Origin: an uncultured Methanosarcinales archaeon
GTDB lineage: Archaea > Nanobdellota > Nanobdellia > Woesearchaeales > GW2011-AR9
Length of the DNA: 64,000 bases
Assembly (NCBI GenBank): GCA_964527395.1
Contig: CAZGQD010000003.1
Coordinates: 29,124 to 93,123 of the forward strand
Direction of reading: 5' to 3'
The translations under genes were made by a program, and so were the position numbers. This document shows, one piece after another, positions 1 through 64,000 of this stretch (the first letter of the stretch is position 1; each line of letters starts with the position of its first letter). Below the pieces are notes generated by a model. It searched no databases, was not told where the DNA came from, and was given only the letters and a program-made list of their open reading frames with translations.

Positions 1-458
1 TCATCGTATCTTCCTATAAAATATTTTGAGATTAGGTTTTTGTTTGTTGCTGTTGCAAAGTTATTTAATTCGTTAGCAAGAGTTGCAGAAGCTAAGTGAT
101 AACTTGTTCCGTTTGATACTTCTTCTGCTTTCATAAAAGAAGATTCTCCATTTGGTCTTTCGAAGTTTGTTTCTGTTTTAAAATAGATGGTTTCTTCTAT
201 GTTTTCAAGAGGTCCATTGTGAGTAATTGTTGCTGACTTTGAAGGAGTTTGGTTGTGAGAGGTTAAATTAAAAGGATCAATATCAGAATCGTAAGTAGCT
301 AGAGTGATTAAATATGAAGAACTATTGTATGAACTTGAATTAATAAATCTGGTTTGTTCTTCTAAGAATGAATCTATTGAAGGTTTGCCTCTAGCTGTAT
401 GGATAATCTCTGTTGGAGCTTCAGTTTGTGTAGTTGTAGTAATTGTATCTAGGTCCAT
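1..458 (-). CDS. partial hypothetical protein (ORF runs off the window start; Thr/Ser/Asn-rich)
   Basis: Reverse-strand ATG at 458-456 with an apparently open frame to position 1 on a quick manual translation; not in the supplied ORF table because it lacks a stop in the window. Confidence 0.3.
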   Translation of the reverse strand, partial: MDLDTITTTTQTEAPTEIIHTARGKPSIDSFLEEQTRFINSSSYNSSSYLITLATYDSDIDPFNLTSHNQTPSKSATITHNGPLENIEETIYFKTETNFERPNGESSFMKAEEVSNGTSYHLASATLANELNNFATATNKNLISKYFIGRYD

Positions 459-589
459 TTTTGGATTTTTTGATTGTAGTGATATATAAGAGTTACTCTT
501 CAGTACGGTTTTGTAGGGTTATTTTTTATTCAGAAAATTTAAAAGGGATAATTATTGTAGAAATAGTTTAAGGAAGTTGAGGTTTATTA

Positions 590-901
590 ATGGAATTGAA
601 AGAAAAACAAAAGGAAATTGACTCTTGGATTGCTGAGCATGGAGGATATTGGCCAACTTTGAGTATTTTTGCACGATTAGTAGAAGAAGTAGGAGAATTG
701 GGTCGAGAATTGAACCACGTCTATGGGATGAAAAAGCGAAAAAAAGAAGAGAAAATTAAGTCTATTGAAGATGAAATAGGAGATGTTTTGGTTACTACAA
801 TGATGCTTTCAAATTCATTGGATATTGATTTGGAAGATGTGTTTGATAAGACTTTATGTAAAATGAATGTAAGAGATTCAAATAGAACAAAGGAAAAATG
901 A
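590..901 (+). CDS. MazG-like nucleoside triphosphate pyrophosphohydrolase (small all-alpha NTP-PPase)
   Basis: 103 aa; EEVGELGRE ... EDEIGDVL pattern typical of the MazG/YpjD NTP pyrophosphohydrolase fold. Confidence 0.55.
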   Translation: MELKEKQKEIDSWIAEHGGYWPTLSIFARLVEEVGELGRELNHVYGMKKRKKEEKIKSIEDEIGDVLVTTMMLSNSLDIDLEDVFDKTLCKMNVRDSNRTKEK

Positions 902-960
902 TTATTTTGTGTTTTAATAGAGTGATTTTTTGTTTTTATTAATAAAAATGCTGTTTTTTG

Positions 961-1189
961 GTACGTATTAAGTTGGCTAATTTCGAGCAAAGCTCTCTTG
1001 ACTTAGTTCATACTTCACTAAGTTTGAGTGTGCTTAGAAAATTAGCACTGCGGCACGGCCATACTCTGATTTGCAATAAAAATTAGGAAAATCCTGCGGA
1101 TTTTGTGTTTAAAATGAAAATTGCAAATCAGTGGCCTCGATGGGCGGCAGTGCTAATTCTCTATATTTTATAGCCAACTTAATACGTAC
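961..1189. repeat. 229-bp nested-palindrome element (MITE-like or structured ncRNA) with 19-bp perfect terminal inverted repeats GTACGTATTAAGTTGGCTA
   Basis: 961-979 is the exact reverse complement of 1171-1189. An inner ~36-nt imperfect inverted repeat (ttagcactgcggcacggcc...tgatttgcaat / attgcaaatcagtggcc...ggcagtgctaat) encloses a ggaaaatcc/ggatttt mini-palindrome. The internal motif cgagcaaagctctc is shared with the element at 39363-39695. Confidence 0.5.
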
Positions 1190-1194
1190 GTTTT

Positions 1195-1983
1195 TTGGTC
1201 ATTATATTTATAAAAAGGCCATTTGGCTTTATTTTTATGGATTTTGCAATAATTGCTCCAATAAATGTAATGAGAGAAGTAGCTTCTTTGTCAAGAACTT
1301 CAATGTATCTTTATCATTTGTTTAGAAACCAAGATTATGCAGCTTGCTATGGAGCAGATGGGAATTATCGAATTCTTGATAGTGGTGTGTTTGAGTTAGG
1401 AAGATTGCCTACAGGAAGAGATTATGCCAGAAGAATTGTTGAAATTTCACCAGATGAAATAGTAGCTCCAGATATAGTACATGATTCTAGAAGAACTTTG
1501 GAGTTGACTGATGAGTTTGCAAGAAGATATGCTTCTGAGTTTGATGGAATTAAAATTCAAGGAGTAGTTCAAGCTAGTAGTATAAATGGAGCTATAGATT
1601 GCTATAGGGCTCTAGTAGAAAATCCTTTAATTGATGTAATCGGTTTGCCTTCACGAATGGGTTTTGAATATAAAGGTAGAAGAGTTGGAAGAAGAGATTT
1701 AGTTAAAGTTCTCTTAGATAGGGGTTTGTTAGGAGATAAGGAAATTCATTTATTAGGTTTAAGAGATTTTGAAGATGTTTATTCTTTTAGGATGGTTTCA
1801 GTTGTTAGGTCTTGTGATACTAGTAAATTCTATAAAGATGCAAATGCAGGAATTTCTTATAGGGGAGGAGTTGCTAGGAGTAACTTAGGACAAAGGTTAG
1901 ATTTTAGTGCTGTTAGTGGTAGTGGTTGTTTAGAATTGCTTGAAGATAATATGGATGTTTTAAGGCAGATGATGGAGGAGTGA
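1195..1983 (+). CDS. hypothetical protein
   Basis: 262-aa ORF. The true start may be the internal Met (MDFAIIAP...), since the listed start abuts the palindromic element. The ILDSGVFELG segment faintly recalls the DSGGFQ motif of TGT/DpdA transglycosylases, but no Zn-binding C-terminal motif is present. Confidence 0.35.
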   Translation: MVIIFIKRPFGFIFMDFAIIAPINVMREVASLSRTSMYLYHLFRNQDYAACYGADGNYRILDSGVFELGRLPTGRDYARRIVEISPDEIVAPDIVHDSRRTLELTDEFARRYASEFDGIKIQGVVQASSINGAIDCYRALVENPLIDVIGLPSRMGFEYKGRRVGRRDLVKVLLDRGLLGDKEIHLLGLRDFEDVYSFRMVSVVRSCDTSKFYKDANAGISYRGGVARSNLGQRLDFSAVSGSGCLELLEDNMDVLRQMMEE

Positions 1984-1986
1984 TTA

Positions 1987-2985
1987 TTAATCTTGAGAGA
2001 GATATTTTAAGTATATTTGGAAGAATTTTTTATATGTATTGTTGTATTTTTCTATGATGAATCCGTGCAATTTGTCTTTGTGTTTATTATCAAAGGCTTC
2101 TAAAGCAGCAAAATAGGCTATTCTTTGAGTTTTTCTGATAATTAATGGAGGAAAGTTGTTTCTTAGTAGGATAAGATTGATTAAAAGTCGACCAGTTCTA
2201 CCATTACCATCAGAAAAAGGATGAATCTTTTCAAAAGTTGCATGGAAATTAGCTGCAATTTGTAATGGGTGGAGAGGATTGATTTTGTTTAGTTTGTTTG
2301 TTTCTAATGAGTTGATTAGTTTTTGCATCTCTTTTTTTACTTTTTCAGGAGGAGTTGTTTTTACTTTTCTCCCTAGAAGGAAATTAGGGAGTGTTTTGTA
2401 GTTTGGCTCTATTCCAGTGTTTTTTGTGAGGATTTTGTGAAGTTTGATGATAGATTCTTCTGTAATTTTTGGTTTTTTCTCGAAAATCCAGGTAATTGCT
2501 TCTTTTGTGTTGATAGTTTCGTGAATTTCTCTTAGATTCTTGTTTTTTGGGCTGATATTTTCAGTTATTAAGAAGGTAACGTCCTTTAAAGTAAGGGAGT
2601 TGCCTTCTAAAGCGTTCGATTCGTAAGTGAAATTTACTGTGAATCTGTCGATTATGTCTTGTTTTTGCTTAGTTGTGAGATTTTTAGTTAAGAATTTGTA
2701 ATCTTGGCGGATTTTTTCTAGCTTTTGTATCCTTTCTTTTGAAAAAATATGGTTAGTTTTGTAATAACTTGAAGCAGATTGCATGTAAGCTTGTTCAATT
2801 CTTTCTTTTATTTGGAAATTTGCTTGTTTTAATTGGTTGTTTTTGTTTGTTTCTTTATATGAAATAGGCTTGTGACTCTTTAAGTAGATAGAAATCTTTT
2901 TTACTTTGCCATCTATGGTTCTTATTGATTTTTCTAAGTAATATCTGGTTTTGTTATTGATTATTTTGGCTCTAATGAAGGACAT
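1987..2985 (-). CDS. Fic/Doc family protein (adenylyltransferase-type Fido domain)
   Basis: 332 aa containing the canonical Fic motif HPFSDGNGRTGR. Confidence 0.8.
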   Translation of the reverse strand: MSFIRAKIINNKTRYYLEKSIRTIDGKVKKISIYLKSHKPISYKETNKNNQLKQANFQIKERIEQAYMQSASSYYKTNHIFSKERIQKLEKIRQDYKFLTKNLTTKQKQDIIDRFTVNFTYESNALEGNSLTLKDVTFLITENISPKNKNLREIHETINTKEAITWIFEKKPKITEESIIKLHKILTKNTGIEPNYKTLPNFLLGRKVKTTPPEKVKKEMQKLINSLETNKLNKINPLHPLQIAANFHATFEKIHPFSDGNGRTGRLLINLILLRNNFPPLIIRKTQRIAYFAALEAFDNKHKDKLHGFIIEKYNNTYKKFFQIYLKYLSQD

Positions 2986-3041
2986 AGTTATTTTTACCCC
3001 TACTTTTTTATAAGTTTATTGGTTTTGTAGGGTTATTTCCT

Positions 3042-3458
3042 GTGTTTTGTTTCTTGATTTCGAAAGTAGTTGAAGCTATGAGAGATGATTTAACAAGAAA
3101 GATAAAGGATCTTGAAAATGAGGTTAAGATAGGAGAAGGTTTGATTAGAGATCAAAAAGTAGTTGTAGAGCAAGTTGCTGCTGATTTAAATAGAAGTCGA
3201 TTAATTGGATATGGATTAAGAGCTTTAAGTGCAGTTTTTTTTTTGACTGGTATGCTTGGGCTTTTAGGGATAGAGTATAATAATAGACAAAGAGACTTTG
3301 TTTCAAGTATTGCAAGTTATGATAGATGTCTTGAAGTAGTGGATTCAATGCAGGAAGAAGGTCTTGTAATGGATGGGAACTATGAGCCTTTGAGAAGTAT
3401 ATGTGGAGATAAGAGGTCATATGCTCCGTTACCAAGTAAATTACGTCAACTTTATTGA
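3042..3458 (+). CDS. hypothetical membrane-associated protein
   Basis: 138-aa ORF with one hydrophobic segment (AVFFLTGMLGLLGI); no recognisable motif. Confidence 0.35.
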   Translation: MFCFLISKVVEAMRDDLTRKIKDLENEVKIGEGLIRDQKVVVEQVAADLNRSRLIGYGLRALSAVFFLTGMLGLLGIEYNNRQRDFVSSIASYDRCLEVVDSMQEEGLVMDGNYEPLRSICGDKRSYAPLPSKLRQLY

Positions 3459-3459
3459 G

Positions 3460-6400
3460 TTAATCCAAATCTTTAATACTCTTTAGAATGTCATCGGCTT
3501 TGCCTTTCTTTTCTTTTACTGCAGTTGGGCTTGAACCGCCGTGCCAAGTGAACCTTGGACGCATTTGGATTGGGAAAAGACGTTCGTTGTTATCATCGAA
3601 AAGGATTGCTGCTCCTTTTTGTCTTGGAAGATTGTTTAATTCTACATCAAGACCAGTTCGCATATAACTTTGCATCAGAAGTCCTAGGGCCTCAACATCC
3701 ATTTTAGCTGTAAGTCTGTGGCTTAGGACAATGTCAGATTGAGTCATTACGTCAGTGTGGATCTTTCCTGGCTGTTGTGTTGCTAGTATGAGGGAGATAC
3801 CTGGTTGGCGACCTTCTCTTAAGATTGTGATTAATGGGTCACTTGCAGCAGTTTTACCTTCTCTAGGGAGGAGTTCGTGGCAATTGTGTGCAATTACGCC
3901 ATTTGCTATGAAATTGTGGTTTTGATTTACAGTGATATCGAAGAGTGGTTCAGCTGATTTTGTGGTTCTTTTTTGAATTTTTTCGTAAAAGATATTGTTT
4001 TTTAGTCTTTCTTTAATCCATTTGTCGAAGTTTGGAAAGGATTGGGGCATAGAAACACCACTATTTTTATAAATCCAATCTCTTACTTGGTAACTAGGAA
4101 TATTTAGTTCTTTTGCTATTTTTATTTTTCCCCAGCCAGTTTTTTCTCTGATTTGGAAAGCTTTTTTTCTTAAGTTTTCTCTTTGATTTAAGACGTATTT
4201 TCTGGCTTTAAGGTATTCTAACCATAAAAATCCTGTTTTTTGTTTGATTGAGCAATATCTGTAGCCAACTTTTTCTAAGTATTTTATGGTGTTGTCTACG
4301 CTTTTTGCTAAGGTTATGACTAGTTTAATTGATTTAGTTCCATCTTTTCTGATATTGCCTCTTCTTTGTTTGATTTGGCTGACTTTGATATTAAGGTCTG
4401 AGAAGAGTTTTTTAAGTTGATCAGTGTATTCAACTCCGTTTTCTGTTAGTTCTATGTGTTTATTGCATGAGAATCTGATTGGATTAAAGTCTCCACCCCA
4501 TGTTTTTGATTGTGAAGGAGCCATGCCGTCTGCTCCGAATAATGCTGCTAAAAATTCTGCTTTTTCTTCTTTTGAAGCTTTAGTTAACCATTTTGGAATT
4601 AGCATTTTGATGTTTGTTTTGCTTCCAACTGGAGCCCCTAATTTTTTGAAGTAGTCAAAAGTTTTAGCACTGGCGTTTATTGAGTGACTAGTTCCGTTTA
4701 CTGTTGCAGTTTTTCCTGAGACGTGGGTGATTTTAGAGCTTGTTTTTCTAGAATAGATGTTTGATGAAGTGAAACCTAGTGTTTTTAGGTCTTTTTTGAT
4801 CAAAAGTAGGTCATTTTTGTTTGATTTTCCACTAAAACCAACTTGTTTTGGATTATTACTTAGCCATCCATCTCCGAAAATGTGGCCTAGTAATCTTGCT
4901 CTGATTAGTTTTTTGTCTTGTTTATTTGGGATATTTGTAGGGATTGCAAGTTCTTTAGCATCTTTAGTTTCTTGGAAACCTTTTTTTGTGAATAGTTTGT
5001 GGTCTTCTGTGCATTTTATCTTTCTTCCAGTTTCAGTTGTTAGTTCTATTAGTTGTCTTTTTGGTTTTTTGTAGCTTTTAGTGATATTTTGGAATTCGAA
5101 GTCTTTTGTTTTTTGATTATAGCTCCAGGCTTTTAGTTTTTCTTTATTTTCTACTTTTTTTGTGATTTGTTTTATTGTTAATGTGCCTTGATCTGTAATA
5201 ATTGGGGTGTTTGCAGGGAAACATTCATCTATTGCGAGCCAAACCAAAGGGTCTTGTTGTTTTTCTTTTGTTTCTTTACTAAAATAATGCATTGCTTTGT
5301 CAACACTTTGGAATTCTTCAGATTTTCTGGAAAGCATTCTTTCTTGGAAGAGACGTTTACAGACGAGGCCAGCTACCATGGCTTTAATTTCCCAACCAGA
5401 AGGCATGGTTGCGTATGGACTTACATCTAAAACTGTTACCTGACCACCTTTAACAATGTCTTTTAATGGAGTTCCGTCTTTAGAGAATATTTTCCAGCCT
5501 TTGGCTTTTTCAAATGTGTTAATTACAACAGATTTAGTCACTTTTTGCGCTTCTTTGTCTGCTTTTGTTTGTTCTATTAGGTAATCTATTTCATAAGGTT
5601 CACCTTTATTGTTGGTGTTTAGAACTATTTTGCTGATAAGAACTCCTTCTGCAGTGTTTGATTCAATTTTGAAGGTTTCTAGCCAATCTTCTGGACCAAC
5701 GTCTAAAGGGCTGATTGAGAAAGGAAAGTCAGTAGGAATGCCTTCCTCTTTGTATTTGTAATAGAATCCTGATGGTGTGTAGATTTTCACATCTAGTGAT
5801 TTAGGGTCGAATCCCCATTTTTTAAGGAGTGGGGCATCTTGGTAATTTGGATATTTCATTGTCCAGTAAATACCCATTGTATCGAAAAGGACAATTGAGA
5901 GGTTTTGCTTTACTTCTTTTGGAAGGTCAGCTAAACCTTCAGCGATGGAACCCATGGTGTATGAGTTGTGGACTATAATGTTGTTTGCGATGAAGTTGTG
6001 AGTGTTTGGAACAGTTAAGTCGTATACTTCAAAATTTCCTTCTAAAAGTTCTATTTTGGTGATTTGGTCCCAGATTGCTTCTGAGTTTTGTTTTGATTCT
6101 TTTGGAACTGCAATTTGAGTTTGAATTGGAAGAGTTTGAGCAGCTTGCCAACCTTTTTTTGTTAGAAGTGGGTGCTCAGGAGTTAATTTTATTTGTTTAT
6201 TTGATTTTAGAGTAAGTTTTAGAAGAGTTTTAACTTCTCTTTGATAGAAATGAGTGAAAACAGTTGGGGTGATTTGGTTGTTTTTGTTTAGAGTGAGGAT
6301 TTTTGTTTTGTTTTCTTGGCCTTCTAAATTTTTGATTTTTACTTGTTCTCCACTGTCTAGTTGGATTAAAGTGTCACCATGAAGGCATTTTCCGCTACCT

Positions 6401-6573
6401 CTTTTCCCGCAAAGAAAGATTACGTGGGCTCCTGCAACGTCTAAATAAACTGGATTAGAAAGAGCAGTGGTTTGACCCATCTTTACGAACTGTTTTGCTA
6501 TGAAAATAGTTCCTCTTTTACCGTATTTTTTTACGTCATGTTTACTTCGTCCAATGATCACATCAAAAGCCAT
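3460..6573 (-). CDS. HerA/FtsK-like DUF87 P-loop ATPase interrupted by two inteins (extein about 449 aa)
   Basis: After removing the inteins: N-terminal barrel-like region, Walker A GKRGSGK|S split by intein 1, Walker-B-like LVWLAIDE immediately before intein 2, and a C-terminal LREGRQPGISLILATQQP segment resembling HerA (IAREGRKFGVGLTIVSQRP) and FtsK (GIHLVLATQRP). Confidence 0.65.
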   Translation of the reverse strand: MAFDVIIGRSKHDVKKYGKRGTIFIAKQFVKMGQTTALSNPVYLDVAGAHVIFLCGKRGSGKCLHGDTLIQLDSGEQVKIKNLEGQENKTKILTLNKNNQITPTVFTHFYQREVKTLLKLTLKSNKQIKLTPEHPLLTKKGWQAAQTLPIQTQIAVPKESKQNSEAIWDQITKIELLEGNFEVYDLTVPNTHNFIANNIIVHNSYTMGSIAEGLADLPKEVKQNLSIVLFDTMGIYWTMKYPNYQDAPLLKKWGFDPKSLDVKIYTPSGFYYKYKEEGIPTDFPFSISPLDVGPEDWLETFKIESNTAEGVLISKIVLNTNNKGEPYEIDYLIEQTKADKEAQKVTKSVVINTFEKAKGWKIFSKDGTPLKDIVKGGQVTVLDVSPYATMPSGWEIKAMVAGLVCKRLFQERMLSRKSEEFQSVDKAMHYFSKETKEKQQDPLVWLAIDECFPANTPIITDQGTLTIKQITKKVENKEKLKAWSYNQKTKDFEFQNITKSYKKPKRQLIELTTETGRKIKCTEDHKLFTKKGFQETKDAKELAIPTNIPNKQDKKLIRARLLGHIFGDGWLSNNPKQVGFSGKSNKNDLLLIKKDLKTLGFTSSNIYSRKTSSKITHVSGKTATVNGTSHSINASAKTFDYFKKLGAPVGSKTNIKMLIPKWLTKASKEEKAEFLAALFGADGMAPSQSKTWGGDFNPIRFSCNKHIELTENGVEYTDQLKKLFSDLNIKVSQIKQRRGNIRKDGTKSIKLVITLAKSVDNTIKYLEKVGYRYCSIKQKTGFLWLEYLKARKYVLNQRENLRKKAFQIREKTGWGKIKIAKELNIPSYQVRDWIYKNSGVSMPQSFPNFDKWIKERLKNNIFYEKIQKRTTKSAEPLFDITVNQNHNFIANGVIAHNCHELLPREGKTAASDPLITILREGRQPGISLILATQQPGKIHTDVMTQSDIVLSHRLTAKMDVEALGLLMQSYMRTGLDVELNNLPRQKGAAILFDDNNERLFPIQMRPRFTWHGGSSPTAVKEKKGKADDILKSIKDLD
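3883..5223 (-). mobile_element. large intein (447 aa) with a LAGLIDADG-type homing endonuclease domain
   Basis: Begins CFPANTPIITDQGT after the Walker-B-like DE and ends NGVIAHN followed by Cys. An internal LLGHIFGDGW block matches LAGLIDADG. Confidence 0.7.
5965..6387 (-). mobile_element. mini-intein (141 aa, no endonuclease domain) inserted in the P-loop of the ATPase
   Basis: Begins CLHGDT directly after GSGK and ends IVHN followed by Ser (+1 nucleophile). Flanking extein residues reconstitute GKRGSGKS. Confidence 0.7.
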
Positions 6574-6657
6574 AGTAGTTTTAGAGTTTCTTTTGATATA
6601 AAAGTTGCTAGGGTGGAGAAGGCAAAAGAATAAATATGTGGTTTTAGTTTATAGTTT

Positions 6658-7926
6658 ATGGGACTTAGATTTAATGTTTTGATTGTGTTTACTTTTACTG
6701 TTTTATTATTAGTAGGCTGTAGTGTTGAAGGGCCTGGTGATGATGATCGTCGTGGTGGTCATGAAGGGCCTAATCCTGAATATCTTGATTCTGAAGATGA
6801 TTCTAATGGTGCAGGAGATTCTGGTGGTCCTGATTTGGATGTTGAGGTGTTGCCTTTTCCACAAATAGATGCTAGTTATGTGACTTTTGCTGCTGCTGAA
6901 GGGACTTATGCTTATGATGGAAAAACTCCTGTTTATGTTACTTTTAATTCTCATAATGAAGATTCTTGGGGAAGTGTAGTTGGAAATGAGCAGGCTTATA
7001 CTTCTTATCGTAGGAATTTAGTTGAGAAACTTAAATTGATCTCTGAGAATGGTGCTAAGTTGCATTGGCAAACAGATACAGTTGTGTTGGAGGCTATGGC
7101 AGAGTTTGAAGATAGTATAGATAATGGTGATACAAATGGAAAGCATATTTTGAAGTATATATCTGAAGATCTTGGTTTTAGTATTGATCCTCATTCCCAT
7201 TCTACTTTGCTTTCTGATGTGGCTTATTTAATTGAAGAGGAAGGTGTTTCTTCTTCAAGTGTAGTTGGGGGAGTACTTGCTTTTGAGTGTGAAGATAATG
7301 GGGAATTGGAAGGTTCTTTTTCAGGAAGTGATTGGTATGATGAGTTGTTTTTGTCTGGTGATGGTTTGATTAGTGGAGGAGAGTATGATTATAGTTGGGA
7401 ACCTTCAATTTTGTCTGGAGCTGGAATGGGTGGACATTTTTATGATGATTTTTCTAGTGGAATATGGAAGCCAGGTAATGAAGATGATTTTTATGAGCAT
7501 GATTCAAGAAATGATTTGGTTCATATAGGAACTGGATATTCTTCTGATAAAGCTAATGTTGGGAATTTACTGGCTAGTGGAGCAGTAGTGTATTATGAAA
7601 ATGGAGGTTATGTTAGGGAACTTGCTTCAATGATTGAAAGTGGGAAAGTTCCTAGTGGGAAAATGTATACTGCTACAATTCATTTGAGAGATTTGCCAAC
7701 TGTTCGTGTAAAAGATGGGTCAGTTGTAGATACCTTGGAAGGGTTATCTTTGATTTTAGGGGAGCTAGAGCCTTTAGTTTCTGATGGACTTGTAGAATAT
7801 GTGCTTTATGATGAAGCAGTTTCTATTTGGGAAGGTTCGTATGGGGCTGAAGCTAATATATTGCCGTTTAGTCAGTTCAGTATGTATGATTCTGTGTTAG
7901 AGCAGGCTAAGGGGAGGTGTCGGTGA
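6658..7926 (+). CDS. secreted acidic lipoprotein, function unknown
   Basis: N-terminal signal with lipobox-like LLVGCS, then a Gly/Asp/Ser-rich linker; composition noticeably more GC-rich than neighbouring genes. Confidence 0.45.
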   Translation: MGLRFNVLIVFTFTVLLLVGCSVEGPGDDDRRGGHEGPNPEYLDSEDDSNGAGDSGGPDLDVEVLPFPQIDASYVTFAAAEGTYAYDGKTPVYVTFNSHNEDSWGSVVGNEQAYTSYRRNLVEKLKLISENGAKLHWQTDTVVLEAMAEFEDSIDNGDTNGKHILKYISEDLGFSIDPHSHSTLLSDVAYLIEEEGVSSSSVVGGVLAFECEDNGELEGSFSGSDWYDELFLSGDGLISGGEYDYSWEPSILSGAGMGGHFYDDFSSGIWKPGNEDDFYEHDSRNDLVHIGTGYSSDKANVGNLLASGAVVYYENGGYVRELASMIESGKVPSGKMYTATIHLRDLPTVRVKDGSVVDTLEGLSLILGELEPLVSDGLVEYVLYDEAVSIWEGSYGAEANILPFSQFSMYDSVLEQAKGRCR

Positions 7927-7956
7927 GTGGTTTTTTTTAATATTTTTTAGAAAAAG

Positions 7957-9084
7957 TTACTTTTGAAGATTTTGCATGAAAGCAATTTTGTTTTCGATAG
8001 GAGTTTTTGTTGGACGTCCTAAATCTTTTCTAGCACCTTTGTTAACAAGGATTTCTAGGAAAACTGGACCTTTCATATCTTTAATTTGGTTCAAATACTT
8101 GATTATTTGATTAGAGTCTTGTGCTTTGAAGGCTGTTTTGTAACCTGAAGCTAGAGCAATTTGGGGAAAATTGATCTCGTGAGCTACTGTAGGTTGGCCG
8201 CCAACAGAATCATGAGCGCCATTGTTAAAGATAATATGAATAAAATTTTCTGGAGCTAAGTCAGCAATGATTGGGAAAGAACCCATGTGCATGATTGCTG
8301 CTCCATCACCATCAAAACAATAAATTTTTTTGTTTGGTTTAGTTAGAGCAATTCCAAGCGCAATTGAGGAGGCATGACCCATACAACCAATTGTTAAGAA
8401 GTCTCTGTGATGGCCAGAGTTTGTTGCAACTCTATGCTCGAAAAGTTCTCGTGACGTTTTTCCTGTGGTTGAAACAATTATCGCTTCGTTGCCAATATGG
8501 TCTGAAACTAATTTAACTGCGTCTTCTCTGCTTAATTCGAAATTTGTGTTGGTGTTGTTTTGTAATTTGTATGCTTCGAATGTGTTTTTTTTGATAACTA
8601 AAGCGTAAGGAGAATTGTTTGTTCTCATGAACTCTTTTGCTTTTTGAATAGTTTCGTTGATGTTTTGACTTTCTGAGTGGATTATAGAGTAAGGTATTCC
8701 TAAGAGTTCTAATTGTTGTTGAGTAATTTCACCCATTTTTTTATGTTGAGGTTCATCTTTTACGCCAGGTTCGCCTCTCCAACCTACGATTAAGAGTGCT
8801 GGGATTGAATATGCTTGAGGATCTGTTAATGATGTAGTTGGATTAACTATGTTTCCTAAGCCAGAATTTTGCATGTAGACTACTGCAGGGTTGTTTGTTG
8901 CTAGGAAGTGACCTGCAGCCATGCCAAGAGCGTTTCCTTCATTTGCAGTAATTACGTTTTGTTTAGGATTAGTATTATCAGTAATATAAGCACAAATTGC
9001 TTTTAGAAGAGAATCAGGGACTCCGAAAAAGGTGTCAAATCTGTGATTTTTTAGAGTATTGTAAAAGATTTCAGGTTTTATCAT
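7957..9084 (-). CDS. thiamine-diphosphate enzyme of the phosphonopyruvate/sulfopyruvate decarboxylase family
   Basis: 375 aa. N-terminal TPP pyrimidine-binding region (GVPDSLL...ANEGNALGMAAG) and C-terminal TPP motif GDGAAIMHMGS...NNGAHDSVGGQPT. Size and architecture match single-chain Ppd/ComDE. Confidence 0.6.
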   Translation of the reverse strand: MIKPEIFYNTLKNHRFDTFFGVPDSLLKAICAYITDNTNPKQNVITANEGNALGMAAGHFLATNNPAVVYMQNSGLGNIVNPTTSLTDPQAYSIPALLIVGWRGEPGVKDEPQHKKMGEITQQQLELLGIPYSIIHSESQNINETIQKAKEFMRTNNSPYALVIKKNTFEAYKLQNNTNTNFELSREDAVKLVSDHIGNEAIIVSTTGKTSRELFEHRVATNSGHHRDFLTIGCMGHASSIALGIALTKPNKKIYCFDGDGAAIMHMGSFPIIADLAPENFIHIIFNNGAHDSVGGQPTVAHEINFPQIALASGYKTAFKAQDSNQIIKYLNQIKDMKGPVFLEILVNKGARKDLGRPTKTPIENKIAFMQNLQK

Positions 9085-9152
9085 TTTCTTGATAAGGTAT
9101 TCTAATATTGCCTTTTTAAAGTTTATTTAAGTAGGTTCTTTTTGAAAAGAGG

Positions 9153-10289
9153 TTATTGAATTTGGTTTATTATATTTTTAATATCTTCTTTTGACATTTT
9201 TCGGGGATTGTTTTTTAAACGCTCTAAATTAATGTTGCTAATGATTAATTCTGAGCAATCATTTATGTTTAGTTTAGAAAGACTTGTTTCTAATTCTAAG
9301 TTTTGAATAAGATCTTTGATTTTTTTTGCAGCTTGAGTAGATGAATTTGTTCCTAGAATCTTTTGTAGCTCTAGAAATGTTTCTTTAACGTGATCTAGGC
9401 CTCTTGGATCATTAATGTCGTAGCCTTCTTTTGTTGTTTGTGAATTGAAAAGGAAAGTTGAGGGGAGTGTTAGAGCTACAGCATGACCGTGAGGTATGTT
9501 GAAGTAAGAAGTGAAAGTGTAAGAAATAGCATGACAAGCAGTGGTTTTTGAAATGTTAATTGCTTTTCCAGCCAAATTTGCAGCAATTTGAATCTTTTGT
9601 TTAGTTTCTGAATTGGGGTTTTGAAGATTTTTTACTCCGTATTCAAGGATTAGTTGCAATGCTTCTTTAGCATATTTCTTTGAAATTGGAGTTGAATTAA
9701 CACTCCAGTAAGATTCTAAAGCTTGGGAAAATGCATCCATAGTAGTTGAAGCAGTTATGTATTTAGGAAGACTATTTGTAAGGTTTGAGTCTAAAATGAC
9801 GTATTTAGGTAGCATACTTTGATGGGTTAGAGAATACTTTTGTTTGCTGATGTAGACTACTGCGAAATGAGTTGCTTCGCTTCCAGAACCAGCTGTAGTT
9901 GGAACTGCTATTATAGGGATTCCAGGATTGTTTATTTGCGATTTTTTGGTGATATAGTTTGCTATGTTTTCATTTTGGTCTTGTTTAACTATCAGTGCTA
10001 TAGATTTGGCCATATCTATGACACTACCACCGCCTATTGCAAGAATTATTTTTGAATTTGTTTTTTGGTAAAGTTCAAGTCCTTTTTGCACATCTTCAAT
10101 TTTGGGGTTTTTTGCGAAGTCTGAGAAGAATGTTTTGTTGATATCATTCGTAATTGCTTCTATTTTTTGTTTTGCGCCACTTTTTTCGTAAGAAGTTTTA
10201 CCTGTGACTATGAAGATGTTTTTGATATTATTTGAAGCTATGATCCCTTGAAGATCTTCTAATTTGTGGTATTCTTGCTGGCTATTCAT
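9153..10289 (-). CDS. iron-containing (group III) alcohol dehydrogenase
   Basis: GGGSVIDMAK and PTTAGSGSE motifs. Position next to the Ppd-like gene suggests a phosphonoacetaldehyde-reductase-like role. Confidence 0.7.
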   Translation of the reverse strand: MNSQQEYHKLEDLQGIIASNNIKNIFIVTGKTSYEKSGAKQKIEAITNDINKTFFSDFAKNPKIEDVQKGLELYQKTNSKIILAIGGGSVIDMAKSIALIVKQDQNENIANYITKKSQINNPGIPIIAVPTTAGSGSEATHFAVVYISKQKYSLTHQSMLPKYVILDSNLTNSLPKYITASTTMDAFSQALESYWSVNSTPISKKYAKEALQLILEYGVKNLQNPNSETKQKIQIAANLAGKAINISKTTACHAISYTFTSYFNIPHGHAVALTLPSTFLFNSQTTKEGYDINDPRGLDHVKETFLELQKILGTNSSTQAAKKIKDLIQNLELETSLSKLNINDCSELIISNINLERLKNNPRKMSKEDIKNIINQIQ

Positions 10290-10395
10290 GATGTAAGGAG
10301 TAAAATTGTTTTTTTATAAGTTTTTTTAATGAATAATTAAGGATTTTGATTTAGAAGTTAATAAAAATAATAAAAAAAGTGGTTTAGTTAGTTTC

Positions 10396-11709
10396 TTATA
10401 GGTTCTTTTCGGTTAGGATTTGGATGCTTGTTTTGCCACCAGTTGTATCCTTACCAGCAATTAAGTAACTAACCTTTAATTTTTCAGCTGTTTTTGCTAG
10501 TTCTAAATTAACTTCGCCATCAAGAACAATTGCGTGGATTCCTCCTCCAAGGCTTTTAATGGTGGAATTTAGCTCTGTTAGAGGTACTTTACCTAGAATT
10601 GATAGTTTGCCATCAAAGATGCATGCGCCTCTAGTTCCGAAAAGGTCTTCCAAAGTTTCTTTGAATTTCTTTTTCTCACTGTCAGCTAGAGCTTTTGTAG
10701 GAGTTCTAGCTGCGGGAGTGTCTCTTGGAGATGATCTTTGGTTTGATCTCATAGGTTTTTTGTTCCGATCATTGTTCCTATTTCGATCGTTTCTATCATT
10801 TCTTTTGTTATCGCTTCGTTTGATAACTTTTTGTTTTAATTTGATATCTTGGTTGATCAATTCTCCAGTTTCAGTGATACCCAGGTCTAATCTAGCTTGC
10901 TCGGCTGTGATTTTTCCTCTCAAAGCTTTGTGGATTTCTTTTTTAGTTAGTTCTTCCACTTCTTTTCCATCAGGAGCACGGCAGACGAAGTCAACTTCAG
11001 CTACAGTAACTAATTCTCTGATGTTTAGGTTTCCACCACGGTCACCATCAACAAAAACAGTCATTGATTTCTTTTTAGATAATTCAATTAATGTTTTTGG
11101 AACTGAACTACCTTCCATGGAAATAGCGTTCTTGAAACCGTGCTTTAAAAGGATTAGAACATCAGCTCTACCTTCAACAACGATTACATCTTCACTATCT
11201 TCAATAGCCGGGCCACAAGGTAATTTGTCTTTACCATATTTTTTGATCTCATTCATTCTTACTGATTGTGCAACTTCTTGACTAATTTCTTGAGAGTCAG
11301 GAAGAGTGTGTTCAGTTAAGTTTTGTAAAAGCTCTTTAGCTCTTTTAATTACGTAGAGTCTTTTACTAATTCTGATATCTTCAATGGATTCAACCTTTAA
11401 CTTAGCGTTACAAGGCCCAATTCTTTGAATGATTTCTAGAGCAGCTCCAATAATTGCTGTTTCAGTTTTGTCTAAACTACTTGGAATAACAATTTCCCCA
11501 GTGGTTTTTCCACCAGTTGTAGATAAGTTTACTTCGATTCGACCAACTTTACCTGATCTTTGAAGTTCTCTTAGTTCTAGGTCACTTCCTAGTAATCCTT
11601 CAGTTTGTCCGAAAACAGCACCAATTACGTCTGGTCTGTCTACAATTCCATCAATTTTTATTGAAGTATGAACAATATATTTTGCTGCTACTTGGCTAAT
11701 TTTTGCCAT
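10396..11709 (-). CDS. dnaG: archaeal DnaG-type (TOPRIM) primase / exosome-associated DnaG
   Basis: N-terminus MAKISQVAAKYIVHTSIKIDGIVDRPDVIGAVFGQTEGLL matches archaeal DnaG, TOPRIM acidic cluster VVVEGRADV...DGDRGG is present, and a low-complexity R/N/D linker separates the domains. Confidence 0.8.
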   Translation of the reverse strand: MAKISQVAAKYIVHTSIKIDGIVDRPDVIGAVFGQTEGLLGSDLELRELQRSGKVGRIEVNLSTTGGKTTGEIVIPSSLDKTETAIIGAALEIIQRIGPCNAKLKVESIEDIRISKRLYVIKRAKELLQNLTEHTLPDSQEISQEVAQSVRMNEIKKYGKDKLPCGPAIEDSEDVIVVEGRADVLILLKHGFKNAISMEGSSVPKTLIELSKKKSMTVFVDGDRGGNLNIRELVTVAEVDFVCRAPDGKEVEELTKKEIHKALRGKITAEQARLDLGITETGELINQDIKLKQKVIKRSDNKRNDRNDRNRNNDRNKKPMRSNQRSSPRDTPAARTPTKALADSEKKKFKETLEDLFGTRGACIFDGKLSILGKVPLTELNSTIKSLGGGIHAIVLDGEVNLELAKTAEKLKVSYLIAGKDTTGGKTSIQILTEKNL

Positions 11710-11764
11710 TTTTATTTCACCTTTTGTGTGTTTAATACAAAGTTTATGTTTATTTTTTTCTTTG

Positions 11765-11852
11765 TATGTACTCGTCCGTAAATATTTATTAATACTTGGT
11801 TACGGATTCGAGACACAGTTCCGTAAACGAAACTGCGTGTTTAGAACGCAGT
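11765..11852. promoter_or_regulatory. conserved ~65-nt element (copy 1) with mutually exclusive hairpins built from TCCGTAA / TTACGGA blocks
   Basis: gtatgtactcgtccgtaa...cttggttacggattcgagacacagttccgtaa is near-identical to 33926-34016. The TTACGGA block can pair with either the upstream or the downstream TCCGTAA. Confidence 0.45.
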
Positions 11853-12287
11853 AATAGAATTAGCTCTTACAAAAGCAATAGTTTTGCAATTGTAGTTATA
11901 GTACTAGTCTACTTTCATTGCCAGGTGGTTTTTAGTAGATGTTTAGGTTTGTCAGGTCCTAAGTTGTAATACTTAAATGAGTTAATTGATTATTACTATT
12001 CGTTCAGGTATTGAACTTTGTTTTTTAATTCAATACCGGTTTTGCGATTATCGCAGTGAAGTTGTCAATTTCACTTTCTTACTTTAATGTTTTTAGAAAT
12101 CACTATCATCCTTGCTGCTACAATATCTGGTAGCTTGCAAGCTAAATACTTTTTTTACAAATTAAATGATGAATGTGATTTCTGATATTTGATTGTAATA
12201 CTTAGTTACTGGGTTAGGTACGGGTTTGGGGTTTATAAATGTTGTGTTTGGCTTGGTTTTAGGGTGTTTTTAGTGTGTAAAGTAGGT

Positions 12288-12500
12288 AAAATGATGGTCT
12301 ATTTGGTTTGAATCGGTTAAAATGAGTTTTATTTCGCTTGAATCGGGAGAAACAAGCTTCTTTTGCCGTTTAGAGGTTAAAATGGACTTATTTTCTGTTT
12401 TAACGGCTAAAATGCTCTTTATTTGGCAAATGGAGGTCAAAATGGAGGTATTTTGGCAAAAGAAGGTAAAAATTGTCTTTAAATTGAGTTTAATAACAAT
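12288..12500. repeat. about seven degenerate ~30-bp tandem repeats (ggtWaaaatgRnnttatttNgnttgaa...)
   Basis: Direct reading of the sequence; the units share the gcaaaagaaggt/attttgg core that is also present at 41860-42030. Confidence 0.6.
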
Positions 12501-12673
12501 AAGTTTTACTTAAAATTCTTTGAAATTTTGATGAAGAGAAAAGGACCTCAGAAGGCCACAAGGGCCAACTGAGGAAAGAGGTGGTTTTGAGGTGTTTTGA
12601 TACTACTGTAAAATAGTGTTTACTTTATAAATGTTTGGGTCTTTTTGTTACTTATTAGTAGTTTTCTTGGAAA

Positions 12674-13795
12674 ATGCTTATAAATATGAGTTGTTTTGAG
12701 AGAAAAATGGCAAAAGTGATGGTTCTTACTGATCAAACAACAGGAAGGCGAGTTGTAGTTAGAGGTAACACTCAAATTGGAAGACTCTCTTTTCATGAAA
12801 GAGGAATGTGGAAGGTAAGGGGAAGAAATAAACCTAAAGTTTTTGATAGTTTAGATACTTTAGTTTGTGTTTCTGAAGTAAATAAAGTAGTTTCTAGAAA
12901 TCATGCTGCTTTAATCCAGGGAGTTGATGGAGAATTTCATATTGAAGATATGAATAGTAAGCATGGAACTTATGTAAATGGGGATAATATAAACCCAAGT
13001 AAAAGTGATTCAAGGAGTGTATTATTAAGAGAAAGGGATGCTCTTCAGATTGGAAGAAGAACTCGTGGAATTGATGATTGTTTTTTGAATTTTGAAATTT
13101 CTTATCAAGAGTCTGAAAATTATGCATTGCTTGTTGGTACTGGGTCTGATAATTTAGGGGCTGCGCAAAGAGGTTTAGATTCTTTGGAAAGAGTTCTTAG
13201 GAGAAGAGGGTATGTTGTTAGGGTTTTACCTGAAGAAGAAGCAAGCAAATCTAGATTAAGAGAAGAATTAAGAAATATTGCAAATATGTCTATTGCAGAA
13301 TCACATAATATTATTTCAATTTATGGGCATGGAAGCCATAATGGTTTTATGTTGGGTGGACAAGTAATGAATGCAAGAGAATTTTATAAAGAAGTAGGGA
13401 GGATTGCTGGGAAAAAAGCAGCTTTATTGGAGTTTTGTTATTCAGGATCTTTTGTAAGGGGAAGAAATTTAGGGAGGATTCCTGATGGTACTTTAGTTTT
13501 GACAGCATCTAATGCATTTAGTGAAGCAAATGAGACAGAAGATTATGTTGAAGGTCAAGAAGAATTAAGATCAGAATACATAGGTAGATTGGCTAAACAG
13601 TTTGCAGGATATTTGGAAAGAAACCCAGGGCAAATTAATTTGAGGGAATTTTATGATCAATTGAGTGTAGTTTTAGGTGCTAGGAATTTGATGTTGCAAG
13701 GACCTCAGATAGAAGGAGATTTTTACGAGATTCCTGCGGTGAATGAAGGGTTTCATACAGTTATTCTTGATGTTGATCAAATTGAGAATTACTAG
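12674..13795 (+). CDS. FHA domain fused to a caspase/metacaspase/legumain-like cysteine peptidase domain
   Basis: FHA signature VSRNHAALIQ...IEDMNSKHGTYVNG. C-terminal half has YALLVGTGSDNL, the His motif IYGHGSHNG and the Cys motif LLEFCYSGSF, matching the caspase-hemoglobinase fold (C14/C13) catalytic dyad. Confidence 0.65.
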   Translation: MLINMSCFERKMAKVMVLTDQTTGRRVVVRGNTQIGRLSFHERGMWKVRGRNKPKVFDSLDTLVCVSEVNKVVSRNHAALIQGVDGEFHIEDMNSKHGTYVNGDNINPSKSDSRSVLLRERDALQIGRRTRGIDDCFLNFEISYQESENYALLVGTGSDNLGAAQRGLDSLERVLRRRGYVVRVLPEEEASKSRLREELRNIANMSIAESHNIISIYGHGSHNGFMLGGQVMNAREFYKEVGRIAGKKAALLEFCYSGSFVRGRNLGRIPDGTLVLTASNAFSEANETEDYVEGQEELRSEYIGRLAKQFAGYLERNPGQINLREFYDQLSVVLGARNLMLQGPQIEGDFYEIPAVNEGFHTVILDVDQIENY

Positions 13796-13827
13796 TTTTT
13801 ATGCTGGTTTTTTGAGAAGTTCTTTGG

Positions 13828-13979
13828 TTGCGCAATTTGCTCGTTTTGTTTTGTTTTTCTGCGCAATTTTCCCAGTTGATTCTATTTTGCTTGTTTTTGT
13901 CTGATTTTGTGCTTAAATTTCTTGTTTTTTGGCTGCGCAATTTTCCCGTTTGTTTTTATTTTAGTGCGCAATTTTCCCA
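13828..13979. promoter_or_regulatory. four copies of a palindrome-containing operator-like repeat (T/C)TGCGCAATTT(T/G)C(CC/TC), arranged as two pairs
   Basis: Occurrences begin at 13828, 13859, 13933 and 13965 (spacings 31, 74, 32 bp). TTGCGCAA is a perfect palindrome. Located directly upstream of the RelA/SpoT-like gene. Confidence 0.45.
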
Positions 13980-14013
13980 AAGTTTTAAAAAAGAGGGTTT
14001 CTTTTATGGTGTT

Positions 14014-15081
14014 ATGAAGAAAATTGATCTTAAAAAGTTCTCTAAATCTAAGACAGATTGGGCTGGAAAAGTACTTTGTGATTCTAGTAGGTCGGAAGAG
14101 GATAAAAATGTTGCCTTAGAGATTCTTAGCAATTGGAGGGCTGCACATAGTTATCCTATGCATATTTTTACTAATCGGTTACGTAGAATTTCAGGGAGTT
14201 TGGATTCAGGGGCTTTAGTAGCTCAGAGGCTTAAAAGAGTTCCATCGATAATTAAGAAACTTAAGCGTAGTTATGGTGGCAAAAAGGCTAGTATGAAACT
14301 TAGTCAGATGCAAGATATTGCAGGATGTAGGGTAGTTATGTCAGATATAGATTTAGTTAGGAAGATTTATTCTGAGTATTATGTTAATGGGGATTTGAAG
14401 CATGAAAAAGTTAATGAGAAGAATTACATCTTGAACCCTAAAAGTGATGGATATCGAAGCATACATTTGATTTATAGATTTTTTAGTGACAAAGGTAAGG
14501 CAGATTATAATGGGCTTCTTGTTGAAGTGCAAATACGTTCTAAATTACAGCATTTGTGGGCTACAGCTGTTGAAACTGTTGATTTTTTTACTAGGCAAGC
14601 AATTAAATCTAATCAAGGGCAAAAGGATTGGGCGGATTTTTTTAGATTGGTTAGTTCTGCGTTTGCTCTGTTTGAGGGATGTAGCTCTGTTCCTGGAGTT
14701 CCTATTCGGGAGAAAGAGTTGTATGCTATGATTTTTAAAATGGAAAAAGAATTGCAAGTTCGTCGTAAGATGAAGAGTTGGATGGAATCTATAGAAGTCT
14801 TAGATGAGATGAAGAGTAAATATGGTAGTTCTTACTTTTTATTGGAGCTTGATACTGTTCGAGGAAAATTGATAGTTACTGGTTATTCAAAAAAGCAGGA
14901 GAAAAGAGCTCTTAGAGAATATTCTGAAGTTGAGAAGAGAATATATGGCAGGCCTGAGTATGATGTGGTTTTAGTTGGAGCAGATACAAGTGAAGATTTG
15001 AAGAAAGTGTATCCTAACTATTTTTTAGATACTCGAGATTTTATTAGGTACTTGAATCTTATTTTGAAGAAGGTTAAATAG
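14014..15081 (+). CDS. RelA/SpoT-domain nucleotidyltransferase (small alarmone synthetase / toxSAS-like) with a ~150-aa C-terminal extension
   Basis: All synthetase-domain blocks present: RLKRVPSIIKKLKR, MQDIAGCRVVM, SDGYRSIHLIY, VEVQIRSKLQHLWATAVE. Start trimmed to MKKIDLKKF, because the listed upstream extension translates the operator repeats. Confidence 0.75.
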   Translation: MKKIDLKKFSKSKTDWAGKVLCDSSRSEEDKNVALEILSNWRAAHSYPMHIFTNRLRRISGSLDSGALVAQRLKRVPSIIKKLKRSYGGKKASMKLSQMQDIAGCRVVMSDIDLVRKIYSEYYVNGDLKHEKVNEKNYILNPKSDGYRSIHLIYRFFSDKGKADYNGLLVEVQIRSKLQHLWATAVETVDFFTRQAIKSNQGQKDWADFFRLVSSAFALFEGCSSVPGVPIREKELYAMIFKMEKELQVRRKMKSWMESIEVLDEMKSKYGSSYFLLELDTVRGKLIVTGYSKKQEKRALREYSEVEKRIYGRPEYDVVLVGADTSEDLKKVYPNYFLDTRDFIRYLNLILKKVK

Positions 15082-15088
15082 CTGTTGT

Positions 15089-15322
15089 TTAAGATCCAAG
15101 AGAGATTTTTAGGGGTAATTTTAGGTTAATTTCTGCTTTTTTTGCGGTTCTTTTTTTGAAACCTAAGATGCCAAATCCGACGGTTTCACCAGTTTCTTCA
15201 TCTATTCTTTCAAAGATTCCTTCTTTAATGTCTTTGACGTAACTTTTTGGGAAGTTTCCTAGATTAATCTCTAGAAAATCTCCTTCTTGATCATAATAGA
15301 TGTGTAAATTACCTTTCATCAT
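15089..15322 (-). CDS. DUF2283-like small protein (antitoxin-like partner)
   Basis: 77 aa with the YYDQEGDFLEI motif characteristic of DUF2283; translationally coupled to the upstream gene. Confidence 0.45.
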   Translation of the reverse strand: MMKGNLHIYYDQEGDFLEINLGNFPKSYVKDIKEGIFERIDEETGETVGFGILGFKKRTAKKAEINLKLPLKISLGS

Positions 15323-15654
15323 TGTATTCTCCTCACAAAATGTACTGTAATTATGAAGCCATGTCCATTTAAGTACTTTACTATGACTTTTAGGTATTTT
15401 GCTTTTGATTGTCTATGCTTATAGTAACGATAATATGAATGAACTTGGTGGTCAAAAGAGTAATTTGTGATTTTTATTGGCTCTTTTAGAGTTTCTTTGA
15501 TAAATTCAAGATTATGTTGGACTTCAGGGTGCAAGGAAAGCATAGCTTTCCTGCACAGGAAATTATTAATTTCCTTGTGTTTTGATAGATGATTCCAACG
15601 TTCTTTTGTTAAGCGAATGAATCTTTTTGATTTGTCAATGATTTTGAATATCAT
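15319..15654 (-). CDS. DUF4258-like small toxin-like protein
   Basis: 111 aa; overlaps the downstream DUF2283-like gene by 4 nt; IRLTKERWNHLSKHKE resembles the DUF4258 'T.HA...R..R' block. Confidence 0.4.
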   Translation of the reverse strand: MIFKIIDKSKRFIRLTKERWNHLSKHKEINNFLCRKAMLSLHPEVQHNLEFIKETLKEPIKITNYSFDHQVHSYYRYYKHRQSKAKYLKVIVKYLNGHGFIITVHFVRRIQ

Positions 15655-15848
15655 GAAAGATAATTTTGGAAGAAGTTATTAATGAATAAAGTGGTTCTGG
15701 ATTATTTATATTATAAAATTTTATTAGGTACAAGAAAATTAACAATTTTCTGTACTGAAAATCTTAGATTTTCATGTACTTGAATCTTATTTTGAAGAAG
15801 GTTTAGCCTAAAGTTTTATTATAGAGCTTTGTTTTTCTTTAGTTAATC

Positions 15849-16565
15849 ATGGTTACACTTACATATCAAGAACGGTTCAAAACAGCTAAAGGAGTCTTTG
15901 ATGCTTTTACTAAAAGAAATTTGTTTGAGTTATCACAGCGAGGTTTTTTTGATGAAATTATTTCGCCACTTAAGGTAGGAAAGGAAAGTAATGTGTTTTT
16001 GGCTAGTTCTGGGAAAGGTTTTTTGATAATTAAGATCTATCGTGTACAGAATGCTGATTTTAAAGGGATGTATAAGTATATTAGTTTAGATCCTAGGTAT
16101 GAGAAGTTGAAGAAGAGGAGGCGTGAAATTATATTTTCTTGGGTGCGACGTGAGTATCAGAATCTGTTTGTGGCTAAGAAAAATGGAGTTAGAGTTCCGA
16201 AAGTGTATACAGTGAAGCATAACGTTCTTGTTTTAGATATTGTGGGGAAGAAAAAATCTGGAGAAGTTGCCTTGCCTTTGAAGGATACTGTTCCAGTTGA
16301 TCCTGAGAAGTTTTTAGATGGAATTTTGTTTCAAGTACGTAAATTGTGGAAGAAAGCTGGGTTGGTGCATGGAGATTTGTCATCTTTTAATATTTTGAAT
16401 GATAATGAGAAGCCTGTTTTGATTGATTTTTCGCAGTCGACGCTGGTGAAGTCTTCTAACGCTGATGAGTTGTTACGTAGGGATTTGAAGAATGTTCTTG
16501 GGTGGTTTAGGAAGTTAGGGGTTGTTAGGGATTTGGATGAAGTGTATGCCAAGATTGTTAAGTGA
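15849..16565 (+). CDS. rio1: RIO-type serine/threonine protein kinase (Rio1-like, no N-terminal wHTH)
   Basis: ESNVFLA glycine-loop-like region, LVHGDLSSFNIL catalytic loop and LIDFSQS metal-binding loop. Confidence 0.8.
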   Translation: MVTLTYQERFKTAKGVFDAFTKRNLFELSQRGFFDEIISPLKVGKESNVFLASSGKGFLIIKIYRVQNADFKGMYKYISLDPRYEKLKKRRREIIFSWVRREYQNLFVAKKNGVRVPKVYTVKHNVLVLDIVGKKKSGEVALPLKDTVPVDPEKFLDGILFQVRKLWKKAGLVHGDLSSFNILNDNEKPVLIDFSQSTLVKSSNADELLRRDLKNVLGWFRKLGVVRDLDEVYAKIVK

Positions 16566-16607
16566 ATAGTGGGAAGTTTATTATAGATTAGTTTCTTTGT
16601 TTTTTCT

Positions 16608-16994
16608 ATGTCAGAATTATATCAGTTGTTAGAACAAGCTTATGAATTAGTTTCTAATGTAGATGGACCTAGTTATGTATTGGGGCTTGCTTCAGCTACA
16701 GGGCTTTTTGGTATTGCAGCAGGTGTTGGAAGATGGAGAGATCATGTAGTTCAAAGAGAGTTTAGGAATAAGTCTGCTGCAAGAAAGAAGGCTCTTGATG
16801 ATCTGGTAAAAGAACGTAGTCCTCCTGATTTGAGTGATTATGTTGGGCAGTGGGTGATTATAAGTCCAAATATGGAAGTTATTGGACATGGAGAACATAG
16901 AGAAGCAATGACTATGGCTGAAAAAACAGGATACGATTTAGGGAATTGTGTGATGTTTGGTGTGGATGAGCCTGCTGATGTTTATATTGGGTGA
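16608..16994 (+). CDS. hypothetical small protein
   Basis: 128-aa ORF; GQWVIISPNMEVIGHGEH segment of unknown significance. Confidence 0.35.
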   Translation: MSELYQLLEQAYELVSNVDGPSYVLGLASATGLFGIAAGVGRWRDHVVQREFRNKSAARKKALDDLVKERSPPDLSDYVGQWVIISPNMEVIGHGEHREAMTMAEKTGYDLGNCVMFGVDEPADVYIG

Positions 16995-17077
16995 GGGAGT
17001 TATAATTTATCTTAGATATGATAATTTTTTTCTTTTATGAGTATACTTTTTAAAGTAGAGTTGTTCTTAGGTGCTTT

Positions 17078-17683
17078 ATGGAAGAAAACAAGGTTGAAAC
17101 TGCTCTTGAGTCTATGGAAGTTGAACAAGTAGAAGAATCTAATGATTTAGATATGATGCATGAGGAGCTGAAGATTCCAAAAGATCGAGTTGCAGTATTG
17201 ATTGGGTCTAGTGGGAAGACTAAATTGGATCTAGAAGTTAAAAGTGGATGTAAAATTGATGTGGAGTCTGCTAGTGGGCTTGTGGATATCTCAGGTAGTG
17301 ATCCAATTAAATTATTTGATTGTAAAGATATTGTTTTAGCTGTTGGGCGTGGGTTTAACCCTAAAGTTGCACTTAAATTGTTATTGGAAACACATTCTTT
17401 GGAAGTTATTCGTCTGCGTGACATTGTGGGAAGTAATCAAAAACAAATGGAGCGGATTAAAAGTAGAGTGATTGGTCGGGCTGGAAAGGTTCGAGGGGAA
17501 CTTGAGAGGCTAACTAAATGTGACATTGCGGTTTATGGGAAAACAGTATCTATTATTGGAGATAGTATGGATGTAGCACTTTGTCATAGAGCAATTGAGA
17601 TGCTACTTAAAGGAGCTATGCATAAGACTGTTTATACCTTTTTAGAGAAGCAGGTTAGGCAGGCTGAATTGGCTGGTGTTTAG
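17078..17683 (+). CDS. KH-domain RNA-binding protein (archaeal Dim2/Pno1-like), usual neighbour of rio1
   Basis: Two KH-like units (IGSSGKTK..., IGRAGKVRGELE); adjacent to the RIO kinase as in many archaeal genomes. Confidence 0.6.
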   Translation: MEENKVETALESMEVEQVEESNDLDMMHEELKIPKDRVAVLIGSSGKTKLDLEVKSGCKIDVESASGLVDISGSDPIKLFDCKDIVLAVGRGFNPKVALKLLLETHSLEVIRLRDIVGSNQKQMERIKSRVIGRAGKVRGELERLTKCDIAVYGKTVSIIGDSMDVALCHRAIEMLLKGAMHKTVYTFLEKQVRQAELAGV

Positions 17684-17729
17684 ATTTTGTCAGAGTGTTT
17701 ATATAGTTCTTTTCTTGTTTATTTAGTTT

Positions 17730-18026
17730 ATGGTAAATGATTTGAAAGCGTTGGTTACTAGGTTAGGTGATGAGATAGTAGCAAGTGGAAGAATGACAAG
17801 AGCAGAATTAAATGCTAGGCATGAAGCTCATTGTAGAAGGCTTCCTCCAGCAGATCCTAATTGTCTAATTGATATGTATGGTGGAGCTTGGAGTAGATAT
17901 GAACGTTTAGGAGATAGATTTGGTGGCTTGTCAGATGAATCTCTTGAAAGAGTTGCTAGAGGAGATGGGCTTATAAGCGGATTTTATAATGGGCTGAAAA
18001 GAGAAGAAGTTAATAATTATTCTTAG
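17730..18026 (+). CDS. hypothetical protein
   Basis: 98-aa ORF, no motif recognised. Confidence 0.3.
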   Translation: MVNDLKALVTRLGDEIVASGRMTRAELNARHEAHCRRLPPADPNCLIDMYGGAWSRYERLGDRFGGLSDESLERVARGDGLISGFYNGLKREEVNNYS

Positions 18027-18115
18027 TTTGGTATGATTTAGGGTGTTTTTTGTTTGGGAAGTTCTTAAAACTAAGCGGAATCTTTTTATACGAGTTCTTT
18101 TGAATTTTAGTTGAT

Positions 18116-19804
18116 ATGGCGGGAAGGGTACATGCATCTGAGTTGGCTAAAGGCCAAAAACAAATTTCTGTAGCTGAATTTTTTGAGAAAAATAGGCATT
18201 TGTTAGGGTTTGATAATCCTAGACGTGCTTTGATGACAACAATCAAGGAAGCAGTAGATAATTCACTTGATGCTTGTGAAGAGGCTAGAATATTGCCAGA
18301 AATTTCTGTTGAGATAATTCAACTGAGTGAATCTAGGTACAGAGTTATAGTTGAAGATAACGGACCAGGGATTGTGAAAAAGCAAGTTCCTAACATTTTT
18401 GCACGTTTGCTTTATGGGAGTAAGTTTGGTAAAAGAGTTCAAGCACGTGGACAGCAAGGGATTGGGATCTCAGCTAGTGTTTTATATGGACAGTTAACAA
18501 CAGGGAAGCCTGCCAAAATTGTGACTAAAATAGATAAAGGAAGTAAAGCTTACACTTGTAGAGTTAAAATTGATACTATCAAAAATGCATCAGTAGTTTC
18601 TGATGAGGGTGAAGTTGATTGGGAAGAAGTAGATCATGGAACCAAAATTGAAATAGATCTTGAGGGTTATTATCAAAAGGGAAGAAAAAGTGTTGATGAG
18701 TATTTAAAGGAAACAGCAATTGTTAACCCGCATGTAACTTTGATTTATACAGACCCTAACGCAGAACAGTTAATTTTTCCACGAGTAGCAGAGGTGCTTC
18801 CTCCTAAAGCTAAGGAAATTAAGCCGCACCCGCATGGAGTTGAACTTGGAATTTTGATGAAGATGATGAAAATTAGTTCTGAGAAAACACTTTCTGGGTT
18901 TTTGCAAAATGAATTTGAAAGGGTAGGAAACAAAACCCTTAAAGAGATTTGTTCTAATAGTGCACTTCTTCCTAAGATGAAGATTAAAGATGTTTCACGT
19001 GAACATTGTGAGAAATTGCTTAAAGGAATTGCGCGAACCAAAATTATGGCGCCACCTACAGATTGTATCTCACCGATCACAGCAGATCTACTTGAGAAAG
19101 GACTTCGTAAGGAAATTAATGCAGAGTTTTTTTGTTCAGCTAGTCGTCCAGCAGCAGTATATCGAGGAAATCCGTTCGTAATTGAAGTTGCGCTTGCTTA
19201 TGGTGGAGAACAGCCAGGAGATAAAGTTATTCGAGTAATGAGGTTTGCAAATAGAGTACCTTTGCTTTATCAACAAGGTGCGTGTACAATTAATAGTACT
19301 ATGCAAAAGATGTCGTGGAGAGCTTATGGTCTTCAGCAATCACGTGGTGGTTTACCAGTTGGACCTTGCACAGTAGTTGTACACATGGCGTCAACATGGG
19401 TTCCATTCACATCAGAAAGTAAAGAAGCTATTGCAGGTTATGAAGAAATTTCAAAAGAAATTCGGTTAGCTATTCAAGAAGTTGGACGTAAGTTAGCTTC
19501 ATTTGTACGTAAGAAAAAGAAAATTGGTGATGAGGCTAAGAAACGTGATTATATTGAGAAGTATATTCCACATGTGGCTGAGGCTTTGCAGGAACTGCTT
19601 GGTTTTAATGAAATGGACAAGAAGAAAACTGAAGATAAGTTAGGGGAGATACTTGAGCAAACACGAGGGGAGCTTGAAGATATTTCAGTTAAGAATGAAG
19701 ATTATGATCCAGAATTAGCTAAGATTGGGCGAGATTTGCCTGAGGTAAAAGAAGAGTTAGATGATTCTGATGGGGCTGCTGGGAAGGATAAGAAGAAAAA
19801 GTAA
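18116..19804 (+). CDS. top6B: DNA topoisomerase VI subunit B (GHKL ATPase)
   Basis: N-terminus [39 protein letters not shown]...[15 protein letters not shown] and G-loop [20 protein letters not shown], typical of Top6B. Confidence 0.9.
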
Positions 19805-20091
19805 TGAAAATAATTTGATTAGATGAGAAGAAAAAGATTTAGCAATGTTTTGTTCTTGAATTATATAATTCAAGAAAAGAGCACTGTCAGACTTAGTGCA
19901 GGCATAAACCACTCAGTTTGGAATTTTGGTTTGTTTCAAACCAAAATCTGGTGGTTGGATTTAATGTGCTGGATGACATTGCCAGTAGGTGTCCGCGAGG
20001 AAACCTCTTGGGACTTGGTTCGCGTGCTCACCAAGGGACGGCGCTCTTTTCTTTTGAGAATATAGATAAATTTGTAGGTATTGAGATTAAA

Positions 20092-21207
20092 ATGGCAGGA
20101 AAAGCAAGTGCAGGGAAAGGAGCAAAGGTTGATGTAGTAAAAAAGATTCAAGATGTTGCTAAAGGTATCTATGATGATGTTCTTTTGCTTAAAAAGCCAG
20201 ATTTAGTTATGCCAATTAGGTCGCTTAGTAATGTAGCTTATAACGAAAAGGATGGGTATTTTCAGATACTTAGTAAAGTTAAAACTCGTACGCTTTCTGC
20301 TACTACAATCAAGACTTTTGCACAGACTCTTAGAATGATGGGTCTTTCTAAAGATTTGATTAAAGGAAAAGATCTTGCAACTAAAAGAGAGGCTTATTAT
20401 GTTTCCAAAAACTGGGGAGATGCTAGGTTCAAAGAACAGCCGGAGTCAGATACAGTAATGGATGATATCGAAGCTATGATGCGAGTTAATCGTGAACAAA
20501 TTGGCTTTGTACCTGAGGAGAAAGGTGGAGCTGTTGCTGGTGCACTTACAGTTATTGATAAAGATTCAGAGACAGGAGAGAAGCTTGAGATTGATTGTAC
20601 CAAATTTGGTTCAGGTGCTTATTCGGTTCCTTCATCAGTAGAGCATTTATCGTTTAAAACAAAAGCAAAGTTTGTACTTGCTATTGAAACATCAGGTATG
20701 TTTGAGAGGCTCAATAAGCATAAGTATTGGAGAAAAGCGAATTGTATTTTGATTTCAATGGGAGGAGTACCAACTCGTGCTTGTAGACGGTTTATTCGTA
20801 AATTGTCTGATGAAAAGGATCTTCCTGTATATGTATTTACGGACGGGGACCCCTACGGTTTTTTCTCAATATATCGAACACTTCGTGTTGGGTCAGGTAA
20901 TGCAGCTCACATAAATGAGTTCTTTTGTGTACCTAGAGCTAGGTTTTTAGGAGTAACTCCGCAAGACATTGTTGATTATAATCTTCCTACTCATCCTCTT
21001 AAAGATGTGGATTACAAAAAAATTAAGGATGTTTTGAAAAATGATCCATTCTGTAAACAACATAAAGAGTGGCAAAAAGCTCTTGCGCAAATGGTTAAGA
21101 TGAAGGTAAGAGTTGAGCAGCAGGCGTTTTCTGCAAAGGGATTGAACTACGTTTTAGAGACTTATTTGCCTGAAAAGATTGCTAACCCTAAGAAATGGCT
21201 GCCTTAG
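20092..21207 (+). CDS. top6A: DNA topoisomerase VI subunit A (Spo11-type)
   Basis: TOPRIM region VYVFTDGDPYGFFSIYRTLRVGSGN and upstream 5Y-CAP region. Start set at MAGKASAGKG, which follows the GC-rich leader. Confidence 0.9.
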   Translation: MAGKASAGKGAKVDVVKKIQDVAKGIYDDVLLLKKPDLVMPIRSLSNVAYNEKDGYFQILSKVKTRTLSATTIKTFAQTLRMMGLSKDLIKGKDLATKREAYYVSKNWGDARFKEQPESDTVMDDIEAMMRVNREQIGFVPEEKGGAVAGALTVIDKDSETGEKLEIDCTKFGSGAYSVPSSVEHLSFKTKAKFVLAIETSGMFERLNKHKYWRKANCILISMGGVPTRACRRFIRKLSDEKDLPVYVFTDGDPYGFFSIYRTLRVGSGNAAHINEFFCVPRARFLGVTPQDIVDYNLPTHPLKDVDYKKIKDVLKNDPFCKQHKEWQKALAQMVKMKVRVEQQAFSAKGLNYVLETYLPEKIANPKKWLP

Positions 21208-22312
21208 GTTGATTAAAATTGTTTACTAAAGATTTTAATCTTTCTTTCTTGTGAGGATATCTGAAGCCAATTTCTTTTTGATATAAGGCGATTTGAGATC
21301 TGCTTTTTATTTCTAATGTATAATAATCGTAGTTGTTGCTATGTTTTTTGTAGAGGTTGAAATTTATGTTTAGTTGTTTTAGAATTTCTTGGATTTCTAA
21401 TAGAATGCCTTTACTTGATTGAGACAAACCAATTACAGGATATTTTTGTTTGTCAATTTTGTTACACCAACCATCTCCATCGAAGAACCCAATAATAAAT
21501 TGTTTTTTTAGGTTCATAGGAGCTTTTTGGATAAGTTTAGGGATTTTTAGTCTTCCTTTTTTGTATCCTGCTGGCATTTCGAATACGTTGTTTAGAAGTC
21601 TGTGTAACATCATACTGGTAAAAAGAAGTCTATACCATCTTCCATTGTAAACTGTTTTTACATTTGTTTTTAAGTTGAATTCTTGTTTTAGTATGTGAAG
21701 AAGAGTTTCTAGAGTGTTTTTCTTTTCATCAGTGACGGTTATTTCCCAGCGAAACCTTTTTTCTTGTTTGTATGTTAAGTTTATGTTTCTTAAAGAACCG
21801 TCTGCGTATAGAATACCTAGGAAGTATGCTAAATCTTCTGTTAGTGTTTTTGGGATTTTGATTATTAATGGAGAGTTCATTGCTCTGAAAAATTTAGCTT
21901 GTTGGAAGCATTGGTTGTAGAGGTCTTTTTCTTCTTTTTTTGTTTTATGGCATTTTTGTTTCCAGAATTTGAGTAATATTTTGAGTTTTTTAATTGGAAT
22001 AGGATATTTTCCTTTTCTCCATGAGTAAAAAGTGGGAGTTGGTATGATTTTAATTAATTCTTTTTGGAATTGACCTTTAGGAATGTTTTGTTTAAGGTCA
22101 ATGTAGATGTCAGAGATGATATTTGAAATCCCATCTATGCATATTGGACTTTTGGTTACGTCGTCTATTTTTGGGTCAATTAGTTTGTTGAAGTAGTTGT
22201 TTATTTCCATGGTCTGAAGTCTTTGGAAAGCTTGCTTATAAGCGTTGTCCGCGCCTGTCCAGTGGGTTGTGGGTCGTCTTTTTAAGCATAGATTTTTGGA
22301 TTTTGAGCACAA
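21188..22312 (-). CDS. free-standing LAGLIDADG homing endonuclease (two LAGLIDADG motifs)
   Basis: LAYFLGILYADGSL and FIIGFFDGDGW motifs. Convergent with top6A, overlapping its stop codon on the opposite strand. Confidence 0.8.
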   Translation of the reverse strand: MCSKSKNLCLKRRPTTHWTGADNAYKQAFQRLQTMEINNYFNKLIDPKIDDVTKSPICIDGISNIISDIYIDLKQNIPKGQFQKELIKIIPTPTFYSWRKGKYPIPIKKLKILLKFWKQKCHKTKKEEKDLYNQCFQQAKFFRAMNSPLIIKIPKTLTEDLAYFLGILYADGSLRNINLTYKQEKRFRWEITVTDEKKNTLETLLHILKQEFNLKTNVKTVYNGRWYRLLFTSMMLHRLLNNVFEMPAGYKKGRLKIPKLIQKAPMNLKKQFIIGFFDGDGWCNKIDKQKYPVIGLSQSSKGILLEIQEILKQLNINFNLYKKHSNNYDYYTLEIKSRSQIALYQKEIGFRYPHKKERLKSLVNNFNQPKAAIS

Positions 22313-22363
22313 AATTAGGGTGTCCAGTGAGGTCCTAATTTAACTTAAAAATGGCTGCCTTAG
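21193..22363. mobile_element. putative homing-endonuclease cassette bounded by a 15-bp perfect direct repeat AAATGGCTGCCTTAG
   Basis: Repeat copies at 21193-21207 (last codons plus stop of top6A) and 22348-22363, enclosing the LAGLIDADG ORF. Confidence 0.5.
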
Positions 22364-22609
22364 TTCCAACTCAAATCATCAACTAATCTTAGTCCTTTAG
22401 TTCTAAGCATTGCTTCTAGTTGTTCTTTGTTTCTAGGATCGCTAAGATTGAATTGGGTTTGGCCTGTTATTTTTTCTAGAAGGGTTTTTGTTGGTCTTGA
22501 GTAGGTTTTTGCTTCTGAATTTAGAGTGATTACTTCTGTTTTTGAAGTAGTTAGTATGTTCTTGACTTTAGAAATAGTTAAATAGGTAGTTTGTATACTT
22601 AGTATTAAT

Positions 22610-23953
22610 ATGAGATTTAAATTAGCTGAGACTTTTTGGAATATGGTTAATAGGGGAAGAGGTTCTGGTTCTAGTAATTCCAGTGTTGCTGCTGCTCCAC
22701 CTCAAAGGAGTTTGGATGAATTAGTTGCTATGCTACCAGAAGGTGCTCGAGATGCTGCTCTGATTGGTTTGTCTGCTTCAGGAGTTGATGTTGGAGATGA
22801 TGCTTATAAAGCAATGGTTGAATATCGAAGTGGTGTTGGATTTGGACCAAATGATTTAGCTGGAATAGCGGTATCTCATGGAAGAGTAGATGAAGCTATT
22901 TCTGTTTTGGTTGGAGCAAATTTTGTTAGGAATGCTGCTGAGCTTGCTAAAGAACAAGTAGGTATTGATAGAGCAATTCAAGTTTATACTGATTCTATAA
23001 GAGATGCTGGAGAAGCAAGTAAACCTCGTTGGCATGAATGGGCTGGGGATTTGTACCATGAGAAAGATGATTGGTTTAATGGAAATAATTGTTATAGGGC
23101 TGCTGCTTTTGGATTTTTGAGGAAAGGAGATGTAGGTAATGCCTTAGAAGTAGCCAAAGATAAGTTGAGTGATGTAAATACTCAAATTTTGATAAATATT
23201 CAGGGGGCAGCTAGAGCTAATGATGCAGGATATAAAGGAATGCTTTTGTTTGATGCAGGGAAGTTAGCTGAAGGAGAAGGTTTGTCGTCTGCAAGAGATT
23301 TGTATCAGCAGTCTTTTGATGCAATGTTAGAATCAGATGATGATGATTTTGGTTTGGATCAAAATAGATTACTTATGATTGCAGATGAAAAATTAGGTGA
23401 TGCAGATTCAAGGATTGCAGCTAGAGATAAAGTTCTTTCTGCTAGATATTTAGGAGTAAGTGACCCTAAAAGTTTGAGGTTTGAGCAAGGTGAGTTGGCT
23501 GAAGGACTTGGGCAGTATGAAAAGGCAGCTGGTTTTTATGTTCAAGCTGGACATCATAGAAAAGGAATATCTTTGTTGTTTGATAATGGGCATTTTGATG
23601 AAGGTTTTGCTTTGTTAGAGGCAAACAAAAGAAGGTTAGGAGATAAATATGTTGCTCATTTGGCTTTTGAGCATGGCCGGCCAGAACTTGCACTTGAAGT
23701 TGTACAAAGAAGTTTAGCAGTTGATCATGAATGTGGGACTTTTAGAGATCCAGATTATTTTAAGATTGCTGCTAGAGCTGCTGGTGAGATGGGGAATGAG
23801 GATTTGAAAAGTCAGTATTTAACAGATGGAATAGATAGGTTTGTTAGACTTAGTGATTTTGATGTATGTAGAGAGTTTGCAACTTTGCAAGGAGATATGG
23901 ATGCTGCTGCTGCTTATAAAGGGATGATGGACCTAGGGTCTAATGGAGCTTAG
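22610..23953 (+). CDS. hypothetical Ala/Gly/Asp-rich protein (possible helical-repeat protein)
   Basis: 447-aa ORF; composition is markedly more GC/Ala-rich than its neighbours; no catalytic motif recognised. Confidence 0.4.
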   Translation: MRFKLAETFWNMVNRGRGSGSSNSSVAAAPPQRSLDELVAMLPEGARDAALIGLSASGVDVGDDAYKAMVEYRSGVGFGPNDLAGIAVSHGRVDEAISVLVGANFVRNAAELAKEQVGIDRAIQVYTDSIRDAGEASKPRWHEWAGDLYHEKDDWFNGNNCYRAAAFGFLRKGDVGNALEVAKDKLSDVNTQILINIQGAARANDAGYKGMLLFDAGKLAEGEGLSSARDLYQQSFDAMLESDDDDFGLDQNRLLMIADEKLGDADSRIAARDKVLSARYLGVSDPKSLRFEQGELAEGLGQYEKAAGFYVQAGHHRKGISLLFDNGHFDEGFALLEANKRRLGDKYVAHLAFEHGRPELALEVVQRSLAVDHECGTFRDPDYFKIAARAAGEMGNEDLKSQYLTDGIDRFVRLSDFDVCREFATLQGDMDAAAAYKGMMDLGSNGA

Positions 23954-23959
23954 TTGTAC

Positions 23960-24604
23960 TCATTTAATTTTCTTTGGAGAGATTGAAAGCATGGTTTTTG
24001 CTAGATTTTGTAGGGAAGTGATTGCAAAGAGCTTTTTTTTGGTTTTTCTTGAATAATATTCTGATTCAGTTTTATTTATAGGGCTTTCATTTAAGATTTT
24101 TTGAATGATCTCTTTTTCTTTGTTAGTAAAAATTATTGATAAATTCATTTGAGTGCTTCTTTCTGAGTGTATCTTTTCTTTATCTATTATTAGGTCTGGG
24201 CCGTTTGCTTTGTTGTGTTGTAAAATGAACTCGTTTAGGAAATCATTGTAATTTAATTTAATTTTATTATTACTATTTTTAATAGGGTTGTTTTCTAGGT
24301 TGCTATTTAGTTTTGAAGCTTTTTTGTATAGTTTTGAGTCATTGAAGATTTTTATGGTGATTTTAATTATTTCATGGAATAAGGCTTTTTGCTTTGTTTT
24401 TATTTTGATAAAACTAATATCAGGTGAATGAAGATAGATTAAGAAAGGAAGAGCTTTTAGGTAACGTTCGTTTTTTGTTTTTAAGATAGATAAGATCAAA
24501 TTTTCTATTTTGTTATCGCCAAGCATTTGGTATCCAGCAGAGATTAGCTCGGTGTCTATGTCTTGGATAGGTTTTATGTTTATTTTTCTAGTTTTTATTC
24601 CCAT
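23960..24604 (-). CDS. hypothetical protein translationally coupled (10-nt overlap) to the upstream nucleotidyltransferase
   Basis: 214-aa ORF; no motif recognised. Confidence 0.35.
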   Translation of the reverse strand: MGIKTRKINIKPIQDIDTELISAGYQMLGDNKIENLILSILKTKNERYLKALPFLIYLHSPDISFIKIKTKQKALFHEIIKITIKIFNDSKLYKKASKLNSNLENNPIKNSNNKIKLNYNDFLNEFILQHNKANGPDLIIDKEKIHSERSTQMNLSIIFTNKEKEIIQKILNESPINKTESEYYSRKTKKKLFAITSLQNLAKTMLSISPKKIK

Positions 24605-25224
24605 TTTTTAATCTCTTTAATGTGGTTTTGATCTATTTTGTAATTCCAATCTTTGAATTTGATATCAAGTAGATCCAAAAGTTTTTGTTTTGAATTTGCA
24701 ACTATGGAATTTTGCATGGTTTTATGGTATCTTTCAATAAGATAGCTTAGGTCTATTTTCTTAGATTCTAGAATGCTTTTAATATCATCAAAATCTCTTT
24801 TGTCCCCTCTAGCTAATTTACTAATGATTATATCGTATAAAGATAAGGAGTAAAGTTCTATATTATCAAATTCTTTGATTAATTTTGATTTTTTGAGGCA
24901 ATCATCTAAAAGTTGTGTTCCCATTATGTTTGAGCTGTGAAATAAATCGAAAGCTAGACCTTCTTGTGTTAACCACCGTATAGAGCCTATTTTTTTGAAG
25001 TTGATTTGTTCAAAGATTTTGCAGATGTATTTGTAATCTTTTTCTGAATGAATATTGATGTCAATATCAAGAGTAGAAGGTTTTATGTTAAGAATGGTAA
25101 GGGCAGTCCCACCAAGAGCATACATTTTAATTTTTTTTCCAAAGAATTTACTAATAGATTCCAACAAATCAAATAAATCTTTGGCGTTTGTGGTATTTTT
25201 GTTGTATGGAGGGTTTTTAGGCAT
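24595..25224 (-). CDS. nucleotidyltransferase of the AbiEii/DUF1814-like family
   Basis: YALGGTALTIL...PSTLDIDINI matches the GGTAL...DxD NTase signature of AbiEii-type toxins. Confidence 0.5.
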   Translation of the reverse strand: MPKNPPYNKNTTNAKDLFDLLESISKFFGKKIKMYALGGTALTILNIKPSTLDIDINIHSEKDYKYICKIFEQINFKKIGSIRWLTQEGLAFDLFHSSNIMGTQLLDDCLKKSKLIKEFDNIELYSLSLYDIIISKLARGDKRDFDDIKSILESKKIDLSYLIERYHKTMQNSIVANSKQKLLDLLDIKFKDWNYKIDQNHIKEIKKWE

Positions 25225-25392
25225 AAGGTTTGGAAAGTGACTGTTTTTATAAACTTTTTGGTAATTTATACAATTTTTGTATTTATAAGTACAATTATTG
25301 TATCTTTTATGTTTGTTGATAAGGAGTTATTTTTGGATTAGAAATTAAATTAGAAGTGAAATTAGGGTGTTTTTTAGCAAAAGGCTTATAAG

Positions 25393-26073
25393 TTGAATTC
25401 TTTGATTGATGTTTTTATGGTAAAGAGGATATTAACTAATAGATTGGTAATGGTTATAATGGGACTTTTGGTACTTGGAATGCTTGTTTCTTGTTCTGGG
25501 AGTTCTGATGATGGAGAAAATAATGGAGATGATAATATGAGTAGTGAAGAAAATAGTGGAAGTAACCCTGTTGCAGTGTTTGATACTAGCATGGGAAGTT
25601 TTGAAATAGAATTGTATACAGATGTAATGCCGATTACAGCAGGGAACTTTGAAAAGTTAGTCTCTGAAGGATTTTATGATGGGACTCGATTTCATCGTGT
25701 GATTAAAGATTTTATGGTTCAAGGTGGAGACCCGCAGTCTAAAGATGAAAGTTTACGTTCAAGGTGGGGAACTGGTGGACCAGGATATTCAATTGAAGAT
25801 GAGCATATTGCTGGAGATAAGTTATCTAATGCACGTGGAACAATTTCAATGGCGAATAGTGGGCCTTCATCTGGTGGATCACAGTTTTTCATTAATGTTG
25901 TAGATAACACATTTTTGGATTGGAACAAAGAGCCTAGTGCTTCTAAGCATCCTGTATTTGGAGCAGTTGTTTCTGGAATGGATGTAGTTGATGTGATTGT
26001 ATCAGTTGATACTGTTCCTGGAGATCAACCTGCAGAAGATGTTGTTGTGAACTCTGTGAAGATTAAGGGGTAA
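25393..26073 (+). CDS. cyclophilin-type peptidyl-prolyl cis-trans isomerase with N-terminal signal/lipoprotein leader
   Basis: FDTSMGSFEIELY...GFYDGTRFHRVIKDFMVQGGDP cyclophilin core, preceded by a hydrophobic leader ending LVSCS. Confidence 0.85.
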   Translation: MNSLIDVFMVKRILTNRLVMVIMGLLVLGMLVSCSGSSDDGENNGDDNMSSEENSGSNPVAVFDTSMGSFEIELYTDVMPITAGNFEKLVSEGFYDGTRFHRVIKDFMVQGGDPQSKDESLRSRWGTGGPGYSIEDEHIAGDKLSNARGTISMANSGPSSGGSQFFINVVDNTFLDWNKEPSASKHPVFGAVVSGMDVVDVIVSVDTVPGDQPAEDVVVNSVKIKG

Positions 26074-26381
26074 GTTTAATTGAATATTTTGTTTTTTGTT
26101 ATTTTTTTTATTGTTTATTTTATTATTTGTTTTGATTAGTCATCTATTTGTTCATCAGACTTTTCGAAATTTTAAGACAATTTCCAAACCCTCAACGTTT
26201 TGCTTATGAGGTTAGTGCAGGTACATTCCACTGAGCTTTTGATTTTTCCACTTTGTGAAAAAATGCTCGTGGAAATAGCCTCTCTTTGAATGGGATTGCC
26301 AGTGGAGGGATGAACAAACTGATGACGGTGGAAATGCTGTTGTAGTTAGTTATGGTGGATGTGGTGGTTTATGATAGATAG

Positions 26382-26837
26382 GTGTTTTATATGGTAGTTA
26401 AGGAAGTTGATTATTCGAAGGTAAAGGCTAACCTTTTGGAGCTTGCTAAAGGTTCTATTTTTGAAGAGACTATTGCACATATTAAGTGGAATCGTGCTAA
26501 TGGAGCTTATGGTAAAGTTGATACTTTAGAACATAGATTTAATGGACTTAGTTTGGAAATTTCCGAAGTTAAGAAAGAAGTTGAATCAGGAGATATTAAG
26601 TTGCTAGCAGAAGAGCTTGGAGATGTAATGTGGGATCTTTTGTTTTTGTTAGAAATGTGTGAAGAGAAAGGGGTTTCAATTGAGTCTGTGCTTCGTGGTC
26701 GGATTGAGAAACAGGTACGTAGGGGGCCGCAGATATATGAACCTCAGGAAGAAGTTACGTGTGCTGAGGAACTTGAGATATGGAACAAGGCTAAAAAGAA
26801 GGAGAAGAGTGGGGAGCTTAAGGGGCTTGGGTTTTGA
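26382..26837 (+). CDS. MazG-like nucleoside triphosphate pyrophosphohydrolase (second paralog)
   Basis: LAEELGDVMWDLLFL motif of the MazG family. Confidence 0.55.
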   Translation: MFYMVVKEVDYSKVKANLLELAKGSIFEETIAHIKWNRANGAYGKVDTLEHRFNGLSLEISEVKKEVESGDIKLLAEELGDVMWDLLFLLEMCEEKGVSIESVLRGRIEKQVRRGPQIYEPQEEVTCAEELEIWNKAKKKEKSGELKGLGF

Positions 26838-27004
26838 TATTTTACTTTCTATAATAGAAAAAGTGTGATGTAGAGGGTAAGAATTGAGCATAAATTTTAA
26901 CAATCTATAGTCACCCAAAAAAGTTATTAGGTCTCTAATTAGCTTTTTTGGCTTCCAGACAGCGTTCCAAATGGCGTTTTTCTCCGAAAAACTTTTTTGG
27001 AGCG

Positions 27005-27679
27005 CTATATTTCTTTTTTGATTATCTCTTGGAGTTCTATGAAGTTTTTGATCATTTTATCTGTTATTGTTAGGTCTTGGCTTTGGTTGAAGCCGTTCTT
27101 GATCCCTATGGTTTTGATATTTGCATTTTTAGCTGACGTTGCACCGTTTTTGGTGTCTTCAACTACTATTGCTTCGTTTGGGTCTATCTTTAACTTTTTT
27201 AGAGCTAATTTGTAAACAGTAGGATCTGGTTTGCTAGGGAGATTACTGGTTTGGCCGCTGATGATTACGTTGAAATATTGTTTTAGGTTGAACCTTTTTA
27301 AGACAATGTTGATCCATTCTATGGGAGAAGAAGAGACTAGGGCTATTTTTAGCTTCAATTGTTTGATTAGTTTTAAAGTTTCTAATACGTCTGGGAGGAG
27401 ATTGGTTTCTTCACCATAGATGATTTTTGCAGTGTTGTTGATAGTTTCCTTGTATTCAGGCCAAGTCATTTTGCAATTGTGTTTTTGTTTTAGATGTGTG
27501 TGGATGGCTTTCATAGTCATGCCTACGATCTGTTTTTGGTCTTGTTTATTCCATTTAGGGATATATTCTTTGAAGAAATTTCCTTCACGTTTTTCCCAGT
27601 AGAATTCTGAGTCTATAAGAACGCCGTCCATATCGAAGATTACTGCTTTGATCATGTGAACACTGCACCGTTTAGCCAT
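27005..27679 (-). CDS. HAD-superfamily hydrolase (beta-phosphoglucomutase-like subfamily)
   Basis: Motif I VIFDMDGVLIDS, motif II ALVSSS, and motif III/IV K...VVEDTKNG. The true start is probably the internal Met at 27655 (MIKAVIFD). Confidence 0.7.
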   Translation of the reverse strand: MAKRCSVHMIKAVIFDMDGVLIDSEFYWEKREGNFFKEYIPKWNKQDQKQIVGMTMKAIHTHLKQKHNCKMTWPEYKETINNTAKIIYGEETNLLPDVLETLKLIKQLKLKIALVSSSPIEWINIVLKRFNLKQYFNVIISGQTSNLPSKPDPTVYKLALKKLKIDPNEAIVVEDTKNGATSAKNANIKTIGIKNGFNQSQDLTITDKMIKNFIELQEIIKKEI

Positions 27680-27757
27680 TGATAGAGTAGAACAAGAATT
27701 AAAATAGTTAAAAGAACTATCATTAATTGTGAATTAGCTTTTTTTCCTTTGATTATC

Positions 27758-28117
27758 TTACGAGCTGAGTAATTTCGAGGGAACCAAGTTCGAGCAGAGC
27801 TCTCGTTGCTTTGTTCTTTCATCACAAAACTCTCTTGAGTTTGCTCGTTTCTCGCAAACCTCTTGGATCTTAATTCGTTCCTCATTAAGTTTCTTAATTT
27901 CATTGATTTCTACCCTTATTTTTTGTAATTCTCTTGTTGTATTTATTTGAGCTTTGAGGATTTTTATGTTGTCTTCCAATTCTGATGTAATTAAGTAAAT
28001 ATCAAGTAAAATGATTAGTACTCCAGTAATTAATGGGAGTGAATTTTGTTCTATGCTACCATATAAACTTAGTGAAAAACCGATTACTCCAATTATTATA
28101 TCTCTTGAGGAAATCAT
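27758..28117 (-). CDS. hypothetical membrane protein with coiled-coil tail
   Basis: Two N-terminal hydrophobic segments; overlaps the alternative ORF 27652-27903, so the frame choice is uncertain. Confidence 0.3.
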   Translation of the reverse strand: MISSRDIIIGVIGFSLSLYGSIEQNSLPLITGVLIILLDIYLITSELEDNIKILKAQINTTRELQKIRVEINEIKKLNEERIKIQEVCEKRANSREFCDERTKQRELCSNLVPSKLLSS

Positions 28118-28300
28118 ACCTGTTTTTTGATCTTTTAGTTTAATTGGATTGTTAGTTAGATTTGTATGGTTTCTGAAGTATATATTATTTGCTATAGGTT
28201 GTTTTTAAGGAGAATTTGTGAGAATAGTTTATAAAAAAACAAGGGATTTTGGATTTTGAGTTTGATTGGTTGGTTCTTTAAAGTTGATTAGGTAGAATAT

Positions 28301-29329
28301 ATGGAAAGAGTATTTTTGTTAGAAGAGCTTGTGTCTCAGAATAGTTTTCCTTCTTATAGAAGGTTGTATGAAGCTTTTGATCCTTTAGAAGTTAGAGCAG
28401 AGTTGCTTGGAACTAGAAGGGGTTTTGTGGATGTTGGGCTAAGTTTTGTTCTTGGTCAAGCCTTGAGAAGACGTATGCAAATAAGTGCTGAATTTGATGA
28501 GGAAAAAGGTGGTTTGAAGTATTTTATCTCTGGAGATGGGGTTTTTGTTAATGAGAGCAGTATCAATGGAGATAGGGCTCCTCTTAACTTTGGAGATGTG
28601 GTGGAATTTCCCAAGGCATCTGAAGTAAATGTAAGAAGAGTTTTTCATAATTCTGCAAGTATTGGTGAAATCTGGGAGAAGGAATTTGAGGGAGATGAAT
28701 TTAGAAAAGTAGGGAGTTGGATGGATTACAAAGGGGTTAGTGGAGGTAAATCTAACTATACAGGATGGAAAGTACATGTTGCATTTTCTAGAGATGAGAT
28801 GGACAAAAGGTATAACTTTTTTCAAGAGATTAAAGGGCAGTTAGGCTCTAATGGATTGAATCTGAGGTGTAAGGTACAAGGAGATTTGGCAGCTTCTAGT
28901 AACAAATTTATGGTATTTTATTTAGGTTTTCCTGGAAAAGAGTTGGAAATATTTCGAAGAACTTACCATGCATTTGGAGATGATGAATATTCGATGTTTG
29001 CTAAAAGAGTGGTATTGAATTCGTTTATGACGGCACTTTATGAAAAAGCTAGTTCTGTGGTTAAAGGTTTAGAAGAAGCGTTAGGAGCTTATCCAGTTTC
29101 ACGTGGAAGTAGCTTTGAGGGAAGTTTTGGACTAAGAGGAGTAAAGCAAATGCCGGGAACTTTAAGTCAATCTGGAAGATTATTTTATGGGTATGATCAT
29201 AATATGCCGATTTATAAAGTAGGGGCTAGCTATGTGAGTGCTGCTAGAAGAAGGCATAATATAATTAAGAACCCTGATTTGTTTTGTCCAAGTGAGTTTA
29301 GTTTAGAGCAAGATACTATTGATCTTTGA
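28301..29329 (+). CDS. hypothetical protein (possible FHA-like N-terminal region)
   Basis: FISGDGVFVNESSINGDRAPLNFGDVVEF loosely resembles the C-terminal FHA strands; the remainder is unassigned. Confidence 0.35.
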   Translation: MERVFLLEELVSQNSFPSYRRLYEAFDPLEVRAELLGTRRGFVDVGLSFVLGQALRRRMQISAEFDEEKGGLKYFISGDGVFVNESSINGDRAPLNFGDVVEFPKASEVNVRRVFHNSASIGEIWEKEFEGDEFRKVGSWMDYKGVSGGKSNYTGWKVHVAFSRDEMDKRYNFFQEIKGQLGSNGLNLRCKVQGDLAASSNKFMVFYLGFPGKELEIFRRTYHAFGDDEYSMFAKRVVLNSFMTALYEKASSVVKGLEEALGAYPVSRGSSFEGSFGLRGVKQMPGTLSQSGRLFYGYDHNMPIYKVGASYVSAARRRHNIIKNPDLFCPSEFSLEQDTIDL

Positions 29330-29385
29330 GATTGTTGTATTGTTTTGGCTAAATGTTTATATTGTATTGGGTTTATTTTTAGTTT

Positions 29386-30387
29386 GTGGTAATTATTAAT
29401 GATAAAGTCTATGGTGAAGTAGAGATTACTGAGCCTGTGCTGCTGGAACTTATGTCAAGTGCGCCTTTGATTCGATTAAAAGGAATAGATCAAAATGGAG
29501 TGCCTGGCTTTGATTTGCCCGGTGGGAAGACAAGTCGCTTTGAACATTGTGTTGGGGTGATGATATTGCTTGGACAGTTAGGAGCCTCAGTGGAAGAGCA
29601 GATAGCTGGGCTGTTACATGATGTGCCGCACACTGCTTTTTCGCATGCAATTGATTGGGTTTTTGATGATTCTGAAGGGCAGGAGTTTCATGAGAAATTT
29701 TTTGAGAAGATAATTTTGGGTTCTGAAATCCCTTTGATACTTGAGAAGCATGGTTTTTTAGTAGATTCTGTTTTGGATTATAGCAAATTTGGACTTCTTG
29801 AACGTGATTCGCCTGATTTGTGTGGAGATAGAGTTGATTATACCTTTCGTGATAGTTTGACTTGGTTTGGTGAGAGAGGAAAAGAAGTGTTACTTGCTTT
29901 GCCAAGTTTGGTGAATTTTGAAGGAGAGATGGTGTTCAATGATTCTGAGGCTGCTTTGTTATTTGCTCGAAAATATTTGGCATTAGATAGGGAGTTTTGG
30001 GCAGGGCCTAGGTATATGAGTGGGTTTCATTATTTGGCTTTAGCTGTGAAAAGAGCGCTTGAGATCAAATTGATTGATTTTGATGATTTGTTTTTAACAG
30101 ATATGGATGTTTATACCAAGTTATGTGGGAGTTCGGATTTAGAGATAAAGGATAATTTGAAAATGCTTGAATTTTGTAAAGATGCTAAAGTGGTTTCTGA
30201 GAAAACTGATATTGTTTATAAATCAAAAGTGCGGTTTGTTGATCCTAAAGTGTTAATTGATGGGGTTTTGCTGCCTGTTTCTTCTTTGTTTCTAGAGTTT
30301 GAAAAGGAGTTAGAGGAGCATAAGAAACGGTTTTCTAAAGAGTTGTTTATAAAGGTGGAAGAGGAATATGGGATTAGTAAAGATTAA
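29386..30387 (+). CDS. HD-domain metal-dependent phosphohydrolase
   Basis: SRFEHCVGV ... LLHDVPHTAFSH: H...HD...H...D metal-ligand pattern of the HD superfamily. Confidence 0.65.
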   Translation: MVIINDKVYGEVEITEPVLLELMSSAPLIRLKGIDQNGVPGFDLPGGKTSRFEHCVGVMILLGQLGASVEEQIAGLLHDVPHTAFSHAIDWVFDDSEGQEFHEKFFEKIILGSEIPLILEKHGFLVDSVLDYSKFGLLERDSPDLCGDRVDYTFRDSLTWFGERGKEVLLALPSLVNFEGEMVFNDSEAALLFARKYLALDREFWAGPRYMSGFHYLALAVKRALEIKLIDFDDLFLTDMDVYTKLCGSSDLEIKDNLKMLEFCKDAKVVSEKTDIVYKSKVRFVDPKVLIDGVLLPVSSLFLEFEKELEEHKKRFSKELFIKVEEEYGISKD

Positions 30388-30412
30388 ATAGTTTTATGAC
30401 TAGTTTTATTTT

Positions 30413-31534
30413 ATGAAATTTGTAAAAATTGTATTTATATTGGTTTTATTTGTTTGTTCTTTGTTTGTTGTTTCTTGTAGTGTTGAAAATTCTGAGGGTT
30501 CTCAAGCAGATCCAGGAAAGTTTAATGGTGGAGGGGATTTTGGTGGAGAAGGCAAGACTTATGAGAAATTGATTATGTTTGCATCAATGTCAGAGGGGTC
30601 AATTTATTTTATTGATTATTTAGGAAATGAAGTTGAGAAAATTGATTTAGGTTTTGAGAAAACTTTTGCAAAAATGCAAGGTGAAAGGTTATTTGTTAGA
30701 GCAAATGCGAATTCTAGACCATTGAATGATGTGTCTGGAGCTAAGATAGTTGAAATTGGAAGTTCAGGGGAAGAGGTTTGGGAATATCAAAATAGTTTGT
30801 TTCACCATGATTTTGTCTTGCTTCCAAATGGAAATATTGTTGCTATAGTTTGGGAAGAGATGTCCTCTGAAGCTAAGGAAAGGCTGCCTTTTGATGCACC
30901 TAGTAAATATTATGTTGATTCTTTGTTAGAAATAGATTATGATAGTCTTGAAGTAGTATGGGAATGGCATGCGCAAGATAAAATGGAGTTAGAAAAATAT
31001 GATCTTAATTCTTTTTCAATTACTGATGAGTTTTTACATCTTAATGCGATAGAATATTTGCCTGAAGGGAATAGTTTAATCTCTGAGGAAGGGTTTTTAC
31101 TTAGTTCACGGACACTTAATTTAGTTTTTGCAGTTAGCAAAAGTAGTGGTGAAGTTATTTGGGAAAGTGGAAGAGAGATATTTAAGTCTCAACATAACCC
31201 TACATTGCTTTCAAATGGAAATATTTTAGTTTTTGATAACCTTGGTGGTGAGGGAAGGACTAGTAGAGTGATTGAATTAGACCCAGGGACTTATGAAATT
31301 GAGTGGGAGTATGCACTTAGTGAAGTAGCAGAGAAGATTAGTGGTGCCCAGAGATTGGAAAATGGGAATACTTTAGTAACAAATGGACCAAATGGGATTT
31401 TGGTTGAAGTAGATGCTTTAGGAGAAGAGGTTTTTTCTTATGAAAGCCCATATTTTAGTGAAAATGGTAGAAATGAGCTGTTTCGGGCCTATTCTTATGC
31501 ATATGATGAGCTAAAATGGCTTTTAGAAGGGTAA
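30413..31534 (+). CDS. secreted lipoprotein, beta-propeller-like (arylsulfotransferase/PQQ-like repeat pattern)
   Basis: Signal peptide ending VVSCS; recurring ...LLPNGNIV..., ...LLSNGNILVFDN..., ...ENGNTLVTNG... blades. Confidence 0.4.
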   Translation: MKFVKIVFILVLFVCSLFVVSCSVENSEGSQADPGKFNGGGDFGGEGKTYEKLIMFASMSEGSIYFIDYLGNEVEKIDLGFEKTFAKMQGERLFVRANANSRPLNDVSGAKIVEIGSSGEEVWEYQNSLFHHDFVLLPNGNIVAIVWEEMSSEAKERLPFDAPSKYYVDSLLEIDYDSLEVVWEWHAQDKMELEKYDLNSFSITDEFLHLNAIEYLPEGNSLISEEGFLLSSRTLNLVFAVSKSSGEVIWESGREIFKSQHNPTLLSNGNILVFDNLGGEGRTSRVIELDPGTYEIEWEYALSEVAEKISGAQRLENGNTLVTNGPNGILVEVDALGEEVFSYESPYFSENGRNELFRAYSYAYDELKWLLEG

Positions 31535-31618
31535 TCTTATGAAAATAACTTGTATTTTCAATACTTGCTCTTATGTATCGCAAGCTTTTTAATAAGAACG
31601 TGTTTGTTCTTGTTTTGT

Positions 31619-31761
31619 GGACCTGTAGCCTAGTCTGGATATGGTTAAAATTGGTTTTTTGCTGATTTTTTCTTAGGATTCATATGGCACCAGCCTTCTA
31701 GTTAGCATGAATTTGCTGATAAGACAGCTGGGGGTCGAGGGTTCGAATCCCTCCAGGTCCG
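31619..31761 (+). tRNA. tRNA-Arg(TCT) candidate with two introns, one in the D-loop region and one at 37/38 in the anticodon loop
   Basis: Acceptor ggacctg/caggtcc, U8-A9, T-arm gaggg-TTCGAAT-ccctc, anticodon stem ccagc/gctgg with loop ct-TCT-a interrupted by a ~25-nt insert, and a ~42-nt insert between the D-loop and the D-stem 3' strand. Confidence 0.5.
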
Positions 31762-31801
31762 CTCCTAACTTTTTTATAGTTGGGAAATTGAAGATAATTG
31801 T

Positions 31802-31934
31802 GCGTCCGTGGCTAAGCGGCTAAAGTTAGCGTCTTTTTGGCGTTATTAGCATGCGGTCCCCTGCAGAGGGACAGATCGTGGGAAGTATATAGAAAAATTC
31901 TGTGTACTCACGAATTCGAGTCCCACCGGGCGCT
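31802..31934 (+). tRNA. tRNA-Cys(GCA) candidate with two non-canonical introns, one near position 25/26 and one in the T-arm
   Basis: Acceptor gcgtccg/cgggcgc (one G-U), D-arm gcta-agcggctaaagt-tagc, anticodon arm gtccc-ctGCAga-gggac, and T-stem gtggg/cccac with a ~32-nt insert before the TTCGAGT loop. Confidence 0.45.
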
Positions 31935-31965
31935 CTCTTATCTTTTTCTATTAGAAGGTTTTTTT

Positions 31966-32289
31966 ATGGGAAATTTGGTATCAATCTTGAAAAGTTCTGG
32001 GAAATTCTTTTTAGGTGGAGCAGTGGCAGTGCCTAGCATTCTAGGAGCGTTATTAGGACCAATTTATACTCTTGATTATATGAAAGATCAGCATTGCGGA
32101 GAGTATGAAAATGCTGATGATTTTGCCAATGGAGATTTTTTTTGTATTCAGGATAATGCTAGTTTAGTAGCTGGGTATAGGGGTGACTTTTTGACAATTT
32201 CATATCTGTCTAAACCTGTTTCTGGTTTTGATTTTTCTGTGAAATATAGTGACAAATGGGGCTATGGTGACTTAGTTTCTAGTTTGTAG
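31966..32289 (+). CDS. hypothetical small protein
   Basis: Start trimmed to MGNLVSIL, because the listed upstream extension overlaps the tRNA-Cys candidate. Confidence 0.3.
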   Translation: MGNLVSILKSSGKFFLGGAVAVPSILGALLGPIYTLDYMKDQHCGEYENADDFANGDFFCIQDNASLVAGYRGDFLTISYLSKPVSGFDFSVKYSDKWGYGDLVSSL

Positions 32290-32320
32290 ATTTATATTAA
32301 GCATAATTTTATAACATACT

Positions 32321-33445
32321 TTGATTCTAAAAGAGACTATGAAAGGAGCAGTATCATCAGTGGACTTGTATGCATTGGTTCATGAAATGCAGTTTTTAGT
32401 AGGATCTAAGCTGCAAAAGGTATATCATCCATCGCGTGAGCTGTTTTTCTTTGAATTTCATTGTCCTGGAAAAGGTAAGCAGATACTTCGAGTGATTCCT
32501 GGGAAGCTGGTTAATTTAGGTTCTGAGAAGCAATCTGTAGTAAAACCAAGCGGGCTTAGTATGTATTTACGAAAATATTTGACTGGTGGTCGACTGGTTA
32601 AAATTTGGCAGAAAGGAACTGAAAGAATATTAGTACTTGATTTTGAAGTTAAGAATGCTGATGAGATTAAAGTATTTCATGTAATTATTGAATTGTTCTC
32701 TAAAGGAAATCTGATCTTTTGTTCAAGTGATTGGATAGTTATGAATCTGCTTGGTAGACAGTTGCGAGAAACTGGAGCAGTTACACATAAGAAAAAATAT
32801 GAGTTTCCACCGGAAAAATTGGATTGGGCGAAACTTGTGTTTAAGGATTTTAAAGAAATATTATTGACTAGTGATAGGAAGAATCTTGCTACAACAATTG
32901 CAGTTGAAATTGGTGTTGGGGGATTATATGCAGAGGAAATATGTGCACGTGCTGAGGTAGATGGAAAAATATTATCTGCTACATTGACTGTTGCTAAAAT
33001 TAAGAAAATATTTTCTGAGTTTGAGAAATTGTTGAAGTCACTGAAATCTGCTAAAGGATATAAATATGGCAAAGAAGTTGTTCCAGTGAAGTTGGTTCAA
33101 GAGAAATATGGAGAACTTGAAACTTCTTTTGAATATTTTTATTTGGCACTAGTATCTGTTAATCCTTTAGTTAAGGAAAGTCCTTATGAGAAAAAGATTG
33201 CTAATGTTTTGCGAATTATTGAAAGACAGGAAAAAGCTGTAGATGATATTGAAGAAGGGATATCTAAGGCAACAGCTAAGGGCGAGAAAATATATTCAGA
33301 ATATTCTAAAATATCTAAGTTAATTGAGCATTGTAATGTAGTTGCTTCAGATAAGGGATGGGCTGAGCTATCTAAGGAGTTAAAAGGACTTAAGTCAATA
33401 AAACAAGTTGATTTGAAGAAGAAAATATTGACAGTTGAATTGTGA
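32321..33445 (+). CDS. NFACT-family RNA-binding protein (archaeal Rqc2/NEMF/FbpA homolog)
   Basis: N-terminal NFACT-N pattern (DLYALVHEMQFLVGSKLQKVY ... LFFFEF), a helical middle region and a coiled-coil tail. Confidence 0.65.
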   Translation: MILKETMKGAVSSVDLYALVHEMQFLVGSKLQKVYHPSRELFFFEFHCPGKGKQILRVIPGKLVNLGSEKQSVVKPSGLSMYLRKYLTGGRLVKIWQKGTERILVLDFEVKNADEIKVFHVIIELFSKGNLIFCSSDWIVMNLLGRQLRETGAVTHKKKYEFPPEKLDWAKLVFKDFKEILLTSDRKNLATTIAVEIGVGGLYAEEICARAEVDGKILSATLTVAKIKKIFSEFEKLLKSLKSAKGYKYGKEVVPVKLVQEKYGELETSFEYFYLALVSVNPLVKESPYEKKIANVLRIIERQEKAVDDIEEGISKATAKGEKIYSEYSKISKLIEHCNVVASDKGWAELSKELKGLKSIKQVDLKKKILTVEL

Positions 33446-33571
33446 TGTGAGAAATATTTTTTTGTTTTTTTAGTGATTAGATATATTCTTTAGAGGTTTG
33501 GGAAGAAATATTTTAGGATTATTGCTAGTAAAAAAAGAAGTACACCTCCAATTATAACATCTCTAATATCT

Positions 33572-33937
33572 TTAAGTAGTTTTTTCTTGTCCATTTTCTG
33601 TTTTTTTGTTATTTTTAGTATTAATAAATTGTTCGATTATTTCTTTTTTTGAGGTTTCGATTTGTTCTAATAGATGCCAGTATGAAGCAATGCCTATTGA
33701 AAAAGAGATAGTGAAAATCCAAATGTACCAGTTGAAAGTAAGGCCAGTTGTGCTAAATAAACCAAAAAATATAGCAAGGACAGCTAGACTTTTCCAAACT
33801 TTTTCTAATAATGATCTTATTTTCATAATATTTTTTATTTTTGAAGAGTAGTTTATAACGATTTGTTGTTTGTAGAGGTTGAAGTGAATATACATTTGCT
33901 TTTGGGTAAATGCTAGTATATTTTGGTATATACTCAT
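33572..33937 (-). CDS. hypothetical membrane protein
   Basis: Two hydrophobic helices. Confidence 0.35.
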   Translation of the reverse strand: MSIYQNILAFTQKQMYIHFNLYKQQIVINYSSKIKNIMKIRSLLEKVWKSLAVLAIFFGLFSTTGLTFNWYIWIFTISFSIGIASYWHLLEQIETSKKEIIEQFINTKNNKKTENGQEKTT

Positions 33938-34016
33938 CCGTAACTATTTTCTATAACTTGGTTACGGATTCGAGACACAGTTCCGTAAGAAAAGTTCCAC
34001 TTTCTACTTACGGACC
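33926..34016. promoter_or_regulatory. conserved ~65-nt element (copy 2) with alternative TCCGTAA/TTACGGA hairpins
   Basis: Near-identical to 11765-11852; the second hairpin here is tccgtaag...cttacgga. Confidence 0.45.
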
Positions 34017-34070
34017 AGTATATATGTACTGGAAAGTTTTATTAAGGCAAATGTAATATACTTTTTTTAG

Positions 34071-34556
34071 ATGGGTGGAAAAAGAAAAAAGCAGCTTAAA
34101 TTGGTAAAGTTGCAATTAGTGCTTAGTGTCTTTTGTATGTTTTTAGCAGTTTTTGGTACCTGGTTTATTATGGAAAGAGTAATACTCGATAAGGACAATG
34201 TAAATTCAATAGATTATATAGAGTATAATGGAGTAATGGGTTTGCAAAATCAAGCAGTTTATCATGTGACTGATTTGTGGGCTGAATATGAAGAAGTAAA
34301 TTTTGAGAGATATTTACAGTCAATAGGGATGTCAGAAGAAGAGTATTCTTTTTTGGATGAAAAAGACAGGGATGAAATAAGTGAAGGATATTATAGTCAA
34401 AGTGATAGTTTTCATAATGTTCTTTTAGATGTGAATGAGATCAGTTTTATTTCTTCTTTAGCAAAACTAATGATTTTTTCACTAGGAGTTGTGTTTTTTA
34501 TGATATCTTTATTGTTTAGTTTACAAGGGTATATCAAATACGAAGAAGTAAAATAA
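34071..34556 (+). CDS. hypothetical membrane protein (N- and C-terminal TM helices)
   Basis: Hydrophobic segments at both ends and an acidic middle. Confidence 0.35.
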   Translation: MGGKRKKQLKLVKLQLVLSVFCMFLAVFGTWFIMERVILDKDNVNSIDYIEYNGVMGLQNQAVYHVTDLWAEYEEVNFERYLQSIGMSEEEYSFLDEKDRDEISEGYYSQSDSFHNVLLDVNEISFISSLAKLMIFSLGVVFFMISLLFSLQGYIKYEEVK

Positions 34557-34680
34557 AGACAAATCTACTTTGTATATTCTTGGAAACATAGTTTCCAGAC
34601 GCTGAATTTAATTCAGCATGTTGTAGAGGTTGTTTTTGAGTTGGGCAATGTTTTTAAGTAAAATTCTTTGATAATTTGTT

Positions 34681-35895
34681 ATGACACGTTGGGGAAAAGG
34701 TGGTGTATTGGTTTCTCAAATGATTAGGGGAATGATAGATGCAGGTAGGATTAGTTCTGATCTTGATCTTCATCCTCATGTACAACCCTCAAGTATAGAT
34801 TTTCCAGTAGGAGATATAGCTTGGGAAATGAGAGGAGTAGTACTTCCTAGAAAAGGTGAGAAGATAATTGATTTGGTGGAAAAGTTTAAAGTTCCATTTG
34901 TGAAACCGCTTGATTTAGGTAGCGGAGCTATTTTGGAAAAAGGTAGAACATATCTTGTTCGTAGTGCAGTTAAGGTAAAGTTAGACAAAGGTGTTTTGGC
35001 TGAAGCTAGTCCGAAAAGTAGTATTGGAAGAGTTGATTTACATACTCGGGTGGTGTGTGATGGAAGCTGTAAATTTGATACTATTGAAGATGGATATGAA
35101 GGATATATCTATTTGTATGTTGTGTCCAATTCTTTTAGAATACATTTAGAAAAAGGTATACCTTTAACTCAAGTATTGTTTAGAGTAGGTAATCCAGTAC
35201 TTGATCCAATCGAAACTAAGATGGCTTCTGAAGTGCATGGGTTTTTTAGATCAAATTCAGGTGAAGCTTTAACGGCTAGAGTTGATCATCAAGTTCCTGG
35301 AGCGCTTATGACAGTAGATTTGACTGGCCATAATATTGTAGGATATTTTGCAAAAGATACACATACTCCATTATTTTTAAATCGGCGAGATAACCCAGTT
35401 TCTGAGTTTTGGGAAGAAATACCTAAGCCTTCTGATGGGGCTTTGCATATGCCGCAAGGTAAGTTTGGGATATTTGTAACAAAAGAGCATGTTGCGTTTC
35501 CACCATTTGTAAGAAGTTCATCTAACAAGGCAGTAATGGAACCAGGGTATAGTGGAGTTATGATGATTTATGATCCAACAGCAGGAGAGTTTAGAGCGCA
35601 TTATGCAGGGTTTTTTGATCCAGGATGGGGTTGTAACTTTAAAAAGTCGGAAGTTGATGGGAAAACAGTGTTTACTCGTATGAAAGGTAGAGTTTGGGGT
35701 GCTGGGGTACTTGAGATACGTAGTTTTGAGAAAGATAGAATCATACGTGATGGAGATCCGATATGTAGAATTGTGTATGAAAGGTTAATGGATGTTCCTG
35801 ACTTTTTGTATGGAGCAGAAGGATCTGGGTCGAATTATGGGATGCAAACTGGGCCACGGCTTGCTAAGTTTTTTGTTAGTAAAATAAATAAATAA
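34681..35895 (+). CDS. long-form dCTP deaminase/dUTPase-superfamily protein (PF06559-like)
   Basis: 404 aa with Gly-rich dUTPase-type motifs MEPGYSGVMMI and FFDPGWGCNF. Confidence 0.5.
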   Translation: MTRWGKGGVLVSQMIRGMIDAGRISSDLDLHPHVQPSSIDFPVGDIAWEMRGVVLPRKGEKIIDLVEKFKVPFVKPLDLGSGAILEKGRTYLVRSAVKVKLDKGVLAEASPKSSIGRVDLHTRVVCDGSCKFDTIEDGYEGYIYLYVVSNSFRIHLEKGIPLTQVLFRVGNPVLDPIETKMASEVHGFFRSNSGEALTARVDHQVPGALMTVDLTGHNIVGYFAKDTHTPLFLNRRDNPVSEFWEEIPKPSDGALHMPQGKFGIFVTKEHVAFPPFVRSSSNKAVMEPGYSGVMMIYDPTAGEFRAHYAGFFDPGWGCNFKKSEVDGKTVFTRMKGRVWGAGVLEIRSFEKDRIIRDGDPICRIVYERLMDVPDFLYGAEGSGSNYGMQTGPRLAKFFVSKINK

Positions 35896-35943
35896 AATTT
35901 TTAAACAGTAGATTTTTAAATGAGGTTTTAAAATGTTTAGATT

Positions 35944-36543
35944 ATGGTAATTAAACTAATAATATCTGATATAGCAGGAGTGTTTCTTTCTAATGCTGAT
36001 CTCTCTTTGCTTAAATATTTGGCTGAAGCTAAAGGCTGTTCTGTTTTGGATGTTGAAAAGAAAATTTTACCTTGGATATATAAGTCTGAGAAAGGGGAAA
36101 TTAGCGAGATTGAGTTTATAGAAGGATTTTTATTGGATCTTGGTTTGGAGTTGAGTGCAGTTGAAATTCAGAAAAAGAGGCATAGTTTAACAGTTGAACT
36201 TGAAGGGATACGTGATTTTATAGTTAAATTGAAGCAGAAATATAAAGTTGCGTTTGTGACAAATAGTAATCAGTTTGAATTTGAGCATAATAATAATGAA
36301 TTTGGTTTGTTGGAATTATTTGATTATGGAGTTTCTTCACATCAAATAGGAGCTAGGAAAACTGAGAAAAAGATATTTGAGACAGTTTTAGAGCATTTTG
36401 GTTTTGATTTTAGTGAAGTAGTGTTTTTTGATGATTCTAAGAAGAATTTAGTGGCTGCTAAGGATCTTGGGATAAATGTGATTCATTATCAGTCAGTTTT
36501 GCAGTTGCGAAAAGAGTTGGATTTGTTAGGAGTAGAGTTTTAA
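35944..36543 (+). CDS. HAD-superfamily hydrolase
   Basis: N-terminal IISDIAGV (DxxxG/V motif I) and C-terminal VVFFDDSKKNLVAAKDLGI (motif IV). Confidence 0.55.
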   Translation: MVIKLIISDIAGVFLSNADLSLLKYLAEAKGCSVLDVEKKILPWIYKSEKGEISEIEFIEGFLLDLGLELSAVEIQKKRHSLTVELEGIRDFIVKLKQKYKVAFVTNSNQFEFEHNNNEFGLLELFDYGVSSHQIGARKTEKKIFETVLEHFGFDFSEVVFFDDSKKNLVAAKDLGINVIHYQSVLQLRKELDLLGVEF

Positions 36544-36654
36544 ATGCTTTATAACTTTGTTTTATAGAAATGATAGGTTAGTTCGTCACTAGTCCAAAGA
36601 TGTCCATTGTCCCAAGTAATATCCTCAGGTCCCCATGATGGAGAAGAATATTGT

Positions 36655-37317
36655 TTAATTTTGAATAGGGCTGCATTTTGTGATAAGACTCATTGAATCA
36701 AATCTGCGTTTTTTGGAAGTAAATTGAGAGAAGAAATTGTTGTATTGGTGATCTGTTATTTTTAGGTTTTCATTTCTGAGTAATTTGTTTAAATATAAAT
36801 AATTTATTCTTACTAGGTGAGGGTTTTCAAATTTTAGTTTAAAAATATTATCAATGTATTGAGGGATTGTGCAATCTCCTCTTATACGTTCTTGTGGTAC
36901 AGTAATTATTAGGTTCCCGTTTTTTTTAAGGATCTTTTTTATTTGTTTTAGGAAAATTTTTCTTTTTTTGATGTGTTCGAGAACATGTGAGATAATAATT
37001 AGATCAAATTTTTCTTTACTGAAAAAATCTTTATTAATTTTGAAATATTTAAAATCGCTATATGTTTTTTTTGCGTGGTTTAGAGCGTGTTCGTTGATGT
37101 CAGCTCCACATATTTCGAATTTTTTTTTAGGAAGTTTTTTTTTAATGAAATGTGGAAGGAATCCATCGTTACACCCATAATCAAGAATTCTAATGTTGTC
37201 GTAATCACTTAATATTTTTAAGAGGTAGTTTAATTCATTTTTTTTGAATGGCATATTGTCTCTAGCAAAAGAAGTGATTTTTCTGTTAAGAACAGAATAT
37301 GATTGGTCATATATCAT
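36655..37317 (-). CDS. class I SAM-dependent methyltransferase
   Basis: Motif I RILDYGCNDGF and motif post-II FDLIIISHVLEH. Confidence 0.7.
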   Translation of the reverse strand: MIYDQSYSVLNRKITSFARDNMPFKKNELNYLLKILSDYDNIRILDYGCNDGFLPHFIKKKLPKKKFEICGADINEHALNHAKKTYSDFKYFKINKDFFSKEKFDLIIISHVLEHIKKRKIFLKQIKKILKKNGNLIITVPQERIRGDCTIPQYIDNIFKLKFENPHLVRINYLYLNKLLRNENLKITDHQYNNFFSQFTSKKRRFDSMSLITKCSPIQN

Positions 37318-37463
37318 TTAAATTTGTCACCGTCCCAATATATTATGAAGATTTTATTTTTTTATTTGAATCTCTTTATAAATATAACTGAAGTAGAAAA
37401 CATAGGATTAATTATGGATCTTATTGGTTTGTTTATGATTTAAAACAGTAGGTTTTTAAGTAA

Positions 37464-38717
37464 TTGAGTTCTTTTAGTTTAGTTATGGTTAAGCAGAAAA
37501 ATGGTGGAAAAGGCGCTAAGAAATCTGCTAAGGGTAAAGGATCTACAGAGGCTAATGTCGGACAAAGTCCTCTTGACGTTGCTTGTTCCTCACAAAGTGT
37601 TGTAACTCCATGGGAAGTTAAAGGTAATATTGATTATGACAAACTTGTTCGGGATTTTGGGCTAGTTAAGATGTCTGAGATTAAATTGCCTGCTGTCTTT
37701 AATGAAAATGTTTTATTTCGTAGAGGTTTGATTTTTGCTGGTCGTGATTTTGATCGTATTTTGAAATGTGTCAAAAATGGGAAAGAGTTTGCCATGATGA
37801 CTGGGCTGATGCCATCAGGGAAATTTCATTTTGGTCATAAAATGGTAGCAGATCAAGTTATTTTCTATCAAAAACTGGGGGCTAAAGTATATTTGGCAGT
37901 AGCAGATGTGGAAGCTTATAATTCACGTAATCCAAATATGAAAGAATTACGTAAAGTAGCTATTCAAGAATATCTTACTAATTATGTTGCTCTAGGGCTT
38001 GATTTATCAAAGTGTGATTTTTATTTTCAGTCAGCTCGCTCATTAGATGGAGCAAAATCTAATGCGTATTATTCACTTGCAAATATGTTTGGTCGGCATG
38101 TAACTTATAATGAATTTAAGGCAGTTTATGGTGATGTTGATCCTGGGAAACTTTCTTCGTCACTCCTTCAGGCAGCAGATATGTTGCATGTTCAAGTTGC
38201 TCCTTTTTCTAAGAAACCGGTGCCTGTTATAGTTCCAGTAGGAGCTGATCAAGATCCGCACCTTCGTTTAGCACGAGATCTGGCTAAAAGGTTTAAAGAA
38301 GTTAAGTTTGTGCCACCTAGTTCAACCAATCATAAGTTTATGTCTGGTTTAAAAGGAGGTAAAATGTCTTCCTCTGACTCTAGTTCTTATATTGCGCTTA
38401 CTGATTCTGCTTTTGAGGCAGCTAGAAAGGTTAAGAAATATGCTTTTTCTGGGGGACGTGCTACACTTGAAGAGCATCGTAGACTTGGTGGCGATCCAGA
38501 TATTGATGTAGCTTATCAAATGCTTTATTTTGGAATGGAGCCTGATGATAAGAAGTTGGCGAAGGTTTATGCTGATTATAAATCAGGTAAAATGCTTAGT
38601 GGTGAGCTGAAGCAGTATTTGATTGACAAATTGACTGTATTTTTAGAAGCTCATCAAAAGAAGCGTAAAAAGGCAGCTGCTGTTGTGAAGAGATTCATGA
38701 AGGAGAAAGGGTTTTAG
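37464..38717 (+). CDS. trpS: tryptophan--tRNA ligase (class I aaRS, archaeal/eukaryal type)
   Basis: HIGH-type motif PSGKFHFGH, KMSKS-type motif KMSSSD, N-terminal TPWEV...DYDKLVRDFG block. A length of 417 aa favours TrpRS over TyrRS. Confidence 0.7.
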   Translation: MSSFSLVMVKQKNGGKGAKKSAKGKGSTEANVGQSPLDVACSSQSVVTPWEVKGNIDYDKLVRDFGLVKMSEIKLPAVFNENVLFRRGLIFAGRDFDRILKCVKNGKEFAMMTGLMPSGKFHFGHKMVADQVIFYQKLGAKVYLAVADVEAYNSRNPNMKELRKVAIQEYLTNYVALGLDLSKCDFYFQSARSLDGAKSNAYYSLANMFGRHVTYNEFKAVYGDVDPGKLSSSLLQAADMLHVQVAPFSKKPVPVIVPVGADQDPHLRLARDLAKRFKEVKFVPPSSTNHKFMSGLKGGKMSSSDSSSYIALTDSAFEAARKVKKYAFSGGRATLEEHRRLGGDPDIDVAYQMLYFGMEPDDKKLAKVYADYKSGKMLSGELKQYLIDKLTVFLEAHQKKRKKAAAVVKRFMKEKGF

Positions 38718-39241
38718 TTTGTTTTGTTATTTTTGTTTTGTAAATAAGTTTTGATTGCGTCAAAGCCTCTTGTTCCTATTTTGTCAACAAAGTAAATTCC
38801 AACAGATGTAACGGTTGGTGATACAGAGGCTTTTTTTGTAAAATGAGAATATGCAAGCCTTGCACTGTGACAAATAGTGAAGTAAGCTGCAAATCCTAGG
38901 CAAATTTCATCTAATCCAAAGTTATGGTTTTCTGAGAAGCTATTTAATTTTTGAGCAGCATTGTAAGCACTTTCAGGAGGATTTCTAATTCCCATTGCAG
39001 AAGTAAGGAAAATTGAGTTTGCAATTATTCCTGCAGCTATACTGTCATAAATAGAAAAAGTGTTCTCAGGTAAGTTAGCAAACTTTGCAATTTTAGCTTG
39101 GCGTTCTGGTGGTAGATGAGCTATGCCTAACATAGAAGTAGTTAAAATTGCTGCTTTGTATTTTTTAGGGTGTATTGCCCTATTTTCTGGATTTTGAATA
39201 TATTTTTCTGATAAATCTTTGACTTTTTCTATTAGCTTCAT
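38714..39241 (-). CDS. hypothetical protein
   Basis: 175-aa ORF; 4-nt overlap with the trpS stop. Confidence 0.35.
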   Translation of the reverse strand: MKLIEKVKDLSEKYIQNPENRAIHPKKYKAAILTTSMLGIAHLPPERQAKIAKFANLPENTFSIYDSIAAGIIANSIFLTSAMGIRNPPESAYNAAQKLNSFSENHNFGLDEICLGFAAYFTICHSARLAYSHFTKKASVSPTVTSVGIYFVDKIGTRGFDAIKTYLQNKNNKTN

Positions 39242-39362
39242 TTTGTTGTTATTTTGAGTGTTTTTTATAACTGTTCTGGACTATTGATGTTTTTTGATGT
39301 GTGATTAAGTGTTTTTATCTTCGTAGACTAAGGTTTGATCTTATTTGATCCTTTGTGTTTCT

Positions 39363-39695
39363 CGGCTCTGTAGAAAATCTCACTACGTTCGATGGGGGCG
39401 AGGCCAATGTCGAGCAAAGCTCTCCTGGCTTATTTATCCTCAAAGATTTTTCGGGACTTGACTATTCGCCAAGTTTTCAAGAAAAAATAAATGAATAGGC
39501 TCTTCTCCGTGTTCGTTCGTGCCTCACTCAGGTCGAATTGTATAGCTCTTTCGAAGTTTTAGTGATTCGTGGAAACACAAAGTGTTTCCAGACGCATAAT
39601 TCTTTGAATTCTGCATTCTGCATAGACGCCCCCCATACATACTTAGAAATGGAACATTTCTGGTACCCACTTCGTTAAGGTTTTCTACAGAGCCG
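39363..39695. repeat. 333-bp element with 15-bp perfect terminal inverted repeats CGGCTCTGTAGAAAA; a MITE-like element or a large structured ncRNA
   Basis: Termini are exact reverse complements. Internal long-range complementarity gatgggggcg/cgccccccat. Shares cgagcaaagctctc with the element at 961-1189, and aataggctcttc...ctcaggtcg plus its termini with the 144-bp element at 57294-57437. Confidence 0.5.
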
Positions 39696-39702
39696 TGTTT
39701 CT

Positions 39703-39979
39703 GATGCTAGGTCTTTGTTCTGGCCTTTTGCGATAATTAATGCAAAGTCTTTGGCGCGCTTGCCTCCTCACTGGCAATTACATTATGAAATTACACCAAC
39801 AACAAGCATTTTTGTTCATGAAATAGAACAAAAATTATTGCGTAGTTGTTTAGACCTGCGGTAAGTCTGGCCAAGCGCCATAGGACTTTTATTATAAAAT
39901 CGCAAAATGATGAATTTGCTAAAATTCAGCGTCTGGAAAATGATTTTTCCATAAAGGCCAGCTTAAGTACCCAGCATCG
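39703..39979. repeat. inverted-repeat copy A (277 bp), ~98 percent identical to the reverse complement of 59585-59860
   Basis: Direct base-by-base comparison shows only about 4 mismatches. Contains the TGGAAAA...TTTTCCAGACGC hairpin and the aattgccagtgaggagg motif. Confidence 0.85.
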
Positions 39980-40069
39980 TGTTTCTCGAAAACCTTATAA
40001 GCGATTGTATCTTTTCTATACTAGTTAATTGGTTATAGTGATGGTTAAGAGTAGTTAGAGGTTGTTGGA

Positions 40070-40279
40070 ATGGCTAAGAAAAAAGGTATTTTGAAGAATT
40101 TAGGTTGGAAAGCTAAGCCGATTAGTTCTACGTTTTTTATGACTTCTATTATAGGATTTTTAGCTTCATTATATGCAGTTTATCCAATGAGTGTTAGATA
40201 TGGTTTTTTATTGATGCTCGCATTCGGACTTATGTTTATTGCGTCATTAGTAAGTATGACTAAAGCACCACTTAAATGA
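40070..40279 (+). CDS. hypothetical small membrane protein
   Basis: 69 aa with two hydrophobic segments. Confidence 0.3.
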   Translation: MAKKKGILKNLGWKAKPISSTFFMTSIIGFLASLYAVYPMSVRYGFLLMLAFGLMFIASLVSMTKAPLK

Positions 40280-40291
40280 GGATGGTTAATT

Positions 40292-40921
40292 ATGGCAAAG
40301 AAAAAAAAAGTGAGTAAGAAAAAGGCAAGCTCTAAAAGGAAAGTGGCTGCTCGGAAATCTAGTTCTAAGAAAAAAGTTGTTAAGAAGAAGTCTGCTGTTA
40401 GGGGGAAATCTTCTGCTAAGAGGAAAAGTTCTTCTAGTAGGTCTAAGAGTTCAGGTTCTTCAAGGTCAAAATCTTCAGCTAGTAAAGATTTGTTTTATTG
40501 GAAGTTTCCTAGGCGTGAATTTCAATTACTTCGTGTAGAAATGGCAGTATTGATAGTTTTATCTGGGCTGGTGTTTTTGTATATGTATTTACAGCCTAAC
40601 TTGAATACTTTTGCAGCAGTTGTGTCAGTGATACTGTTTGTGTCAATATATTTTGTAGTATCAGCTGTTTTGCATAAATTACGTAAAGTTGAAGAGATGT
40701 ATGAATTAAGTGCTTCGCATCTTGAGATTCAACGTTATGTGAATGGTAAAAAGACAGATCATCATAAGGTTCCTGTTAAAAAGATTAGTGGGCACAATTT
40801 TGATCACTTTTTTCATGGAGCATATGTAACTTTAGCAGATGGTACACGACATCCATTGTTTTTTGGAAGTTCAGCTGAGAGTCGCCATGTTGAAAGGAAA
40901 GTGAAGAGATATACTAGTTAA
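40292..40921 (+). CDS. hypothetical protein with Lys/Ser-rich basic N-terminal tail and two TM helices
   Basis: KKKVSKKKASSKRK... low-complexity basic region followed by hydrophobic helices. Confidence 0.4.
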   Translation: MAKKKKVSKKKASSKRKVAARKSSSKKKVVKKKSAVRGKSSAKRKSSSSRSKSSGSSRSKSSASKDLFYWKFPRREFQLLRVEMAVLIVLSGLVFLYMYLQPNLNTFAAVVSVILFVSIYFVVSAVLHKLRKVEEMYELSASHLEIQRYVNGKKTDHHKVPVKKISGHNFDHFFHGAYVTLADGTRHPLFFGSSAESRHVERKVKRYTS

Positions 40922-40945
40922 ATCAAATTTGAGGTAAAATAAAAA

Positions 40946-41680
40946 ATGGGAAATAACAAAACAGGAAATTACTTGGTTGCAGTTGTAGCAATTGTAGCTG
41001 TAGTAGGATTAGTTATGATGTTTACTGGGGGAGACTCTAGTGGTGTTAGTTTAGATTCAGGAGATGGAGCTATTGCCGGAATGGCTGTGAAAACAGGTTC
41101 TTTAGAGGGAAAAGGTATTTTGGTTACTGATGATTCTTCTAGGATCCCTTCAATAGATTTATGTGGAAACTCTATTTGTACAGAAGATGAAATGTGTGTT
41201 GATGATACTTGTGTAACATGTGAATCAGAAGATGGTGATAGTTATATATGGGGAGGAGATACTTCTGGTTTGTGGCCTGCTTCTGGAGGATATGAATATT
41301 ATTCAAGTATGAGTGATTATTGTTTAAGTGATGAAATTTTGGCTGAGCGATCTTGTTCAGGTGCTGAGATAGTTCAAGAAAATTTTGTTTGTGCAGATGT
41401 ATTGGATCCAGGTTATTATTGTTCAGAAGGAGCTTGTGTTCGTCAGAAAATTTCTTGTAATGAATTTAGTGATATTAAAGCAGGAGCTTCTTTTAGTATT
41501 GAAAGTGAAGGAGTTGTAGGAAATTATATTCAGCTTAGCGCAGATGAAACTTCAGCTTTGATTCAGCTTAACGCAAGACAAGAATATGTAACAATTGGTG
41601 AAAGAGCAGAAATTGAGGGTTATCAAGTACAAGTATTTGAAGCTGATGAATCGGAAGTTGTATTAAAAATTTATTGTTAA
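40946..41680 (+). CDS. membrane-anchored Cys-rich secreted protein
   Basis: N-terminal TM/signal anchor, then an acidic Cys-rich ectodomain (CGNSICTEDEMCVDDTCVTCESEDG...). Confidence 0.4.
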   Translation: MGNNKTGNYLVAVVAIVAVVGLVMMFTGGDSSGVSLDSGDGAIAGMAVKTGSLEGKGILVTDDSSRIPSIDLCGNSICTEDEMCVDDTCVTCESEDGDSYIWGGDTSGLWPASGGYEYYSSMSDYCLSDEILAERSCSGAEIVQENFVCADVLDPGYYCSEGACVRQKISCNEFSDIKAGASFSIESEGVVGNYIQLSADETSALIQLNARQEYVTIGERAEIEGYQVQVFEADESEVVLKIYC

Positions 41681-41859
41681 TTTTTTTTTTAAATTAAATT
41701 TTATAAATAAAGTTCTATTTTAAGGTTCTAAGATGATTATTGAACCAATAGATACTGCTGTAGATGCTTGGATTCTGGAAGTAAAGAGGGTTTTTCTGAA
41801 GATCTGTATGTGTATATGAGTTTGGATCTTTGGTTTGGTGTTCTTTGTTGTTTTCTTTT

Positions 41860-42030
41860 TCAATTTAGAGCTTATTTTGGCTGATTTAGAGCAAAAGAAG
41901 GTTGTTTTAAGCTATTTGGGCGAAAAGAAGGCTGTTTTGGCCGATTTAGAGCAAAAGAAGGTCATTTTAGGGGATTTGAGGGAAAAGGAGGCTAATTTGG
42001 GCTTTTTAGAAAGGAAGGTTTTTATTGTGT
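41860..42030. repeat. about five degenerate ~30-bp tandem repeats (gatttagagcaaaagaaggtYRttttRRg...), same family as 12288-12500
   Basis: Direct reading; ORF 41835-42050 is a translation of the repeats and is considered spurious. Confidence 0.6.
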
Positions 42031-42043
42031 TGTTAGAGTTTAG

Positions 42044-42844
42044 TTGTTAATGGTAGAATTAGTTACTTTTGTTCTGGTTGTTTTTGTAGGTCTAATTACT
42101 GGTTTTGTTGATTCAGTTATTGGAGCAGGAGGATTGATATCAATACCTTTTTTGATTTTTACAGGAGTTCCGCCACAAGTTGCTATTGCAACAGACAAAT
42201 TTGGTCTGCTTGGGCATATATTTGGGTCTATCCCTAAGTTTTGGAAGGAGAAAAAGATTGTTTGGAAATATGTCCCTTTGTTGTCTTTGTTGGGGATAAT
42301 TGGAGGGTATATTGGAACTAAGATAATAATTAGTGTGAATGAGGCTGCTTTGACAAAAGTTGTTGGGTTTGCTATCTTGTTTTTGTTGCCAGTTGTGTTT
42401 TTTAAGAAAGATTTAGGTTTGATTAAAAAGAAAGTTTCTAATTTGAAGAAAATAATTAGGTACTAGGAAATCGAGGATTTCCTGTACAGGAAAGCTTCGC
42501 TTTCCTTGTATCCGTTGTATTTACTTGCAATGATTTTTGGAGCGTCTATAAGTGCAGGATCAGGACCTATAGTGTTATTGTTTCTAGTATCTTTTTTTGG
42601 TTTAACTTTTATTCAAGCAAATGCAACAGATCAAATATCTTGGTTTTTTTTGTCTATTGTATCTTTGATAGTGTTTGGAATCAATGGTTTGATTGATTTT
42701 TGGCTTGGAATTGCAATATTGATAGGAATGAGTATTGGAGGTTACTATGATGTGAAAGTTGCTGTTAATAAAGGGAATGTTTGGGTTAGAAAGGCATTTG
42801 TAGTGGTTGTGGTATTGTCTGGGTTGAAATTGTTGTTTTTGTAG
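42044..42844 (+). pseudogene. TauE/SafE (DUF81) family anion permease interrupted by a single in-frame TAG at 42464-42466; pseudogene or read-through/recoding candidate
   Basis: ORF 42044-42466 (N-terminal repeat, GAGGLISIPFL) and ORF 42506-42844 (C-terminal repeat, TTG start) are in the same frame, separated only by TAG plus 39 nt. The combined product would be ~265 aa, the usual TauE length. Confidence 0.55.
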
Positions 42845-42863
42845 GTAAGGTTTTTAATGAGAT

Positions 42864-43466
42864 GTGGTTTTGAGTATTTTTATGGTAGTTGATATTGATT
42901 CGTTCTTGAAGATTAGAGCTATTTATGGTTTGAAGGCTATTGAGCGTTCTGGGACAGTTGTGACTGAGAGCGGTTTGGTGCGTCGTGATAACCCTGCGGA
43001 GCATTCTTGGAGTGCAATGGTTTTGGCTGATTATTTGATGAGTCGATTTTCTGTTGAAGTTGATAGGTTGAGGGTGTTAGAGCTGCTTATGTACCATGAC
43101 TTTGTGGAGATCAAATGTGGAGATGTTTGTATTAGTGATACTGAGGGGAGAAGGAAGAAGGCTCAAGAAGAAATGGTGGCAGCGCTGGAGTTCAAGGAGG
43201 AGTTTGCTAGTGGGTTTGGAGATAAGTTTTATTCGCTGTTTTTGGAGTTTGAGGCTTGGGAAAGTCAAGAAGCTAAGTTTGCAATGATGGTAGACAAATT
43301 TGATGCCTTCTTGCATTGTATGGACCATAAAGAAGAATGGGCAGGATGGTCTAAGGAGAAGTTGTTTTCTTACAAAGTTAAATATTTTGAGCCTTTTCCA
43401 GAGATATTAGAACTGTTTTATGCAATAGTTGAAAAATTAGAAAAAGAAGATTTTTTTGGTAAATAG
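42864..43466 (+). CDS. HD-domain phosphohydrolase (YfbR-like 5'-deoxynucleotidase family)
   Basis: HSWSAMVLADYL ... LMYHDFVEIKCGD pattern of the YfbR-type HD fold. Confidence 0.6.
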   Translation: MVLSIFMVVDIDSFLKIRAIYGLKAIERSGTVVTESGLVRRDNPAEHSWSAMVLADYLMSRFSVEVDRLRVLELLMYHDFVEIKCGDVCISDTEGRRKKAQEEMVAALEFKEEFASGFGDKFYSLFLEFEAWESQEAKFAMMVDKFDAFLHCMDHKEEWAGWSKEKLFSYKVKYFEPFPEILELFYAIVEKLEKEDFFGK

Positions 43467-43795
43467 AGTTCTTGAATTATCCTGCTTTAGGGAAAATTCT
43501 TTGAAGCTCTTGTGAATCTTGCCGTGAAAGATTGTAGTTGACAAGATCTTTGAAGAACTTTTCATACATTGGTTTTGGCATGGTATTACCTTTTTATGAC
43601 TTTTTTTTAGTCATTTATGTGGTTGTCAGGCGTTAATGCAGGCGTGACCACTCGCTCTTAATTTTTGTTGAAAAACAACAAAAATGCTCGTTAATATACT
43701 CTTCAGTTGAATTTAATTGCCAGCGAGGAGACAACCACGTCAATGACTTTGGATGTTTATGTGGACTCTTTTGTGTATGAGTTTGTTTTGTTGTC

Positions 43796-44065
43796 TTAGT
43801 TAGCTGGTTCGCTGGAACCTGTTGGAACTGCGCTCTTAGAGATAATTAAGATGTCGCCAACAGCTTTAACTAATTGATGTGGTACAATAACACCCTTAGC
43901 ACTTCCTAAAACTCTAGATAGGAATGAGTTCTTTGTTGATCTGATTTTCCACCCGAAAACCTTGTTACTAGTAATAATACTGTCTTCAACGTCACCAAAG
44001 TAGTCACCTGAATCTGTGTAAACCTTAATATCGTATGTTTGAGATACTTTTTTCATTTTAAGCAT
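43796..44065 (-). CDS. PRC-barrel domain protein
   Basis: 89-aa archaeal PRC-barrel-like sequence (GDVEDSIITSNKVFGWKI ... GVIVPHQLVKAVGDILII). Confidence 0.5.
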   Translation of the reverse strand: MLKMKKVSQTYDIKVYTDSGDYFGDVEDSIITSNKVFGWKIRSTKNSFLSRVLGSAKGVIVPHQLVKAVGDILIISKSAVPTGSSEPAN

Positions 44066-44136
44066 AGTAAATTCACCTCACCTGAGAAGAATTTGGGATG
44101 TAAGTTTATATAGTTTTCTGTGCTTTTGTAGGCATA

Positions 44137-44838
44137 ATGGTGATATATCTACTAGGAACGTCGCATATTTCATCTGCTAGTGTAGCGCAGATCAAAAAGG
44201 AAGTTGGGTCGCTTAAGTACTCTGTTGTGGCTGTGGAGCTTGATCCGATACGACTCAAAAGTATGTTTTCTAAGGAATCTGGGAGCTTATCGCCTCGTTT
44301 GATCTTTCAAGTAGGTGTTGTAGGGTATTTATTTGCTGTGTTAGGTAGGTATGTTCAGCAGAAGCTTGGACGTGTGGTTGGAGTGATGCCAGGAGAAGAG
44401 ATGAAGACTGCTGTAGTTTTGTCTGCTAAAAACAAATTGAAATTGGCTCTGATTGATCGTAGAATAGATAAAACACTTCGGGCTTTTTCAACTGAGTTTT
44501 CTTTTATGGATAAAATGAGGATGGTTTATGACTTTTTTTATGCTATCTTGTTTCAGAAGAAGTATCTTGAGAAGGTTGGGTTTAAGAGTTTTGATTTGAC
44601 ATCTGTGCCTTCATCTGAAGTTGTTAAATTGATGGTTGGGCATTTGGAGAATCGTTATCCTAGTTTGTATAAGGTTTTGATTCATGATCGTAATAAAGTT
44701 ATGGTGAATGGACTTGTTCGATTGAGTCGGAAAGAAGAGAATGAGGGTGTTGATATGTTGGCTGTTGTAGGAGCTGGGCATGTTCCAGGGATGGTTGAGT
44801 TGCTTGAAAAGAAGAAGGTTGAGTTTGTGGTTATTTAG
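44137..44838 (+). CDS. TraB/GumN family protein
   Basis: N-terminal LLGTSHISSASV motif characteristic of TraB-family proteins. Confidence 0.65.
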   Translation: MVIYLLGTSHISSASVAQIKKEVGSLKYSVVAVELDPIRLKSMFSKESGSLSPRLIFQVGVVGYLFAVLGRYVQQKLGRVVGVMPGEEMKTAVVLSAKNKLKLALIDRRIDKTLRAFSTEFSFMDKMRMVYDFFYAILFQKKYLEKVGFKSFDLTSVPSSEVVKLMVGHLENRYPSLYKVLIHDRNKVMVNGLVRLSRKEENEGVDMLAVVGAGHVPGMVELLEKKKVEFVVI

Positions 44839-45566
44839 GTGATTTTTTTGAAATAAAGAGTTGTGGTGTCAGTTGTTGTTGGGGTTAATATGTAAGCATT
44901 TTCTGTTTTTCTTAATTCTACATGGAATAAATTAAGTTTTCTTCTTGCATCAGGAGTTTCTGTGAAGGTTGATTCAATTGAAATTTGTCCTGTTTCTCCA
45001 ATCAATGGAACTCTAGAAACAAAACAAAGGTGGTGAGGAACTCCTTTTGGTCTTTTACTACTTGCATTAGCGTAGCTAACTCCATCAGGGAGAGCAGATC
45101 TCCAGTGTTTAAGAATTACTTGATAGTGTCTTTCAGGATTTTTATTAGGATTTATTGGAATAACAACAGAAGTAAGGTTAGGGGATAGTTCAAGATAAGC
45201 AACTGTGTCAGGTTGACTAAGGGTTCTTTGATTTCCTGTAGCTATTTCATAAAGAGTTTCATTTGAAGTTGTTATTATGTATCCATTCATTTCAGTTAAT
45301 ATTCGTGATCCAGGAACAGTATTTGGGTTTGTTCTTCCAGGAATTATTTGGTTTTCAACGGCAGTAGAGATTGCTCTAGCCATTATGTCTTTTTGAGTTA
45401 TAAAAAGAAGATCAGTTAATCTTCTTCCTTGAGCATTTTCTGAATTAATAGAATGACCAGTATCATAATTGAAGTCTACTCTTTTTTTTCTTCCTCTTGG
45501 AGGACTAGTAGTTCTTACAGAAGGAAGAGAAGCTCTTCCTAATCTAGGTAAATTTGGTAATGGCAT
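44835..45566 (-). CDS. hypothetical protein
   Basis: 243-aa ORF, Thr/Pro-rich, no motif recognised. Confidence 0.35.
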   Translation of the reverse strand: MPLPNLPRLGRASLPSVRTTSPPRGRKKRVDFNYDTGHSINSENAQGRRLTDLLFITQKDIMARAISTAVENQIIPGRTNPNTVPGSRILTEMNGYIITTSNETLYEIATGNQRTLSQPDTVAYLELSPNLTSVVIPINPNKNPERHYQVILKHWRSALPDGVSYANASSKRPKGVPHHLCFVSRVPLIGETGQISIESTFTETPDARRKLNLFHVELRKTENAYILTPTTTDTTTLYFKKIT

Positions 45567-45654
45567 AATGTATATGCTGCATATGGTGCTTTTAAAAGGG
45601 TTTTGGTTGGGATTTTGGAGTAGATTTATAAAAATGAGCTGTATTTTGCTTATT

Positions 45655-46033
45655 GTAGATTACGCTAGGAAGCTGACGGTATCTTTATTGATGCTGAGGA
45701 AGGTCCGCCCACCGTAAATGAGCCTCCTTTTTAGGAGCTGGAGAAATTCAGGGCTCTGGAACAGAAACGACACGTCCTAAGTCTAGGCACTTAAAAACAC
45801 TTTGTGTTTTTAGGGCCAGAAAATCATATGATTTTCTTGGAATGATATGTGTGAAGCTTTGCGTGAGTGAAGGGAGTTAATCACTTGACTGTTTGAAACT
45901 TAGGGAACGATGAAACGGCGAAACCGCTCTGGTGCAAGTCTTTGACGCTTAGTCGAATGCTTCCAAATGCTTATCGGTAGTACTTTATTGTGCTGCTTTG
46001 GAGTATACAGAAGGTGGCCTATTGCGTGACTAC
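45655..46033 (+). ncRNA. rnpB: RNase P RNA candidate
   Basis: GC-rich island in an AT-rich region. 5' block GAGGAAGGTCCGCCCACC resembles P4 GAGGAAAGUCCGGGCUCC, internal ACAGAAACGACACG is present, 3' block ACAGAAGGTGGCCTATTGCG resembles ACAGAACCCGGCUUAUCG, and the terminal gcgtgactac/gtagattacgc can pair as P1. Confidence 0.55.
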
Positions 46034-46171
46034 ACTTTTTTCTTGTTTTTATTGCTTAATTTTTATAAATAAGGCATTATTTTGGGTTTTTATGAGAGAT
46101 TTTTATCGAAGCTTAGATCTAAGAATTAGCTCTGGAAGATTGAGTAGATTTAATATCAGAAGGAGGCTTGA

Positions 46172-46624
46172 GTGATTATGGAACTTACTGGAAATATAAA
46201 GAGAGATGTTTATTCTTTTTTGGATCGTGAGGAATGGAGAAGTCCAGTTAAATTGATTCGTATGATTGAAGGGGAGATGGGAAGAAGAGATTTAACTAGA
46301 AGAGATTTAATTCCTTTAGAACAAGATGGAAGAGGATTTATGCATGAGAATAGTGAAGTTGGTTTTTATATAACTATGAGTGAATTGTATAGGACCTTAA
46401 AAGAATTAGCTGATGAAGGTTATGCTTTAGAGGAAGACAAGGAAGTTGAAGGTTATGATGAGAATTCTTTGGTTGAGGATAGAAGGAAGGTGTTTCCATT
46501 TTATTTGAAGACAGATAAACCGTTTGAACCAGGGACTAGAGGATCAGTTAGGTCTTTTGATAGAGAAGGGGCTAACAATGTGACTTATTTTAATGAAGTT
46601 GGGCTTGAGAGGAGACTTAATTGA
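46172..46624 (+). CDS. hypothetical protein
   Basis: 150-aa ORF; listed start overlaps the end of the RNase P RNA candidate, so the true start may be the internal Met. Confidence 0.35.
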   Translation: MIMELTGNIKRDVYSFLDREEWRSPVKLIRMIEGEMGRRDLTRRDLIPLEQDGRGFMHENSEVGFYITMSELYRTLKELADEGYALEEDKEVEGYDENSLVEDRRKVFPFYLKTDKPFEPGTRGSVRSFDREGANNVTYFNEVGLERRLN

Positions 46625-46762
46625 TTTTTTTAGTTTTCTTTGCAAAGGGTTTATATATAAATAGGTGGATTTGTTAGTTTGATTATGGCATACATGGAAA
46701 CTAAGAGTTTCCAGTCGCCATTTTTCCTTTGAGGATAAAAATTTAAGGTTAGTAAAGAAAAA

Positions 46763-46936
46763 ATGGCAAAAGATAACAAAGTACACATGCCTTCTGGACA
46801 AGGAGGACTTACACGGTATTTTGATGAAGCTTCTAGTAAGATTCAGTTCTCACCGCATGCAGTGATTATAGCAAGTGTAGTGATTTTTGTACTTTTGATA
46901 CTTTTGCATGTTCTAGGTAATAGATATTTAGTTTAG
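46763..46936 (+). CDS. secG: preprotein translocase Sec61-beta / archaeal SecG-like subunit (58 aa)
   Basis: Not in the ORF table (under 60 aa). MAKDNKVHMPSGQGGLTRYFDE...ISPHAVIIASVVIFVLLILL matches the conserved GLxRYFDE region plus single C-terminal TM helix of Sec61-beta. Confidence 0.55.
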   Translation: MAKDNKVHMPSGQGGLTRYFDEASSKIQFSPHAVIIASVVIFVLLILLHVLGNRYLV

Positions 46937-46954
46937 AAGATATAAGGAGTTGAT

Positions 46955-47311
46955 TTGAAAGTGTTCCCAGGGGTTAATCCAAAACAAATGCAGAAAATGA
47001 TGAACAAGATGGGCATCAAGCAAGTTGATCTAGGTGCTCGTAAAGTTATTATTGAGCTTGAAGATAAGAAATTGGTGTTTGATTCTAATGTTTCTGTACA
47101 GCGAGTGAACATGATGGGGCAAGAAACCTTTCAAATAGTTGGACCTTATAATGAGGAGAGCTATGACGATAACCCTAGCATTTCTGATGAAGACGTACAA
47201 GTAGTTATTGCACAAACTGGAGTTAGTCGGGAACGGGCTATTGAAGCTATTACAGGGTCTAAAGGAGATCTGGCTGAAGCTATCATGGAATTATCTGCTA
47301 AAAAAGAGTAA
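46955..47311 (+). CDS. nac: nascent polypeptide-associated complex alpha subunit (NAC domain plus C-terminal UBA)
   Basis: NAC domain (VDLGARKVIIELEDKKLVF...VQRV...ETFQIVG) and UBA-like tail (EDVQVVIAQTGVSRERAIEAITGSKGDLAEAIMEL). Confidence 0.8.
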   Translation: MKVFPGVNPKQMQKMMNKMGIKQVDLGARKVIIELEDKKLVFDSNVSVQRVNMMGQETFQIVGPYNEESYDDNPSISDEDVQVVIAQTGVSRERAIEAITGSKGDLAEAIMELSAKKE

Positions 47312-47333
47312 ATTAGGTTTAGTGAGTAGAGTA

Positions 47334-47729
47334 ATGAAGTCCAAGTCTGAAATTTTTGATAAAATAGCGTCTGTAAAACATATTCTAGAAGTGAGTTATC
47401 CACAAGTTAAAGATAGTCGTTTATTAGTTCGTTGTATGGTGATTTTGTCTGAGGCTTACTCGTCTGTGGCTAGTTCTGTAGGGGCTCATGGTGATTTAGA
47501 GGGGTTAGGTTCTGTTCATTTTAGTGTTTTTGAAGGGTTTTTGGCTAAAAGAGATAGTCTAAAATCTATGATAGAGAACTATGATTGTGGGCCAAAATCG
47601 TTCTCAAGACCTTCAGATTATGTGATTTGTGCAAAGGATTATAAAGTTCAAGTTATTTCTGTTAGTTCTGTAAGGGAGTACTTGACTTTTTTGCAGGAAA
47701 ATTGTGAAATTTTAAGAAGTTGTGAATAA
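47334..47729 (+). CDS. hypothetical protein
   Basis: Start trimmed to MKSKSEIF, because the listed upstream part overlaps the nac gene. Confidence 0.3.
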   Translation: MKSKSEIFDKIASVKHILEVSYPQVKDSRLLVRCMVILSEAYSSVASSVGAHGDLEGLGSVHFSVFEGFLAKRDSLKSMIENYDCGPKSFSRPSDYVICAKDYKVQVISVSSVREYLTFLQENCEILRSCE

Positions 47730-48213
47730 TCTAATGGAAGAACATGTTTTTGAGGCTCGAGAGGAGCTTAAGAGGATTGAACATATTGTTTTTGTTAGTT
47801 TGAAGTATACTCGTACTAGTGATGTATTACATAATGGACTACTTCGATTTGTGAGTTTCTATGATCTTTTGGTTACTGGGTATCTAATGCATGCTCAAGA
47901 AAAGGGTTTGATTGAGAAAATACCTAAGAGTCCTGCTTTAGCTGTGAAGAAGCTTATGGGGCTTTATGAAGATGATGAGAAATTGCAGCAATATTTGGGC
48001 TTTTATTTCTTTATAAAGGAGCTATTGAAGCGAGAGTATGACAGAATCAATGAGTATAGGCGTCATGTTGGGATGTTGTTTCATGGTAATGAAAAAGATA
48101 CTCGGACTGTGGTGATTAATATTGATCATTTAGAGGCGATTGAGTGGTATTTGAACAATTTCTTTTCGTTTTCACTTTTGTTTTTAGGGTTGGTTAAAGA
48201 AGAAGAAGATTGA
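47722..48213 (+). CDS. hypothetical protein
   Basis: 163-aa ORF overlapping the previous gene by 8 nt. Confidence 0.35.
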   Translation: MNNLMEEHVFEAREELKRIEHIVFVSLKYTRTSDVLHNGLLRFVSFYDLLVTGYLMHAQEKGLIEKIPKSPALAVKKLMGLYEDDEKLQQYLGFYFFIKELLKREYDRINEYRRHVGMLFHGNEKDTRTVVINIDHLEAIEWYLNNFFSFSLLFLGLVKEEED

Positions 48214-48263
48214 GTTTAGAAAAATGTTGATTTTTTTATTAGAATGAATTAAAGAAAATAATA

Positions 48264-48602
<339 letters not shown>

Positions 48603-48674
48603 GTATTTAAATAGTTCTTTTTTGATGTTTCTTTACGATAAGTTTAAATATCAATTGATAATTTTAGTTATCAG

Positions 48675-49205
48675 ATGAAAAGAAAGAATGTCAAACAAAA
48701 GATAAAGGAATATTTCTTTATGAATCCGACAAAGAAGCTTAGAGTTAGGCAGATTGAGCGGGAAGTTGAAGTAGCTTTACCTTCTGCTATTAGATATAGT
48801 CGTGAACTTGAGGAAGAAGGGATATTGACTAGTTATGAAGTTGCTGGTGTGCATTTGTATTCTGCAGATAGAAGTTCTTCTATGTTTTTGCTTGAGAAAA
48901 AATTGTTTAATTATAGAACTTTGGCAGCTTCAGATCTGATTGATTTTTTAGTTGGTTATTTGAGTAACCCTTCCATTGTAGTTTTTGGATCTTATTCTCT
49001 TGGGGAAGATATTGAAAGTAGTGATATTGACTTGTATATTGAGACCAGTTCTAAAAAAAAGATTGATTTAAAGGCATTTGAGAAAGAGTTTGGAAGGAAA
49101 ATACAAGTGTTTGTGTACAACAATATTAAAAAAGTAAGGAATAAGGAACTTGCAAATAATATCATGAATGGAATGCTATTACATGGTTATTTGGAAGTGT
49201 TTTAG
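48675..49205 (+). CDS. winged-helix plus minimal nucleotidyltransferase (MNT-type) protein
   Basis: VVFGSYSLGEDIESSDIDLYI matches the GS...DxD signature of the pol-beta NTase fold; N-terminal region is HTH-like. Confidence 0.55.
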   Translation: MKRKNVKQKIKEYFFMNPTKKLRVRQIEREVEVALPSAIRYSRELEEEGILTSYEVAGVHLYSADRSSSMFLLEKKLFNYRTLAASDLIDFLVGYLSNPSIVVFGSYSLGEDIESSDIDLYIETSSKKKIDLKAFEKEFGRKIQVFVYNNIKKVRNKELANNIMNGMLLHGYLEVF

Positions 49206-49220
49206 ATGAAGAAATTAAGT

Positions 49221-49559
49221 CTATCTGATGATATCAATTATTAGTCTGCCTTTTTTTGGAATAGATATGTCAATTTCATCTCCACTATGTAAATTTAAGC
49301 TTCTGATAATGTTTTTGTTGAAGTAAGTTCCTAGTCTTCCGCCAGAGAGATTGATAATTTTTTGTCTGATTTTTAAAGGAGATTCTCTTAATTCTTCAAT
49401 AACTTTTTGTGAGGAAATAGGTTCAAAGCTGAAATAGTCACAACTGTTACATTGATAGCTAGTTACTTTTTGACTTGCGTCTTCTACTTTAACTTGTATT
49501 TTCCTTAATTTTTTCTCGCATTTTGGACAGTTCATTTTCTTACCTATTTCTTTTTGCAT
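49221..49559 (-). CDS. zinc-ribbon plus AbrB/MazE-like (swapped-hairpin) domain protein, antitoxin-like
   Basis: CPKCEKKL...CNSCDY zinc ribbon and C-terminal GGRLGTYFNKNIIRSLNLHSGDEIDISI looped-hinge-helix-like segment. Confidence 0.4.
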   Translation of the reverse strand: MQKEIGKKMNCPKCEKKLRKIQVKVEDASQKVTSYQCNSCDYFSFEPISSQKVIEELRESPLKIRQKIINLSGGRLGTYFNKNIIRSLNLHSGDEIDISIPKKGRLIIDIIR

Positions 49560-49830
49560 TTATTACGTAAAGTATGTTGTCTTTGATCTCAAATAGTAAA
49601 TAATATCCGGCTTGTTCGATTTCAAACTTAGTTCCTTTTTTCCTAGGATTTTTGATAGTAAAAATAAGTTCTACTACTTTGTGCCAAGGAACTTCTCTTT
49701 CATGTTCTTCAATATAATGTTGTGTCTTTTTTATTTCTGTAAAGTAAACCACTAGTTTAGCACCCAGATTTGTAGTCTTTTTGATTATATAAATGTTTTG
49801 TTTGAGAAATGAAATTTGATAATGAAGCAA
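49540..49830 (-). CDS. DUF4258-like small toxin-like protein
   Basis: VVYFTEIKKTQHYIEEHERE block similar to the 15319-15654 protein; overlaps the downstream partner by 20 nt. Confidence 0.35.
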   Translation of the reverse strand: MLHYQISFLKQNIYIIKKTTNLGAKLVVYFTEIKKTQHYIEEHEREVPWHKVVELIFTIKNPRKKGTKFEIEQAGYYLLFEIKDNILYVINAKRNR

Positions 49831-49849
49831 AAGGTTTAAGTTCTATTGT

Positions 49850-50578
49850 GTGTTTTTAGTTTGTATGACACGGTTTATTACACTTTTGTCAGGAAAAGGA
49901 GGGGTGGGAAAAACTTCTACGACTGTCAATTTAGGACATGCACTTGCAGGGCTTGGGAAAAAAGTAGTATTGGTGGATGCTAATTTTGCTACAGCTAATC
50001 TTGGTTTGCATTTAGGGGTTTTAGATCCTAAAGGAACTGTGAATCATTTTATTCGAGGAGAAAAAGCGCTTCGAGAAGTGATTCATGAGCATGATAGTGG
50101 ATTTTCGTTTATTCCAGCAAGTCCATCATATGCAGAGTTTCAAAAGACAAATCCGTCCAAAATTGGGAAATTGTTTAATCATTTAGAGAAGACCTGTGAC
50201 TTTGTTTTGATTGATGCTCCTAGTGGGCTTGGACCTGAACTACATCATTTATTGAAGCACAGTGATGAGACTTTGATTATAACTAATCCACAGCTTAGTT
50301 CAGTAATGGAAGCGCTTAAAAGTTTGACTTTGGCAGATGCAAAAGATAATACTGTTACTGGGATTGTACTTAACAAGAGCAACAAAGGGAGGCATGAGAT
50401 GTCTGTTGAGGAAGTTGAATCTATATTAGGTAGTCGAGTAATTGCTAACGTTAGGCATGATAGGAAAGTTCAGAAGGCTCAGCACGCACAGATGCCAGTT
50501 GGAGCAAAGTATTGGTGGGGAAGAAGCAAACGTGAATATGAAAAATTAGCTTCTTTTTTAGCTATGGAGTTTGATTAG
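49850..50578 (+). CDS. minD: MinD/ParA-family P-loop ATPase
   Basis: Deviant Walker A SGKGGVGKTST; overall ParA/MinD architecture. Confidence 0.8.
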   Translation: MFLVCMTRFITLLSGKGGVGKTSTTVNLGHALAGLGKKVVLVDANFATANLGLHLGVLDPKGTVNHFIRGEKALREVIHEHDSGFSFIPASPSYAEFQKTNPSKIGKLFNHLEKTCDFVLIDAPSGLGPELHHLLKHSDETLIITNPQLSSVMEALKSLTLADAKDNTVTGIVLNKSNKGRHEMSVEEVESILGSRVIANVRHDRKVQKAQHAQMPVGAKYWWGRSKREYEKLASFLAMEFD

Positions 50579-50587
50579 AGGTTTCTA

Positions 50588-51094
50588 ATGGCGCATGTAG
50601 GGACTTTGGATCGTGGGAAAAGAAAGCATTGGGCCAGTTCTGAGATTAAGGATCTGGAGCAAAAGTTGATGGGGACGCATAAGTTTCATGGGAAGTCGCA
50701 GGATTTGATGTTTTTTGTGTTTATGCTCGTGGCTTTTGTGGTTGCTTTTGTGTTTGGATTGGTTGTTTCTCCATTGTGGTTTGTATTTTCTGGGGCTTTA
50801 TTTTCAGTTTTGTTTGTGGGTTTTGCTTTGTTTGCTGGGCTTTTGTATTTGGCATTTATACATATACATTCAGAATTTGAAGCGCAGCATCATGTGTTTT
50901 TGCTGTTTAGTTGTTTATTATTGTCTTATTTGAGTATGTTAGTGGTTGGGTTGATTTATAGTTTACTTGATTCTCACTTTGTATTTGGTGCAGATCTGTT
51001 TGAAGTTTGGTTCTATGGGGCTGCTTATTCTATTGCTTTTACTTTGCCTTATGCAGTGCATTGGTTGCTGGTTATTGTGCGTGGGAAGAAGTAG
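50588..51094 (+). CDS. hypothetical polytopic membrane protein
   Basis: Four hydrophobic helices; possibly co-transcribed with minD. Confidence 0.35.
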   Translation: MAHVGTLDRGKRKHWASSEIKDLEQKLMGTHKFHGKSQDLMFFVFMLVAFVVAFVFGLVVSPLWFVFSGALFSVLFVGFALFAGLLYLAFIHIHSEFEAQHHVFLLFSCLLLSYLSMLVVGLIYSLLDSHFVFGADLFEVWFYGAAYSIAFTLPYAVHWLLVIVRGKK

Positions 51095-51110
51095 AGTAGA
51101 AGATGTTTAG

Positions 51111-51494
51111 TTATGTATGGTATTTTACATCAAACAATTTGAATTCGTCTATTTCAAAAGCAGTTATCATTTTTGCTTCATGGTCCAAAGCTAACATAAA
51201 GAAGTCTTTAGTGTAACCTTGACTTCTTTTGAGGGCTTGGTATCTATTGGCATCTTCATGTCCATTGTGGAAACTGTAGCGTCCGGTGTTTGCTTCAACT
51301 AGTACAATATGGTTTGGGTGTCTTAGCATAGTAGCTTCGTTTGCTTCGTAGAATTTGTCTATATTTTCTAGAGGGGAAGTGTTGTCAGCTGGATTGTAGA
51401 CTATTGTAGGTGTAATTGGAGCAGAAGGTTCTTCTGAAGGGGAGGTTGGTTCTTTTTTAAGGAGTTTTTTGATAATGTCGCATATGAAGGTCAT
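51111..51494 (-). CDS. hypothetical protein
   Basis: 127-aa ORF. Confidence 0.35.
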   Translation of the reverse strand: MTFICDIIKKLLKKEPTSPSEEPSAPITPTIVYNPADNTSPLENIDKFYEANEATMLRHPNHIVLVEANTGRYSFHNGHEDANRYQALKRSQGYTKDFFMLALDHEAKMITAFEIDEFKLFDVKYHT

Positions 51495-51537
51495 GTGTTT
51501 TTTGTTAGTTTTAGTTTAAATAAAGGTTTTGATTAAG

Positions 51538-52776
51538 TTATATCTGGTAATTGAGCTTTTTTAGGTCCATTAGGATTAATTCTTGGATTAGATATTCAAA
51601 TTCTAGGTCGTTTCTTTCGTTAGATTTTTTAGTTAGGTTTAGATATTGATCGAAGTAGCCTAAAGGAAAGTCTAAGATTGGAATTTTGTGATTTCTTAAA
51701 ATGTGAAACATTAGTAGTCTTGAAGTTCTACTATTACCATCATTAAAAGGGTGAATTCTTTGAAATTCGTTATGGAAAAATGCAGCGAAGGAGATAATTC
51801 TTTTAAGATCATTTGAGGTTTTGTTTTTTTCTTTTTTGAATTCATCATAAAGAGTAAGGAGATGGTCTAGTTTTTGGCTTATCTGTTGCCAAGCTGCTGT
51901 TTTGAAATTAGGGTTACCTTTGATTCTGACGTCATGTTTTCTGATTTCTCCTGCACCAAAAGTGTGGTACATAGCTGTTTTGTGGTAGATTAGAATAAGT
52001 TCTTTGGTGATTGTTTTGTTGTTGTTTGCATTTTCTAGCATTAGGTCTACTGCTTTTTTGTAGTTCATTAATTCTTGAATGTTATTCGCAGTGTAATTAG
52101 AAATGCTCTGTCCAGTTAGGATCTTTTGAGTGTCAGGTAAGGTTAAAGGGTTTCCTTCTAAACTTAAACTTTGATGGATGAAAGAGATTTGGGATTTTTC
52201 TTCTAATTTGAATAAATCTATATTATCTTGCTTCTTTATTTTTTTGTATTTAGATAATTCTTTTTTAATTAAAGGAATGATGTCTTGTCTTTTAGTTTGA
52301 TCAAAAGTATTGTCTTTTTTGTGATATTTAAGAAGGTTTTTTAGGAAGTTGTTTTCTAAGAGTTTTGCTTTTAGTGGCTTTTTACTAAATATTAAAACAA
52401 ATCCATATTTTGCTAAGGTGTTGGTATAGTCTGTGAATGTTTTTTGGCTGATGTCTGTACTGTTAGAGTAGAAATATTCTCTAGGAGCTATGTCTAAAAT
52501 GAAATTGATAACTGATTCTTTTAATAAGAAATTGTATGAAAGGTTGTTTTTAATACAAAAATGGATAATGTTGTAAAGATCTTGGCTTTTTTTAGAGTTG
52601 ATTACTTGGAAAGTTTTGTTTTTCTTTGAGATTAGTTTGTTTTTTTTAAGTTCTGAGATGTGATTGTAGATAGAGTTGTAGCTACTTTTTCTTTCTCCTA
52701 GGTATTTATTGATATTAGAAATAGTGCAAGTGCCTTTTCTAGCAATTATGTAAAAAATGTCATATTCTGATACCAT
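51538..52776 (-). CDS. Fic/Doc family protein with N-terminal HTH-like extension
   Basis: Fic motif variant HPFNDGNSRTSR within a 412-aa protein. Confidence 0.75.
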   Translation of the reverse strand: MVSEYDIFYIIARKGTCTISNINKYLGERKSSYNSIYNHISELKKNKLISKKNKTFQVINSKKSQDLYNIIHFCIKNNLSYNFLLKESVINFILDIAPREYFYSNSTDISQKTFTDYTNTLAKYGFVLIFSKKPLKAKLLENNFLKNLLKYHKKDNTFDQTKRQDIIPLIKKELSKYKKIKKQDNIDLFKLEEKSQISFIHQSLSLEGNPLTLPDTQKILTGQSISNYTANNIQELMNYKKAVDLMLENANNNKTITKELILIYHKTAMYHTFGAGEIRKHDVRIKGNPNFKTAAWQQISQKLDHLLTLYDEFKKEKNKTSNDLKRIISFAAFFHNEFQRIHPFNDGNSRTSRLLMFHILRNHKIPILDFPLGYFDQYLNLTKKSNERNDLEFEYLIQELILMDLKKLNYQI

Positions 52777-52999
52777 CTAAGGTGTAGAAAGGGTTATTCT
52801 TTATAAATTTATGCTATTAAGGATATTTTCTGTAGTTTTTCTTAATATTTTGTTCTTTTTGGTCTGTTTTTGGAATTTTTAGGTTAATAATTGACCATTA
52901 AGGATATTTTCTGTAGGTTTTCTTAATATTTTATGCGTTTTAAGTATTCTCTTATTATTATAAGGAAGATTTAAATAAAAGTAATACTTTATTACTTTT

Positions 53000-53257
53000 A
53001 TGGCAGAAGTTAAGACTATTAAGGGAGTTACTGAAGAGACTTGGGCTGAGTTTAAGGGGCTTGCTTCAAGAAATGATGATACTTTAGGTTCTTTTTTTGA
53101 GAAATTGATTGCTTTTTATAAGAAAGAAAGTAAGACTTTTTGGGACGATATTCTTGGGGGAGATCCGATTATAACGGAGGAAGAAGCAAAGGATATAGAA
53201 AAAGAGATAATTTCTCTTCGTAAGCAAAGGAGTTTTAGAGATGACCTTGATTTTTGA
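53000..53257 (+). CDS. VapB-like antitoxin candidate
   Basis: 85-aa ORF overlapping the downstream PIN gene by 17 nt. Confidence 0.45.
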   Translation: MAEVKTIKGVTEETWAEFKGLASRNDDTLGSFFEKLIAFYKKESKTFWDDILGGDPIITEEEAKDIEKEIISLRKQRSFRDDLDF

Positions 53258-53642
53258 TTCTTCAATTCTTATAGATTTGGAGAAAGGGAAGAAGGAAACT
53301 ATCTCTAGTTTGAAAGAATTGGCTTTGAGGTATCCTGCGCCAGTGTTTATAAGTTTTGTTTCCTATTTTGAATTTTATTTTGGAATCTTGAGAAGGTCAC
53401 CTAATAATTTTAATTTAGCTTATGGGTTTTTGCAAAAGTTTCCTTTACTTCTTCCTACGAAAAAGACTGCGGAAATTTTAGGTGAACTTAGAAAAAAGTA
53501 TAATGCACAAGGAAAAATTTTGCCATTAGCCGATTATTTGATTGCTAGTCAAGCTAAGGAACATAATTTGACGTTGGTTACAAGAGATAAAGACTTTGGG
53601 ATGTTTGAAGAAATAAAGGTTATACATTTAGAGAATATTTAG
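53241..53642 (+). CDS. vapC: PIN-domain ribonuclease (VapC-type toxin)
   Basis: LIFDSSILID N-terminal acidic motif and TRDKDF near the C-terminus; PIN fold size. Confidence 0.75.
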   Translation: MTLIFDSSILIDLEKGKKETISSLKELALRYPAPVFISFVSYFEFYFGILRRSPNNFNLAYGFLQKFPLLLPTKKTAEILGELRKKYNAQGKILPLADYLIASQAKEHNLTLVTRDKDFGMFEEIKVIHLENI

Positions 53643-53658
53643 CTGTTTTAGGCTATTT

Positions 53659-54294
53659 TTAAGAATCTTCGTTTAAAAGGAGCCTTAGGATCACTGCGGC
53701 GCTCCGATCTTCTTTGATTTGGTTGTTTAATGTGAGTTTGAGTAGTTCTTCTTTTGTTTTCCACTCTATTTTGATGCATGAAAATCCAAGATTTTCAGCA
53801 CAGGAAATCTTTGATTTCCTTGTGTTTTCACCATCTTCTAAGGATTGCTCTTTTTGATTGTCTTGGTCAACTGTGATTAGAAAATAGTAGAGGTCCCAAT
53901 CTATAGTAGTTCCACACTTGGAGATGTGGATAAGTTCTGTTTTGATTGGAGTGTATCCAGTTTCTTCTTGGCACTCTTTGATTGCTGCTGCCTTGGATGC
54001 GTTTTTTAGTTGGGTTTTGTTGTTTCTGATTTGTTTATAGTTTTCTAGTTTGTCAAAGACTTTTCCACCTGGGAGTCTATAGTCGTAATCTTTGATTTCG
54101 TATCTGAATTCTTTTGTGATTAGGTATTGGTTTTGTTTGTTTTTTATTATGAGTCTGACACCTGGAGCACGTCTGGCAATTTCAAAAATGACTTTCCTAT
54201 CTTCAAGTTTCATAGGGATTTTTACAAATTCTAGAATTCTGCCTGAAGCGATTATTTCTTCTGGTCCATCTTGAGTCTGGATGTTTGATTTCAT
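53659..54294 (-). CDS. NUDIX hydrolase
   Basis: Nudix box GGKVFDKLENY...AAIKECQEETGY (GX5EX7REUXEEXGU pattern). Confidence 0.75.
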   Translation of the reverse strand: MKSNIQTQDGPEEIIASGRILEFVKIPMKLEDRKVIFEIARRAPGVRLIIKNKQNQYLITKEFRYEIKDYDYRLPGGKVFDKLENYKQIRNNKTQLKNASKAAAIKECQEETGYTPIKTELIHISKCGTTIDWDLYYFLITVDQDNQKEQSLEDGENTRKSKISCAENLGFSCIKIEWKTKEELLKLTLNNQIKEDRSAAVILRLLLNEDS

Positions 54295-54350
54295 TGTATT
54301 TGGTCTAGTTTCAGATAGATTCTTATAAAATTATTGGTTCTTTAGTAGTT

Positions 54351-54479
54351 ATGGGAGATTTGAGAGAGAAAATTAGACTTTTAATGAAGGAATTTACAGT
54401 TGAGATGAAGAAGCAGAAAATATCTAAAGAAGATGCTGTTAAGGAAATTGGTTTGATGAGATTAAAAGAAATGAAATAG
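54351..54479 (+). CDS. small hypothetical protein (43 aa)
   Basis: Unlisted short ORF MGDLREKIRLLMKEF... in the gap before secD; weak. Confidence 0.2.
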   Translation: MGDLREKIRLLMKEFTVEMKKQKISKEDAVKEIGLMRLKEMK

Positions 54480-54480
54480 T

Positions 54481-56169
54481 TTATTCATCATCAGAGTCGA
54501 AAAGAATTCTAATAATGTTTGCGTAAGCTGGCCTTGCAACAAATACACCTAAAGTAATACCCATAATAGTTGTGAAAGCGAAACCTTTTAGGAGTCCAGC
54601 ACCTGCGAACCATAAAGGAAGCATTCCTACAGCAGTTGTGAAGTAAGCACCCATAACAATTGCCATAGCGGCTTTGATTTTTTCTGTTAATTTGGTTTTT
54701 TGTGAGACGCCTTTAAGAGTTTCATCACTGATAATGATAAGATGGTCAACACCAGTACCGGCGGCGATGATGATTCCAGCCAAAGCAGCTAAGTCTAAGT
54801 TCCAACCTACTAGGGCTGCGAAACCTAGGATTAAAACTATCTCTGAGAGCATGATAAGGCTCATTGGGATTGCGATTTTTGGTTTTCTATACCTAAGCAT
54901 GATAGTTGTGAAAACAGCTAGGATGGCGATGATTGCTACAATGGTAAGATTGTCTAAGAATTCTTCTCCAAGTTCAGGAGAGATAGTGTCCATCTTAACA
55001 ATTTCTAGTTCTATTGGAAGTGAACCTGTGATTAGAATAGTTTGAAGCTTCTTCATATTGTTTAAAGTGTCTTCAATAGCGTTATCTTGACCATTACCAT
55101 AACCTGAACCTGAAATAGAAATGTCTGTTACAGGTCTTCCTTGCAGATCTGCACCAATTCTTAATGAATCTACTTCTTCATCATCTAAATAGAGGATAAG
55201 GCTTTCACTTAAATATCTTGAATTTGCAGTGTATTCTATAGTTAGTTCTTCTGTTAGGTCTGCTTGTTTTTGTGCTGCTTCTGGACTTAAACTGATAGCG
55301 AATGAGAATGAACAAATGTGTGAACCATCTTGTTGTGCCTGACATCCACGTTGTGGGTCGATACCAGAACAGTCAGCACTTCTACAAACGTAAGTGATAT
55401 CTTCGTTAGCACTTGAGAAAACAGTTTGGTTAGCTATTTTTGCTTCGAACTTACCTTGTTTTGATAACAATTCTCTTACTTCTTTTTCAGTTGCACCAGC
55501 GATTTCAATTACAATGTATTGGTCTCCTGCTAGGTCTGTTGCTGGAGTAATACTGATGTCGCTTAGACCGTAAACGTTTAGTCTTTCGTTAAGACTTTCA
55601 GCTGTAACTTCTAGAGTTTCTTCTGAGACACGTTCTGTTGGAGCTAGTAAGACTCTGGTTCCACCAGCTAGGTCAAGGCCTTTTCTTAAGTTGTTTTTAG
55701 CAGGCTGCGTTACTGAGATTCCTAGGCTGATTTCTTCACCTGGAGAGATTGTGTTAATGTTATTTGTTTGGTTTGTTGAGTTAGTTGTATCGTTATTATT
55801 TGAGGATTCATCTATTGTATCGTCTGAAATGGTTGGAGTTAAAATAGTGTAAGTAGCTTCAGTTGTAGTGATTCTAATAGGTGTTTGAGGTTCTAGATTG
55901 CTTGTAAGTTCGTAGAATTGGTCCGTGCTTGTTATTTTAGTGTTGTCTATTTGCAATATTCTTTCTCTTTGCATTGGAGATGTTTTAGTATCTGGACTAG
56001 ACATACCAGCTTCACTTGCTAAGGAATTTGTTTCTATACTTTGGATAGTAACTCCAGTTGCGAACCAGTTGCTTGGATTTAATGTGAAAATTGAAGTTAG
56101 AGCAAAGACTAGGAAAACTAATAATAGGATTACTCTGAAATTTGTGAAGATCTTTTTTGCTTTTCCCAT
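54481..56169 (-). CDS. secD: protein-export membrane protein SecD
   Basis: GLDLAGGTRVLL periplasmic-domain motif and C-terminal six-TM bundle with AAGTGVDHLIIISD. Confidence 0.8.
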   Translation of the reverse strand: MGKAKKIFTNFRVILLLVFLVFALTSIFTLNPSNWFATGVTIQSIETNSLASEAGMSSPDTKTSPMQRERILQIDNTKITSTDQFYELTSNLEPQTPIRITTTEATYTILTPTISDDTIDESSNNNDTTNSTNQTNNINTISPGEEISLGISVTQPAKNNLRKGLDLAGGTRVLLAPTERVSEETLEVTAESLNERLNVYGLSDISITPATDLAGDQYIVIEIAGATEKEVRELLSKQGKFEAKIANQTVFSSANEDITYVCRSADCSGIDPQRGCQAQQDGSHICSFSFAISLSPEAAQKQADLTEELTIEYTANSRYLSESLILYLDDEEVDSLRIGADLQGRPVTDISISGSGYGNGQDNAIEDTLNNMKKLQTILITGSLPIELEIVKMDTISPELGEEFLDNLTIVAIIAILAVFTTIMLRYRKPKIAIPMSLIMLSEIVLILGFAALVGWNLDLAALAGIIIAAGTGVDHLIIISDETLKGVSQKTKLTEKIKAAMAIVMGAYFTTAVGMLPLWFAGAGLLKGFAFTTIMGITLGVFVARPAYANIIRILFDSDDE

Positions 56170-56194
56170 TTTTGCTTTTCTTTTTTTAATTATA

Positions 56195-57220
56195 TTATTG
56201 AGTATGTAATTCTTTTTTGTCAGCGTCTTTCATGATTTCTTGATGAAGTTCTGCTGTTGTCTTAGGTGCTTTAGATTCTTTTTGTTTTGAGTGATGCTTA
56301 TGTTGCTTAGAGTGTTCTTTAGCTTGAACTTGCTCTTTTTGCCTCTCGTGCTTTTCACCAACAGATTCAAGGTAGAGTCTTAAGATTCCTACGTTCTGGA
56401 TCCAAGTCATAATTAAGTCTACCAAAAGACCGATTACTAAAATTAAAGCGATTTGTTTTACAATTTCACTTTTTACTAAGATCAAGGTGATGATAAGTAC
56501 AATAATTGTAGTTGCAACCATAGTAAGACCTGTTTTCATAGCTTCGTAGACCCTTTTCATAAGCTGTTTTTGGCCACGTCTCTTTAGAAGGTGAGTTGTA
56601 ACTAAGATGTCTGTATCTACAGAATAACCTATAAGCATTAATAGTGCTGCGATTCCAGCTGTTTGGAGCTTTTGGCCAGTTAAGTTGAAAATTGCTACAG
56701 TAATAATAATGTCTGACCCTGCTGCAAGGATAACAGCTAGGCTTGGTGCCAAAGTTCTAAAATATAGGAAAACTACTACACCCATTAGTAAGAATGCTAC
56801 TAATAAAGCAATCATGGTTTGTTTAAAGAAACTTTCACCTAAGGAAGAACCCATAACTTCAGTAGTTAGTTGATCTTCTGTTACTCCTGCTAACTCAGTG
56901 ATTGAGTCAGTTAGAAGTTGCAGATTAGTTTCGTCTTGGATCGTTGATTCGATGATGATTCCTGTCTTGCCTAAGGTTCTGGCGCTTAGTTCTGCGTTTG
57001 GAAATTCTTGTTGTAGGGTGGATTCTATGGTTTCTAGGCTAGTTGTTGTGTCAGTTATAGTGATAGTTGATCCTCCGCTAAGAGATACACCTTTGTTAAC
57101 AAAATCGCCTGTTGCTGCTGTTTGAAGTCCGATTTGGACGAATGCTGCGAATAGTAAGATGAAAGGGATGATTAGAAGAATTTTGTACTTTTCTTCATAA
57201 AATTGTTTGATTGCTTTCAT
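56195..57220 (-). CDS. secF: protein-export membrane protein SecF, with a Lys/His-rich C-terminal tail
   Basis: GVSLSGGSTITI and GYSVDTDILV motifs; archaeal secF-secD gene order. Confidence 0.75.
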   Translation of the reverse strand: MKAIKQFYEEKYKILLIIPFILLFAAFVQIGLQTAATGDFVNKGVSLSGGSTITITDTTTSLETIESTLQQEFPNAELSARTLGKTGIIIESTIQDETNLQLLTDSITELAGVTEDQLTTEVMGSSLGESFFKQTMIALLVAFLLMGVVVFLYFRTLAPSLAVILAAGSDIIITVAIFNLTGQKLQTAGIAALLMLIGYSVDTDILVTTHLLKRRGQKQLMKRVYEAMKTGLTMVATTIIVLIITLILVKSEIVKQIALILVIGLLVDLIMTWIQNVGILRLYLESVGEKHERQKEQVQAKEHSKQHKHHSKQKESKAPKTTAELHQEIMKDADKKELHTQ

Positions 57221-57293
57221 GTTTGCTGTTTGGCGGTTTGGGCTTTTTTAAAGGTTATGGTTGGCTTGAGGTTATATTAGTAGTTTTTTGTGT

Positions 57294-57437
57294 GGGCTCT
57301 GTAGAAACCCTCAATTCGGGGCGAGGTTGAATAGGCTCTTCTTCGCGTTCGCCTAAACGGCTCAGGTCGTTTGATTAAGCTCTAGCGAAGATAGTCTCTT
57401 TTTGCGGAGGCGCCCCCGAGAGGGTTTCTACAGAGCC
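57294..57437. repeat. 144-bp MITE-like element with 18-19-bp terminal inverted repeats GGGCTCTGTAGAAACCCTC
   Basis: Termini are reverse complements; the interior aataggctcttcttcgcgttcgcc...ctcaggtcg is homologous to the interior of 39363-39695. Confidence 0.5.
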
Positions 57438-57481
57438 TTTGTGTGAAATAGTTTATAAATAGAGAGTTTTGAGGTGTTTAT

Positions 57482-58198
57482 ATGTTAAGATTAATTGGAA
57501 ATGACCTGCCAGAATATGTTAGTTCTGAGGTTGGAAGATTCGTTGCAAAATATAAGGAGGAATTAGGTGAAGACTTTTTGTTTGATCCTAGAATCTGTTT
57601 AACTAGAGGTAATGATTATATTGTTGCTTTAGAATCATTTGGTAGAGTTGGAGCAAAGGTGAATGTTGGAGATGTTTCTGGGATAGAATTATCTGATTTG
57701 AGAAGTGGGCTTAGTCATGCAGTAGCTAATTTGCCTTTTTTGTTAAGGGGAGCTAGTGAGAGAGCTTATGCAATACAGCCTTTTGCGTATCAAAGAGATA
57801 AGAGTGGGTTTGATTTAAGTGAAGCTCCAGAAGGAGCTGATGATTTATTTTTGTATGTAAAATATAAAGGTTCACCTTTGGAAGGGAGAGTTGATGTTTG
57901 TTTTGGAGGAGAACAAGCAAGTGGAATTAATTTTTTGGAGTTGCGTGATACTGGAAGGATTTTAGGTGAAGCAGTAGGAGTATTATATCATGAACTTTGT
58001 GAAAGTTCAAATTCAGTTTTTAGTGAGGGGTCATTATTAAGTGAAGCTTGGAAAGAATGGAATAATGTACTTAGAAATATGCATCCATTGCTTATTGCAG
58101 CAGATAAATTTGGAGATAAGTATGATATGTCTTCTCAAGGGAATTGGATTAAGAGTAGAAGTTTTGAAAGAGTGCCTAAGATTACTCGAGTTTATTGA
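57482..58198 (+). CDS. hypothetical protein
   Basis: 238-aa ORF. Confidence 0.35.
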   Translation: MLRLIGNDLPEYVSSEVGRFVAKYKEELGEDFLFDPRICLTRGNDYIVALESFGRVGAKVNVGDVSGIELSDLRSGLSHAVANLPFLLRGASERAYAIQPFAYQRDKSGFDLSEAPEGADDLFLYVKYKGSPLEGRVDVCFGGEQASGINFLELRDTGRILGEAVGVLYHELCESSNSVFSEGSLLSEAWKEWNNVLRNMHPLLIAADKFGDKYDMSSQGNWIKSRSFERVPKITRVY

Positions 58199-58258
58199 TT
58201 CTTTAGTTTCTTGGAAAATGTTTATAAGGATGAAAACAATGCTTTTTTGTGATGAAGA

Positions 58259-58366
58259 TGTTTAGAGGAATGAGAGAAAAGTTAGGACAAGCTACAGTTT
58301 GGCCAGTAGTGGTTTTAGGACTTGTAGTTTTGGTAATATTGGTTTATTTTTTTGGAATTAGATGAG
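58259..58366 (+). CDS. small hydrophobic protein candidate (35 aa)
   Basis: Unlisted ORF MFRGMREKLGQATVWPVVVLGLVVLVILVYFFGIR; weak. Confidence 0.2.
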
Positions 58367-58541
58367 ATTGTTTTTAAAGTTTTTTTAGCATATTTTTTGT
58401 CACTTTTTTCTTAGTTTGTTTACTATTTTTAGGTTTTCTAGTTCATTTTGGCTTAGTGGTTTGAGTATTTTTTATGCACAAACTTATGGAAATAGAGTAT
58501 TATCTAACGTTTTTTAAAGAAAACTTTAAAAAAAGATATTT

Positions 58542-59504
58542 TTGTGCTATTTTATGAGTTTAGATGATTTAGGATATCAGTTCCCTGGAGGAGTTTTTAA
58601 AGGAAATTTTGTTAGAAATGAAGCAGATGTAGCAAATTCTAGAGTGAGAACTGTTTTAAGAGGAGGAGATTTGTCTTATGAAGGTTTTAGAGAGTTTGTA
58701 TCTGAATATTCTGCTAGTGATATCTCTGATGATAAGCTTAGAGGTATTTTTGATGAAGATAGGCGTTTGATGGGTGAATTAGAGACGATAATCAAAGGTC
58801 GAGGTTATGATGGAGTTTCAGATCAGAATGTGAAAGAGATATATTTTGTAGATTCTTTAAAGGAAGATTTGGTGGTAAAGAAACTTTCAAGTTATGGTTT
58901 TGATAGTGTTGTTGAGGATGATGTTAGAGCTTATTTGAATAAGAGAGTTTTATTAGATGATAGGGTTGCTGCTTTGGTTTCTAATAATGGAATCCAGGGA
59001 ATAGAAGGTTCTAAGCTTGAAGGAGTTTTGAATGGAGGATTTTTGACTGGGAATGGGTTGGAGAACGCTATTTATAAAGACCAAGTTGAAAATGATAAAC
59101 ATGATTTTAGGGTGAAGTTTACTTTTTATGATGAACAGTCAGGTTTAGTTAGAGCAGAAGGATTAGATGATTTTGGGAGTTCTATACTTTGGGGCAGATA
59201 TGATGCTGGTACAGGAGAAGTATATTTAATTAAAGAATATAAGAAAGATATTGTTTGTGATAAAAAATTTGGACCTGGAGAAGTAGTAACTTTTACTTCA
59301 ATAATGTATGAGGGGAAGGTATCTGTTGTAGATGAGAAGATAGTTTTTGATTTAAAGTATCATCCAAACATTTCTGTTGTTCCAAGAGATGGGCCTTGTT
59401 CTGGAGTTTCTATTCTTAGTAGAGAATTGAATGATGATGAAAAGCCAACAGATTTTAATTCTGAAGAAGGAAGGACTGAAGCTGTTGATATAGTTGATTC
59501 TTAG
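58542..59504 (+). CDS. hypothetical protein
   Basis: 320-aa ORF; true start likely MSLDDLGYQF. Confidence 0.35.
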   Translation: MCYFMSLDDLGYQFPGGVFKGNFVRNEADVANSRVRTVLRGGDLSYEGFREFVSEYSASDISDDKLRGIFDEDRRLMGELETIIKGRGYDGVSDQNVKEIYFVDSLKEDLVVKKLSSYGFDSVVEDDVRAYLNKRVLLDDRVAALVSNNGIQGIEGSKLEGVLNGGFLTGNGLENAIYKDQVENDKHDFRVKFTFYDEQSGLVRAEGLDDFGSSILWGRYDAGTGEVYLIKEYKKDIVCDKKFGPGEVVTFTSIMYEGKVSVVDEKIVFDLKYHPNISVVPRDGPCSGVSILSRELNDDEKPTDFNSEEGRTEAVDIVDS

Positions 59505-59584
59505 GTAGGATGAAGGTTTTGTTTAGATATTGAGTCTAGGCGCCAAGTTCCTTTGAAGTTAGTAAGTCCTGGAGGCATGGATTT

Positions 59585-59860
59585 GATGCTGGGTACTTAA
59601 GCTGGCCTTTATGGAAAAATCATTTTCCAGACGCTGAATTTTAGCAAATTCATCATTTTGCGATTTTATAATAAAAGTCCTATGGCGCTTGGCCAGACTT
59701 ACCGCAGGTCTAAACAACTACGCAATAATTTTTGTTCTATTTCATGAACAAAAATGCTTGTTGTTGGTGTAATTTCATAATGTAATTGCCAGTGAGGAGG
59801 CAAGCGCGCCAAAGACTTTTTACCAATTATTGCAAAAGGCCAGAACAAAGACCTAGCATC
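59585..59860. repeat. inverted-repeat copy B (276 bp), partner of 39703-39979
   Basis: Reverse complement matches copy A with about 4 mismatches. Confidence 0.85.
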
Positions 59861-59903
59861 ATGGATTTGAAAATGTTTATATACGGCTGGACTTTATTTC
59901 TTT

Positions 59904-60860
59904 GTGAGGATGGCTGTTAAAATTATTGATTTCAAAGGTGTGAGTAAGGAGTATGGTTCTAATCTTATTTTGAATGATGTTAATTTGTCAGTTGAAGAAG
60001 GAGATATTTTTGGAATTATTGGGCCGTCAGGGTCGGGTAAATCTACACTATTGTCTGTTATGGTGGGTTTTTTAGATCCAGATGAAGGGCAAGTTGTGTT
60101 TTATTCTCCAGTTAGTGGAAAAGGTTTTGATTTACATTCTAATTTGAGTTTGCTGCGTAAAAAAATTGGGTTTACACCACAACATTTGTCGTTTTATCCC
60201 AAATTGACAGTTAAGGAGAATTTGCTTCATTTTGGAAGAATGTATCATATACCTGAGAAAGTATTGAAAGAGAATGCTAAGAGTTTGTTGAAGTTTACTG
60301 GGCTTTGGGAGTATCGGAACCATTTAGGGGAACAACTTAGTGGTGGGATGCAAAAAAGGCTTGATATCAGTTGTAGTTTAGTGCATAAACCGAAGATATT
60401 GGTTTTAGATGAGCCTACGGTGGATTTAGATCCTTTACTTCGTCGTGATTTGATGAGATTAATTAAAGAAGTTAATCGCCAGGGTGTTACAATTATTATG
60501 GCTTCGCATGACCATGAAAATGTTGAATTGTTATGTAACAAAGTTGCAATTGTACATAAGAAACACGTGTATGCGTATGGATCAGTTGATGAAATTAAGC
60601 GGAAGTTTGGACGTGATGGAGGACAAGTAAGGTTACATACAGGACAACACCATGAGAAAGTTTTGTCTGTGGTAGGAGGAGTGCCTCTTAGTGCTGCAGT
60701 GGATCATGGGACTCATTTGACGCTTAAAACAAATGATCTTTCGCGAACTTTGCAGGGACTTTTGAATATGAGTAAGCAGCATCATTTGCCTTTTACGCAT
60801 GTAGAACTGAAGTCGCCTACACTTCGCAGTGTCTTTGAAAATGTGATTAATGAAAAGTAG
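59904..60860 (+). CDS. ABC transporter ATP-binding protein
   Basis: Walker A GPSGSGKSTLL, ABC signature LSGGMQKRL, Walker B ILVLDEPTVDLD. Confidence 0.85.
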   Translation: MRMAVKIIDFKGVSKEYGSNLILNDVNLSVEEGDIFGIIGPSGSGKSTLLSVMVGFLDPDEGQVVFYSPVSGKGFDLHSNLSLLRKKIGFTPQHLSFYPKLTVKENLLHFGRMYHIPEKVLKENAKSLLKFTGLWEYRNHLGEQLSGGMQKRLDISCSLVHKPKILVLDEPTVDLDPLLRRDLMRLIKEVNRQGVTIIMASHDHENVELLCNKVAIVHKKHVYAYGSVDEIKRKFGRDGGQVRLHTGQHHEKVLSVVGGVPLSAAVDHGTHLTLKTNDLSRTLQGLLNMSKQHHLPFTHVELKSPTLRSVFENVINEK

Positions 60861-60937
60861 GGAAAAAGGAGTAGTAAATAGAGGAAATGGTGTAATTTAG
60901 TTTTATTAGTAGTTGTAGGAAAAGTATTTAGTTAAGG

Positions 60938-62686
60938 TTGGTTGTAATGGATGCATTAAAAGAAAGGAAGAAGAAAATTAAGGAACAACATAGACGTAAT
61001 AGTTTTTTGGAATTGATGCTTTTAGTTCGTAAGAATGTTGTGCTACTTCTTAGGTCAAGAATGTCAGCTTTGATAGTAATACTTGCACCACTTCTTTTAA
61101 TGTTACTTGTTGGAATTAGTTATGACAGTTTTGTAGGGTATGGACTTACTATCGGAGTTTCTGCTGAATCTTTTGGAGGAGAAATTAAGGATTTTGAGCA
61201 AAGGATTGCAGATATGGATTATAATGTTGTTGAGTATGCTACGATTGATAAGTGTGTGAAGGATGCTAAACTTGATTTAGTGCATGCCTGTGTTGATTTG
61301 CCAGGAAATTTTGTAGTGGATGATAATAGTGCTAAATCTGTTACAATTTATGTTGATCAAAGTAGGGTTAATTTGGTTGGAACTGTACAAGGAATGCTTG
61401 AAGAACAGTTTAATTTGAAGTCAGCAGAAATATCTGAAGCTTTACTTGATGATTTACTATCTAATGTGTTTGATGTAAAAAGTGGGATATCTGATCAGCA
61501 TGTTACGCTTAGTTCTGTTTATGGGACATCTGAAAAGGTTAGTTCTAGTCTAAGTAGTTCTAGTTCTGAAATTAGTTCTGATGAGAATTCTAAGGTTTTG
61601 GGAGTTTTTGAAGAGTATGTTAGTTCAAAATTGTCTTCTTCGCAGACCTATGTGGCAGATGTGAAGACTGCAGTGAGTGCTGTTGAGAATATCAGTTCAG
61701 CTGAAAAAGATGAGATTGAGGCTTTACTAGTTTCACTTGAAGATCAAATAACGAATGCACAAGTACAAATTTCTAGTAATGAGAAGTATAGTTTTACAGC
61801 TATTGAGAAAATAGTTTCAGATTTAGAGAATTCACTAGTTTCTGTTCAAAGAGCTAATGATAATTTAGCTGATACTTTTGGTGAATTTGATGCTGCACTT
61901 AGTGCTCTTGAATCTTACTCTGCTAGTTTAGAAGGTTTGGAAGTAACTGAAGCTTCAACTTTACATACACCACTTGTGACAAATGTGGAGATGCTTAGTT
62001 CGTCTGATAGTAAGTTTAATTATTTGTTTCCAAGTATTCTTGTTTTAGTTGCAATGTTTTTGTCTGTGATGCTAGCTAATACGCTTGTTATGATGGAGAA
62101 AAAGAGTCCAGCTTATATTAGGAATGTACTTTTACCTATAAGTAAGGCTAAATTTGTACTTGCTAATTTTCTTAGTTGTGTAATTTTAGTTGCTGTGCAA
62201 ATGGCTATTTTGCTTGTGGTTTCGCTTTTGTTTATTCAAGATGTGAGTATTGTGAGTTTTCCAGTAATGTTTTTAGCAGTTTTATGTGGAATATGTGTGT
62301 TTACTTTGATTGGAATGTTAATTGGATCTGTATTTAGTTCAGAGCAAACAAGTGTACTTGCTGCAATATCAACTGGGTCTTTGTTTTTGTTTCTAAGTGG
62401 AGTAATTGTCCCAATAGAAGGGATGGCGCCTGAGCTTCGAGGTTTGATTGAGTATAACCCTTATGTGTTGCTTGAGGGAGTTATTCGATCTGAGTTTATA
62501 TTTGGGAATTCTATTATGAGTTATTTTGAACCACTTTCAGTGTTATTGCTTTATTCAGGAATATTATTTGTAGGGATATTGCTTTATGATATATTATTGC
62601 ATAAGAATTTGGTACACAAAGCACTTTATAGATACCACAAAAAGGCAAGGAAGAAGCAAGGGGCTCATGAAGAGAAGAAGCGTTAG
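60938..62686 (+). CDS. ABC-2 type transporter permease with large extracytoplasmic domain
   Basis: N-terminal TM, a ~330-aa soluble domain, then six C-terminal TM helices typical of ABC-2 permeases; follows the ATPase gene. Confidence 0.6.
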   Translation: MVVMDALKERKKKIKEQHRRNSFLELMLLVRKNVVLLLRSRMSALIVILAPLLLMLLVGISYDSFVGYGLTIGVSAESFGGEIKDFEQRIADMDYNVVEYATIDKCVKDAKLDLVHACVDLPGNFVVDDNSAKSVTIYVDQSRVNLVGTVQGMLEEQFNLKSAEISEALLDDLLSNVFDVKSGISDQHVTLSSVYGTSEKVSSSLSSSSSEISSDENSKVLGVFEEYVSSKLSSSQTYVADVKTAVSAVENISSAEKDEIEALLVSLEDQITNAQVQISSNEKYSFTAIEKIVSDLENSLVSVQRANDNLADTFGEFDAALSALESYSASLEGLEVTEASTLHTPLVTNVEMLSSSDSKFNYLFPSILVLVAMFLSVMLANTLVMMEKKSPAYIRNVLLPISKAKFVLANFLSCVILVAVQMAILLVVSLLFIQDVSIVSFPVMFLAVLCGICVFTLIGMLIGSVFSSEQTSVLAAISTGSLFLFLSGVIVPIEGMAPELRGLIEYNPYVLLEGVIRSEFIFGNSIMSYFEPLSVLLLYSGILFVGILLYDILLHKNLVHKALYRYHKKARKKQGAHEEKKR

Positions 62687-62762
62687 AGGTTTTTAAATAA
62701 ATATATTCAATTTTGACTTTTTTAGGCAAAGCTTTTTTAATAAATAAGGATATTTTCTAATT

Positions 62763-62942
62763 ATGGCAATGACAATAGAGCACTTACATGAAGATATTCT
62801 TTCAATGAAGAAAGATTTGGCTTTTATTAAGCATGCACTTGAGGAAAATTTTGAACTTAGTGATGAAGCGAGAAAAGAACTGAAGGAAGCTATGGCTGTT
62901 CCAGATTCAGAATTGGTTAGTTTGAAGGATTTGGAGTTGTAA
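62763..62942 (+). CDS. small antitoxin-like protein (59 aa) upstream of the RelE/ParE gene
   Basis: Unlisted ORF MAMTIEHLHEDILSMKKDLAFIKHALEENFELSD...; ends 4 nt before the toxin start. Confidence 0.4.
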   Translation: MAMTIEHLHEDILSMKKDLAFIKHALEENFELSDEARKELKEAMAVPDSELVSLKDLEL

Positions 62943-62946
62943 TTTT

Positions 62947-63207
62947 ATGTCTTTTGATGTTAAATTAGTTCCTAAAGTTGCTAAGTTTCTAAAAAAGGCA
63001 GATAAAAATTTAAGAAAAAGAATAGGAATGAAGTTAAGGCTGCTTGAAAATGGGGATCCATTTAATTATCTTGAGCATTTTGAAGGAGGAAATTTATATA
63101 AATTACGTGTGGGTGATTTTCGTCTCTTAGTTCAAGTTGATTTTTCTAGGAAAGTTTTAATTGTGAGATATATAGGAGATAGGAAGAATATCTATAAAAA
63201 TATTTGA
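62947..63207 (+). CDS. RelE/ParE-family toxin
   Basis: YKLRVGDFRLLVQVDFSRKVLIVRYIGDRKNIY matches the RelE/ParE C-terminal consensus (YRLRVGDYRIIY...IGHRKDVY). Confidence 0.7.
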   Translation: MSFDVKLVPKVAKFLKKADKNLRKRIGMKLRLLENGDPFNYLEHFEGGNLYKLRVGDFRLLVQVDFSRKVLIVRYIGDRKNIYKNI

Positions 63208-63698
63208 ATATGGCAAAATTGATAGCTATTACAGGAACACCTTGTTCAGGAAAGAGTTGGCTAGCTAAGAAATTGTGTGAGAAGCTTGGTTTCAAAAGGA
63301 TCAAGATGCATGATTTTGAAGCAGAGTGTGGAGAATATAACAGTGAATTTGATTGTTATGATCTTGATATGGAACTTGTTGAGAAGAAGGTGGCTGAGAT
63401 AGTTAATTTTGGTGGAGTTGATGAAGTTTTTGTGCTTGATTCGCATGTAAGTCATTTGTTATCTTCTGATTTGGTTGATTTATGTGTAGTGGTATATTGC
63501 CGTGATTTGAAATTGCTTAAAAAACGTCTTTTGGCTCGTGGGTACTCAGAAGCTAAAGTGGTTGAGAATTTGGAGTGTGAAATTATGGAAGTTTGTTTAG
63601 ATGGTGCTTTGGAGAATGGGTTTGAAGTGTTTATGGTTGATGGGGCTTTGGAGTATAGTGAAGAGTTGCTTTTGGAGATTAAGGGGAAGGTAGAGTAG
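63204..63698 (+). CDS. P-loop nucleotide kinase (archaeal adenylate-kinase-like / Fap7-type)
   Basis: Walker A ITGTPCSGKS at the N-terminus; ~160-aa size typical of Fap7/AK6-like kinases. Confidence 0.55.
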   Translation: MNMAKLIAITGTPCSGKSWLAKKLCEKLGFKRIKMHDFEAECGEYNSEFDCYDLDMELVEKKVAEIVNFGGVDEVFVLDSHVSHLLSSDLVDLCVVVYCRDLKLLKKRLLARGYSEAKVVENLECEIMEVCLDGALENGFEVFMVDGALEYSEELLLEIKGKVE

Positions 63699-63813
63699 GT
63701 TTTAGTTGTTTTTTTTCTGTGATTTGAGTTTATTTTTGTGTTTTTTAGCTAATTTCCGATGAAATTCAAATAATTTGCTGGTTATAAGTTAGGAATTATT
63801 GGATAATTTTCAA

Positions 63814-64000
63814 TGTATATGTTAGGAATTACTGGTTTTTTAGTTTTGGATCAGAAGGAGTTGGTTGCGATTGAAGCTAAGTTGAATTTTAACAAGTCTG
63901 GTAAGAAGCATTTGAGGTATTTTGCTGACAAATATGAGTGTAAGACTTGTGTTGTGGGACTTTATGGAGAAAAAAGACAAGGGAAATATGTGTGGGAGTT
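63814..64000 (+). CDS. partial ORF running off the window end
   Basis: MYMLGITGFLVLDQKELVAIEAKLNF... open to the window edge. Confidence 0.2.

Follow-up and report, generated by a model that had tools for sequence, protein, structure and literature searches.

Intronless homing is a habit of certain endonucleases of T-even phages and cyanophages, namely SegF, SegG, MobE and F-CphI. Enzymes of this type belong to the GIY-YIG, HNH or Endo VII families and move from one phage genome to another during co-infection, with homology available on both sides. Phage T4 has 12 free-standing endonuclease genes, and both co-conversion and intron-independent homing have been reviewed (PMC3943268); F-CphI is the subject of PMC6083498. 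The prevailing view is that a homing endonuclease can enter conserved coding sequence without death of the host only by way of an intron or an intein (PMC3943268). The known exception is a cassette that brings a spare gene end with it, as in fungal mitochondria (PMC3630166). In these mitochondrial mORFs an inserted C-terminus is in frame with the gene and the native C-terminus lies downstream, examples being Allomyces macrogynus atp6 and Glomus sp. atp6, atp9, cox2 and nad3 (PMC3630166). A search of the accessible literature returned no paper tying LAGLIDADG enzymes to topoisomerase VI, or homing endonucleases to DPANN archaea or Woesearchaeota.

The present study analyzes a window of 64,000 nucleotides, by which is meant the whole stretch of DNA examined, from a tiny archaeon of the Woesearchaeota, in which a LAGLIDADG endonuclease gene lies against the 3′ end of top6A. 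The patterns detected make it probable that the 1.16-kb segment at this position is a free-standing LAGLIDADG cassette that homes to the top6A 3′ end by a carboxy-terminal swap of the mORF type. The locus opens with top6B, encoding topoisomerase VI subunit B (18116–19804, plus strand; Pfam Topo-VIb_trans at 1e-58, and HATPase_c); no pair of type II topoisomerase subunits other than that of top6B and top6A was seen there. The presumed host and target gene, top6A (20092–21207, plus strand), encodes subunit A, 371 aa from its ATG, with Pfam matches to TOP6A-Spo11_Toprim (7e-61), Topo_VI_alpha and TP6A_N. Its identity to top6A from 80 genomes of Woesearchaeota is 69–81%, and in all of these the gene ends in W-L-P-stop except at two truncated loci and in three C-terminal variants. 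GC content falls to 0.29–0.32 in the insert, compared with about 0.37–0.38 in the flanks. Past the cassette is a spacer (22364–22609) where public assemblies call no gene. It holds an 82-codon open frame on the minus strand (22360–22608) that has no ATG, GTG or TTG start and whose TAA stop overlaps the TTAG at the cassette edge; this frame had no tblastn match in any related locus and no significant Pfam match (best E = 0.036, below the cut-off). A sub-threshold Rfam match to SNORD59 at 21213–21286 (E 0.13, 23 bits against a cut-off of 45) was taken as chance. The ancestral immediate downstream neighbor of top6A is a cyclophilin-type PPIase gene, which begins at or just past the top6A stop in endonuclease-free loci L002, L003, L004, L017, L022, L025 and L026; in the window it lies at 25393–26073 (plus strand), displaced 4.2 kb from top6A by the cassette and a variable island.

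The endonuclease is encoded on the minus strand, is free-standing, and is of the monomeric double-motif kind. The longest reading of the frame (21188–22312, 374 aa from a TTG) matches Pfam LAGLIDADG_3 at 6e-18 in two stretches. Because homologues and public gene calls are 331–358 aa long, translation most likely begins at the ATG at 22210, so that the gene spans 21188–22210 and its protein has 340 aa. The first-pass annotation, which had described a 374-aa double-motif LAGLIDADG ORF convergent to top6A, was thus right about the motifs and the orientation but probably too generous about the length. The two motifs are LAYFLGILYADGS and FIIGFFDGDGW, both kept in 16 homologues at 48–60% identity; among 17 family members the Asp of the first motif is invariant and that of the second nearly so (≥90%). 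An additional N-terminal domain of about 115 aa is also conserved. The AlphaFold2 model (pLDDT 91.9, pTM 0.90) has the pseudo-symmetric alpha-beta-beta-alpha-beta-beta-alpha two-domain fold according to Foldseek, which matched the TliVMA intein endonuclease (8.6e-12), PI-PfuI, I-Tsp061I and I-DmoI over an E range of 1e-7 to 9e-12 (3e-10 to 9e-12 for PI-PfuI and TliVMA), with target-normalized TM scores of 0.72–0.79 for I-DmoI and 0.68 for I-Tsp061I. WhiA structures were among the matches as well. The reading frame is intact in 13 of 14 loci, the exception being a copy with an in-frame stop at L093, and dN/dS between the L082 and L088 copies is 0.087. With conserved Asp-Gly motifs, a low dN/dS and a confident I-DmoI-like model, the enzyme looks functional. 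An intein origin was rejected on the lack of a Hint or intein domain in the ORF (Pfam), and an intron origin on the strand of the gene, opposite to top6A, and on the lack of any Rfam intron family in 20500–23000 at E ≤ 1. A search of IMG/VR for viral carriers found no relative.

Position and distribution are those of a site-specific mobile gene. In every one of the 14 distinct homologue loci with readable context the endonuclease is convergent to the top6A 3′ end, abutting the stop or overlapping it by about 0, 4, 9, 20 or 56 nt, which bears out the earlier proposal of a mobile free-standing cassette using the conserved top6A 3′ end as its site. That proposal was to be checked by looking in related genomes for empty sites with a single copy of the repeat, and these proved to be the rule: among the 80 closest species-level top6A loci, 78 had no LAGLIDADG match, none of the 80 had the window's endonuclease family, and the empty sites had one top6A tail only, with tail repeats in just 1 of 78. 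Remnants of the window's endonuclease family were absent from the 78 endonuclease-free loci. Loci L037 and L022 had LAGLIDADG matches of other families. A large protein collection contained more than 7,900 clusters of top6A and 17 of the endonuclease, an occupancy below 1%. The endonucleases are 42–66% identical whether their host top6A proteins are 34–39% or 63–88% identical; L085 and L093, for example, share 58% identity in the endonuclease and 34% in top6A. The one vertical pair, L082 and L088, is 87% identical in the endonuclease and 96% in top6A, the endonuclease evolving faster. This incongruence of divergences suggests that the cassette spreads horizontally, and the nonsense copy at L093 fits a cycle of invasion, decay and loss. 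The closest comparison of an occupied with an empty site is between L090 and L014 (top6A 93% identical in amino acids), which are collinear apart from a 1,516-nt insertion starting at the stop codon. In one lineage (L085/L086) a tyrosine integrase gene adjoins the endonuclease. All four contigs of the window's own strain, from independent assemblies (L098–L101, with source samples that include ERZ23498945 and JGI 3300007512), carry the cassette; an endonuclease-free allele of the same species was not found, exact-product look-ups with the 371-aa and 429-aa top6A proteins being empty, and the closest other top6A among 5.8 billion proteins was 83% identical.

Mosaicism at the end of top6A accompanies the endonuclease. 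In comparisons with close relatives, the last 38 codons of top6A in bearing genomes were 14.1 ± 6.4 points less identical than the gene body, whereas in control pairs of two empty alleles the tail was only 1.6 ± 4.8 points below the body. Between L090 and L014 the final 96 nt of top6A are 65% identical and the preceding 54 nt 89%, placing a breakpoint at about −96 nt, and the L090 tail is nearer to other endonuclease-bearing alleles. The first-pass annotation had placed the insertion at the top6A stop codon; the endonuclease gene itself does begin there in the same pair, but the replaced segment reaches about 96 nt further upstream. In the window the corresponding terminal stretch (21112–21207, plus strand), running from R|VEQQAFSA to KKWLP and stop, may travel with the cassette, as a co-conversion tract or an imported C-terminus. 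Its signal is modest, with 63–73% identity in the tail and 73–75% in the body against L001–L004, because the closest relatives share only about 75% nucleotide identity; the tail closest to that of the window belongs to the endonuclease-bearing L092. A foreign in-frame C-terminus is thus apparent for the family and only suggestive for the window alone. Three top6A tail haplotypes occur among the 14 endonuclease-bearing loci. The RAEQQ haplotype was found in 56 of 78 empty alleles compared with 1 of 14 bearing alleles, counts that are phylogenetically non-independent, and the window has RVEQQ in its place. The empty L014 and L001 are of the RAEQQALA type, and L090 has RSEQQSLA. The endonuclease-bearing locus L102 has RAEQQ, and therefore this block is not a perfect marker of immunity. 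Around the YLPEK block, bearing alleles did not differ systematically from empty ones in amino acids or codons.

At the other edge of the cassette is a second, non-coding copy of the top6A end. Exactly two copies of the 15-mer AAATGGCTGCCTTAG are present in the window, at 21193–21207 and 22349–22363, with no further match there even when up to 2 mismatches are allowed, and the repeat grows to 20 nt at 18/20 identity (21188–21207 and 22344–22363). This agrees with the earlier description of a 15-bp repeat flanking the cassette, except that the second copy had been given as starting at 22348, off by one. Translation of 21188–21207 confirms that copy 1 encodes the last codons and stop of top6A (P-K-K-W-L-P-stop over the 20 nt, the 15-mer being K-W-L-P-stop) and, on the minus strand, the last 6 codons and stop of the endonuclease, with the stop codon at 21188–21190. 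Copy 2, read in the top6A frame, gives stop-K-W-L-P-stop, and appears to be a relic of a top6A 3′ end. Relics equivalent to it were found in seven other lineages (L081, L082, L088, L090, L097, L103 and L104), so that a second tail past the endonuclease is present in 8 of 13 assessable bearing loci compared with 1 of 78 without endonuclease (Fisher p = 1.3e-7, on phylogenetically non-independent counts); the other 5 of the 13 had no clear relic. The relics are about 4 to 45 nt long and differ in their stage of decay. In the three relatives where the source could be tested, the displaced tail is closer to the resident lineage than to the functional tail of its own locus: the L082 relic matches the L033 tail at 32/36, the L090 relic matches the L014 tail at 26/31, and the L088 relic aligns to the L028 tail with a score of 26 and to its own functional tail with 14. 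The first-pass annotation had left a choice between a target-site duplication and a homing-site remnant, and these matches speak for the remnant, while the variable length of the second copy and its divergence from the first speak against the duplication. The window's own relic is the same as the in-frame tail over 15 nt and differs from resident-lineage tails (KTWLP in L001–L004), and it may be donor-derived or homogenized; because of that equality, imported and native tails are told apart in the relatives rather than in the window.

Taken as a mechanism, the cassette would have four parts: a substitute 3′ end through which the essential top6A stays intact, an endonuclease gene on the opposite strand whose 3′ end overlaps the top6A stop region, a promoter of its own with a TATA box preceded by CACTGGACA, and the relic of the displaced top6A tail. 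The endonuclease would cut endonuclease-free top6A alleles inside the last ~100 nt, the best-ranked candidate site being the stretch that codes for RAEQQALA, some 96 nt ahead of the stop, with the YLPEK block near −45 as the alternative. Repair of the break from an endonuclease-bearing donor would follow, with top6A itself as the left homology and the relic tail supplying the right; homing would therefore be independent of the non-conserved downstream genes. Such a repair would make top6A mosaic and leave the endonuclease gene beside it, with the native tail as a leftover, and the 15-nt repeat in the window would be such a leftover tail paired with the functional one. Recombination between the two copies of the repeat could remove the cassette precisely, and an empty or precisely excised allele is predicted to join top6A ending in AAATGGCTGCCTTAG straight to TTCCAACTCAAATC.

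An alternative explanation could be a domesticated LAGLIDADG protein, an old and vertically inherited neighbor of top6A lost in most lineages, with the repeat produced by local rearrangement and a host function, for instance as a regulator resembling WhiA or in the antisense control of top6A. Strong purifying selection (the dN/dS of 0.087), the invariant position and orientation beside top6A, the conserved N-terminal domain, the WhiA structures among the fold matches, and a promoter motif common to other LAGLIDADG genes, which suggests regulation, are all compatible with this. WhiA-type proteins, however, have lost the catalytic acidic residues, and both are kept here. Nor would vertical descent plus loss be expected to give mosaic tails and resident-type relics, incongruent divergences of endonuclease and top6A, a bearing genome next to empty relatives with top6A 93% identical, or occupancy of less than 1% of top6A clusters, and we consider domestication improbable. 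Quite improbable, too, is that an inactive or irrelevant endonuclease hitch-hiked on ordinary homologous recombination after DNA uptake, through top6A and the relic. DPANN archaea do exchange DNA with their neighbors, and mosaic tails and relics reveal recombination rather than the maker of the break. But a passive 1.1-kb insert of no benefit should decay fast, and 13 of the 14 loci keep an intact ORF under strong constraint; a single exclusive site across top6A proteins only 35% identical is moreover the signature of a target defined by an enzyme.

The homing cassette is also favored over explanations that concern the repeat itself. Insertion by a transposase-like or integrase-like event, with duplication of the target site, would account for the perfect 15-nt direct repeat flanking the window insert, and the L085/L086 lineage does have its tyrosine integrase gene, but the integrase is limited to that lineage, the second copy ranges from about 4 to 45 nt, is diverged and resembles another lineage's tail, and this origin is very improbable. 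A transposon or insertion sequence with target-site duplication was rejected outright on the lack in the window cassette of a transposase, an integrase or terminal inverted repeats and on the variable and diverged second copy. Chance, or an assembly artefact in an AT-rich genome, draws some support from dinucleotide shuffles, of which 1 in 100 reached two matches of the pattern; 0.13 matches were expected by chance. The repeat is nevertheless not a chance one because homologous loci carry the same duplicated top6A tail past the endonuclease gene: the architecture recurs in 7 other lineages as well as in this strain's independent assemblies, and the tail repeat is tied to endonuclease presence at the p value given above, leaving this the most remote of the alternatives.

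Upstream of the endonuclease, the TTATAA at 22236–22241 (minus strand) is likely an archaeal TATA box, read from the sequence. It sits 26–31 nt upstream of the ATG, a distance that implies a leaderless or near-leaderless mRNA. The motif CACTGGACA lies 14 nt upstream of it (22256–22264, minus strand), with a second minus-strand copy adjoining the relic (22321–22329); CACTGGAC is present in the 64 kb only in these two copies. The same motif upstream of a TATA box is common to unrelated LAGLIDADG genes, with the same geometry of motif, spacer, TATA box and ATG. An exact 8-mer of the CACTGGACA box occurs within 200 nt upstream of 7 of 27 LAGLIDADG ORFs compared with 1 of 790 other ORFs (p = 1.5e-10), and a box of the form CACT[G/A]G[A/T]CA is found in at least five unrelated LAGLIDADG families of Woesearchaeota, whose sites include top6A, the neighborhood of tRNA genes and other places. 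It is tempting to read the relic tail as a working, portable right-hand homology arm and the CACT[G/A]G[A/T]CA box, about 15 nt before the TATA box, as a common operator, but this joint reading is tentative and, on balance, doubtful. If true, the arm would let a free-standing endonuclease home into lineages with unrelated downstream DNA, accounting for the invasion of top6A only 35% identical as protein, and one factor, host- or element-encoded, would switch the whole set of homing endonucleases of the cell on or off through the operator.

The findings have several implications. With 14 loci, three tail haplotypes, relics in varied states of decay and one nonsense copy, the locus is naturally replicated, a clean natural system in which intron-less homing and the replacement of gene ends can be studied in archaea. 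It gives direct evidence of DNA movement between deeply diverged Woesearchaeota lineages, and the mosaic 3′ ends of top6A call for caution in phylogeny. The enzyme is a new monomeric LAGLIDADG scaffold, with an additional N-terminal domain and with a predicted target that lies within a conserved gene, and CACTGGACA is a candidate shared regulatory box of archaeal selfish nucleases.

Compared with I-DmoI and I-Tsp061I, which are encoded in rRNA introns, with PI-PfuI and with the TliVMA intein domain, the endonuclease has the same predicted monomeric two-domain LAGLIDADG fold and an archaeal host. Sequence similarity to them is marginal (phmmer E 3e-5 to 7e-3), and unlike them it lies outside any intron or intein and carries the N-terminal domain of about 115 aa. 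It resembles the phage enzymes of intronless homing in that its gene is beside its target gene and not inside it, in the double-strand-break repair with co-conversion of the adjacent segment proposed here, and in the carrier immunity presumed from target sequence variants, but it differs from them in being a LAGLIDADG enzyme of cellular archaea, with non-homologous downstream flanks and a duplicated target tail. The likeness to the fungal mORFs goes further. Both have a free-standing ORF (LAGLIDADG here, LAGLIDADG or GIY-YIG among mORFs) inserted where an essential conserved gene has its 3′ end, a C-terminal segment of foreign origin joined in frame to the body of that gene, a sporadic distribution suggesting horizontal transfer, and a native C-terminus displaced downstream, non-functional, and closer to relatives than is the in-frame copy, as seen here in L082, L088 and L090. 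The mORF order of in-frame tail, endonuclease and displaced tail is found in the window with the tail ending at 21207, the gene at 21188–22210 and the relic at 22344–22363. Unlike in mORFs, the setting is an archaeal chromosome and not an organelle, top6A serves as the target, the relic is short, at no more than 45 nt, and in the window equals the in-frame copy over 15 nt, and the endonuclease is on the opposite strand, convergent in 14 of 14 loci, with a putative promoter of its own; in many mORFs the ORF continues the phase of the target gene and shares its transcript. The carboxy-terminal-swap architecture so far described in fungal mitochondria thus appears to occur, in antisense orientation, in the chromosome of a DPANN archaeon.

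The ~1.16-kb segment at the 3′ end of top6A in the window is probably a homing cassette, a reading founded on its position, its sporadic and incongruent distribution, mosaic gene tails, relics of resident type and an intact enzyme under constraint, from which we infer the remaining steps. Both host genes, top6B (18116-19804) and top6A (20092-21207), are typical. The 15-mer AAATGGCTGCCTTAG has only two exact copies in the window, at 21193-21207 and 22349-22363, which bears out the direct repeat that the first-pass annotation placed at the two cassette ends, save that it began the second copy one base early, at 22348; no further copy with up to two mismatches occurs in the 64 kb (0.13 matches expected by chance). 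Ungapped, the repeat extends to 20 nt with 18/20 identical (21188-21207 and 22344-22363), the first copy encoding the top6A end P-K-K-W-L-P-stop and, on the other strand, the last codons of the LAGLIDADG ORF. Among the 80 closest top6A loci in species-representative genomes (Woesearchaeota/Nanoarchaeota MAGs, 69-81% identity), K-x-W-L-P-stop terminates nearly all, and the 15-mer is therefore the conserved coding end of top6A. The ORF matches Pfam LAGLIDADG_3 over two stretches (6e-18). Because homologues and public gene calls range from 331 to 358 aa, with 340 aa for the identical public protein P0001, the ORF most likely starts at the ATG at 22210 and not at the TTG of the 374-aa version first listed, making 340 aa the likelier length. 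A TTATAA box at 22236-22241, 26-31 nt 5′ of this ATG, has a spacing that would fit an archaeal leaderless transcript. GC content is lower in the insert (0.29-0.32) than in the flanks (~0.37-0.38).

The protein collection contains 16 homologues of the endonuclease at 48-60% identity, and every one with readable context (related top6A loci L081, L082/83, L084, L085/86, L087, L088/89, L090, L092, L093, L097, L102, L103 and L104) lies convergent to top6A, abutting or overlapping its stop by ~0, 4, 9, 20 or 56 nt, for 14 distinct endonuclease-bearing loci including the window. Occupancy is sporadic: there are 17 endonuclease clusters in that collection against more than 7,900 of top6A, 78 of the 80 close loci have no LAGLIDADG match, the other two have only distant ones (24-27% identical), and neither the window's family nor, in a relaxed search, its remnants were found in any of the 80. 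This single site with its common empty alleles supports the mobile endonuclease at the top6A 3′ end that had been proposed from the window.

Many relatives have a cyclophilin PPIase gene beginning at or just past the top6A stop. The window's PPIase gene (25393-26073) lies 4.2 kb away, beyond the cassette and genes for a 447-aa TPR-like protein, a 214-aa protein and a DUF6036 nucleotidyltransferase, none of which had a counterpart in any related locus; this variable island (22610-25224) separates the cassette from the ancestral neighbor of top6A. The last two genes share a 10-nt overlap and resemble a toxin-antitoxin-type pair.

Significant repeats of the top6A tail were found in 8 of 13 bearing loci and 1 of 78 others. 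These second tails beyond the endonuclease gene, or relics, are LSDKLKNNKTWLP-stop in L082 (42 nt), LLEKLKNNKTWLP-stop in L088, LKNQKTWLP-stop in L097, KNARSWLP-stop in L103, PKKWLP-stop in L104, positions -45 to -14 in L090, a degenerate copy in L081 and stop-KWLP-stop in the window (15-20 nt), and none begins beyond ~45 nt from the stop, the position of the Y-L-P codons. Where testable, the relic resembled the top6A tail in the nearest empty relatives more closely than the functional one at its own locus: L082 matched the L033 tail at 32/36, L090 matched the L014 tail at 26/31, and the L088 relic had an alignment score of 26 to the L028 tail vs 14 to its own. Such resident-type relics indicate that the relic is the native top6A end, displaced, and that the functional end arrived with the cassette. 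Of the two origins first offered for the repeat, a homing-site remnant thus stands in the form of a displaced gene end, and a target-site duplication is ruled out since the copies vary in length among loci, are diverged and stem from different lineages. Neither a transposase nor inverted repeats were found at the window cassette. The window relic is identical to the functional tail, unlike the KTWLP tails of relatives L001-L004, and therefore may have been brought from the donor or homogenized by conversion; the window alone fits either. A minus-strand open frame of 82 codons (22360-22608, ending LEAMLRTKGLRLVDDLSWN-stop) has a TAA stop that overlaps the relic's TTAG; it has no ATG, GTG or TTG start, no homologue was found, it is not called as a gene in public assemblies, and it could represent a gene fragment or mere chance.

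Replacement of the tail is also recorded in the functional genes. Bearing L090 and the empty loci L014 and L011 share mostly 83-97% nucleotide identity over most of top6A, with a dip to 73-78% at codons 231-260, and only 62-70% in the last ~35 codons. At base resolution the switch lies ~96 nt 5′ of the stop, at R|SEQQ. From there to the stop, L090 matches L014 at 62/96 positions and bearing L097 and L084 at 72/96; over the 54 nt before the switch the figures are 48/54 for L014 and 34-39/54 for L097 and L084. Among all pairs whose gene bodies are at least 80% identical, the tail-minus-body difference in identity was -14.1 ± 6.4 where one allele is bearing and the other empty (n=7), and -1.6 ± 4.8 where both are empty (n=21). 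The drop in the bearing/empty pairs is the signature that homing leaves by co-conversion (PMC3943268). The R-A-E-Q-Q haplotype occurs in 56/78 empty vs 1/14 bearing alleles (Fisher p = 7e-6, on phylogenetically non-independent counts), and the nearest empty relatives of bearing lineages are RAEQQALA-type in nearly every case. In the window the signal is weaker (tail 63-73%, body 73-75%, closest tail that of bearing L092), since nucleotide identity to its nearest relatives is only ~75%.

The divergences of endonuclease and host top6A are incongruent, which points to horizontal spread. Pairwise endonuclease identity is 42-66% whether host top6A is 63-88% or only 34-39% identical (58% and 34% for L085 and L093). 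Only L082/L088 is clearly a vertical pair, and in it the endonuclease (87%) is more diverged than top6A (96%); vertical descent across 35%-identical top6A should therefore have erased endonuclease similarity. Bearing genomes occur among empty ones: L090 top6A is 93-94% identical to that of L014, and the loci are collinear but for a 1,516-nt insertion starting at the stop codon, with flank homology resuming at TTAA-TTCAAACA. Some ~380 nt of unassigned sequence lie between the L090 relic and the resumed homology (~1534-1916 of the extracted segment, top6A orientation), and ~100 nt of the region upstream of the L090 endonuclease match, inverted, an L014 region ~2 kb 3′ of top6A.

The enzyme is intact and under constraint, and looks functional. 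Both LAGLIDADG motifs with their Asp-Gly ends are conserved family-wide, and dN/dS between L082 and L088 is 0.087 (dS 0.76). The confident AlphaFold2 model (pLDDT 92) superposes on monomeric archaeal enzymes, namely the TliVMA intein endonuclease (8.6e-12), PI-PfuI, I-Tsp061I and I-DmoI (TM 0.68-0.79 normalized to target), which by sequence are only marginal relatives. An extra conserved helical domain, predicted confidently, occupies the ~115 N-terminal residues (NYxDLLID...CPICI...YPIPIxKLKxLLxxW); I-DmoI-type alignments cover only ~200 of 340 residues, so this domain probably lies outside them, and it may be an additional DNA-binding module. Homing endonucleases pass through cycles of invasion, decay and loss, by which decaying copies are predicted. 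In L093 (4001-5002) an in-frame stop replaces the invariant Trp of RFRWEIT in a copy otherwise matching the intact public protein P0011, reflecting either decay or a sequencing error. No intron or intein signature was found at the cassette, and no relative in viral contigs.

By the homing account, cleavage by the enzyme would fall in the final ~100 nt of empty top6A alleles, and repair would copy the donor tail, endonuclease gene and promoter. The RAEQQALA-coding block at ~-96 is the leading candidate for the site, since the mosaic tract begins there and carriers are almost never RAEQQ; the alternative would be the YLPEK block at ~-45, where relics begin and which, alone among long blocks, is conserved in the 35%-identical top6A clade as well. 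The relic would provide right-hand homology, and downstream synteny would therefore not be required. We offer this specific cut site and the relic's homology-arm role tentatively, each as a proposal somewhat likelier to fail than to hold. Recombination between the window's paired 15-nt repeats would also permit precise cassette loss.

Other LAGLIDADG families lie directly 3′ of top6A on the same strand at L037:7337-8180, L072:1664-2780 and L040:7390-8497 (280 aa, or ~370 aa with a C-terminal HTH_3 domain), which makes this flank a hotspot that serves more than one family of endonuclease. The RSEQQ tail haplotype, too, is present in L040 and L072. A tyrosine integrase gene directly precedes the endonuclease gene in one deep lineage (L085:4122-4940 and L086:1-301), whose top6A is only 34% identical to the window's. 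Just 5′ of top6A, L067:2732-5984 encodes 1,083 aa with LAGLIDADG profile matches (top6B is normally ~560 aa), and a LAGLIDADG match occupies the corresponding place at L046:3572-4003; both probably mark inteins that some Woesearchaeota carry in top6B. A 1,037-aa minus-strand ORF in the window (3460-6573) has Intein_splicing (1.9e-40, residues 460-897), a LAGLIDADG_3 stretch (669-757) and a second Hint/Vint region (60-218), so that this genome also hosts one or more intein-borne endonucleases.

The box CACTGGAC occurs only twice in the 64 kb, at 22256-22264 and 22321-22329 in minus-strand sense, both just upstream of the endonuclease gene. Its consensus CACT[G/A]G[A/T]CA, which sits 13-17 nt 5′ of a TATA-like element and as a rule 52-58 nt from the ATG, is common to several unrelated LAGLIDADG families in related loci (L004:8091, L009:10365, L037:7087 and 7128, L041:10448, L072:1525, L081:4918, L084:3584 on the minus strand, L093:3830 and 3906, and L103 upstream of 3001). 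The exact 8-mer precedes 7/27 LAGLIDADG ORFs vs 1/790 others (p = 1.5e-10), with close variants upstream of ~18/23, and it may be a shared operator or regulator site for Woesearchaeota homing-endonuclease genes. In L005, L009, L011, L018 and L041, other free-standing LAGLIDADG genes lie directly past the 3′ end of a tRNA gene, with GGTTCGAATCC and then a CACTGGACA box, which suggests further families homing beside tRNA genes. At L077 (top6A stop 3821), the CACTGGAC box precedes a 193-aa nucleotidyltransferase-like ORF (weak AbiEii match) directly past top6A, from ~3897, and an 18-nt tail copy (AAGAGCAGGCTGCCTTAG) lies 829 nt downstream (~4650-4667), the same tail duplication with a non-endonuclease cargo.

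A literature search found no paper linking LAGLIDADG enzymes to topoisomerase VI, or homing endonucleases to DPANN/Woesearchaeota. Free-standing phage endonucleases spread by intronless homing. By the mechanism proposed, the top6A cassette would work like those enzymes (PMC3943268). In mobile endonuclease ORFs of fungal mitochondria (Allomyces atp6; Glomus atp6, atp9, cox2 and nad3), an inserted foreign C-terminus is followed by the endonuclease ORF and then the native C-terminus (PMC3630166), and the top6A cassettes share this architecture, the native character of the displaced end being seen in L082, L088 and L090. They differ from the fungal ORFs in their archaeal chromosome and top6A target, in their convergent endonuclease with an independent promoter, and in their short relics.

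Follow-up and report, generated by a model that had tools for sequence, protein, structure and literature searches.

Background

Archaeal tRNA genes with several introns, among them non-canonical introns bordered by bulge-helix-bulge (BHB) motifs, have been described in Thermoproteales, Korarchaeum, Nanoarchaeum, ARMAN and others (PMC4033280, PMC5829648). In Thermoproteales as in other Crenarchaeota (Sugahara et al. 2008; PMC4033280), multiple-intron genes contain at least two short introns each, spliced by proteins and located at 37/38 and at non-canonical sites in the D and T arms. The motifs are strict or relaxed BHBs. That intron number varies between related lineages points to recent gain. 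The two neighboring genes reported here, for tRNA-Arg(UCU) and tRNA-Cys(GCA), resemble them in each of these respects. There are also two differences. Firstly, the crenarchaeal hosts are hyperthermophilic, whereas ours is a mesophilic marine DPANN archaeon with AT-rich DNA (about 34% G+C in the window, i.e. in the whole stretch of 64,000 nucleotides that was analyzed). Secondly, we see no intron similarity that would suggest large-scale transposition, just a shared 9-mer.

Comparable systems are found within the same superphylum: ARMAN-1/2 with an epsilon2 form of the endonuclease EndA, Nanoarchaeum equitans with an (alpha-beta)2 form, and Pacearchaeota and Woesearchaeota with an L3-loop alpha4 form (PMC3239211, PMC5829648). 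They share with our locus non-canonical as well as multiple introns, and disrupted tRNAs that have escaped detection are expected there (PMC3239211, PMC5829648). DPANN genomes, including those of Pacearchaeota and Woesearchaeota, show increased tRNA gene disruption together with loop-bearing EndA (PMC5829648). However, we found no published description of the present genes, of their intron positions, or of a series of relatives with zero, one and two introns at a single syntenic locus.

Another similar case is tRNA-Thr(GGU) of Caldiarchaeum subterraneum, whose relatives differ in intron number, again read as recent gain (PMC3293823). In that species, the gain has been linked to a mobile element of 1.8 kb that encodes a recombinase, and to the splitting of genes, whereas no such element is present in or adjoining the tRNA genes of the window. 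What we describe is a phenomenon known in archaea and not a new mechanism.

Results and Discussion

The locus and its host

Judging by an archaeal RNase P RNA (45656-46032, + strand, 132 bits in Rfam), topoisomerase VI, a RIO kinase and the labels of the closest proteins, the host is an archaeon. The ORFs of the window include topoisomerase VI A and B, RIO1 and KH/KRR1 proteins. Because the closest proteins carry the labels Nanoarchaeota, Woesearchaeota or Nanoarchaeia, we consider the host to be an uncultured marine member of the DPANN archaea. Contigs of the organism itself were recovered in marine metagenome assemblies, from oxygen-minimum-zone samples. At least four independent metagenome assemblies contain the locus in identical form, and the population variants L001 and L004 show a single difference from the window in 7.1 kb, namely 31723 G>A.

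The initial annotation had placed here adjacent genes for tRNA-Arg(TCT) and tRNA-Cys(GCA) with two inserts each (Table 1), and had warned that standard finders may miss them. Calls on the spliced products and gaps against orthologues establish the genes, and the behavior of the programs agrees with the warning. ARAGORN finds no tRNA gene in the raw 64-kb window, so both are overlooked. The Rfam tRNA model matches the whole tRNA-Arg gene on the + strand with 46.4 bits, where the gathering score is 29 and E, calculated over the entire window, is about 1e-6. Some 50 nt of the D loop and 27 nt of the anticodon loop are left unaligned as inserts. The same model gives no match to the tRNA-Cys gene even at E <= 10. 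With its intron option, ARAGORN reports a spurious intron of 49 nt in the tRNA-Arg gene, which it names tRNA-Ala(agc), and takes the tRNA-Cys gene of a relative (L005, see below) for tRNA-Gln; both calls were rejected. No further hidden tRNAs were found by a whole-window Rfam search at E <= 1, by a scan for T arm plus acceptor, or in 8 kb of additional contig. Metagenome-assembled genomes of this clade will therefore seem to lack tRNA-Cys and tRNA-Arg(UCU), and their completeness and decoding capacity will be misjudged.

Each gene is preceded by a TATA-like box (Table 1). The position of the upstream box fits an archaeal promoter; in an AT-rich genome this is weak evidence. T runs occur 3´ of both genes, and CCA is not encoded. 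The T run between the genes, which overlaps the second TATA-like box, is a possible terminator of tRNA-Arg.

Table 1. Positions of the two tRNA genes, their exons and introns, and neighboring elements. Positions refer to the window except where a locus of a relative (L number) is named.
Feature	Position	Strand	Description
TATA-like box TTTTTAATAA	31586..31595	+	centre about 28 nt 5´ of tRNA-Arg; read from sequence
tRNA-Arg(UCU) gene	31619..31761	+	3 exons, 2 introns; Rfam tRNA model, ARAGORN on spliced product, orthologue alignment
Arg exon 1	31619..31641	+	acceptor 5´ strand, D-stem 5´ strand, D loop to A21
Arg intron 1	31642..31684	+	43 nt, 26% G+C, about 21/22 (D loop / D-stem 3´ strand)
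Arg exon 2	31685..31700	+	D-stem 3´ strand, position 26, anticodon-stem 5´ strand, loop to A37 (TCT)
Arg intron 2	31701..31725	+	25 nt, canonical 37/38 site
Arg exon 3	31726..31761	+	A38, anticodon-stem 3´ strand, variable loop, T arm, acceptor 3´ strand, discriminator
T run overlapping TATA-like box TTTTTTATAG	31770..31779	+	centre about 27 nt 5´ of tRNA-Cys; read from sequence
tRNA-Cys(GCA) gene	31802..31934	+	3 exons, 2 introns; ARAGORN on spliced product, orthologue alignment
Cys exon 1	31802..31824	+	acceptor 5´ strand, D-stem 5´ strand, D loop, A22-A23 of D-stem 3´ strand
Cys intron 1	31825..31852	+	28 nt, 23/24, inside D-stem 3´ strand
Cys exon 2	31853..31882	+	G24-C25, G26, anticodon arm (GCA), variable loop, T-stem 5´ strand
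Cys intron 2	31883..31914	+	32 nt, 53/54 (T stem / T loop, G53/U54)
Cys exon 3	31915..31934	+	T loop (UUCGAGU), T-stem 3´ strand, acceptor 3´ strand, discriminator U
LAGLIDADG_3 ORF, window	21188-22312	-	adjoins topoisomerase VI A gene
LAGLIDADG_3 ORF, L005	4343-5185	-	
LAGLIDADG_3 ORF, L007	2834-3619	-	
LAGLIDADG_3 ORF, L013	1-580		
LAGLIDADG_3 ORF, L015	1818-2567		

Insert positions and spliced products

The inserts were defined without recourse to motifs, by MAFFT alignment of the unspliced genes with intronless syntenic orthologues (from L007, L012-L016 and L018); junction motifs were then scored at the positions obtained, their significance being given as P from intron shuffles. All four alignment gaps coincide with the proposed intron sites. 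In tRNA-Arg, a 43-nt gap appears against five orthologues and a 25-nt gap, directly after position 37, against the intronless ones. In tRNA-Cys, the gaps measure 28 nt (against seven intronless orthologues) and 32 nt (against all eight orthologues). The Arg inserts thus lie where the initial annotation had put them, at the boundary of D loop and D stem and at 37/38, and so does the Cys insert between T stem and T loop; the other Cys insert, formerly assigned to 25/26, belongs at 23/24. The description of all four positions as non-canonical applies to three of them, since Arg 37/38 is the canonical site.

Removal of the introns restores two regular tRNAs. ARAGORN calls the spliced products tRNA-Arg(tct), of 75 nt, and tRNA-Cys(gca), of 73 nt, and assigns a full cloverleaf to each; cloverleaf formation was one of the points named along with the original claim for judging it. 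Both align with their orthologues without gaps, tRNA-Arg with 60-65 of 75 identical positions and tRNA-Cys with 58-69 of 73, the highest value being that for the intronless L013 gene. Many of the differences are paired with each other (3/72 and 31/43 in tRNA-Arg; 12/23, 50/64 and 52/62 in tRNA-Cys), and most of them, though not all, are compensatory changes in stems. The discriminator is G (31761) in tRNA-Arg and U73 in tRNA-Cys, and the A13.A22 mismatch of the latter is kept in all orthologues.

The short introns of both genes are AT-rich: exons have 60-67% G+C and introns 26-39%, a contrast far beyond chance. The two precursors fold far more stably than shuffled sequences, with z = -4.3 and -4.7. 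At three of the four junction pairs (Arg 37/38, Cys 23/24 and Cys 53/54) there are BHB-type motifs that shuffles rarely match, and the central helices of three introns are seen in the minimum-free-energy fold. Adopting a BHB-compatible conformer would cost about 6-10 kcal/mol relative to the computed minimum free energy, a point against BHB splicing that we do not regard as decisive where the substrate is bound by an enzyme. In minimum-free-energy folding of the mature sequences, no cloverleaf was obtained for the D and anticodon arms. For unmodified tRNA sequences, a missing cloverleaf in the computed fold is usual, and we did not count it against the genes.

The exons are collinear and contiguous within 143 nt (Arg) and 133 nt (Cys), hence these are not split or permuted genes. 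Each collinear gene has two introns and at least one of them is non-canonical, as in the multiple-intron genes of other archaea. Self-splicing elements were also considered. The ribozyme core of a group I or group II intron comprises hundreds of nucleotides, compared with 25-43 nt for our inserts, and Rfam gives no intron match for them even at E <= 10. Another known kind of intron, exemplified by euryarchaeal tRNA-Trp, hosts a C/D box sRNA with C box RUGAUGA and D box CUGA and is about 50 nt long or more. None of our four introns (25-43 nt) contains RUGAUGA, and there is no Rfam snoRNA match above noise.

Introns of tRNA-Arg(UCU)

The 37/38 intron is bordered by a near-canonical BHB. Its helix h consists of the 5 bp of the anticodon stem, h´ has 6-7 bp, and the central helix H (CUUC/UAAG) contains 3 bp and a C.U mismatch between the bulges UA|G and AC|A. 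In shuffles, the motif h5/H3/h´6 is reached with P = 0.005. The single population variant mentioned above falls in this intron and affects the predicted partner of C32; the G>A change would weaken the BHB further, leaving two of four central pairs.

The D-loop intron is flanked by a 6-nt direct repeat ATATGG (31639-31644 and 31682-31687), which allows seven equivalent registers, with the 5´ splice site anywhere from 3 nt upstream to 3 nt downstream of the position in Table 1. Because the repeat is present at both junctions, the placement of this intron is exact only within the ambiguity it creates. The best register cuts after A21, giving 21/22. Here we see a relaxed hBH motif with h of 3 bp, H of 4 bp (UGGA/UUCA) and a strict 3´ bulge UA|U. 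The 5´ site falls within an internal loop, and a contiguous h´ is absent. The H helix and the unpaired 3´ bulge are present in the minimum-free-energy fold. BHB motifs, which had been expected at every junction, are accordingly clear at the other three sites and weak here: P(H>=4) in shuffles is 0.08, so the motif alone is not significant. As 8% of shuffles reach this H, the intron is established by homology and not by its motif.

It is conceivable that both genes are functional and that this one insert is processed otherwise than by a standard EndA cut at the proposed register. The cut could fall in another register of ATATGG (e.g. 19/20), it could take place only after removal of the 37/38 intron, or it could use an unconventional motif. 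Two registers indeed give H = 4, one after pre-tRNA position 20 (h2/H4/h´2) and the other after position 23 (h3/H4/h´0), and the 5´ site is not in a 3-nt bulge, as just noted. However, every register yields the same mature sequence, so that such a mechanism would differ just in detail, and archaeal EndA enzymes of broad specificity are known to accept relaxed hBH or bulge-helix-loop (BHL) motifs (PMC4033280, PMC5829648). We therefore hold this deviation to be unlikely.

As for the repeat itself, it could be an insertion footprint or a consequence of BHB pseudo-symmetry, as both bulges read UAU. There are also small similarities between introns. A 9-mer, TTTGCTGAT, is common to both Arg introns (31657-31665 and 31712-31720), GTTAGC starts both Arg intron 2 and Cys intron 1, and these two also have TTAGCAT in common. 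This sharing may be due to chance in AT-rich sequence. Apart from the 9-mer and the 7-mer, which are unconvincing, the introns show no similarity to each other or to the rest of the window and the fetched loci.

Introns of tRNA-Cys(GCA)

The mature D stem of tRNA-Cys is GCUA/AAGC, and its 12-23 pair covaries among orthologues, being U-A, C-G or A-U. The uninterrupted D arm can be read from the intronless L013 orthologue, GCUA-AGCGGCUA-AAGC-G. Seen against it, the first TTAGC of our gene is to be read as intron, not as D stem. The junctions of the 23/24 intron form an hBHBh´ motif with h of 2 bp (G17-C53, C16-G54), H of 4 bp (GCUA/UAGC), bulges AA|G and AU|G, and h´ of 7 bp following a U.U mismatch. 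The motif h2/H4/h´7 has a shuffle P of 0.0015.

Two other readings of this insert were rejected. The first treats the initial TTAGC as D stem and assumes an intron of 24 nt at 25/26. It provides no BHB at any of four registers; moreover, its TAGC is not conserved (TAAT in L005), and the intronless orthologues disagree with it. The second places the 5´ site after position 24 and starts the 3´ exon at 51 (H4/h´7). It leaves 2 extra nucleotides in comparison with orthologues and depends on an A22-U45 pair that L005 does not have.

At the 53/54 intron, we find H of 4 bp (CGUG/CACG), a strict 5´ bulge GG|A, h´ of 11 bp and a 3´ bulge AA|U. The outer helix has just 2 bp, offset by one nucleotide, and h was scored 0-2. 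The score of this motif is attained in intron shuffles with P = 5e-5, and H, the 5´ bulge and h´ are all present in the minimum-free-energy fold.

Relatives with fewer introns

Syntenic loci of relatives were fetched by means of the NFACT gene, which lies about 400 nt downstream of the tRNA pair. The Arg(TCT)-Cys(GCA) pair, or tRNA-Cys alone, is found upstream of NFACT in L005, L007, L010, L012 and L014-L018. In some relatives, an MFS gene stands between the tRNA(s) and NFACT, and in L013 tRNA-Cys is about 3.4 kb upstream, beyond three other genes. At most of these loci the Arg and Cys genes are intronless.

Intron number differs between relatives. L007, L015 and L016, whose NFACT is 42-46% identical to that of the window, have no intron in either gene. 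In L018 (40%) there is one intron in tRNA-Arg and none in tRNA-Cys, in L005 (63%) each gene has one, and in the window each has two. The Arg 37/38 site is occupied in both L005 (44 nt, H CUUC/GAAG with 4/4 pairs) and L018 (15 nt). L010 (NFACT 44%) adds a further variant: its tRNA-Cys gene (2576-2692, also in L011) contains a 44-nt intron at 59/60 with a full BHB h5/H4/h´3, and it is missed by Rfam (E <= 0.5) as well as by ARAGORN. This intron is independent of those in the window, and tRNA-Cys is interrupted at three different sites within the clade. A pattern scan of metagenomes for the Cys anticodon arm recovered just the L005 organism again, and a contig scan of genomes with the NFACT protein gave a single relative.

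The nearest relative, L005, is the most informative one. Its Cys 23/24 intron has the same position and length (28 nt) as ours, with H of 4/4 pairs and h´ of 9 bp, and the sequence of its hairpin is different. In the hairpins of the window and L005 taken together, 27 of 28 pair cells are paired. Seven of the eight h´ pairs differ between the two, all but one are paired in both, and two have changed on both sides. It is suggestive of pairing maintained through base changes; with two sequences, the comparison is not a statistical one.

By parsimony, this distribution suggests that the introns were gained recently, with the identity of a single protein serving as a rough proxy for phylogeny. Within the lineage, the number per gene would have risen from zero to one and then to two. 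A more specific version would have stepwise, recent and independent insertions (0+0, 1+0, 1+1 and 2+2 introns in Arg + Cys, and separately the 59/60 intron of L010), with ATATGG as the insertion footprint of the youngest intron, that of the Arg D loop. The repeat would then stem, for example, from duplication of the target site, or from a local duplication by which the pseudo-symmetric BHB came about. We offer this version as speculation, with the odds clearly against it. The 0/1/2 series and the three sites in tRNA-Cys provide a mesophilic marine example for the recent gain of non-canonical introns. If the stepwise reading is true, the clade would represent a natural system for studying the birth of archaeal tRNA introns outside Thermoproteales.

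In several relatives, free-standing ORFs with a LAGLIDADG_3 domain are located between the Arg and Cys tRNA genes or adjoin the pair (Table 1). An ORF of this type is present in the window as well, about 10 kb from the tRNAs. The Arg-Cys tRNA locus may be a hotspot for mobile elements.

Function and possible processing

Could one or both genes be decaying pseudogenes, their inserts being junk that is never removed, while functional copies reside elsewhere in the genome? The absence of a significant BHB at the Arg D-loop insert and the 6-nt direct repeat around it, which resembles an insertion footprint, point in this direction. Nevertheless, none of the exon stems or conserved tertiary positions is disrupted, comparison with orthologues shows compensatory changes, and three of the inserts carry motifs rarely reached in shuffles. 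In L005, where NFACT is 63% identical, the Cys 23/24 insert has the same position and length, and its structure is conserved. Archaeal genomes usually contain one gene per anticodon (PMC4307357), the pair fills a syntenic slot that is conserved and occupied by intact orthologues, and there are TATA-like boxes at about -27 of both genes. All this makes decay quite improbable. That AT-rich intergenic DNA resembles tRNAs by mere chance has in its favor solely the failure of ARAGORN and, for tRNA-Cys, of Rfam, and it is practically negligible given the Rfam E of about 1e-6 for tRNA-Arg, the 69/73 match of spliced tRNA-Cys to an intronless orthologue and the synteny with the Arg-Cys pair of relatives; the spliced calls and alignments already refute it.

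We are highly confident that these are two functional, independently promoted tRNA genes whose precursors each contain two short, BHB-type introns that would be spliced by proteins. Processing might proceed as follows. Each junction pair of the precursor would fold into a BHB or a relaxed variant of it, with a 4-bp central helix and 3-nt bulges on either side. EndA would cut each strand between the second and third nucleotide of the bulge, and an RtcB-type ligase would join the exons. Trimming by RNase P and RNase Z and addition of CCA would then lead to the 75-nt and 73-nt tRNAs.

Because three of the four introns are non-canonical and two motifs are relaxed, an enzyme of broad specificity is implied, in line with the initial annotation. 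From the literature, it is reasonable to expect that the endonuclease of this lineage accepts relaxed motifs: broad specificity has been described for (alpha-beta)2, epsilon2 and loop-bearing alpha4 forms of EndA, DPANN included (PMC5829648, PMC4033280, PMC3239211). No match to EndA (PF01974/PF02778) was found among the approximately 60 window ORFs, in the gene tables for the loci of relatives or in the 8-kb extension of the contig, and no RNA ligase gene is present in the window or the extension. The introns in the D and T arms fit the proposed co-evolution of EndA loop and tRNA disruption in DPANN (PMC5829648).

Other features of the window

Several minor observations were made elsewhere in the window. 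A 1037-aa ORF (3460-6573, - strand) has two stretches that match the intein splicing domain, along with Hint/Vint matches. A protein of the TauE/SafE sulfite-exporter family is encoded as two consecutive ORFs (42044-42466 and 42506-42844, + strand) that correspond to the N- and C-terminal halves of the Pfam domain; the arrangement may be a frameshift or a natural split. The RNase P RNA is 377 nt long, compared with 288 positions of the model, and probably contains an insertion.

The GC skew of the + strand is strongly positive, about +0.3 to +0.45, over most of 1-64000 and falls toward zero at - strand genes (e.g. 8-12 kb). Since it drops where genes are on the - strand, the skew tracks the coding strand. 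Finally, at least three genes with a Fic/DOC domain occur in about 72 kb of this small-genome archaeon (1987-2985 and 51538-52776, both on the - strand, and 18762-20003 of L019), and the same region includes ORFs with PIN, DUF6036 nucleotidyltransferase and RelA/SpoT domains.

Follow-up and report, generated by a model that had tools for sequence, protein, structure and literature searches.

E1, E2 and E3, three self-complementary elements lying between genes in the 64 kb stretch of DNA analysed here (the window), are, together with a further repeat termed R1, very probably MITEs, that is, small non-coding DNA transposons, in a marine Woesearchaeota-like genome; we put the probability of this reading at roughly 0.85. 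An initial annotation had proposed the same for E1, E2 and E3, all of which are found in the window sequence at the places it gave, and its MITE reading is borne out and strengthened by target-site duplications (TSDs) at every insertion, a feature that it had overlooked. In the mechanism proposed here, a DDE transposase encoded elsewhere would have cut or copied E1, E2, E3 and R1 into staggered breaks of 8 bp (9 bp in one case) in intergenic DNA, and within 39355-39986 both E2 and one of the two copies of R1, R1a, would have entered the same target of 8-9 bp. The features on which this reading rests are listed in Table 1.

Table 1. Putative MITEs of the window, their shared internal parts and the target copies around E2 and R1a
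Feature	Position	Strand	Description
E1	961-1189	.	229 bp putative MITE of a different family from E2/E3, palindromic over almost its entire length
E1/E2 module	39402-39435 (in E1, 975-1008)	+	34 nt, 85% identical, contains the hairpin TCGAGCAAAGCTCTC; also found by blastn
Left target copy	39355-39363	+	GTGTTTCT(C), flank of E2
E2	39364-39694	.	331 bp putative MITE, long member of the E2/E3 family
E2 left TIR	39364-39377	+	GGCTCTGTAGAAAA; right copy at 39681-39694
E2/E3 core	39491-39558 (in E3, 57327-57392)	+	TGAATAGGCTCTTCTyCGyGTTCG..CTCAGGTCG..AGCTCT..CGAAG
Middle target copy	39695-39702	+	GTGTTTCT, right flank of E2 and left flank of R1a
R1a	39703-39978	+	276 bp putative MITE of a third family, immediately adjoining E2
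Right target copy	39979-39986	+	GTGTTTCT, right flank of R1a
E3	57295-57437	.	143 bp putative MITE, short member of the E2/E3 family
R1b	59585-59860	-	inverted second copy of R1, 5 mismatches to R1a

The elements range in size from 143 to 331 bp and are bounded by terminal inverted repeats (TIRs). The perfect TIRs of 15-19 bp reported initially measure 19 bp in E1 (GTACGTATTAAGTTGGCTA), 18 bp in E3 (GGCTCTGTAGAAACCCTC) and 14-15 bp in E2, where the length depends on the outermost C/G pair: with the C/G at 39363/39695 included 15 bp are perfect, and otherwise a repeat of 14 bp encloses an element running GG...CC from 39364 to 39694. The boundaries of E1 are as first described, while the start of E3 had been set at 57294, one base too far to the left. 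R1 carries imperfect TIRs, GATGCTAGGTCTTTGTTCTGGCC and GATGCTGGGTACTTAAGCTGGCC, which match at 17/23 positions. The window contains four exact copies of the string GGCTCTGTAGAAA, each at an end of E2 or E3; the termini of E1 (starting GTACG...) and of R1 (starting GATGC...) are both unrelated to this string and to the rest of the E2/E3 ends. None of the elements contains the start of an ORF of more than 60 aa, and all ORFs lying wholly inside an element, including the longest one within E2, are of at most 49 aa. E3 is located between the divergently oriented genes of secF and of ORF 57482, the latter (57482-58198) being an orphan.

Direct repeats of the target flank every element. E1 lies between 8 bp copies of GTTTTTTG (953-960 and 1190-1197), E3 between 8 bp copies of TTTGTGTG (57287-57294 and 57438-57445), R1b between 8 bp copies of ATGGATTT (59577-59584 and 59861-59868), and R1a has an exact 8 bp GTGTTTCT on either side. 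At the E2 locus the order is GTGTTTCTC-E2-GTGTTTCT-R1a-GTGTTTCTC, which is exactly what is expected if a single target had been hit twice in succession. With R1a taken out, the TSD of E2 measures 9 bp, or 7 bp if the ends of E2 are read as C...G, and two orders of events would fit: E2 may have inserted first, with a 9 bp TSD, followed by R1 with an 8 bp TSD inside the right-hand copy of E2's duplication, or R1 may have come first, followed by E2 with a 7 bp TSD and ends read as C...G. Flanks that agree at 8/8 positions at these spacings are met at a fraction of 9.4e-5 of window positions. Of the 79 remaining inverted-repeat pairs (at least 11 bp) in the window, not one is flanked by a repeat of 4 bp or more, and among 1949 inverted-repeat pairs in 378 kb from related Woesearchaeota only two, both with minimal arms of 10-11 bp, are flanked by a repeat of 7-9 bp. 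The elements are therefore best understood as insertions by a transposase that cuts in a staggered manner rather than as coincidental palindromes. Their strong self-complementarity is a DNA-level outcome of terminal and internal inverted repeats and not evidence for RNA genes.

E1, E2 and E3 had been described as a single family that includes deletion derivatives, which holds for E2 and E3 and fails for E1. In a global alignment E3 is colinear with E2 over 139/143 nt at 81% identity, with a score of 113 as compared with 26.5 +/- 5.2 for shuffled sequences, and this end-to-end alignment places the two in one family. They are alike in their termini, in a G-rich subterminal box and in a colinear core, and E2 amounts to the E3 backbone with three extra internal segments of 87, 49 and 41 nt. 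The internal blocks initially reported as common to E1 and E2 and to E2 and E3 were recovered as exact matches of TCGAGCAAAGCTCTC, AATAGGCTCTTCT and GGCTCTGTAGAAA where they had been placed, AATAGGCTCTTCT being exact in E2 and E3 only and TCGAGCAAAGCTCTC in E1 and E2; with up to two mismatches allowed, TCGAGCAAAGCTCTC is found three times where 0.12 occurrences are expected. E1 belongs to a separate family because its termini are unrelated and only the 34 nt internal module is common to it and E2. R1 constitutes yet another family: R1a and R1b are 98% identical, are inverted relative to each other, occupy unrelated sites that have different TSDs, and differ at five clustered positions (39732-39743). 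E1 and R1 differ from E2/E3 in their termini and agree with E3 in the length of the duplication.

The window matches a section of a 98.7 kb marine metagenome scaffold (ENA ERZ23498945, scaffold_226) at full identity, and near-identical contigs are known from several assemblies in ENA, JGI and Logan. Samples containing this population are SRR8062317, SRR8062318, SRR8062323 and SRR9166044. The best identity of its SecF among 5.8 billion proteins is 65-66%, the best matches coming from MAGs labelled Woesearchaeota, Nanoarchaeota or 'archaeon', which points to a Woesearchaeota-type DPANN archaeon without a sequenced close relative. The DNA is AT-rich (about 33% GC) with a strong strand asymmetry, the + strand consisting of 37% T, 28% A, 23% G and 12% C; the octamer GTTTTTTG, seen above as the TSD of E1, occurs 34 times on the + strand of the window and not once on the - strand. 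Several other loci were also noted. A tRNA gene at 31619-31761 (Rfam, 46 bits) has insertions of 50 nt in the D-arm region and of 27 nt in the anticodon loop, and ARAGORN reports no tRNA anywhere in the 64 kb. The archaeal RNase P RNA at 45656-46032 (132 bits) measures 377 nt against a model of 288 positions, with an expansion of about 100 nt in one helix and an insertion of about 38 nt near the 3' end. An ORF of 1037 aa (3460-6573, - strand) matches only intein and Hint splicing domains in Pfam, and a LAGLIDADG ORF of 374 aa (21188-22312, - strand) directly follows the topoisomerase VI A gene; these two ORFs may represent additional selfish elements. Two apparently intergenic repeats complete the list, namely a (TTAG)n / TTAGTTAG tandem run at 48543-48622 and a repeat with a period of 30 nt, TTTTGGCTGATTTAGAGCAAAAGAAGGTTG-like and of about four units, at 41875-41994.

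Several observations speak against the MITE reading. In about 79 kb, the E2/E3 family is present with only two diverged members and E1 with only one complete copy; an autonomous partner, an empty site and further copies were all absent from the material and collections scanned. No partner with matching TIRs turned up in the window or on the adjoining scaffold (about 15 kb). As for empty sites, the elements are present in all contigs from this population, and the closest relatives are those at about 65% SecF identity. A scan for the TIR plus the G-rich box returned no match in a genome contig collection and a single chance match, on a GC-rich eukaryote-like contig, among metagenome contigs, while viral contigs scanned with the TIR consensus, the E1 TIR, the R1 TIR and the E2/E3 core gave either no match or chance matches in phage coding sequence. 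The lack of copies in public collections is probably due to this lineage not being represented in them. Same-population contigs from independent assemblies bear the usual signature of repeats, ending inside E1 at nt 27, 52 and 116, inside E3 at nt 28 and 117, and, for several contigs, inside R1. One contig (L014), recovered from three samples, agrees with the window across the left flank and E1 except at two substituted positions; past the right TIR of E1 its sequence is unrelated from the first base on, and the TSD is missing there, so that either a second copy of E1 or a rearrangement at the end of the element is required. The region beyond this junction (L014 983-1486, joined at window 1189/1190) holds a gene, MKLTVVFSDIEIGSG..., whose only homologue is 60% identical and sits on a 1.3 kb contig, the exact sequence being absent from the collection. 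A presence/absence difference of 344 bp upstream of the window, considered as a further MITE, turned out to be a tandem duplication of a gene cassette: the cassette of about 380 bp (L063 7590-8300 versus L065 6440-6800) encodes small membrane proteins and is duplicated in tandem in one assembly, with copies about 73% identical, and single in another.

E1, E2, E3, the two copies of R1 and one copy of a repeat described below (F4) account for some 2% of the window length, equivalent to about 90 elements per Mb. In a survey from 2024, a Woesearchaeal genome with 105 MITEs per Mb is among those archaeal genomes in which such elements are densest (PMC11602168). In being intergenic, dense, of several families and equipped with TIRs and TSDs, the elements resemble the MITEs of Sulfolobus, Halobacterium and Haloquadratum and the conserved MITEs counted in that Woesearchaeal genome (PMC11602168), a comparison of architecture and not of sequence.

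Which transposase family would move these MITEs is best discussed for E2 and E3. The IS6/IS26 family—with IS26, IS6100 and the archaeal ISH14, ISH29 and ISPfu1 among its members—is abundant in archaea and has given rise to MITE derivatives of 227 and 336 bp (PMC7986276, PMC6807381), entered in ISfinder as MITEBth2 and MITEHarch3. Its TSD is 8 bp long, or 9 bp in a few archaeal members (PMC7986276, PMC6807381), and its TIR consensus, GGTTCTGTTGCAAA, has G1, G2 and G7 as invariant and G10 as conserved positions (PMC6807381). The E2 TIR GGCTCTGTAGAAAA agrees with the inverted repeat of IS6100, GGCTCTGTTGCAAA (PMC10470526), at 12/14 positions, the first eight bases being identical; against the family consensus E2 scores 11/14 and E3 10/14, with G1, G2, G7 and G10 all present. 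The TSDs fit as well, at exactly 8 bp for E3 and 8-9 bp for E2. On the strength of the match to IS6100 and of the 8 bp duplications, E2 and E3 are provisionally classed as IS6-like MITEs, an assignment that carries about even confidence within the MITE reading; given such termini, the most likely mobilising enzyme for the two would be an IS6-like transposase acting in trans. Shared with IS6/IS26 MITEs are the short non-coding body of 140-340 bp, TIRs of about 14 bp that start with GG and have G at positions 7 and 10, the CTGT and AAA motifs, and the TSD of 8 (sometimes 9) bp. Several differences exist, however. The E2/E3 TIR is off consensus at positions 9 and 11, no transposase of IS6 type turned up in the vicinity, extra hairpins are unusually frequent in the interior, and the host belongs to the DPANN archaea, which do not appear among the IS6 hosts named in the family reviews consulted. 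Pfam recognized no transposase domain in 30 window ORFs, most of the largest among them, the Pfam labels of gene calls in about 15 kb of adjoining scaffold include no transposase, and tblastn of about 0.6 Mb of sequence with an IS26 transposase query gave no match. The termini of E1 and R1 show no likeness to the IS6 consensus, and the match is limited to E2 and E3; archaeal IS6-like ends starting with GA and GT, tabulated beside those with GG (PMC6807381), are a weak hint of a link to R1 and E1.

It is possible, if doubtful, that E2 and E3 were mobilised by another family that duplicates 8 bp, such as ISL3, IS1595, IS256 or the ISH1 group of IS5. ISL3 elements and a MITE derived from them, found in Microcystis, start with GGCTCTTCG and generate 8 bp duplications; E2 and E3 share the GGCTCT tip and the duplication length with the Microcystis MITE, and their core contains GGCTCTTCT(T)CG. 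Only the first six bases of GGCTCTTCG are present in their TIRs, however, which leave the ISL3 pattern from position 7 on and agree with the ISL3 inverted repeat of ISArsp7 at 6/14 positions as against 12/14 for IS6100. The match to IS6 takes in G1, G2 and G7, the positions that are invariant in that family.

Simple mobilisation in trans leaves one feature of the elements unexplained: hairpin modules are common to families with different termini and are also found outside TIR-bounded elements. Besides the block common to E1 and E2, a set of E1-like modules lacking the TIRs of E1 is present at L063 6555-6730, where one stretch is also common to R1; the E1 hairpin CTTAGTTCAtrCTTCACTAAG sits inside one copy of F4, an otherwise unrelated repeat of 99 nt; and a GGAAAC..GTTTCCAGACGC hairpin, contained in both E2 and R1, recurs at 34577-34609, downstream of ORF 34071-34556. 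Such recurrence in unlike settings would be expected if the internal parts of the MITEs were functional cargo spread genome-wide, for instance small RNAs, protein-binding hairpins or terminators, the candidates being the E2/E3 core, the TCGAGCAAAGCTCTC hairpin and the GGAAAC..GTTTCCAGACGC hairpin. We consider this unlikely, since no known RNA or regulatory family is matched and mosaic MITEs can form without any function: the sharing of modules would follow from nested mini-insertions or from MITEs recombining with one another. Two further matches lie inside ORFs and, being about 75% identical to the module, were treated as chance, namely a third site of TCGAGCAGAGCTCTC at 27790, within an unannotated minus-strand ORF, and a match at 37550, within the long ORF 37464-38717. 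Tandem CAGGAAA-loop-TTTCCTG hairpins occupy four intergenic sites (15530-15583, 15729-15782, 42461-42514 and 53775-53828), and these as well as the GGAAAC..GTTTCCAGACGC hairpins may be REP-like or terminator-like modules. F4 itself (GTATATACTCATCCGTAAC..GGTTACGGATTCGAGACACAGTTCCGTAAG..CTTACGGACCAGTATATA) is present at 33926-34024, at L066 14059-14157, at L063 1056-1205 and at 11763-11826 of the window. Two of its copies are 100% identical with unrelated flanks, one is diverged or truncated, and the third has an insertion of about 50 nt that contains the E1 hairpin. Its ends are imperfect terminal inverted repeats finishing in TATATA, possibly with TA as the target, and Rfam offers no match; F4 is probably another MITE family, although it could be a small RNA.

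The initial annotation had raised the alternative that E2, there taken as 333 nt, is a large structured RNA, and archaeal SRP RNA in particular, in which case E3 and E1 would be its paralogues or pseudogenes. E2 is close to archaeal SRP RNA in size (about 300 nt), alone among the elements shares with it such a size together with a long closing helix, and folds well below shuffled sequences; furthermore, as the initial annotation had said, the window holds no SRP RNA gene elsewhere, a search of all of it with Rfam (gathering threshold and E<=1) yielding only RNase P RNA and the tRNA. The covariance-model searches proposed for the element (Archaea_SRP, RNase P, introns) nonetheless came back empty: with lax filters and E<=10, 39240-40300, which includes E2, matches neither Archaea_SRP nor any other family, and no element matches an SRP, RNase P, intron or riboswitch model, E1 and E3 attracting only generic hairpin models (snoRNA or miRNA precursor) far below threshold. 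The conserved helix 8 motifs of SRP RNA are likewise missing from E2. Folding is as stable on one strand as on the other, with z-scores against shuffles for the two strands of -5.69/-5.66 in E2, -6.05/-6.82 in E3 and -10.3/-11.95 in E1, which is what inverted repeats in DNA predict and not what a strand-specific RNA would show. While the TSDs at every element follow from transposition, an RNA gene gives no reason for them. Conservation is lacking as well: blastn against 36 related Woesearchaeota loci (SecF neighbourhoods, 378 kb) found nothing homologous to the elements, and a covariance model of the E2/E3 core and backbone, run over 463 kb, recovered only E2 and E3 and none of the 36 loci. 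A few positions of the extended terminal helix have changed on both sides between E2 and E3, a point in favour of an RNA; such paired changes are equally expected of co-evolving transposon ends and do not discriminate. Taken together, these results make an RNA gene at E2 very improbable. A reading of the elements as accidental palindromes or products of misassembly, for which nothing speaks beyond the AT-rich and skewed composition of the window, has next to no probability in view of identical or near-identical elements in independent ENA, JGI and Logan assemblies, fold z-scores from -5.7 to -12 and exact flanking duplications at five insertions.

MITEs of such architecture are already well known in bacteria and archaea; the finding made here is real but ordinary, and the general understanding of these elements is unchanged by it. 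Two more far-reaching outcomes are decidedly unlikely: that a reduced DPANN symbiont maintains several active MITE families with no transposase of its own, relying on an IS6-like enzyme from its host archaeon or a virus, or that the hairpin modules are functional RNA or protein-binding units spread by MITEs. A false lead has been removed, in that neither SRP RNA nor a new large RNA resides at these elements. The annotation of DPANN genomes may benefit, as elements of this kind break assemblies and can pass for RNA genes. For a deeply branching marine lineage of Woesearchaeota, the analysis provides at least three probable MITE families with boundaries precise to the base and with their TSDs, one of them with IS6-like ends, and these bear on the persistence of mobile DNA in symbionts with very small genomes and on where the transposase comes from.

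Follow-up and report, generated by a model that had tools for sequence, protein, structure and literature searches.

Inverted repeats around core genes of a DPANN archaeal chromosome as probable independent insertions of one MITE

Introduction

MITEs are generally short, non-coding, intergenic elements which share terminal inverted repeats with insertion sequences (IS), are flanked by a duplication of fixed length and fold back strongly, and about 105 of them per Mb have been reported for a Woesearchaeal genome. The insertion of Ty3, in turn, is guided by TFIIIB. The ISH6 family, known from about 15 genomes, mostly of halophiles, corresponds to p-MULT 2 and consists of mainly archaeal Mutator-like insertion sequences (PMC3942029). 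Members of TnGBS, ISLre2 and ISKra4 (p-MULT 3 and 4) land upstream of sigma-A promoters at a distance of 13-17 bp, the target being the bacterial -35/-10 promoter, mostly in one orientation, and a sequence motif has been linked to this targeting (PMC3942029).

The locus described here lies in a window of 64 kb, the whole stretch of DNA that was analysed, in which two inverted copies of a 276-bp element, E2, enclose 19.6 kb of core genes. E2 has all the MITE properties listed above, with the difference that its interior, unlike that of parent-derived MITEs, is made of repeat modules of the host lineage rather than of an IS remnant. Both arms of the repeat are very probably independent insertions of this one non-autonomous MITE in a DPANN (Woesearchaeota-like) chromosome, a reading which draws on the anatomy of the copies, their duplications, the termini shared with IS, the absence from orthologous sites, collinearity and positional bias.

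Anatomy of the repeat pair

A repeat search (find_repeats) returned arms at 39702-39978 and 59585-59861, 277 nt long, 98% complementary and spaced by 19,606 nt. The 277th base is a chance match of the flanks, so that the 277-bp inverted repeats of about 98% identity in the original prediction are real but the end of copy A at 39979 overshoots by one base (the element ends at 39978). The copies and their target duplications are as follows.

39703..39978, plus strand: MITE copy A (E2-A), 276 bp, termini GATGCTAGGTCTTTGTTCTGGCC... / ...GGCCAGCTTAAGTACCCAGCATC
59585..59860, minus strand: MITE copy B (E2-B), 276 bp, 271/276 identical to copy A
39695..39702, no strand: E2-A target duplication, left, 8 bp GTGTTTCT
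39979..39986, no strand: E2-A target duplication, right, 8 bp GTGTTTCT
59577..59584, no strand: E2-B target duplication, inner, 8 bp ATGGATTT
59861..59868, no strand: E2-B target duplication, outer, 8 bp ATGGATTT

The five mismatches between the copies are clustered at element positions 30, 37, 38, 40 and 41. As had been claimed, the similarity is beyond chance, and the terminus pattern of E2 occurs four times in the window where 0.01 occurrences are expected. The terminal inverted repeats (GATGCTAGGTCTTTGTTCTGGCCTTT and GATGCTGGGTACTTAAGCTGGCCTTT) agree at 20 of 26 positions, and E2-A folds back over nearly its entire length (dG -92 kcal/mol, z -6.6). Each copy is flanked by a perfect 8-mer direct duplication with its own sequence, whereas the chance that flanking 8-mers match at such a spacing is 1.3e-4 per position. 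E2 is intergenic, without coding capacity or similarity to a transposase, and Rfam searches at gathering and permissive thresholds returned no family for it or for a look-alike at 19.9 kb, just sub-threshold snoRNA and miRNA noise. Being short and non-coding, with terminal inverted repeats and target duplications of fixed length, E2 is a MITE. Exact 276-bp copies were found only twice, both within the window. The earlier description of a recently duplicated non-coding module was right as far as it went, but missed that each copy is mobile, with terminal repeats and an 8-bp duplication of its own.

Adjacent element and internal modules

Copy A adjoins a MITE of a second family, E1, and carries modules which recur in the window.

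39364..39694, plus strand: E1, second-family MITE, 331 bp, termini GGCTCTGTAGAAAATC / GGTTTTCTACAGAGCC
39740..39887, plus strand: E2 internal module, containing CTGGCAAT ... CCTGCnnTAA, from nhmmer and alignment
39905..39951, minus strand: hairpin module in E2, GGAAA..TTTCCAGACGC TGAATT..AATTCAGC

The original prediction had copy A directly abutting a 333-bp MITE-like element; the two do adjoin, but the element measures 331 bp and a shared 8-bp duplication lies in between. E1 has a 9-bp duplication, GTGTTTCTC, whose right-hand copy shares its first 8 nt with the left-hand duplication of E2-A (39695..39702); the 9-bp pair becomes perfect once E2-A and one copy of its duplication are removed. 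The GGCTCT termini of E1 resemble ISL3 ends, and E1 might be ISL3-derived.

Sequence comparison of the two E2 copies bears out that the TGGAAA..TTTCCAGACGC hairpin is present in each, as is the AATTGCCAGTGAGGAGG motif. The hairpin module is also present in E1 (39565-39624). By nhmmer and alignment, the internal module has three related chromosomal repeats within the window and, beyond these, was not found in any other locus compared. One of the three, at 43582-43795, is itself an insertion: the two genes on either side of it abut in a relative (L061).

Comparison with relatives

A 294-kb contig of this relative remains collinear with the window through both E2 sites, at neither of which it carries E2, and a further relative (L064) lacks it at site B; the promoter boxes are retained. 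The relatives that provide these unoccupied orthologous sites have 75-86% protein identity. An exactly empty site within the species did not turn up: an exact 24-mer of the reconstructed empty site B gave no match in JGI metagenomes, a set evidently without samples of this genome because E2 itself was not recovered there. The inspection of related genomes proposed at the outset has yielded a relative which lacks the repeat and is collinear across the segment.

The segment between the copies encodes an archaeal RNase P RNA at 45656-46032 (Rfam, 132 bits) as well as SecD/SecF, Sec61-beta, NAC and a MinD/ParA-like ATPase according to Pfam labels, which agrees with the core genes originally named. 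The view that the segment is itself no mobile element is upheld by the collinearity of these genes with the element-free relative. The 19.6 kb between the copies is ordinary chromosome in its ancestral orientation, and the opposite orientation of the copies is incidental.

Insertion next to archaeal promoters

Directly past the duplication of each copy lies a promoter-like box.

39987..40001, plus strand: BRE/TATA-like box CGAAAAC CTTATAAG, directly past the E2-A duplication, upstream of a 69-aa gene at 40072
59869..59883, plus strand: BRE/TATA box GAAAATG TTTATATA, directly past the E2-B duplication

The first box is conserved as CAAAAAACTTATAAGC in L061, which is without both MITEs and whose homology at site A begins exactly past the E2-A duplication. 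The second lies 27 nt ahead of the ABC-ATPase ATG at 59910 and is conserved in the MITE-free relatives L064 (GAAAATGTTTATATAC) and L061 (GAAAATCTTTATATAC). A TATA box borne by E2 was considered and rejected, since relatives without the element have the same promoter box. Members of the E2 family insert in both orientations relative to the BRE/TATA box, and about 60% of their ends have no TATA match at the fixed offset, so that the rule is not absolute, although half of the TATA-less ends are expected because only one end of an element faces the promoter.

These positions lean towards, somewhat more than against, a so far undescribed clade of Mutator-like elements in DPANN, comprising IS and MITEs, which integrates at a fixed place relative to archaeal promoters, its 8-bp staggered cut falling just upstream of the BRE and 6-7 bp from the TATA box. 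The second MITE family (GGCTCTGTAGAAA termini), although unrelated-looking, appears to use the same promoter rule, which would account for the end-to-end pile-up of elements at copy A and in L051. Recognition would proceed through the sequence or shape of the promoter or through bound TBP/TFB, and the transposase may possibly read a promoter that is occupied by TBP/TFB or bent. The promoter-linked clade would then be an archaeal counterpart of sigma-A targeting by TnGBS, ISLre2 and ISKra4 and of the TFIIIB-guided Ty3. With the former it has in common the transposase superfamily, a fixed short distance upstream of the promoter and a promoter left intact, but its landmark is the archaeal BRE/TATA box and both orientations occur.

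If true, promoter-linked insertion would offer a natural system for studying how a transposase reads the archaeal, eukaryote-like initiation complex, and the fixed TATA spacing would locate promoters in uncultured archaea from sequence alone. As such insertions keep the core promoter and displace the DNA upstream of it, they could rewire regulation without killing genes, and this sparing of genes would suit elements whose host genomes are very small.

Candidate transposase and proposed mechanism

Transposase-bearing elements of 1419-1428 bp with the termini of E2 are present in related DPANN genomes (L019, L021, L048, L049, L053, L054 and L065). They share 23-27 nt per end with E2 at 96-100% identity; against the full-length IS, matches are confined to 26-32 nt at either end, and no full-length IS was found of which the E2 interior would be a deletion derivative. 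These candidate parent IS resemble ISH6 in a length of about 1.4 kb, a single ORF, DDE chemistry and an 8-bp AT-rich duplication, and differ in that their clade belongs to DPANN while ISH6 is mostly halophilic. The ISH6 target AANATNTT (PMC3942029) has the same length of 8 bp, but its motif is not evident in GTGTTTCT, ATGGATTT, ATGTTTTG, GTTTTTTC or TTTGTGGA.

The candidate transposase (443 aa) scores 30.3 bits against the ISH6 model NCBIfam NF041731, below its cut-off of 240, and by the NCBI standard does not belong to ISH6. In the clade, 17 of 25 members match this model at E <= 0.01 (best 6.4e-10) in an alignment that is nearly end-to-end, though weak, and other members match IS66, IS6 or ISLre2 models as weakly as ISH6. 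Scores against Pfam Mutator (PF20700) reach 16-18 bits, below the gathering threshold of 26.5, and placement in the Mutator/IS256 superfamily therefore rests on structure and on weak matches to all five p-MULT families. Between its second Asp and its Glu, the RNase H-like DDE core of the clade transposase carries a helical insertion. A search of the PDB with its sequence profile gave no match, whereas structure comparison revealed similarity to a solved member, the ISCth4 / IS256-family transposase (PDB 6xg8), at 14% identity and with a differing N-terminal zinc-finger region. The transposases of this clade are all annotated as hypothetical, which implies that DPANN insertion sequences are under-counted.

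No transposase homologue was found in the 64-kb window and none could be linked to the same genome, cluster P0013 having been traced to Tara Oceans. Since no transposase is tied to the host genome, we infer mobilisation in trans. In the proposed mechanism, E2, which is without a gene, would be recognised at its terminal inverted repeats of about 26 bp by a Mutator/IS256-superfamily DDE transposase supplied in trans from the 1.42-kb insertion sequences of related DPANN genomes. The transposase would make a cut staggered by 8 bp in the target, and gap repair would leave the 8-bp direct duplication around each copy. Promoter position would determine the choice of target, with the duplicated 8 bp followed directly by a BRE-like spacer of 6-7 nt and then by the TATA box, and with the core promoter remaining intact. 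Copy A would have inserted upstream of the 40072 promoter, within the target duplication of an older MITE at the same spot, and copy B upstream of the ABC-transporter promoter.

Origin of the inverted arrangement

The original prediction favoured a segment invertible by homologous recombination between the repeats. In this reading the 19.6 kb would flip between two orientations within the population, possibly with a regulatory effect. Inverted copies of 276 bp at 98% identity are a plausible substrate for recombination, and four E2-family members elsewhere are without target duplication: L028 and L065 have promoter-type flanks on both sides and L048 and L053 on neither, a pairing that recombination between two copies beside promoters would be expected to yield as its reciprocal products. 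In the JGI and Logan assemblies the contigs end within the identical core, which leaves room for a minority orientation. Yet each copy in the window still has a matching pair of duplications, whereas an odd number of inversions would have swapped them between the copies, and inversion is therefore not supported. L061 is collinear across the entire segment, the two ENA scaffolds that run through copy A, which come from different samples, agree with this arrangement, and every contig recovered when alternative assemblies were checked fits this single arrangement. Hybrid junctions of the type GTGTTTCT-element-AAATCCAT or AGAAACAC-element-ATGGATTT were seen in no contig, and the Pfam labels of the called genes include no recombinase or invertase in or beside the segment. 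We consider inversion unlikely to explain the pair; nothing suggests a programmed switch, while homologous recombination could physically invert the segment now and then.

It is still less probable, and in our view quite improbable, that the host duplicated a functional ncRNA or regulatory module whose resemblance to a transposon is incidental. The interior does fold strongly (z -6.6 and -7.2), but strong fold-back is expected of any MITE. The module is shared with three intergenic loci in which CTGGCAAT and CCTGCnnTAA are invariant, and its inner stem covaries (AACAAC/GTTGTT, AACCAC/GTGGTT, TTCCAC/GTGGAA); against this stand the absence of an Rfam family match, the absence of the module from all other compared loci, and terminal repeats with target duplications, which are the footprint of transposition and not of segmental duplication. 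We also considered the internal module as a novel structured RNA gene but did not retain this as the leading view, since the module is lineage-specific and its 43.7-kb copy is an insertion relative to L061. A collapsed or chimeric assembly join, or a composite transposon moving the 19.6 kb as a unit, has a negligible probability. Repeats are a frequent site of breaks and misjoins when metagenomes are assembled from short reads, and several contigs do end inside E2, but all four element-flank junctions recur in independent assemblies (L030, L031, L038, L039, L043, L045-L047), and with the junctions reproduced across samples and assemblers the artefact envisaged earlier has not materialised. A composite transposon would have a single outer duplication, whereas each copy here has its own pair (GTGTTTCT versus ATGGATTT), and the enclosed core genes are collinear with the element-free relative. 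Under the preferred reading, two independent MITE insertions, the striking inverted repeat around core genes reduces to two ordinary transposon insertions of little consequence for the original question.

Further small repeats in the window

A short member of the E1 family lies some distance from the full-length element.

57295..57437, plus strand: E1s, short E1-family member, 143 bp, 8-bp duplication TTTGTGTG

Downstream of it follow aaatag TTTATAAA and then an ATG at 57482. The hairpin module of E1 and E2 occurs by itself at 34572-34629. Altogether, at least seven small repeat elements are present in the 64 kb of the window, and the resulting density of about 110 per Mb is close to the Woesearchaeal value of about 105 MITEs per Mb.

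The inverted repeats are two insertions

A repeat search of the window, which has a G+C content of 34.5%, recovers arms at 39702-39978 and 59585-59861 that are 98% complementary and spaced by 19,606 nt, which confirms the near-perfect inverted repeat of the original prediction. Base-by-base comparison sets the unit common to both arms at 276 bp, with 271 identical positions and 5 mismatches, all within element positions 30-41. An archaeal RNase P RNA is also present in the window.

39703-39978 (+), copy A of the 276-bp shared unit
59585-59860 (-), copy B of the 276-bp shared unit

The element starts with GATGCTAGGTCTTTGTTCTGGCCTTT, its other end is GATGCTGGGTACTTAAGCTGGCCTTT in reverse complement, and it thus has imperfect terminal inverted repeats of about 26 bp. 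A perfect 8-bp direct repeat flanks each copy, GTGTTTCT for copy A and ATGGATTT for copy B; a chance match of flanking 8-mers at this spacing was computed in the window at 1.3e-4 of positions. The sequence folds back over nearly its full length (dG -92 kcal/mol, z -6.6) and matched no Rfam family. Terminal repeats, 8-bp duplications, the fold-back and the lack of an Rfam family mark the element as a MITE.

The ABC-ATPase beside the repeat has relatives at 86% (locus L064) and 75% (L061) identity, while more distant named matches are from Woesearchaeota and Nanoarchaeota. L061 is a 294-kb NCBI contig with the same gene order and strands as the window along a run spanning both copies (TyrRS, small membrane protein, 212-aa protein, HD hydrolase, 89-aa gene (-), TraB, Sec61-beta, NAC, MinD, SecD (-), SecF (-), ABC ATPase, permease). 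This implies that the 19.6-kb segment is in its ancestral orientation. The element is absent from either site in L061, where 70 bp take the place of the window's 175-aa gene and two MITEs. Just beyond the duplication at copy A, the BRE/TATA-like promoter box reads CAAAAAACTTATAAGC in L061 and CGAAAACCTTATAAGC in the window, with homology beginning exactly past the duplication; at copy B the boxes are GAAAATCTTTATATAC and GAAAATGTTTATATAC. L064 retains the copy-B gene pair with a 72-bp spacer and the same promoter box, and without the element.

The original prediction favoured a segment invertible between the repeats, but two matching 8-mers are kept at each copy, so that no net inversion has occurred since insertion, and the related genome, which has neither copy, is collinear across the segment. 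A composite transposon would have a single duplication, around the unit as a whole, and is ruled out by the separate 8-mer pair of each copy. An assembly artefact is likewise ruled out: an ENA scaffold of 98.7 kb is 100% identical to the window, and all element-flank junctions recur in JGI, Logan and ENA assemblies made independently from other samples. These assemblies tend to break within the identical core of the element, and contigs broken there are uninformative about orientation; none of the contigs showed a hybrid junction, as the opposite orientation would. The repeat itself therefore stands, its reading as an invertible segment is not supported, and the pair is two recent, independent MITE insertions.

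Compared with the compact relative L061 over 38714-59504, the window has also gained many accessory genes between collinear core genes (22 kb versus 10 kb in L061). Among the gains are the 175-aa gene, a pair of TauE-like genes, Fic, PIN, NUDIX, a nucleotidyltransferase with small partners (toxin-antitoxin-like) and 238-aa and 316-aa genes. A conserved 34-aa ORF at 43477-43581 (-), MPKPMYEKFFKDLVNYNLSRQDSQELQRIFPKAG, is uncalled on the window's scaffold; it reads MRKPMYEKFFKDFVNYNLTKQESEELQKIFPTAG in L061 and is called and conserved in a JGI contig with the same locus as L061.

Transposase-bearing relatives

A collection with a single genome for each species was scanned with a consensus built from the two termini, and JGI metagenomes were scanned with the more conserved terminus. 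Matches, many of them at contig ends, came from MAGs of Woesearchaeota, Nanoarchaeia and Pacearchaeota and from MAGs labelled Methanosarcinales. Complete elements of 1419-1428 bp with GATGCT-type termini and a single ORF of 443-446 aa occur at seven loci (L019, L021, L048, L049, L053, L054, L065), and six loci (L006, L018, L023, L028, L059, L060) have further short derivatives, 67-173 bp long, whose interiors are unrelated. An 8-bp duplication flanks seven elements (five perfect; L006 and L059 with one substitution allowed in each), two have a 7-bp duplication and four have none. The 276-bp element has only its terminal 26-32 nt in common with the full-length copies. No transposase homologue was found in the 64-kb window, and in this host the element is probably mobilised in trans, by this unannotated DPANN clade of Mutator-like transposases.

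GATGCT-type termini also lie in 'uncultured Methanosarcinales' MAGs of 40-44% G+C, often at contig ends (L003, L012, L020, L022, L024, L026, L006, L018, L023, L013); no transposase was seen in the retrieved stretches of these loci. These termini could have been transferred between DPANN and other archaea, or the MAGs could be mis-binned.

Probable insertion at a fixed distance from promoters

Outward from the GATGCT-type ends come, as a recurrent pattern, the 8-bp duplication, 6-7 A-rich nt and then TTTATATA, TTTATAAA or TTTAAATA. Across 45 unique flanks, each offset was scored for the consensus TTTAWAWA with no more than one mismatch allowed; 18 matches fell at offset 14-15, and no other offset had more than 3. 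Against a background of 0.0064 per position in the loci or 0.0117 within the flanks, the excess has a P between 4e-18 and 1e-22. As this pattern was first spotted by eye, fresh sites were fetched via two transposase clusters, and 4 of 13 new unique flanks matched at offset 14-15 (P 2e-4), with 2 more at offset 17. Either terminus can face the promoter; since only one end per insertion can do so, roughly 80% of insertions follow the rule. Most promoter-facing flanks have an ATG about 20-30 nt past the box, as in leaderless archaeal genes. The box is host DNA, because element-free relatives carry it.

No description of TATA-proximal targeting by archaeal IS was found in the literature. [quoted passage not shown] It is this fixed-distance targeting that is worth following, the pair being ordinary as a candidate switch.

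A second MITE family, which has GGCTCTGTAGAAA termini and duplications of 8-9 bp, appears to be placed in the window by the same rule.

39364-39694, long member, 331 bp
57295-57437, short member, 143 bp
L051 137-258, member in an unrelated metagenome

The 143-bp copy is followed by TTTGTGTG aaatag TTTATAAA and an ATG at 57482, and lies 6 nt upstream of the TATA box at 57452. The shared rule explains why copy A adjoins another MITE, as originally predicted, with the neighbour measuring 331 rather than 333 bp. If copy A is taken out together with a single copy of its 8-mer, a perfect 9-bp duplication, GTGTTTCTC, flanks the 331-bp element. Both elements therefore selected one short stretch upstream of one promoter, and the 331-bp element was the first to do so. 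L051 has the same end-to-end arrangement of the two families, with a 9-nt spacer.

Recombination between copies may nevertheless cause inversion in the GATGCT-type family, as suggested by four members without target duplication.

L028 2319-2471, both flanks promoter-type, each with a TATA box at offset 15
L065 69-1496, both flanks promoter-type, each with a TATA box at offset 15
L048 176-1603, promoter-type flank on neither side
L053 562-1980, promoter-type flank on neither side

The two kinds look like the reciprocal products expected of recombination between two promoter-adjacent copies.

Internal modules and other small repeats

The AATTGCCAGTGAGGAGG motif is part of a module of about 150 nt in the 276-bp MITE, with three chromosomal relatives (nhmmer E from 2.6e-7 to 9e-4) that have no GATGCT termini and no Rfam match.

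19876-20054 (-), module relative
26174-26333 (-), module relative
43597-43765 (-), module relative

Module copies have in common an invariant CTGGCAAT and CCTGCnnTAA, as well as an inner stem that covaries and a hairpin rich in A/T. On these features a conserved RNA gene was considered, and it was set aside: the 43.7-kb copy lies within a 214-bp insertion (43582-43795) between the 89-aa gene and the 34-aa ORF, which abut in L061, and none of the other loci retrieved for comparison contains the module. By its distribution it thus reads as a lineage-specific interspersed repeat incorporated by the MITE.

The TTTCCAGACGC hairpin is a second incorporated module. Both MITE families contain it, and it also stands by itself at 34572-34629, shortly after the stop of an ORF; the window has 4 exact TTTCCAGACGC copies against 0.54 expected. 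The double hairpin GGAAAC..TTTCCAGACGC TGAATT..AATTCAGC occurs at three places.

34572-34629, double hairpin
39565-39624, double hairpin
39905-39951, double hairpin

With at least 7 small repeat elements, or about 110 per Mb, the window has a density comparable to that reported for a Woesearchaeal genome, roughly 105 MITEs/Mb (PMC11602168).

Rfam calls a tRNA at 31619-31761 (+), presumably intron-containing given its 143-nt span; ARAGORN found no tRNA in the window. A palindromic repeat family of about 99 bp (GTATATACTCATCCGTAAC..GTTACGGATTCGAGACACAGTTCCGTAAG..CTTACGGACCAGTATATA) has at least 3 copies, two of them identical (33926-34024 and 11763-11826 in the window; L035 19524-19622, past the window end). 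An intergenic microsatellite at 48543-48622 consists of (TTAG)n repeated about 15 times, and a tandem array at 41875-41994, in which a 30-bp unit (TTTTGGCTGATTTAGAGCAAAAGAAGGTTG) occurs three to four times, overlaps a small ORF.
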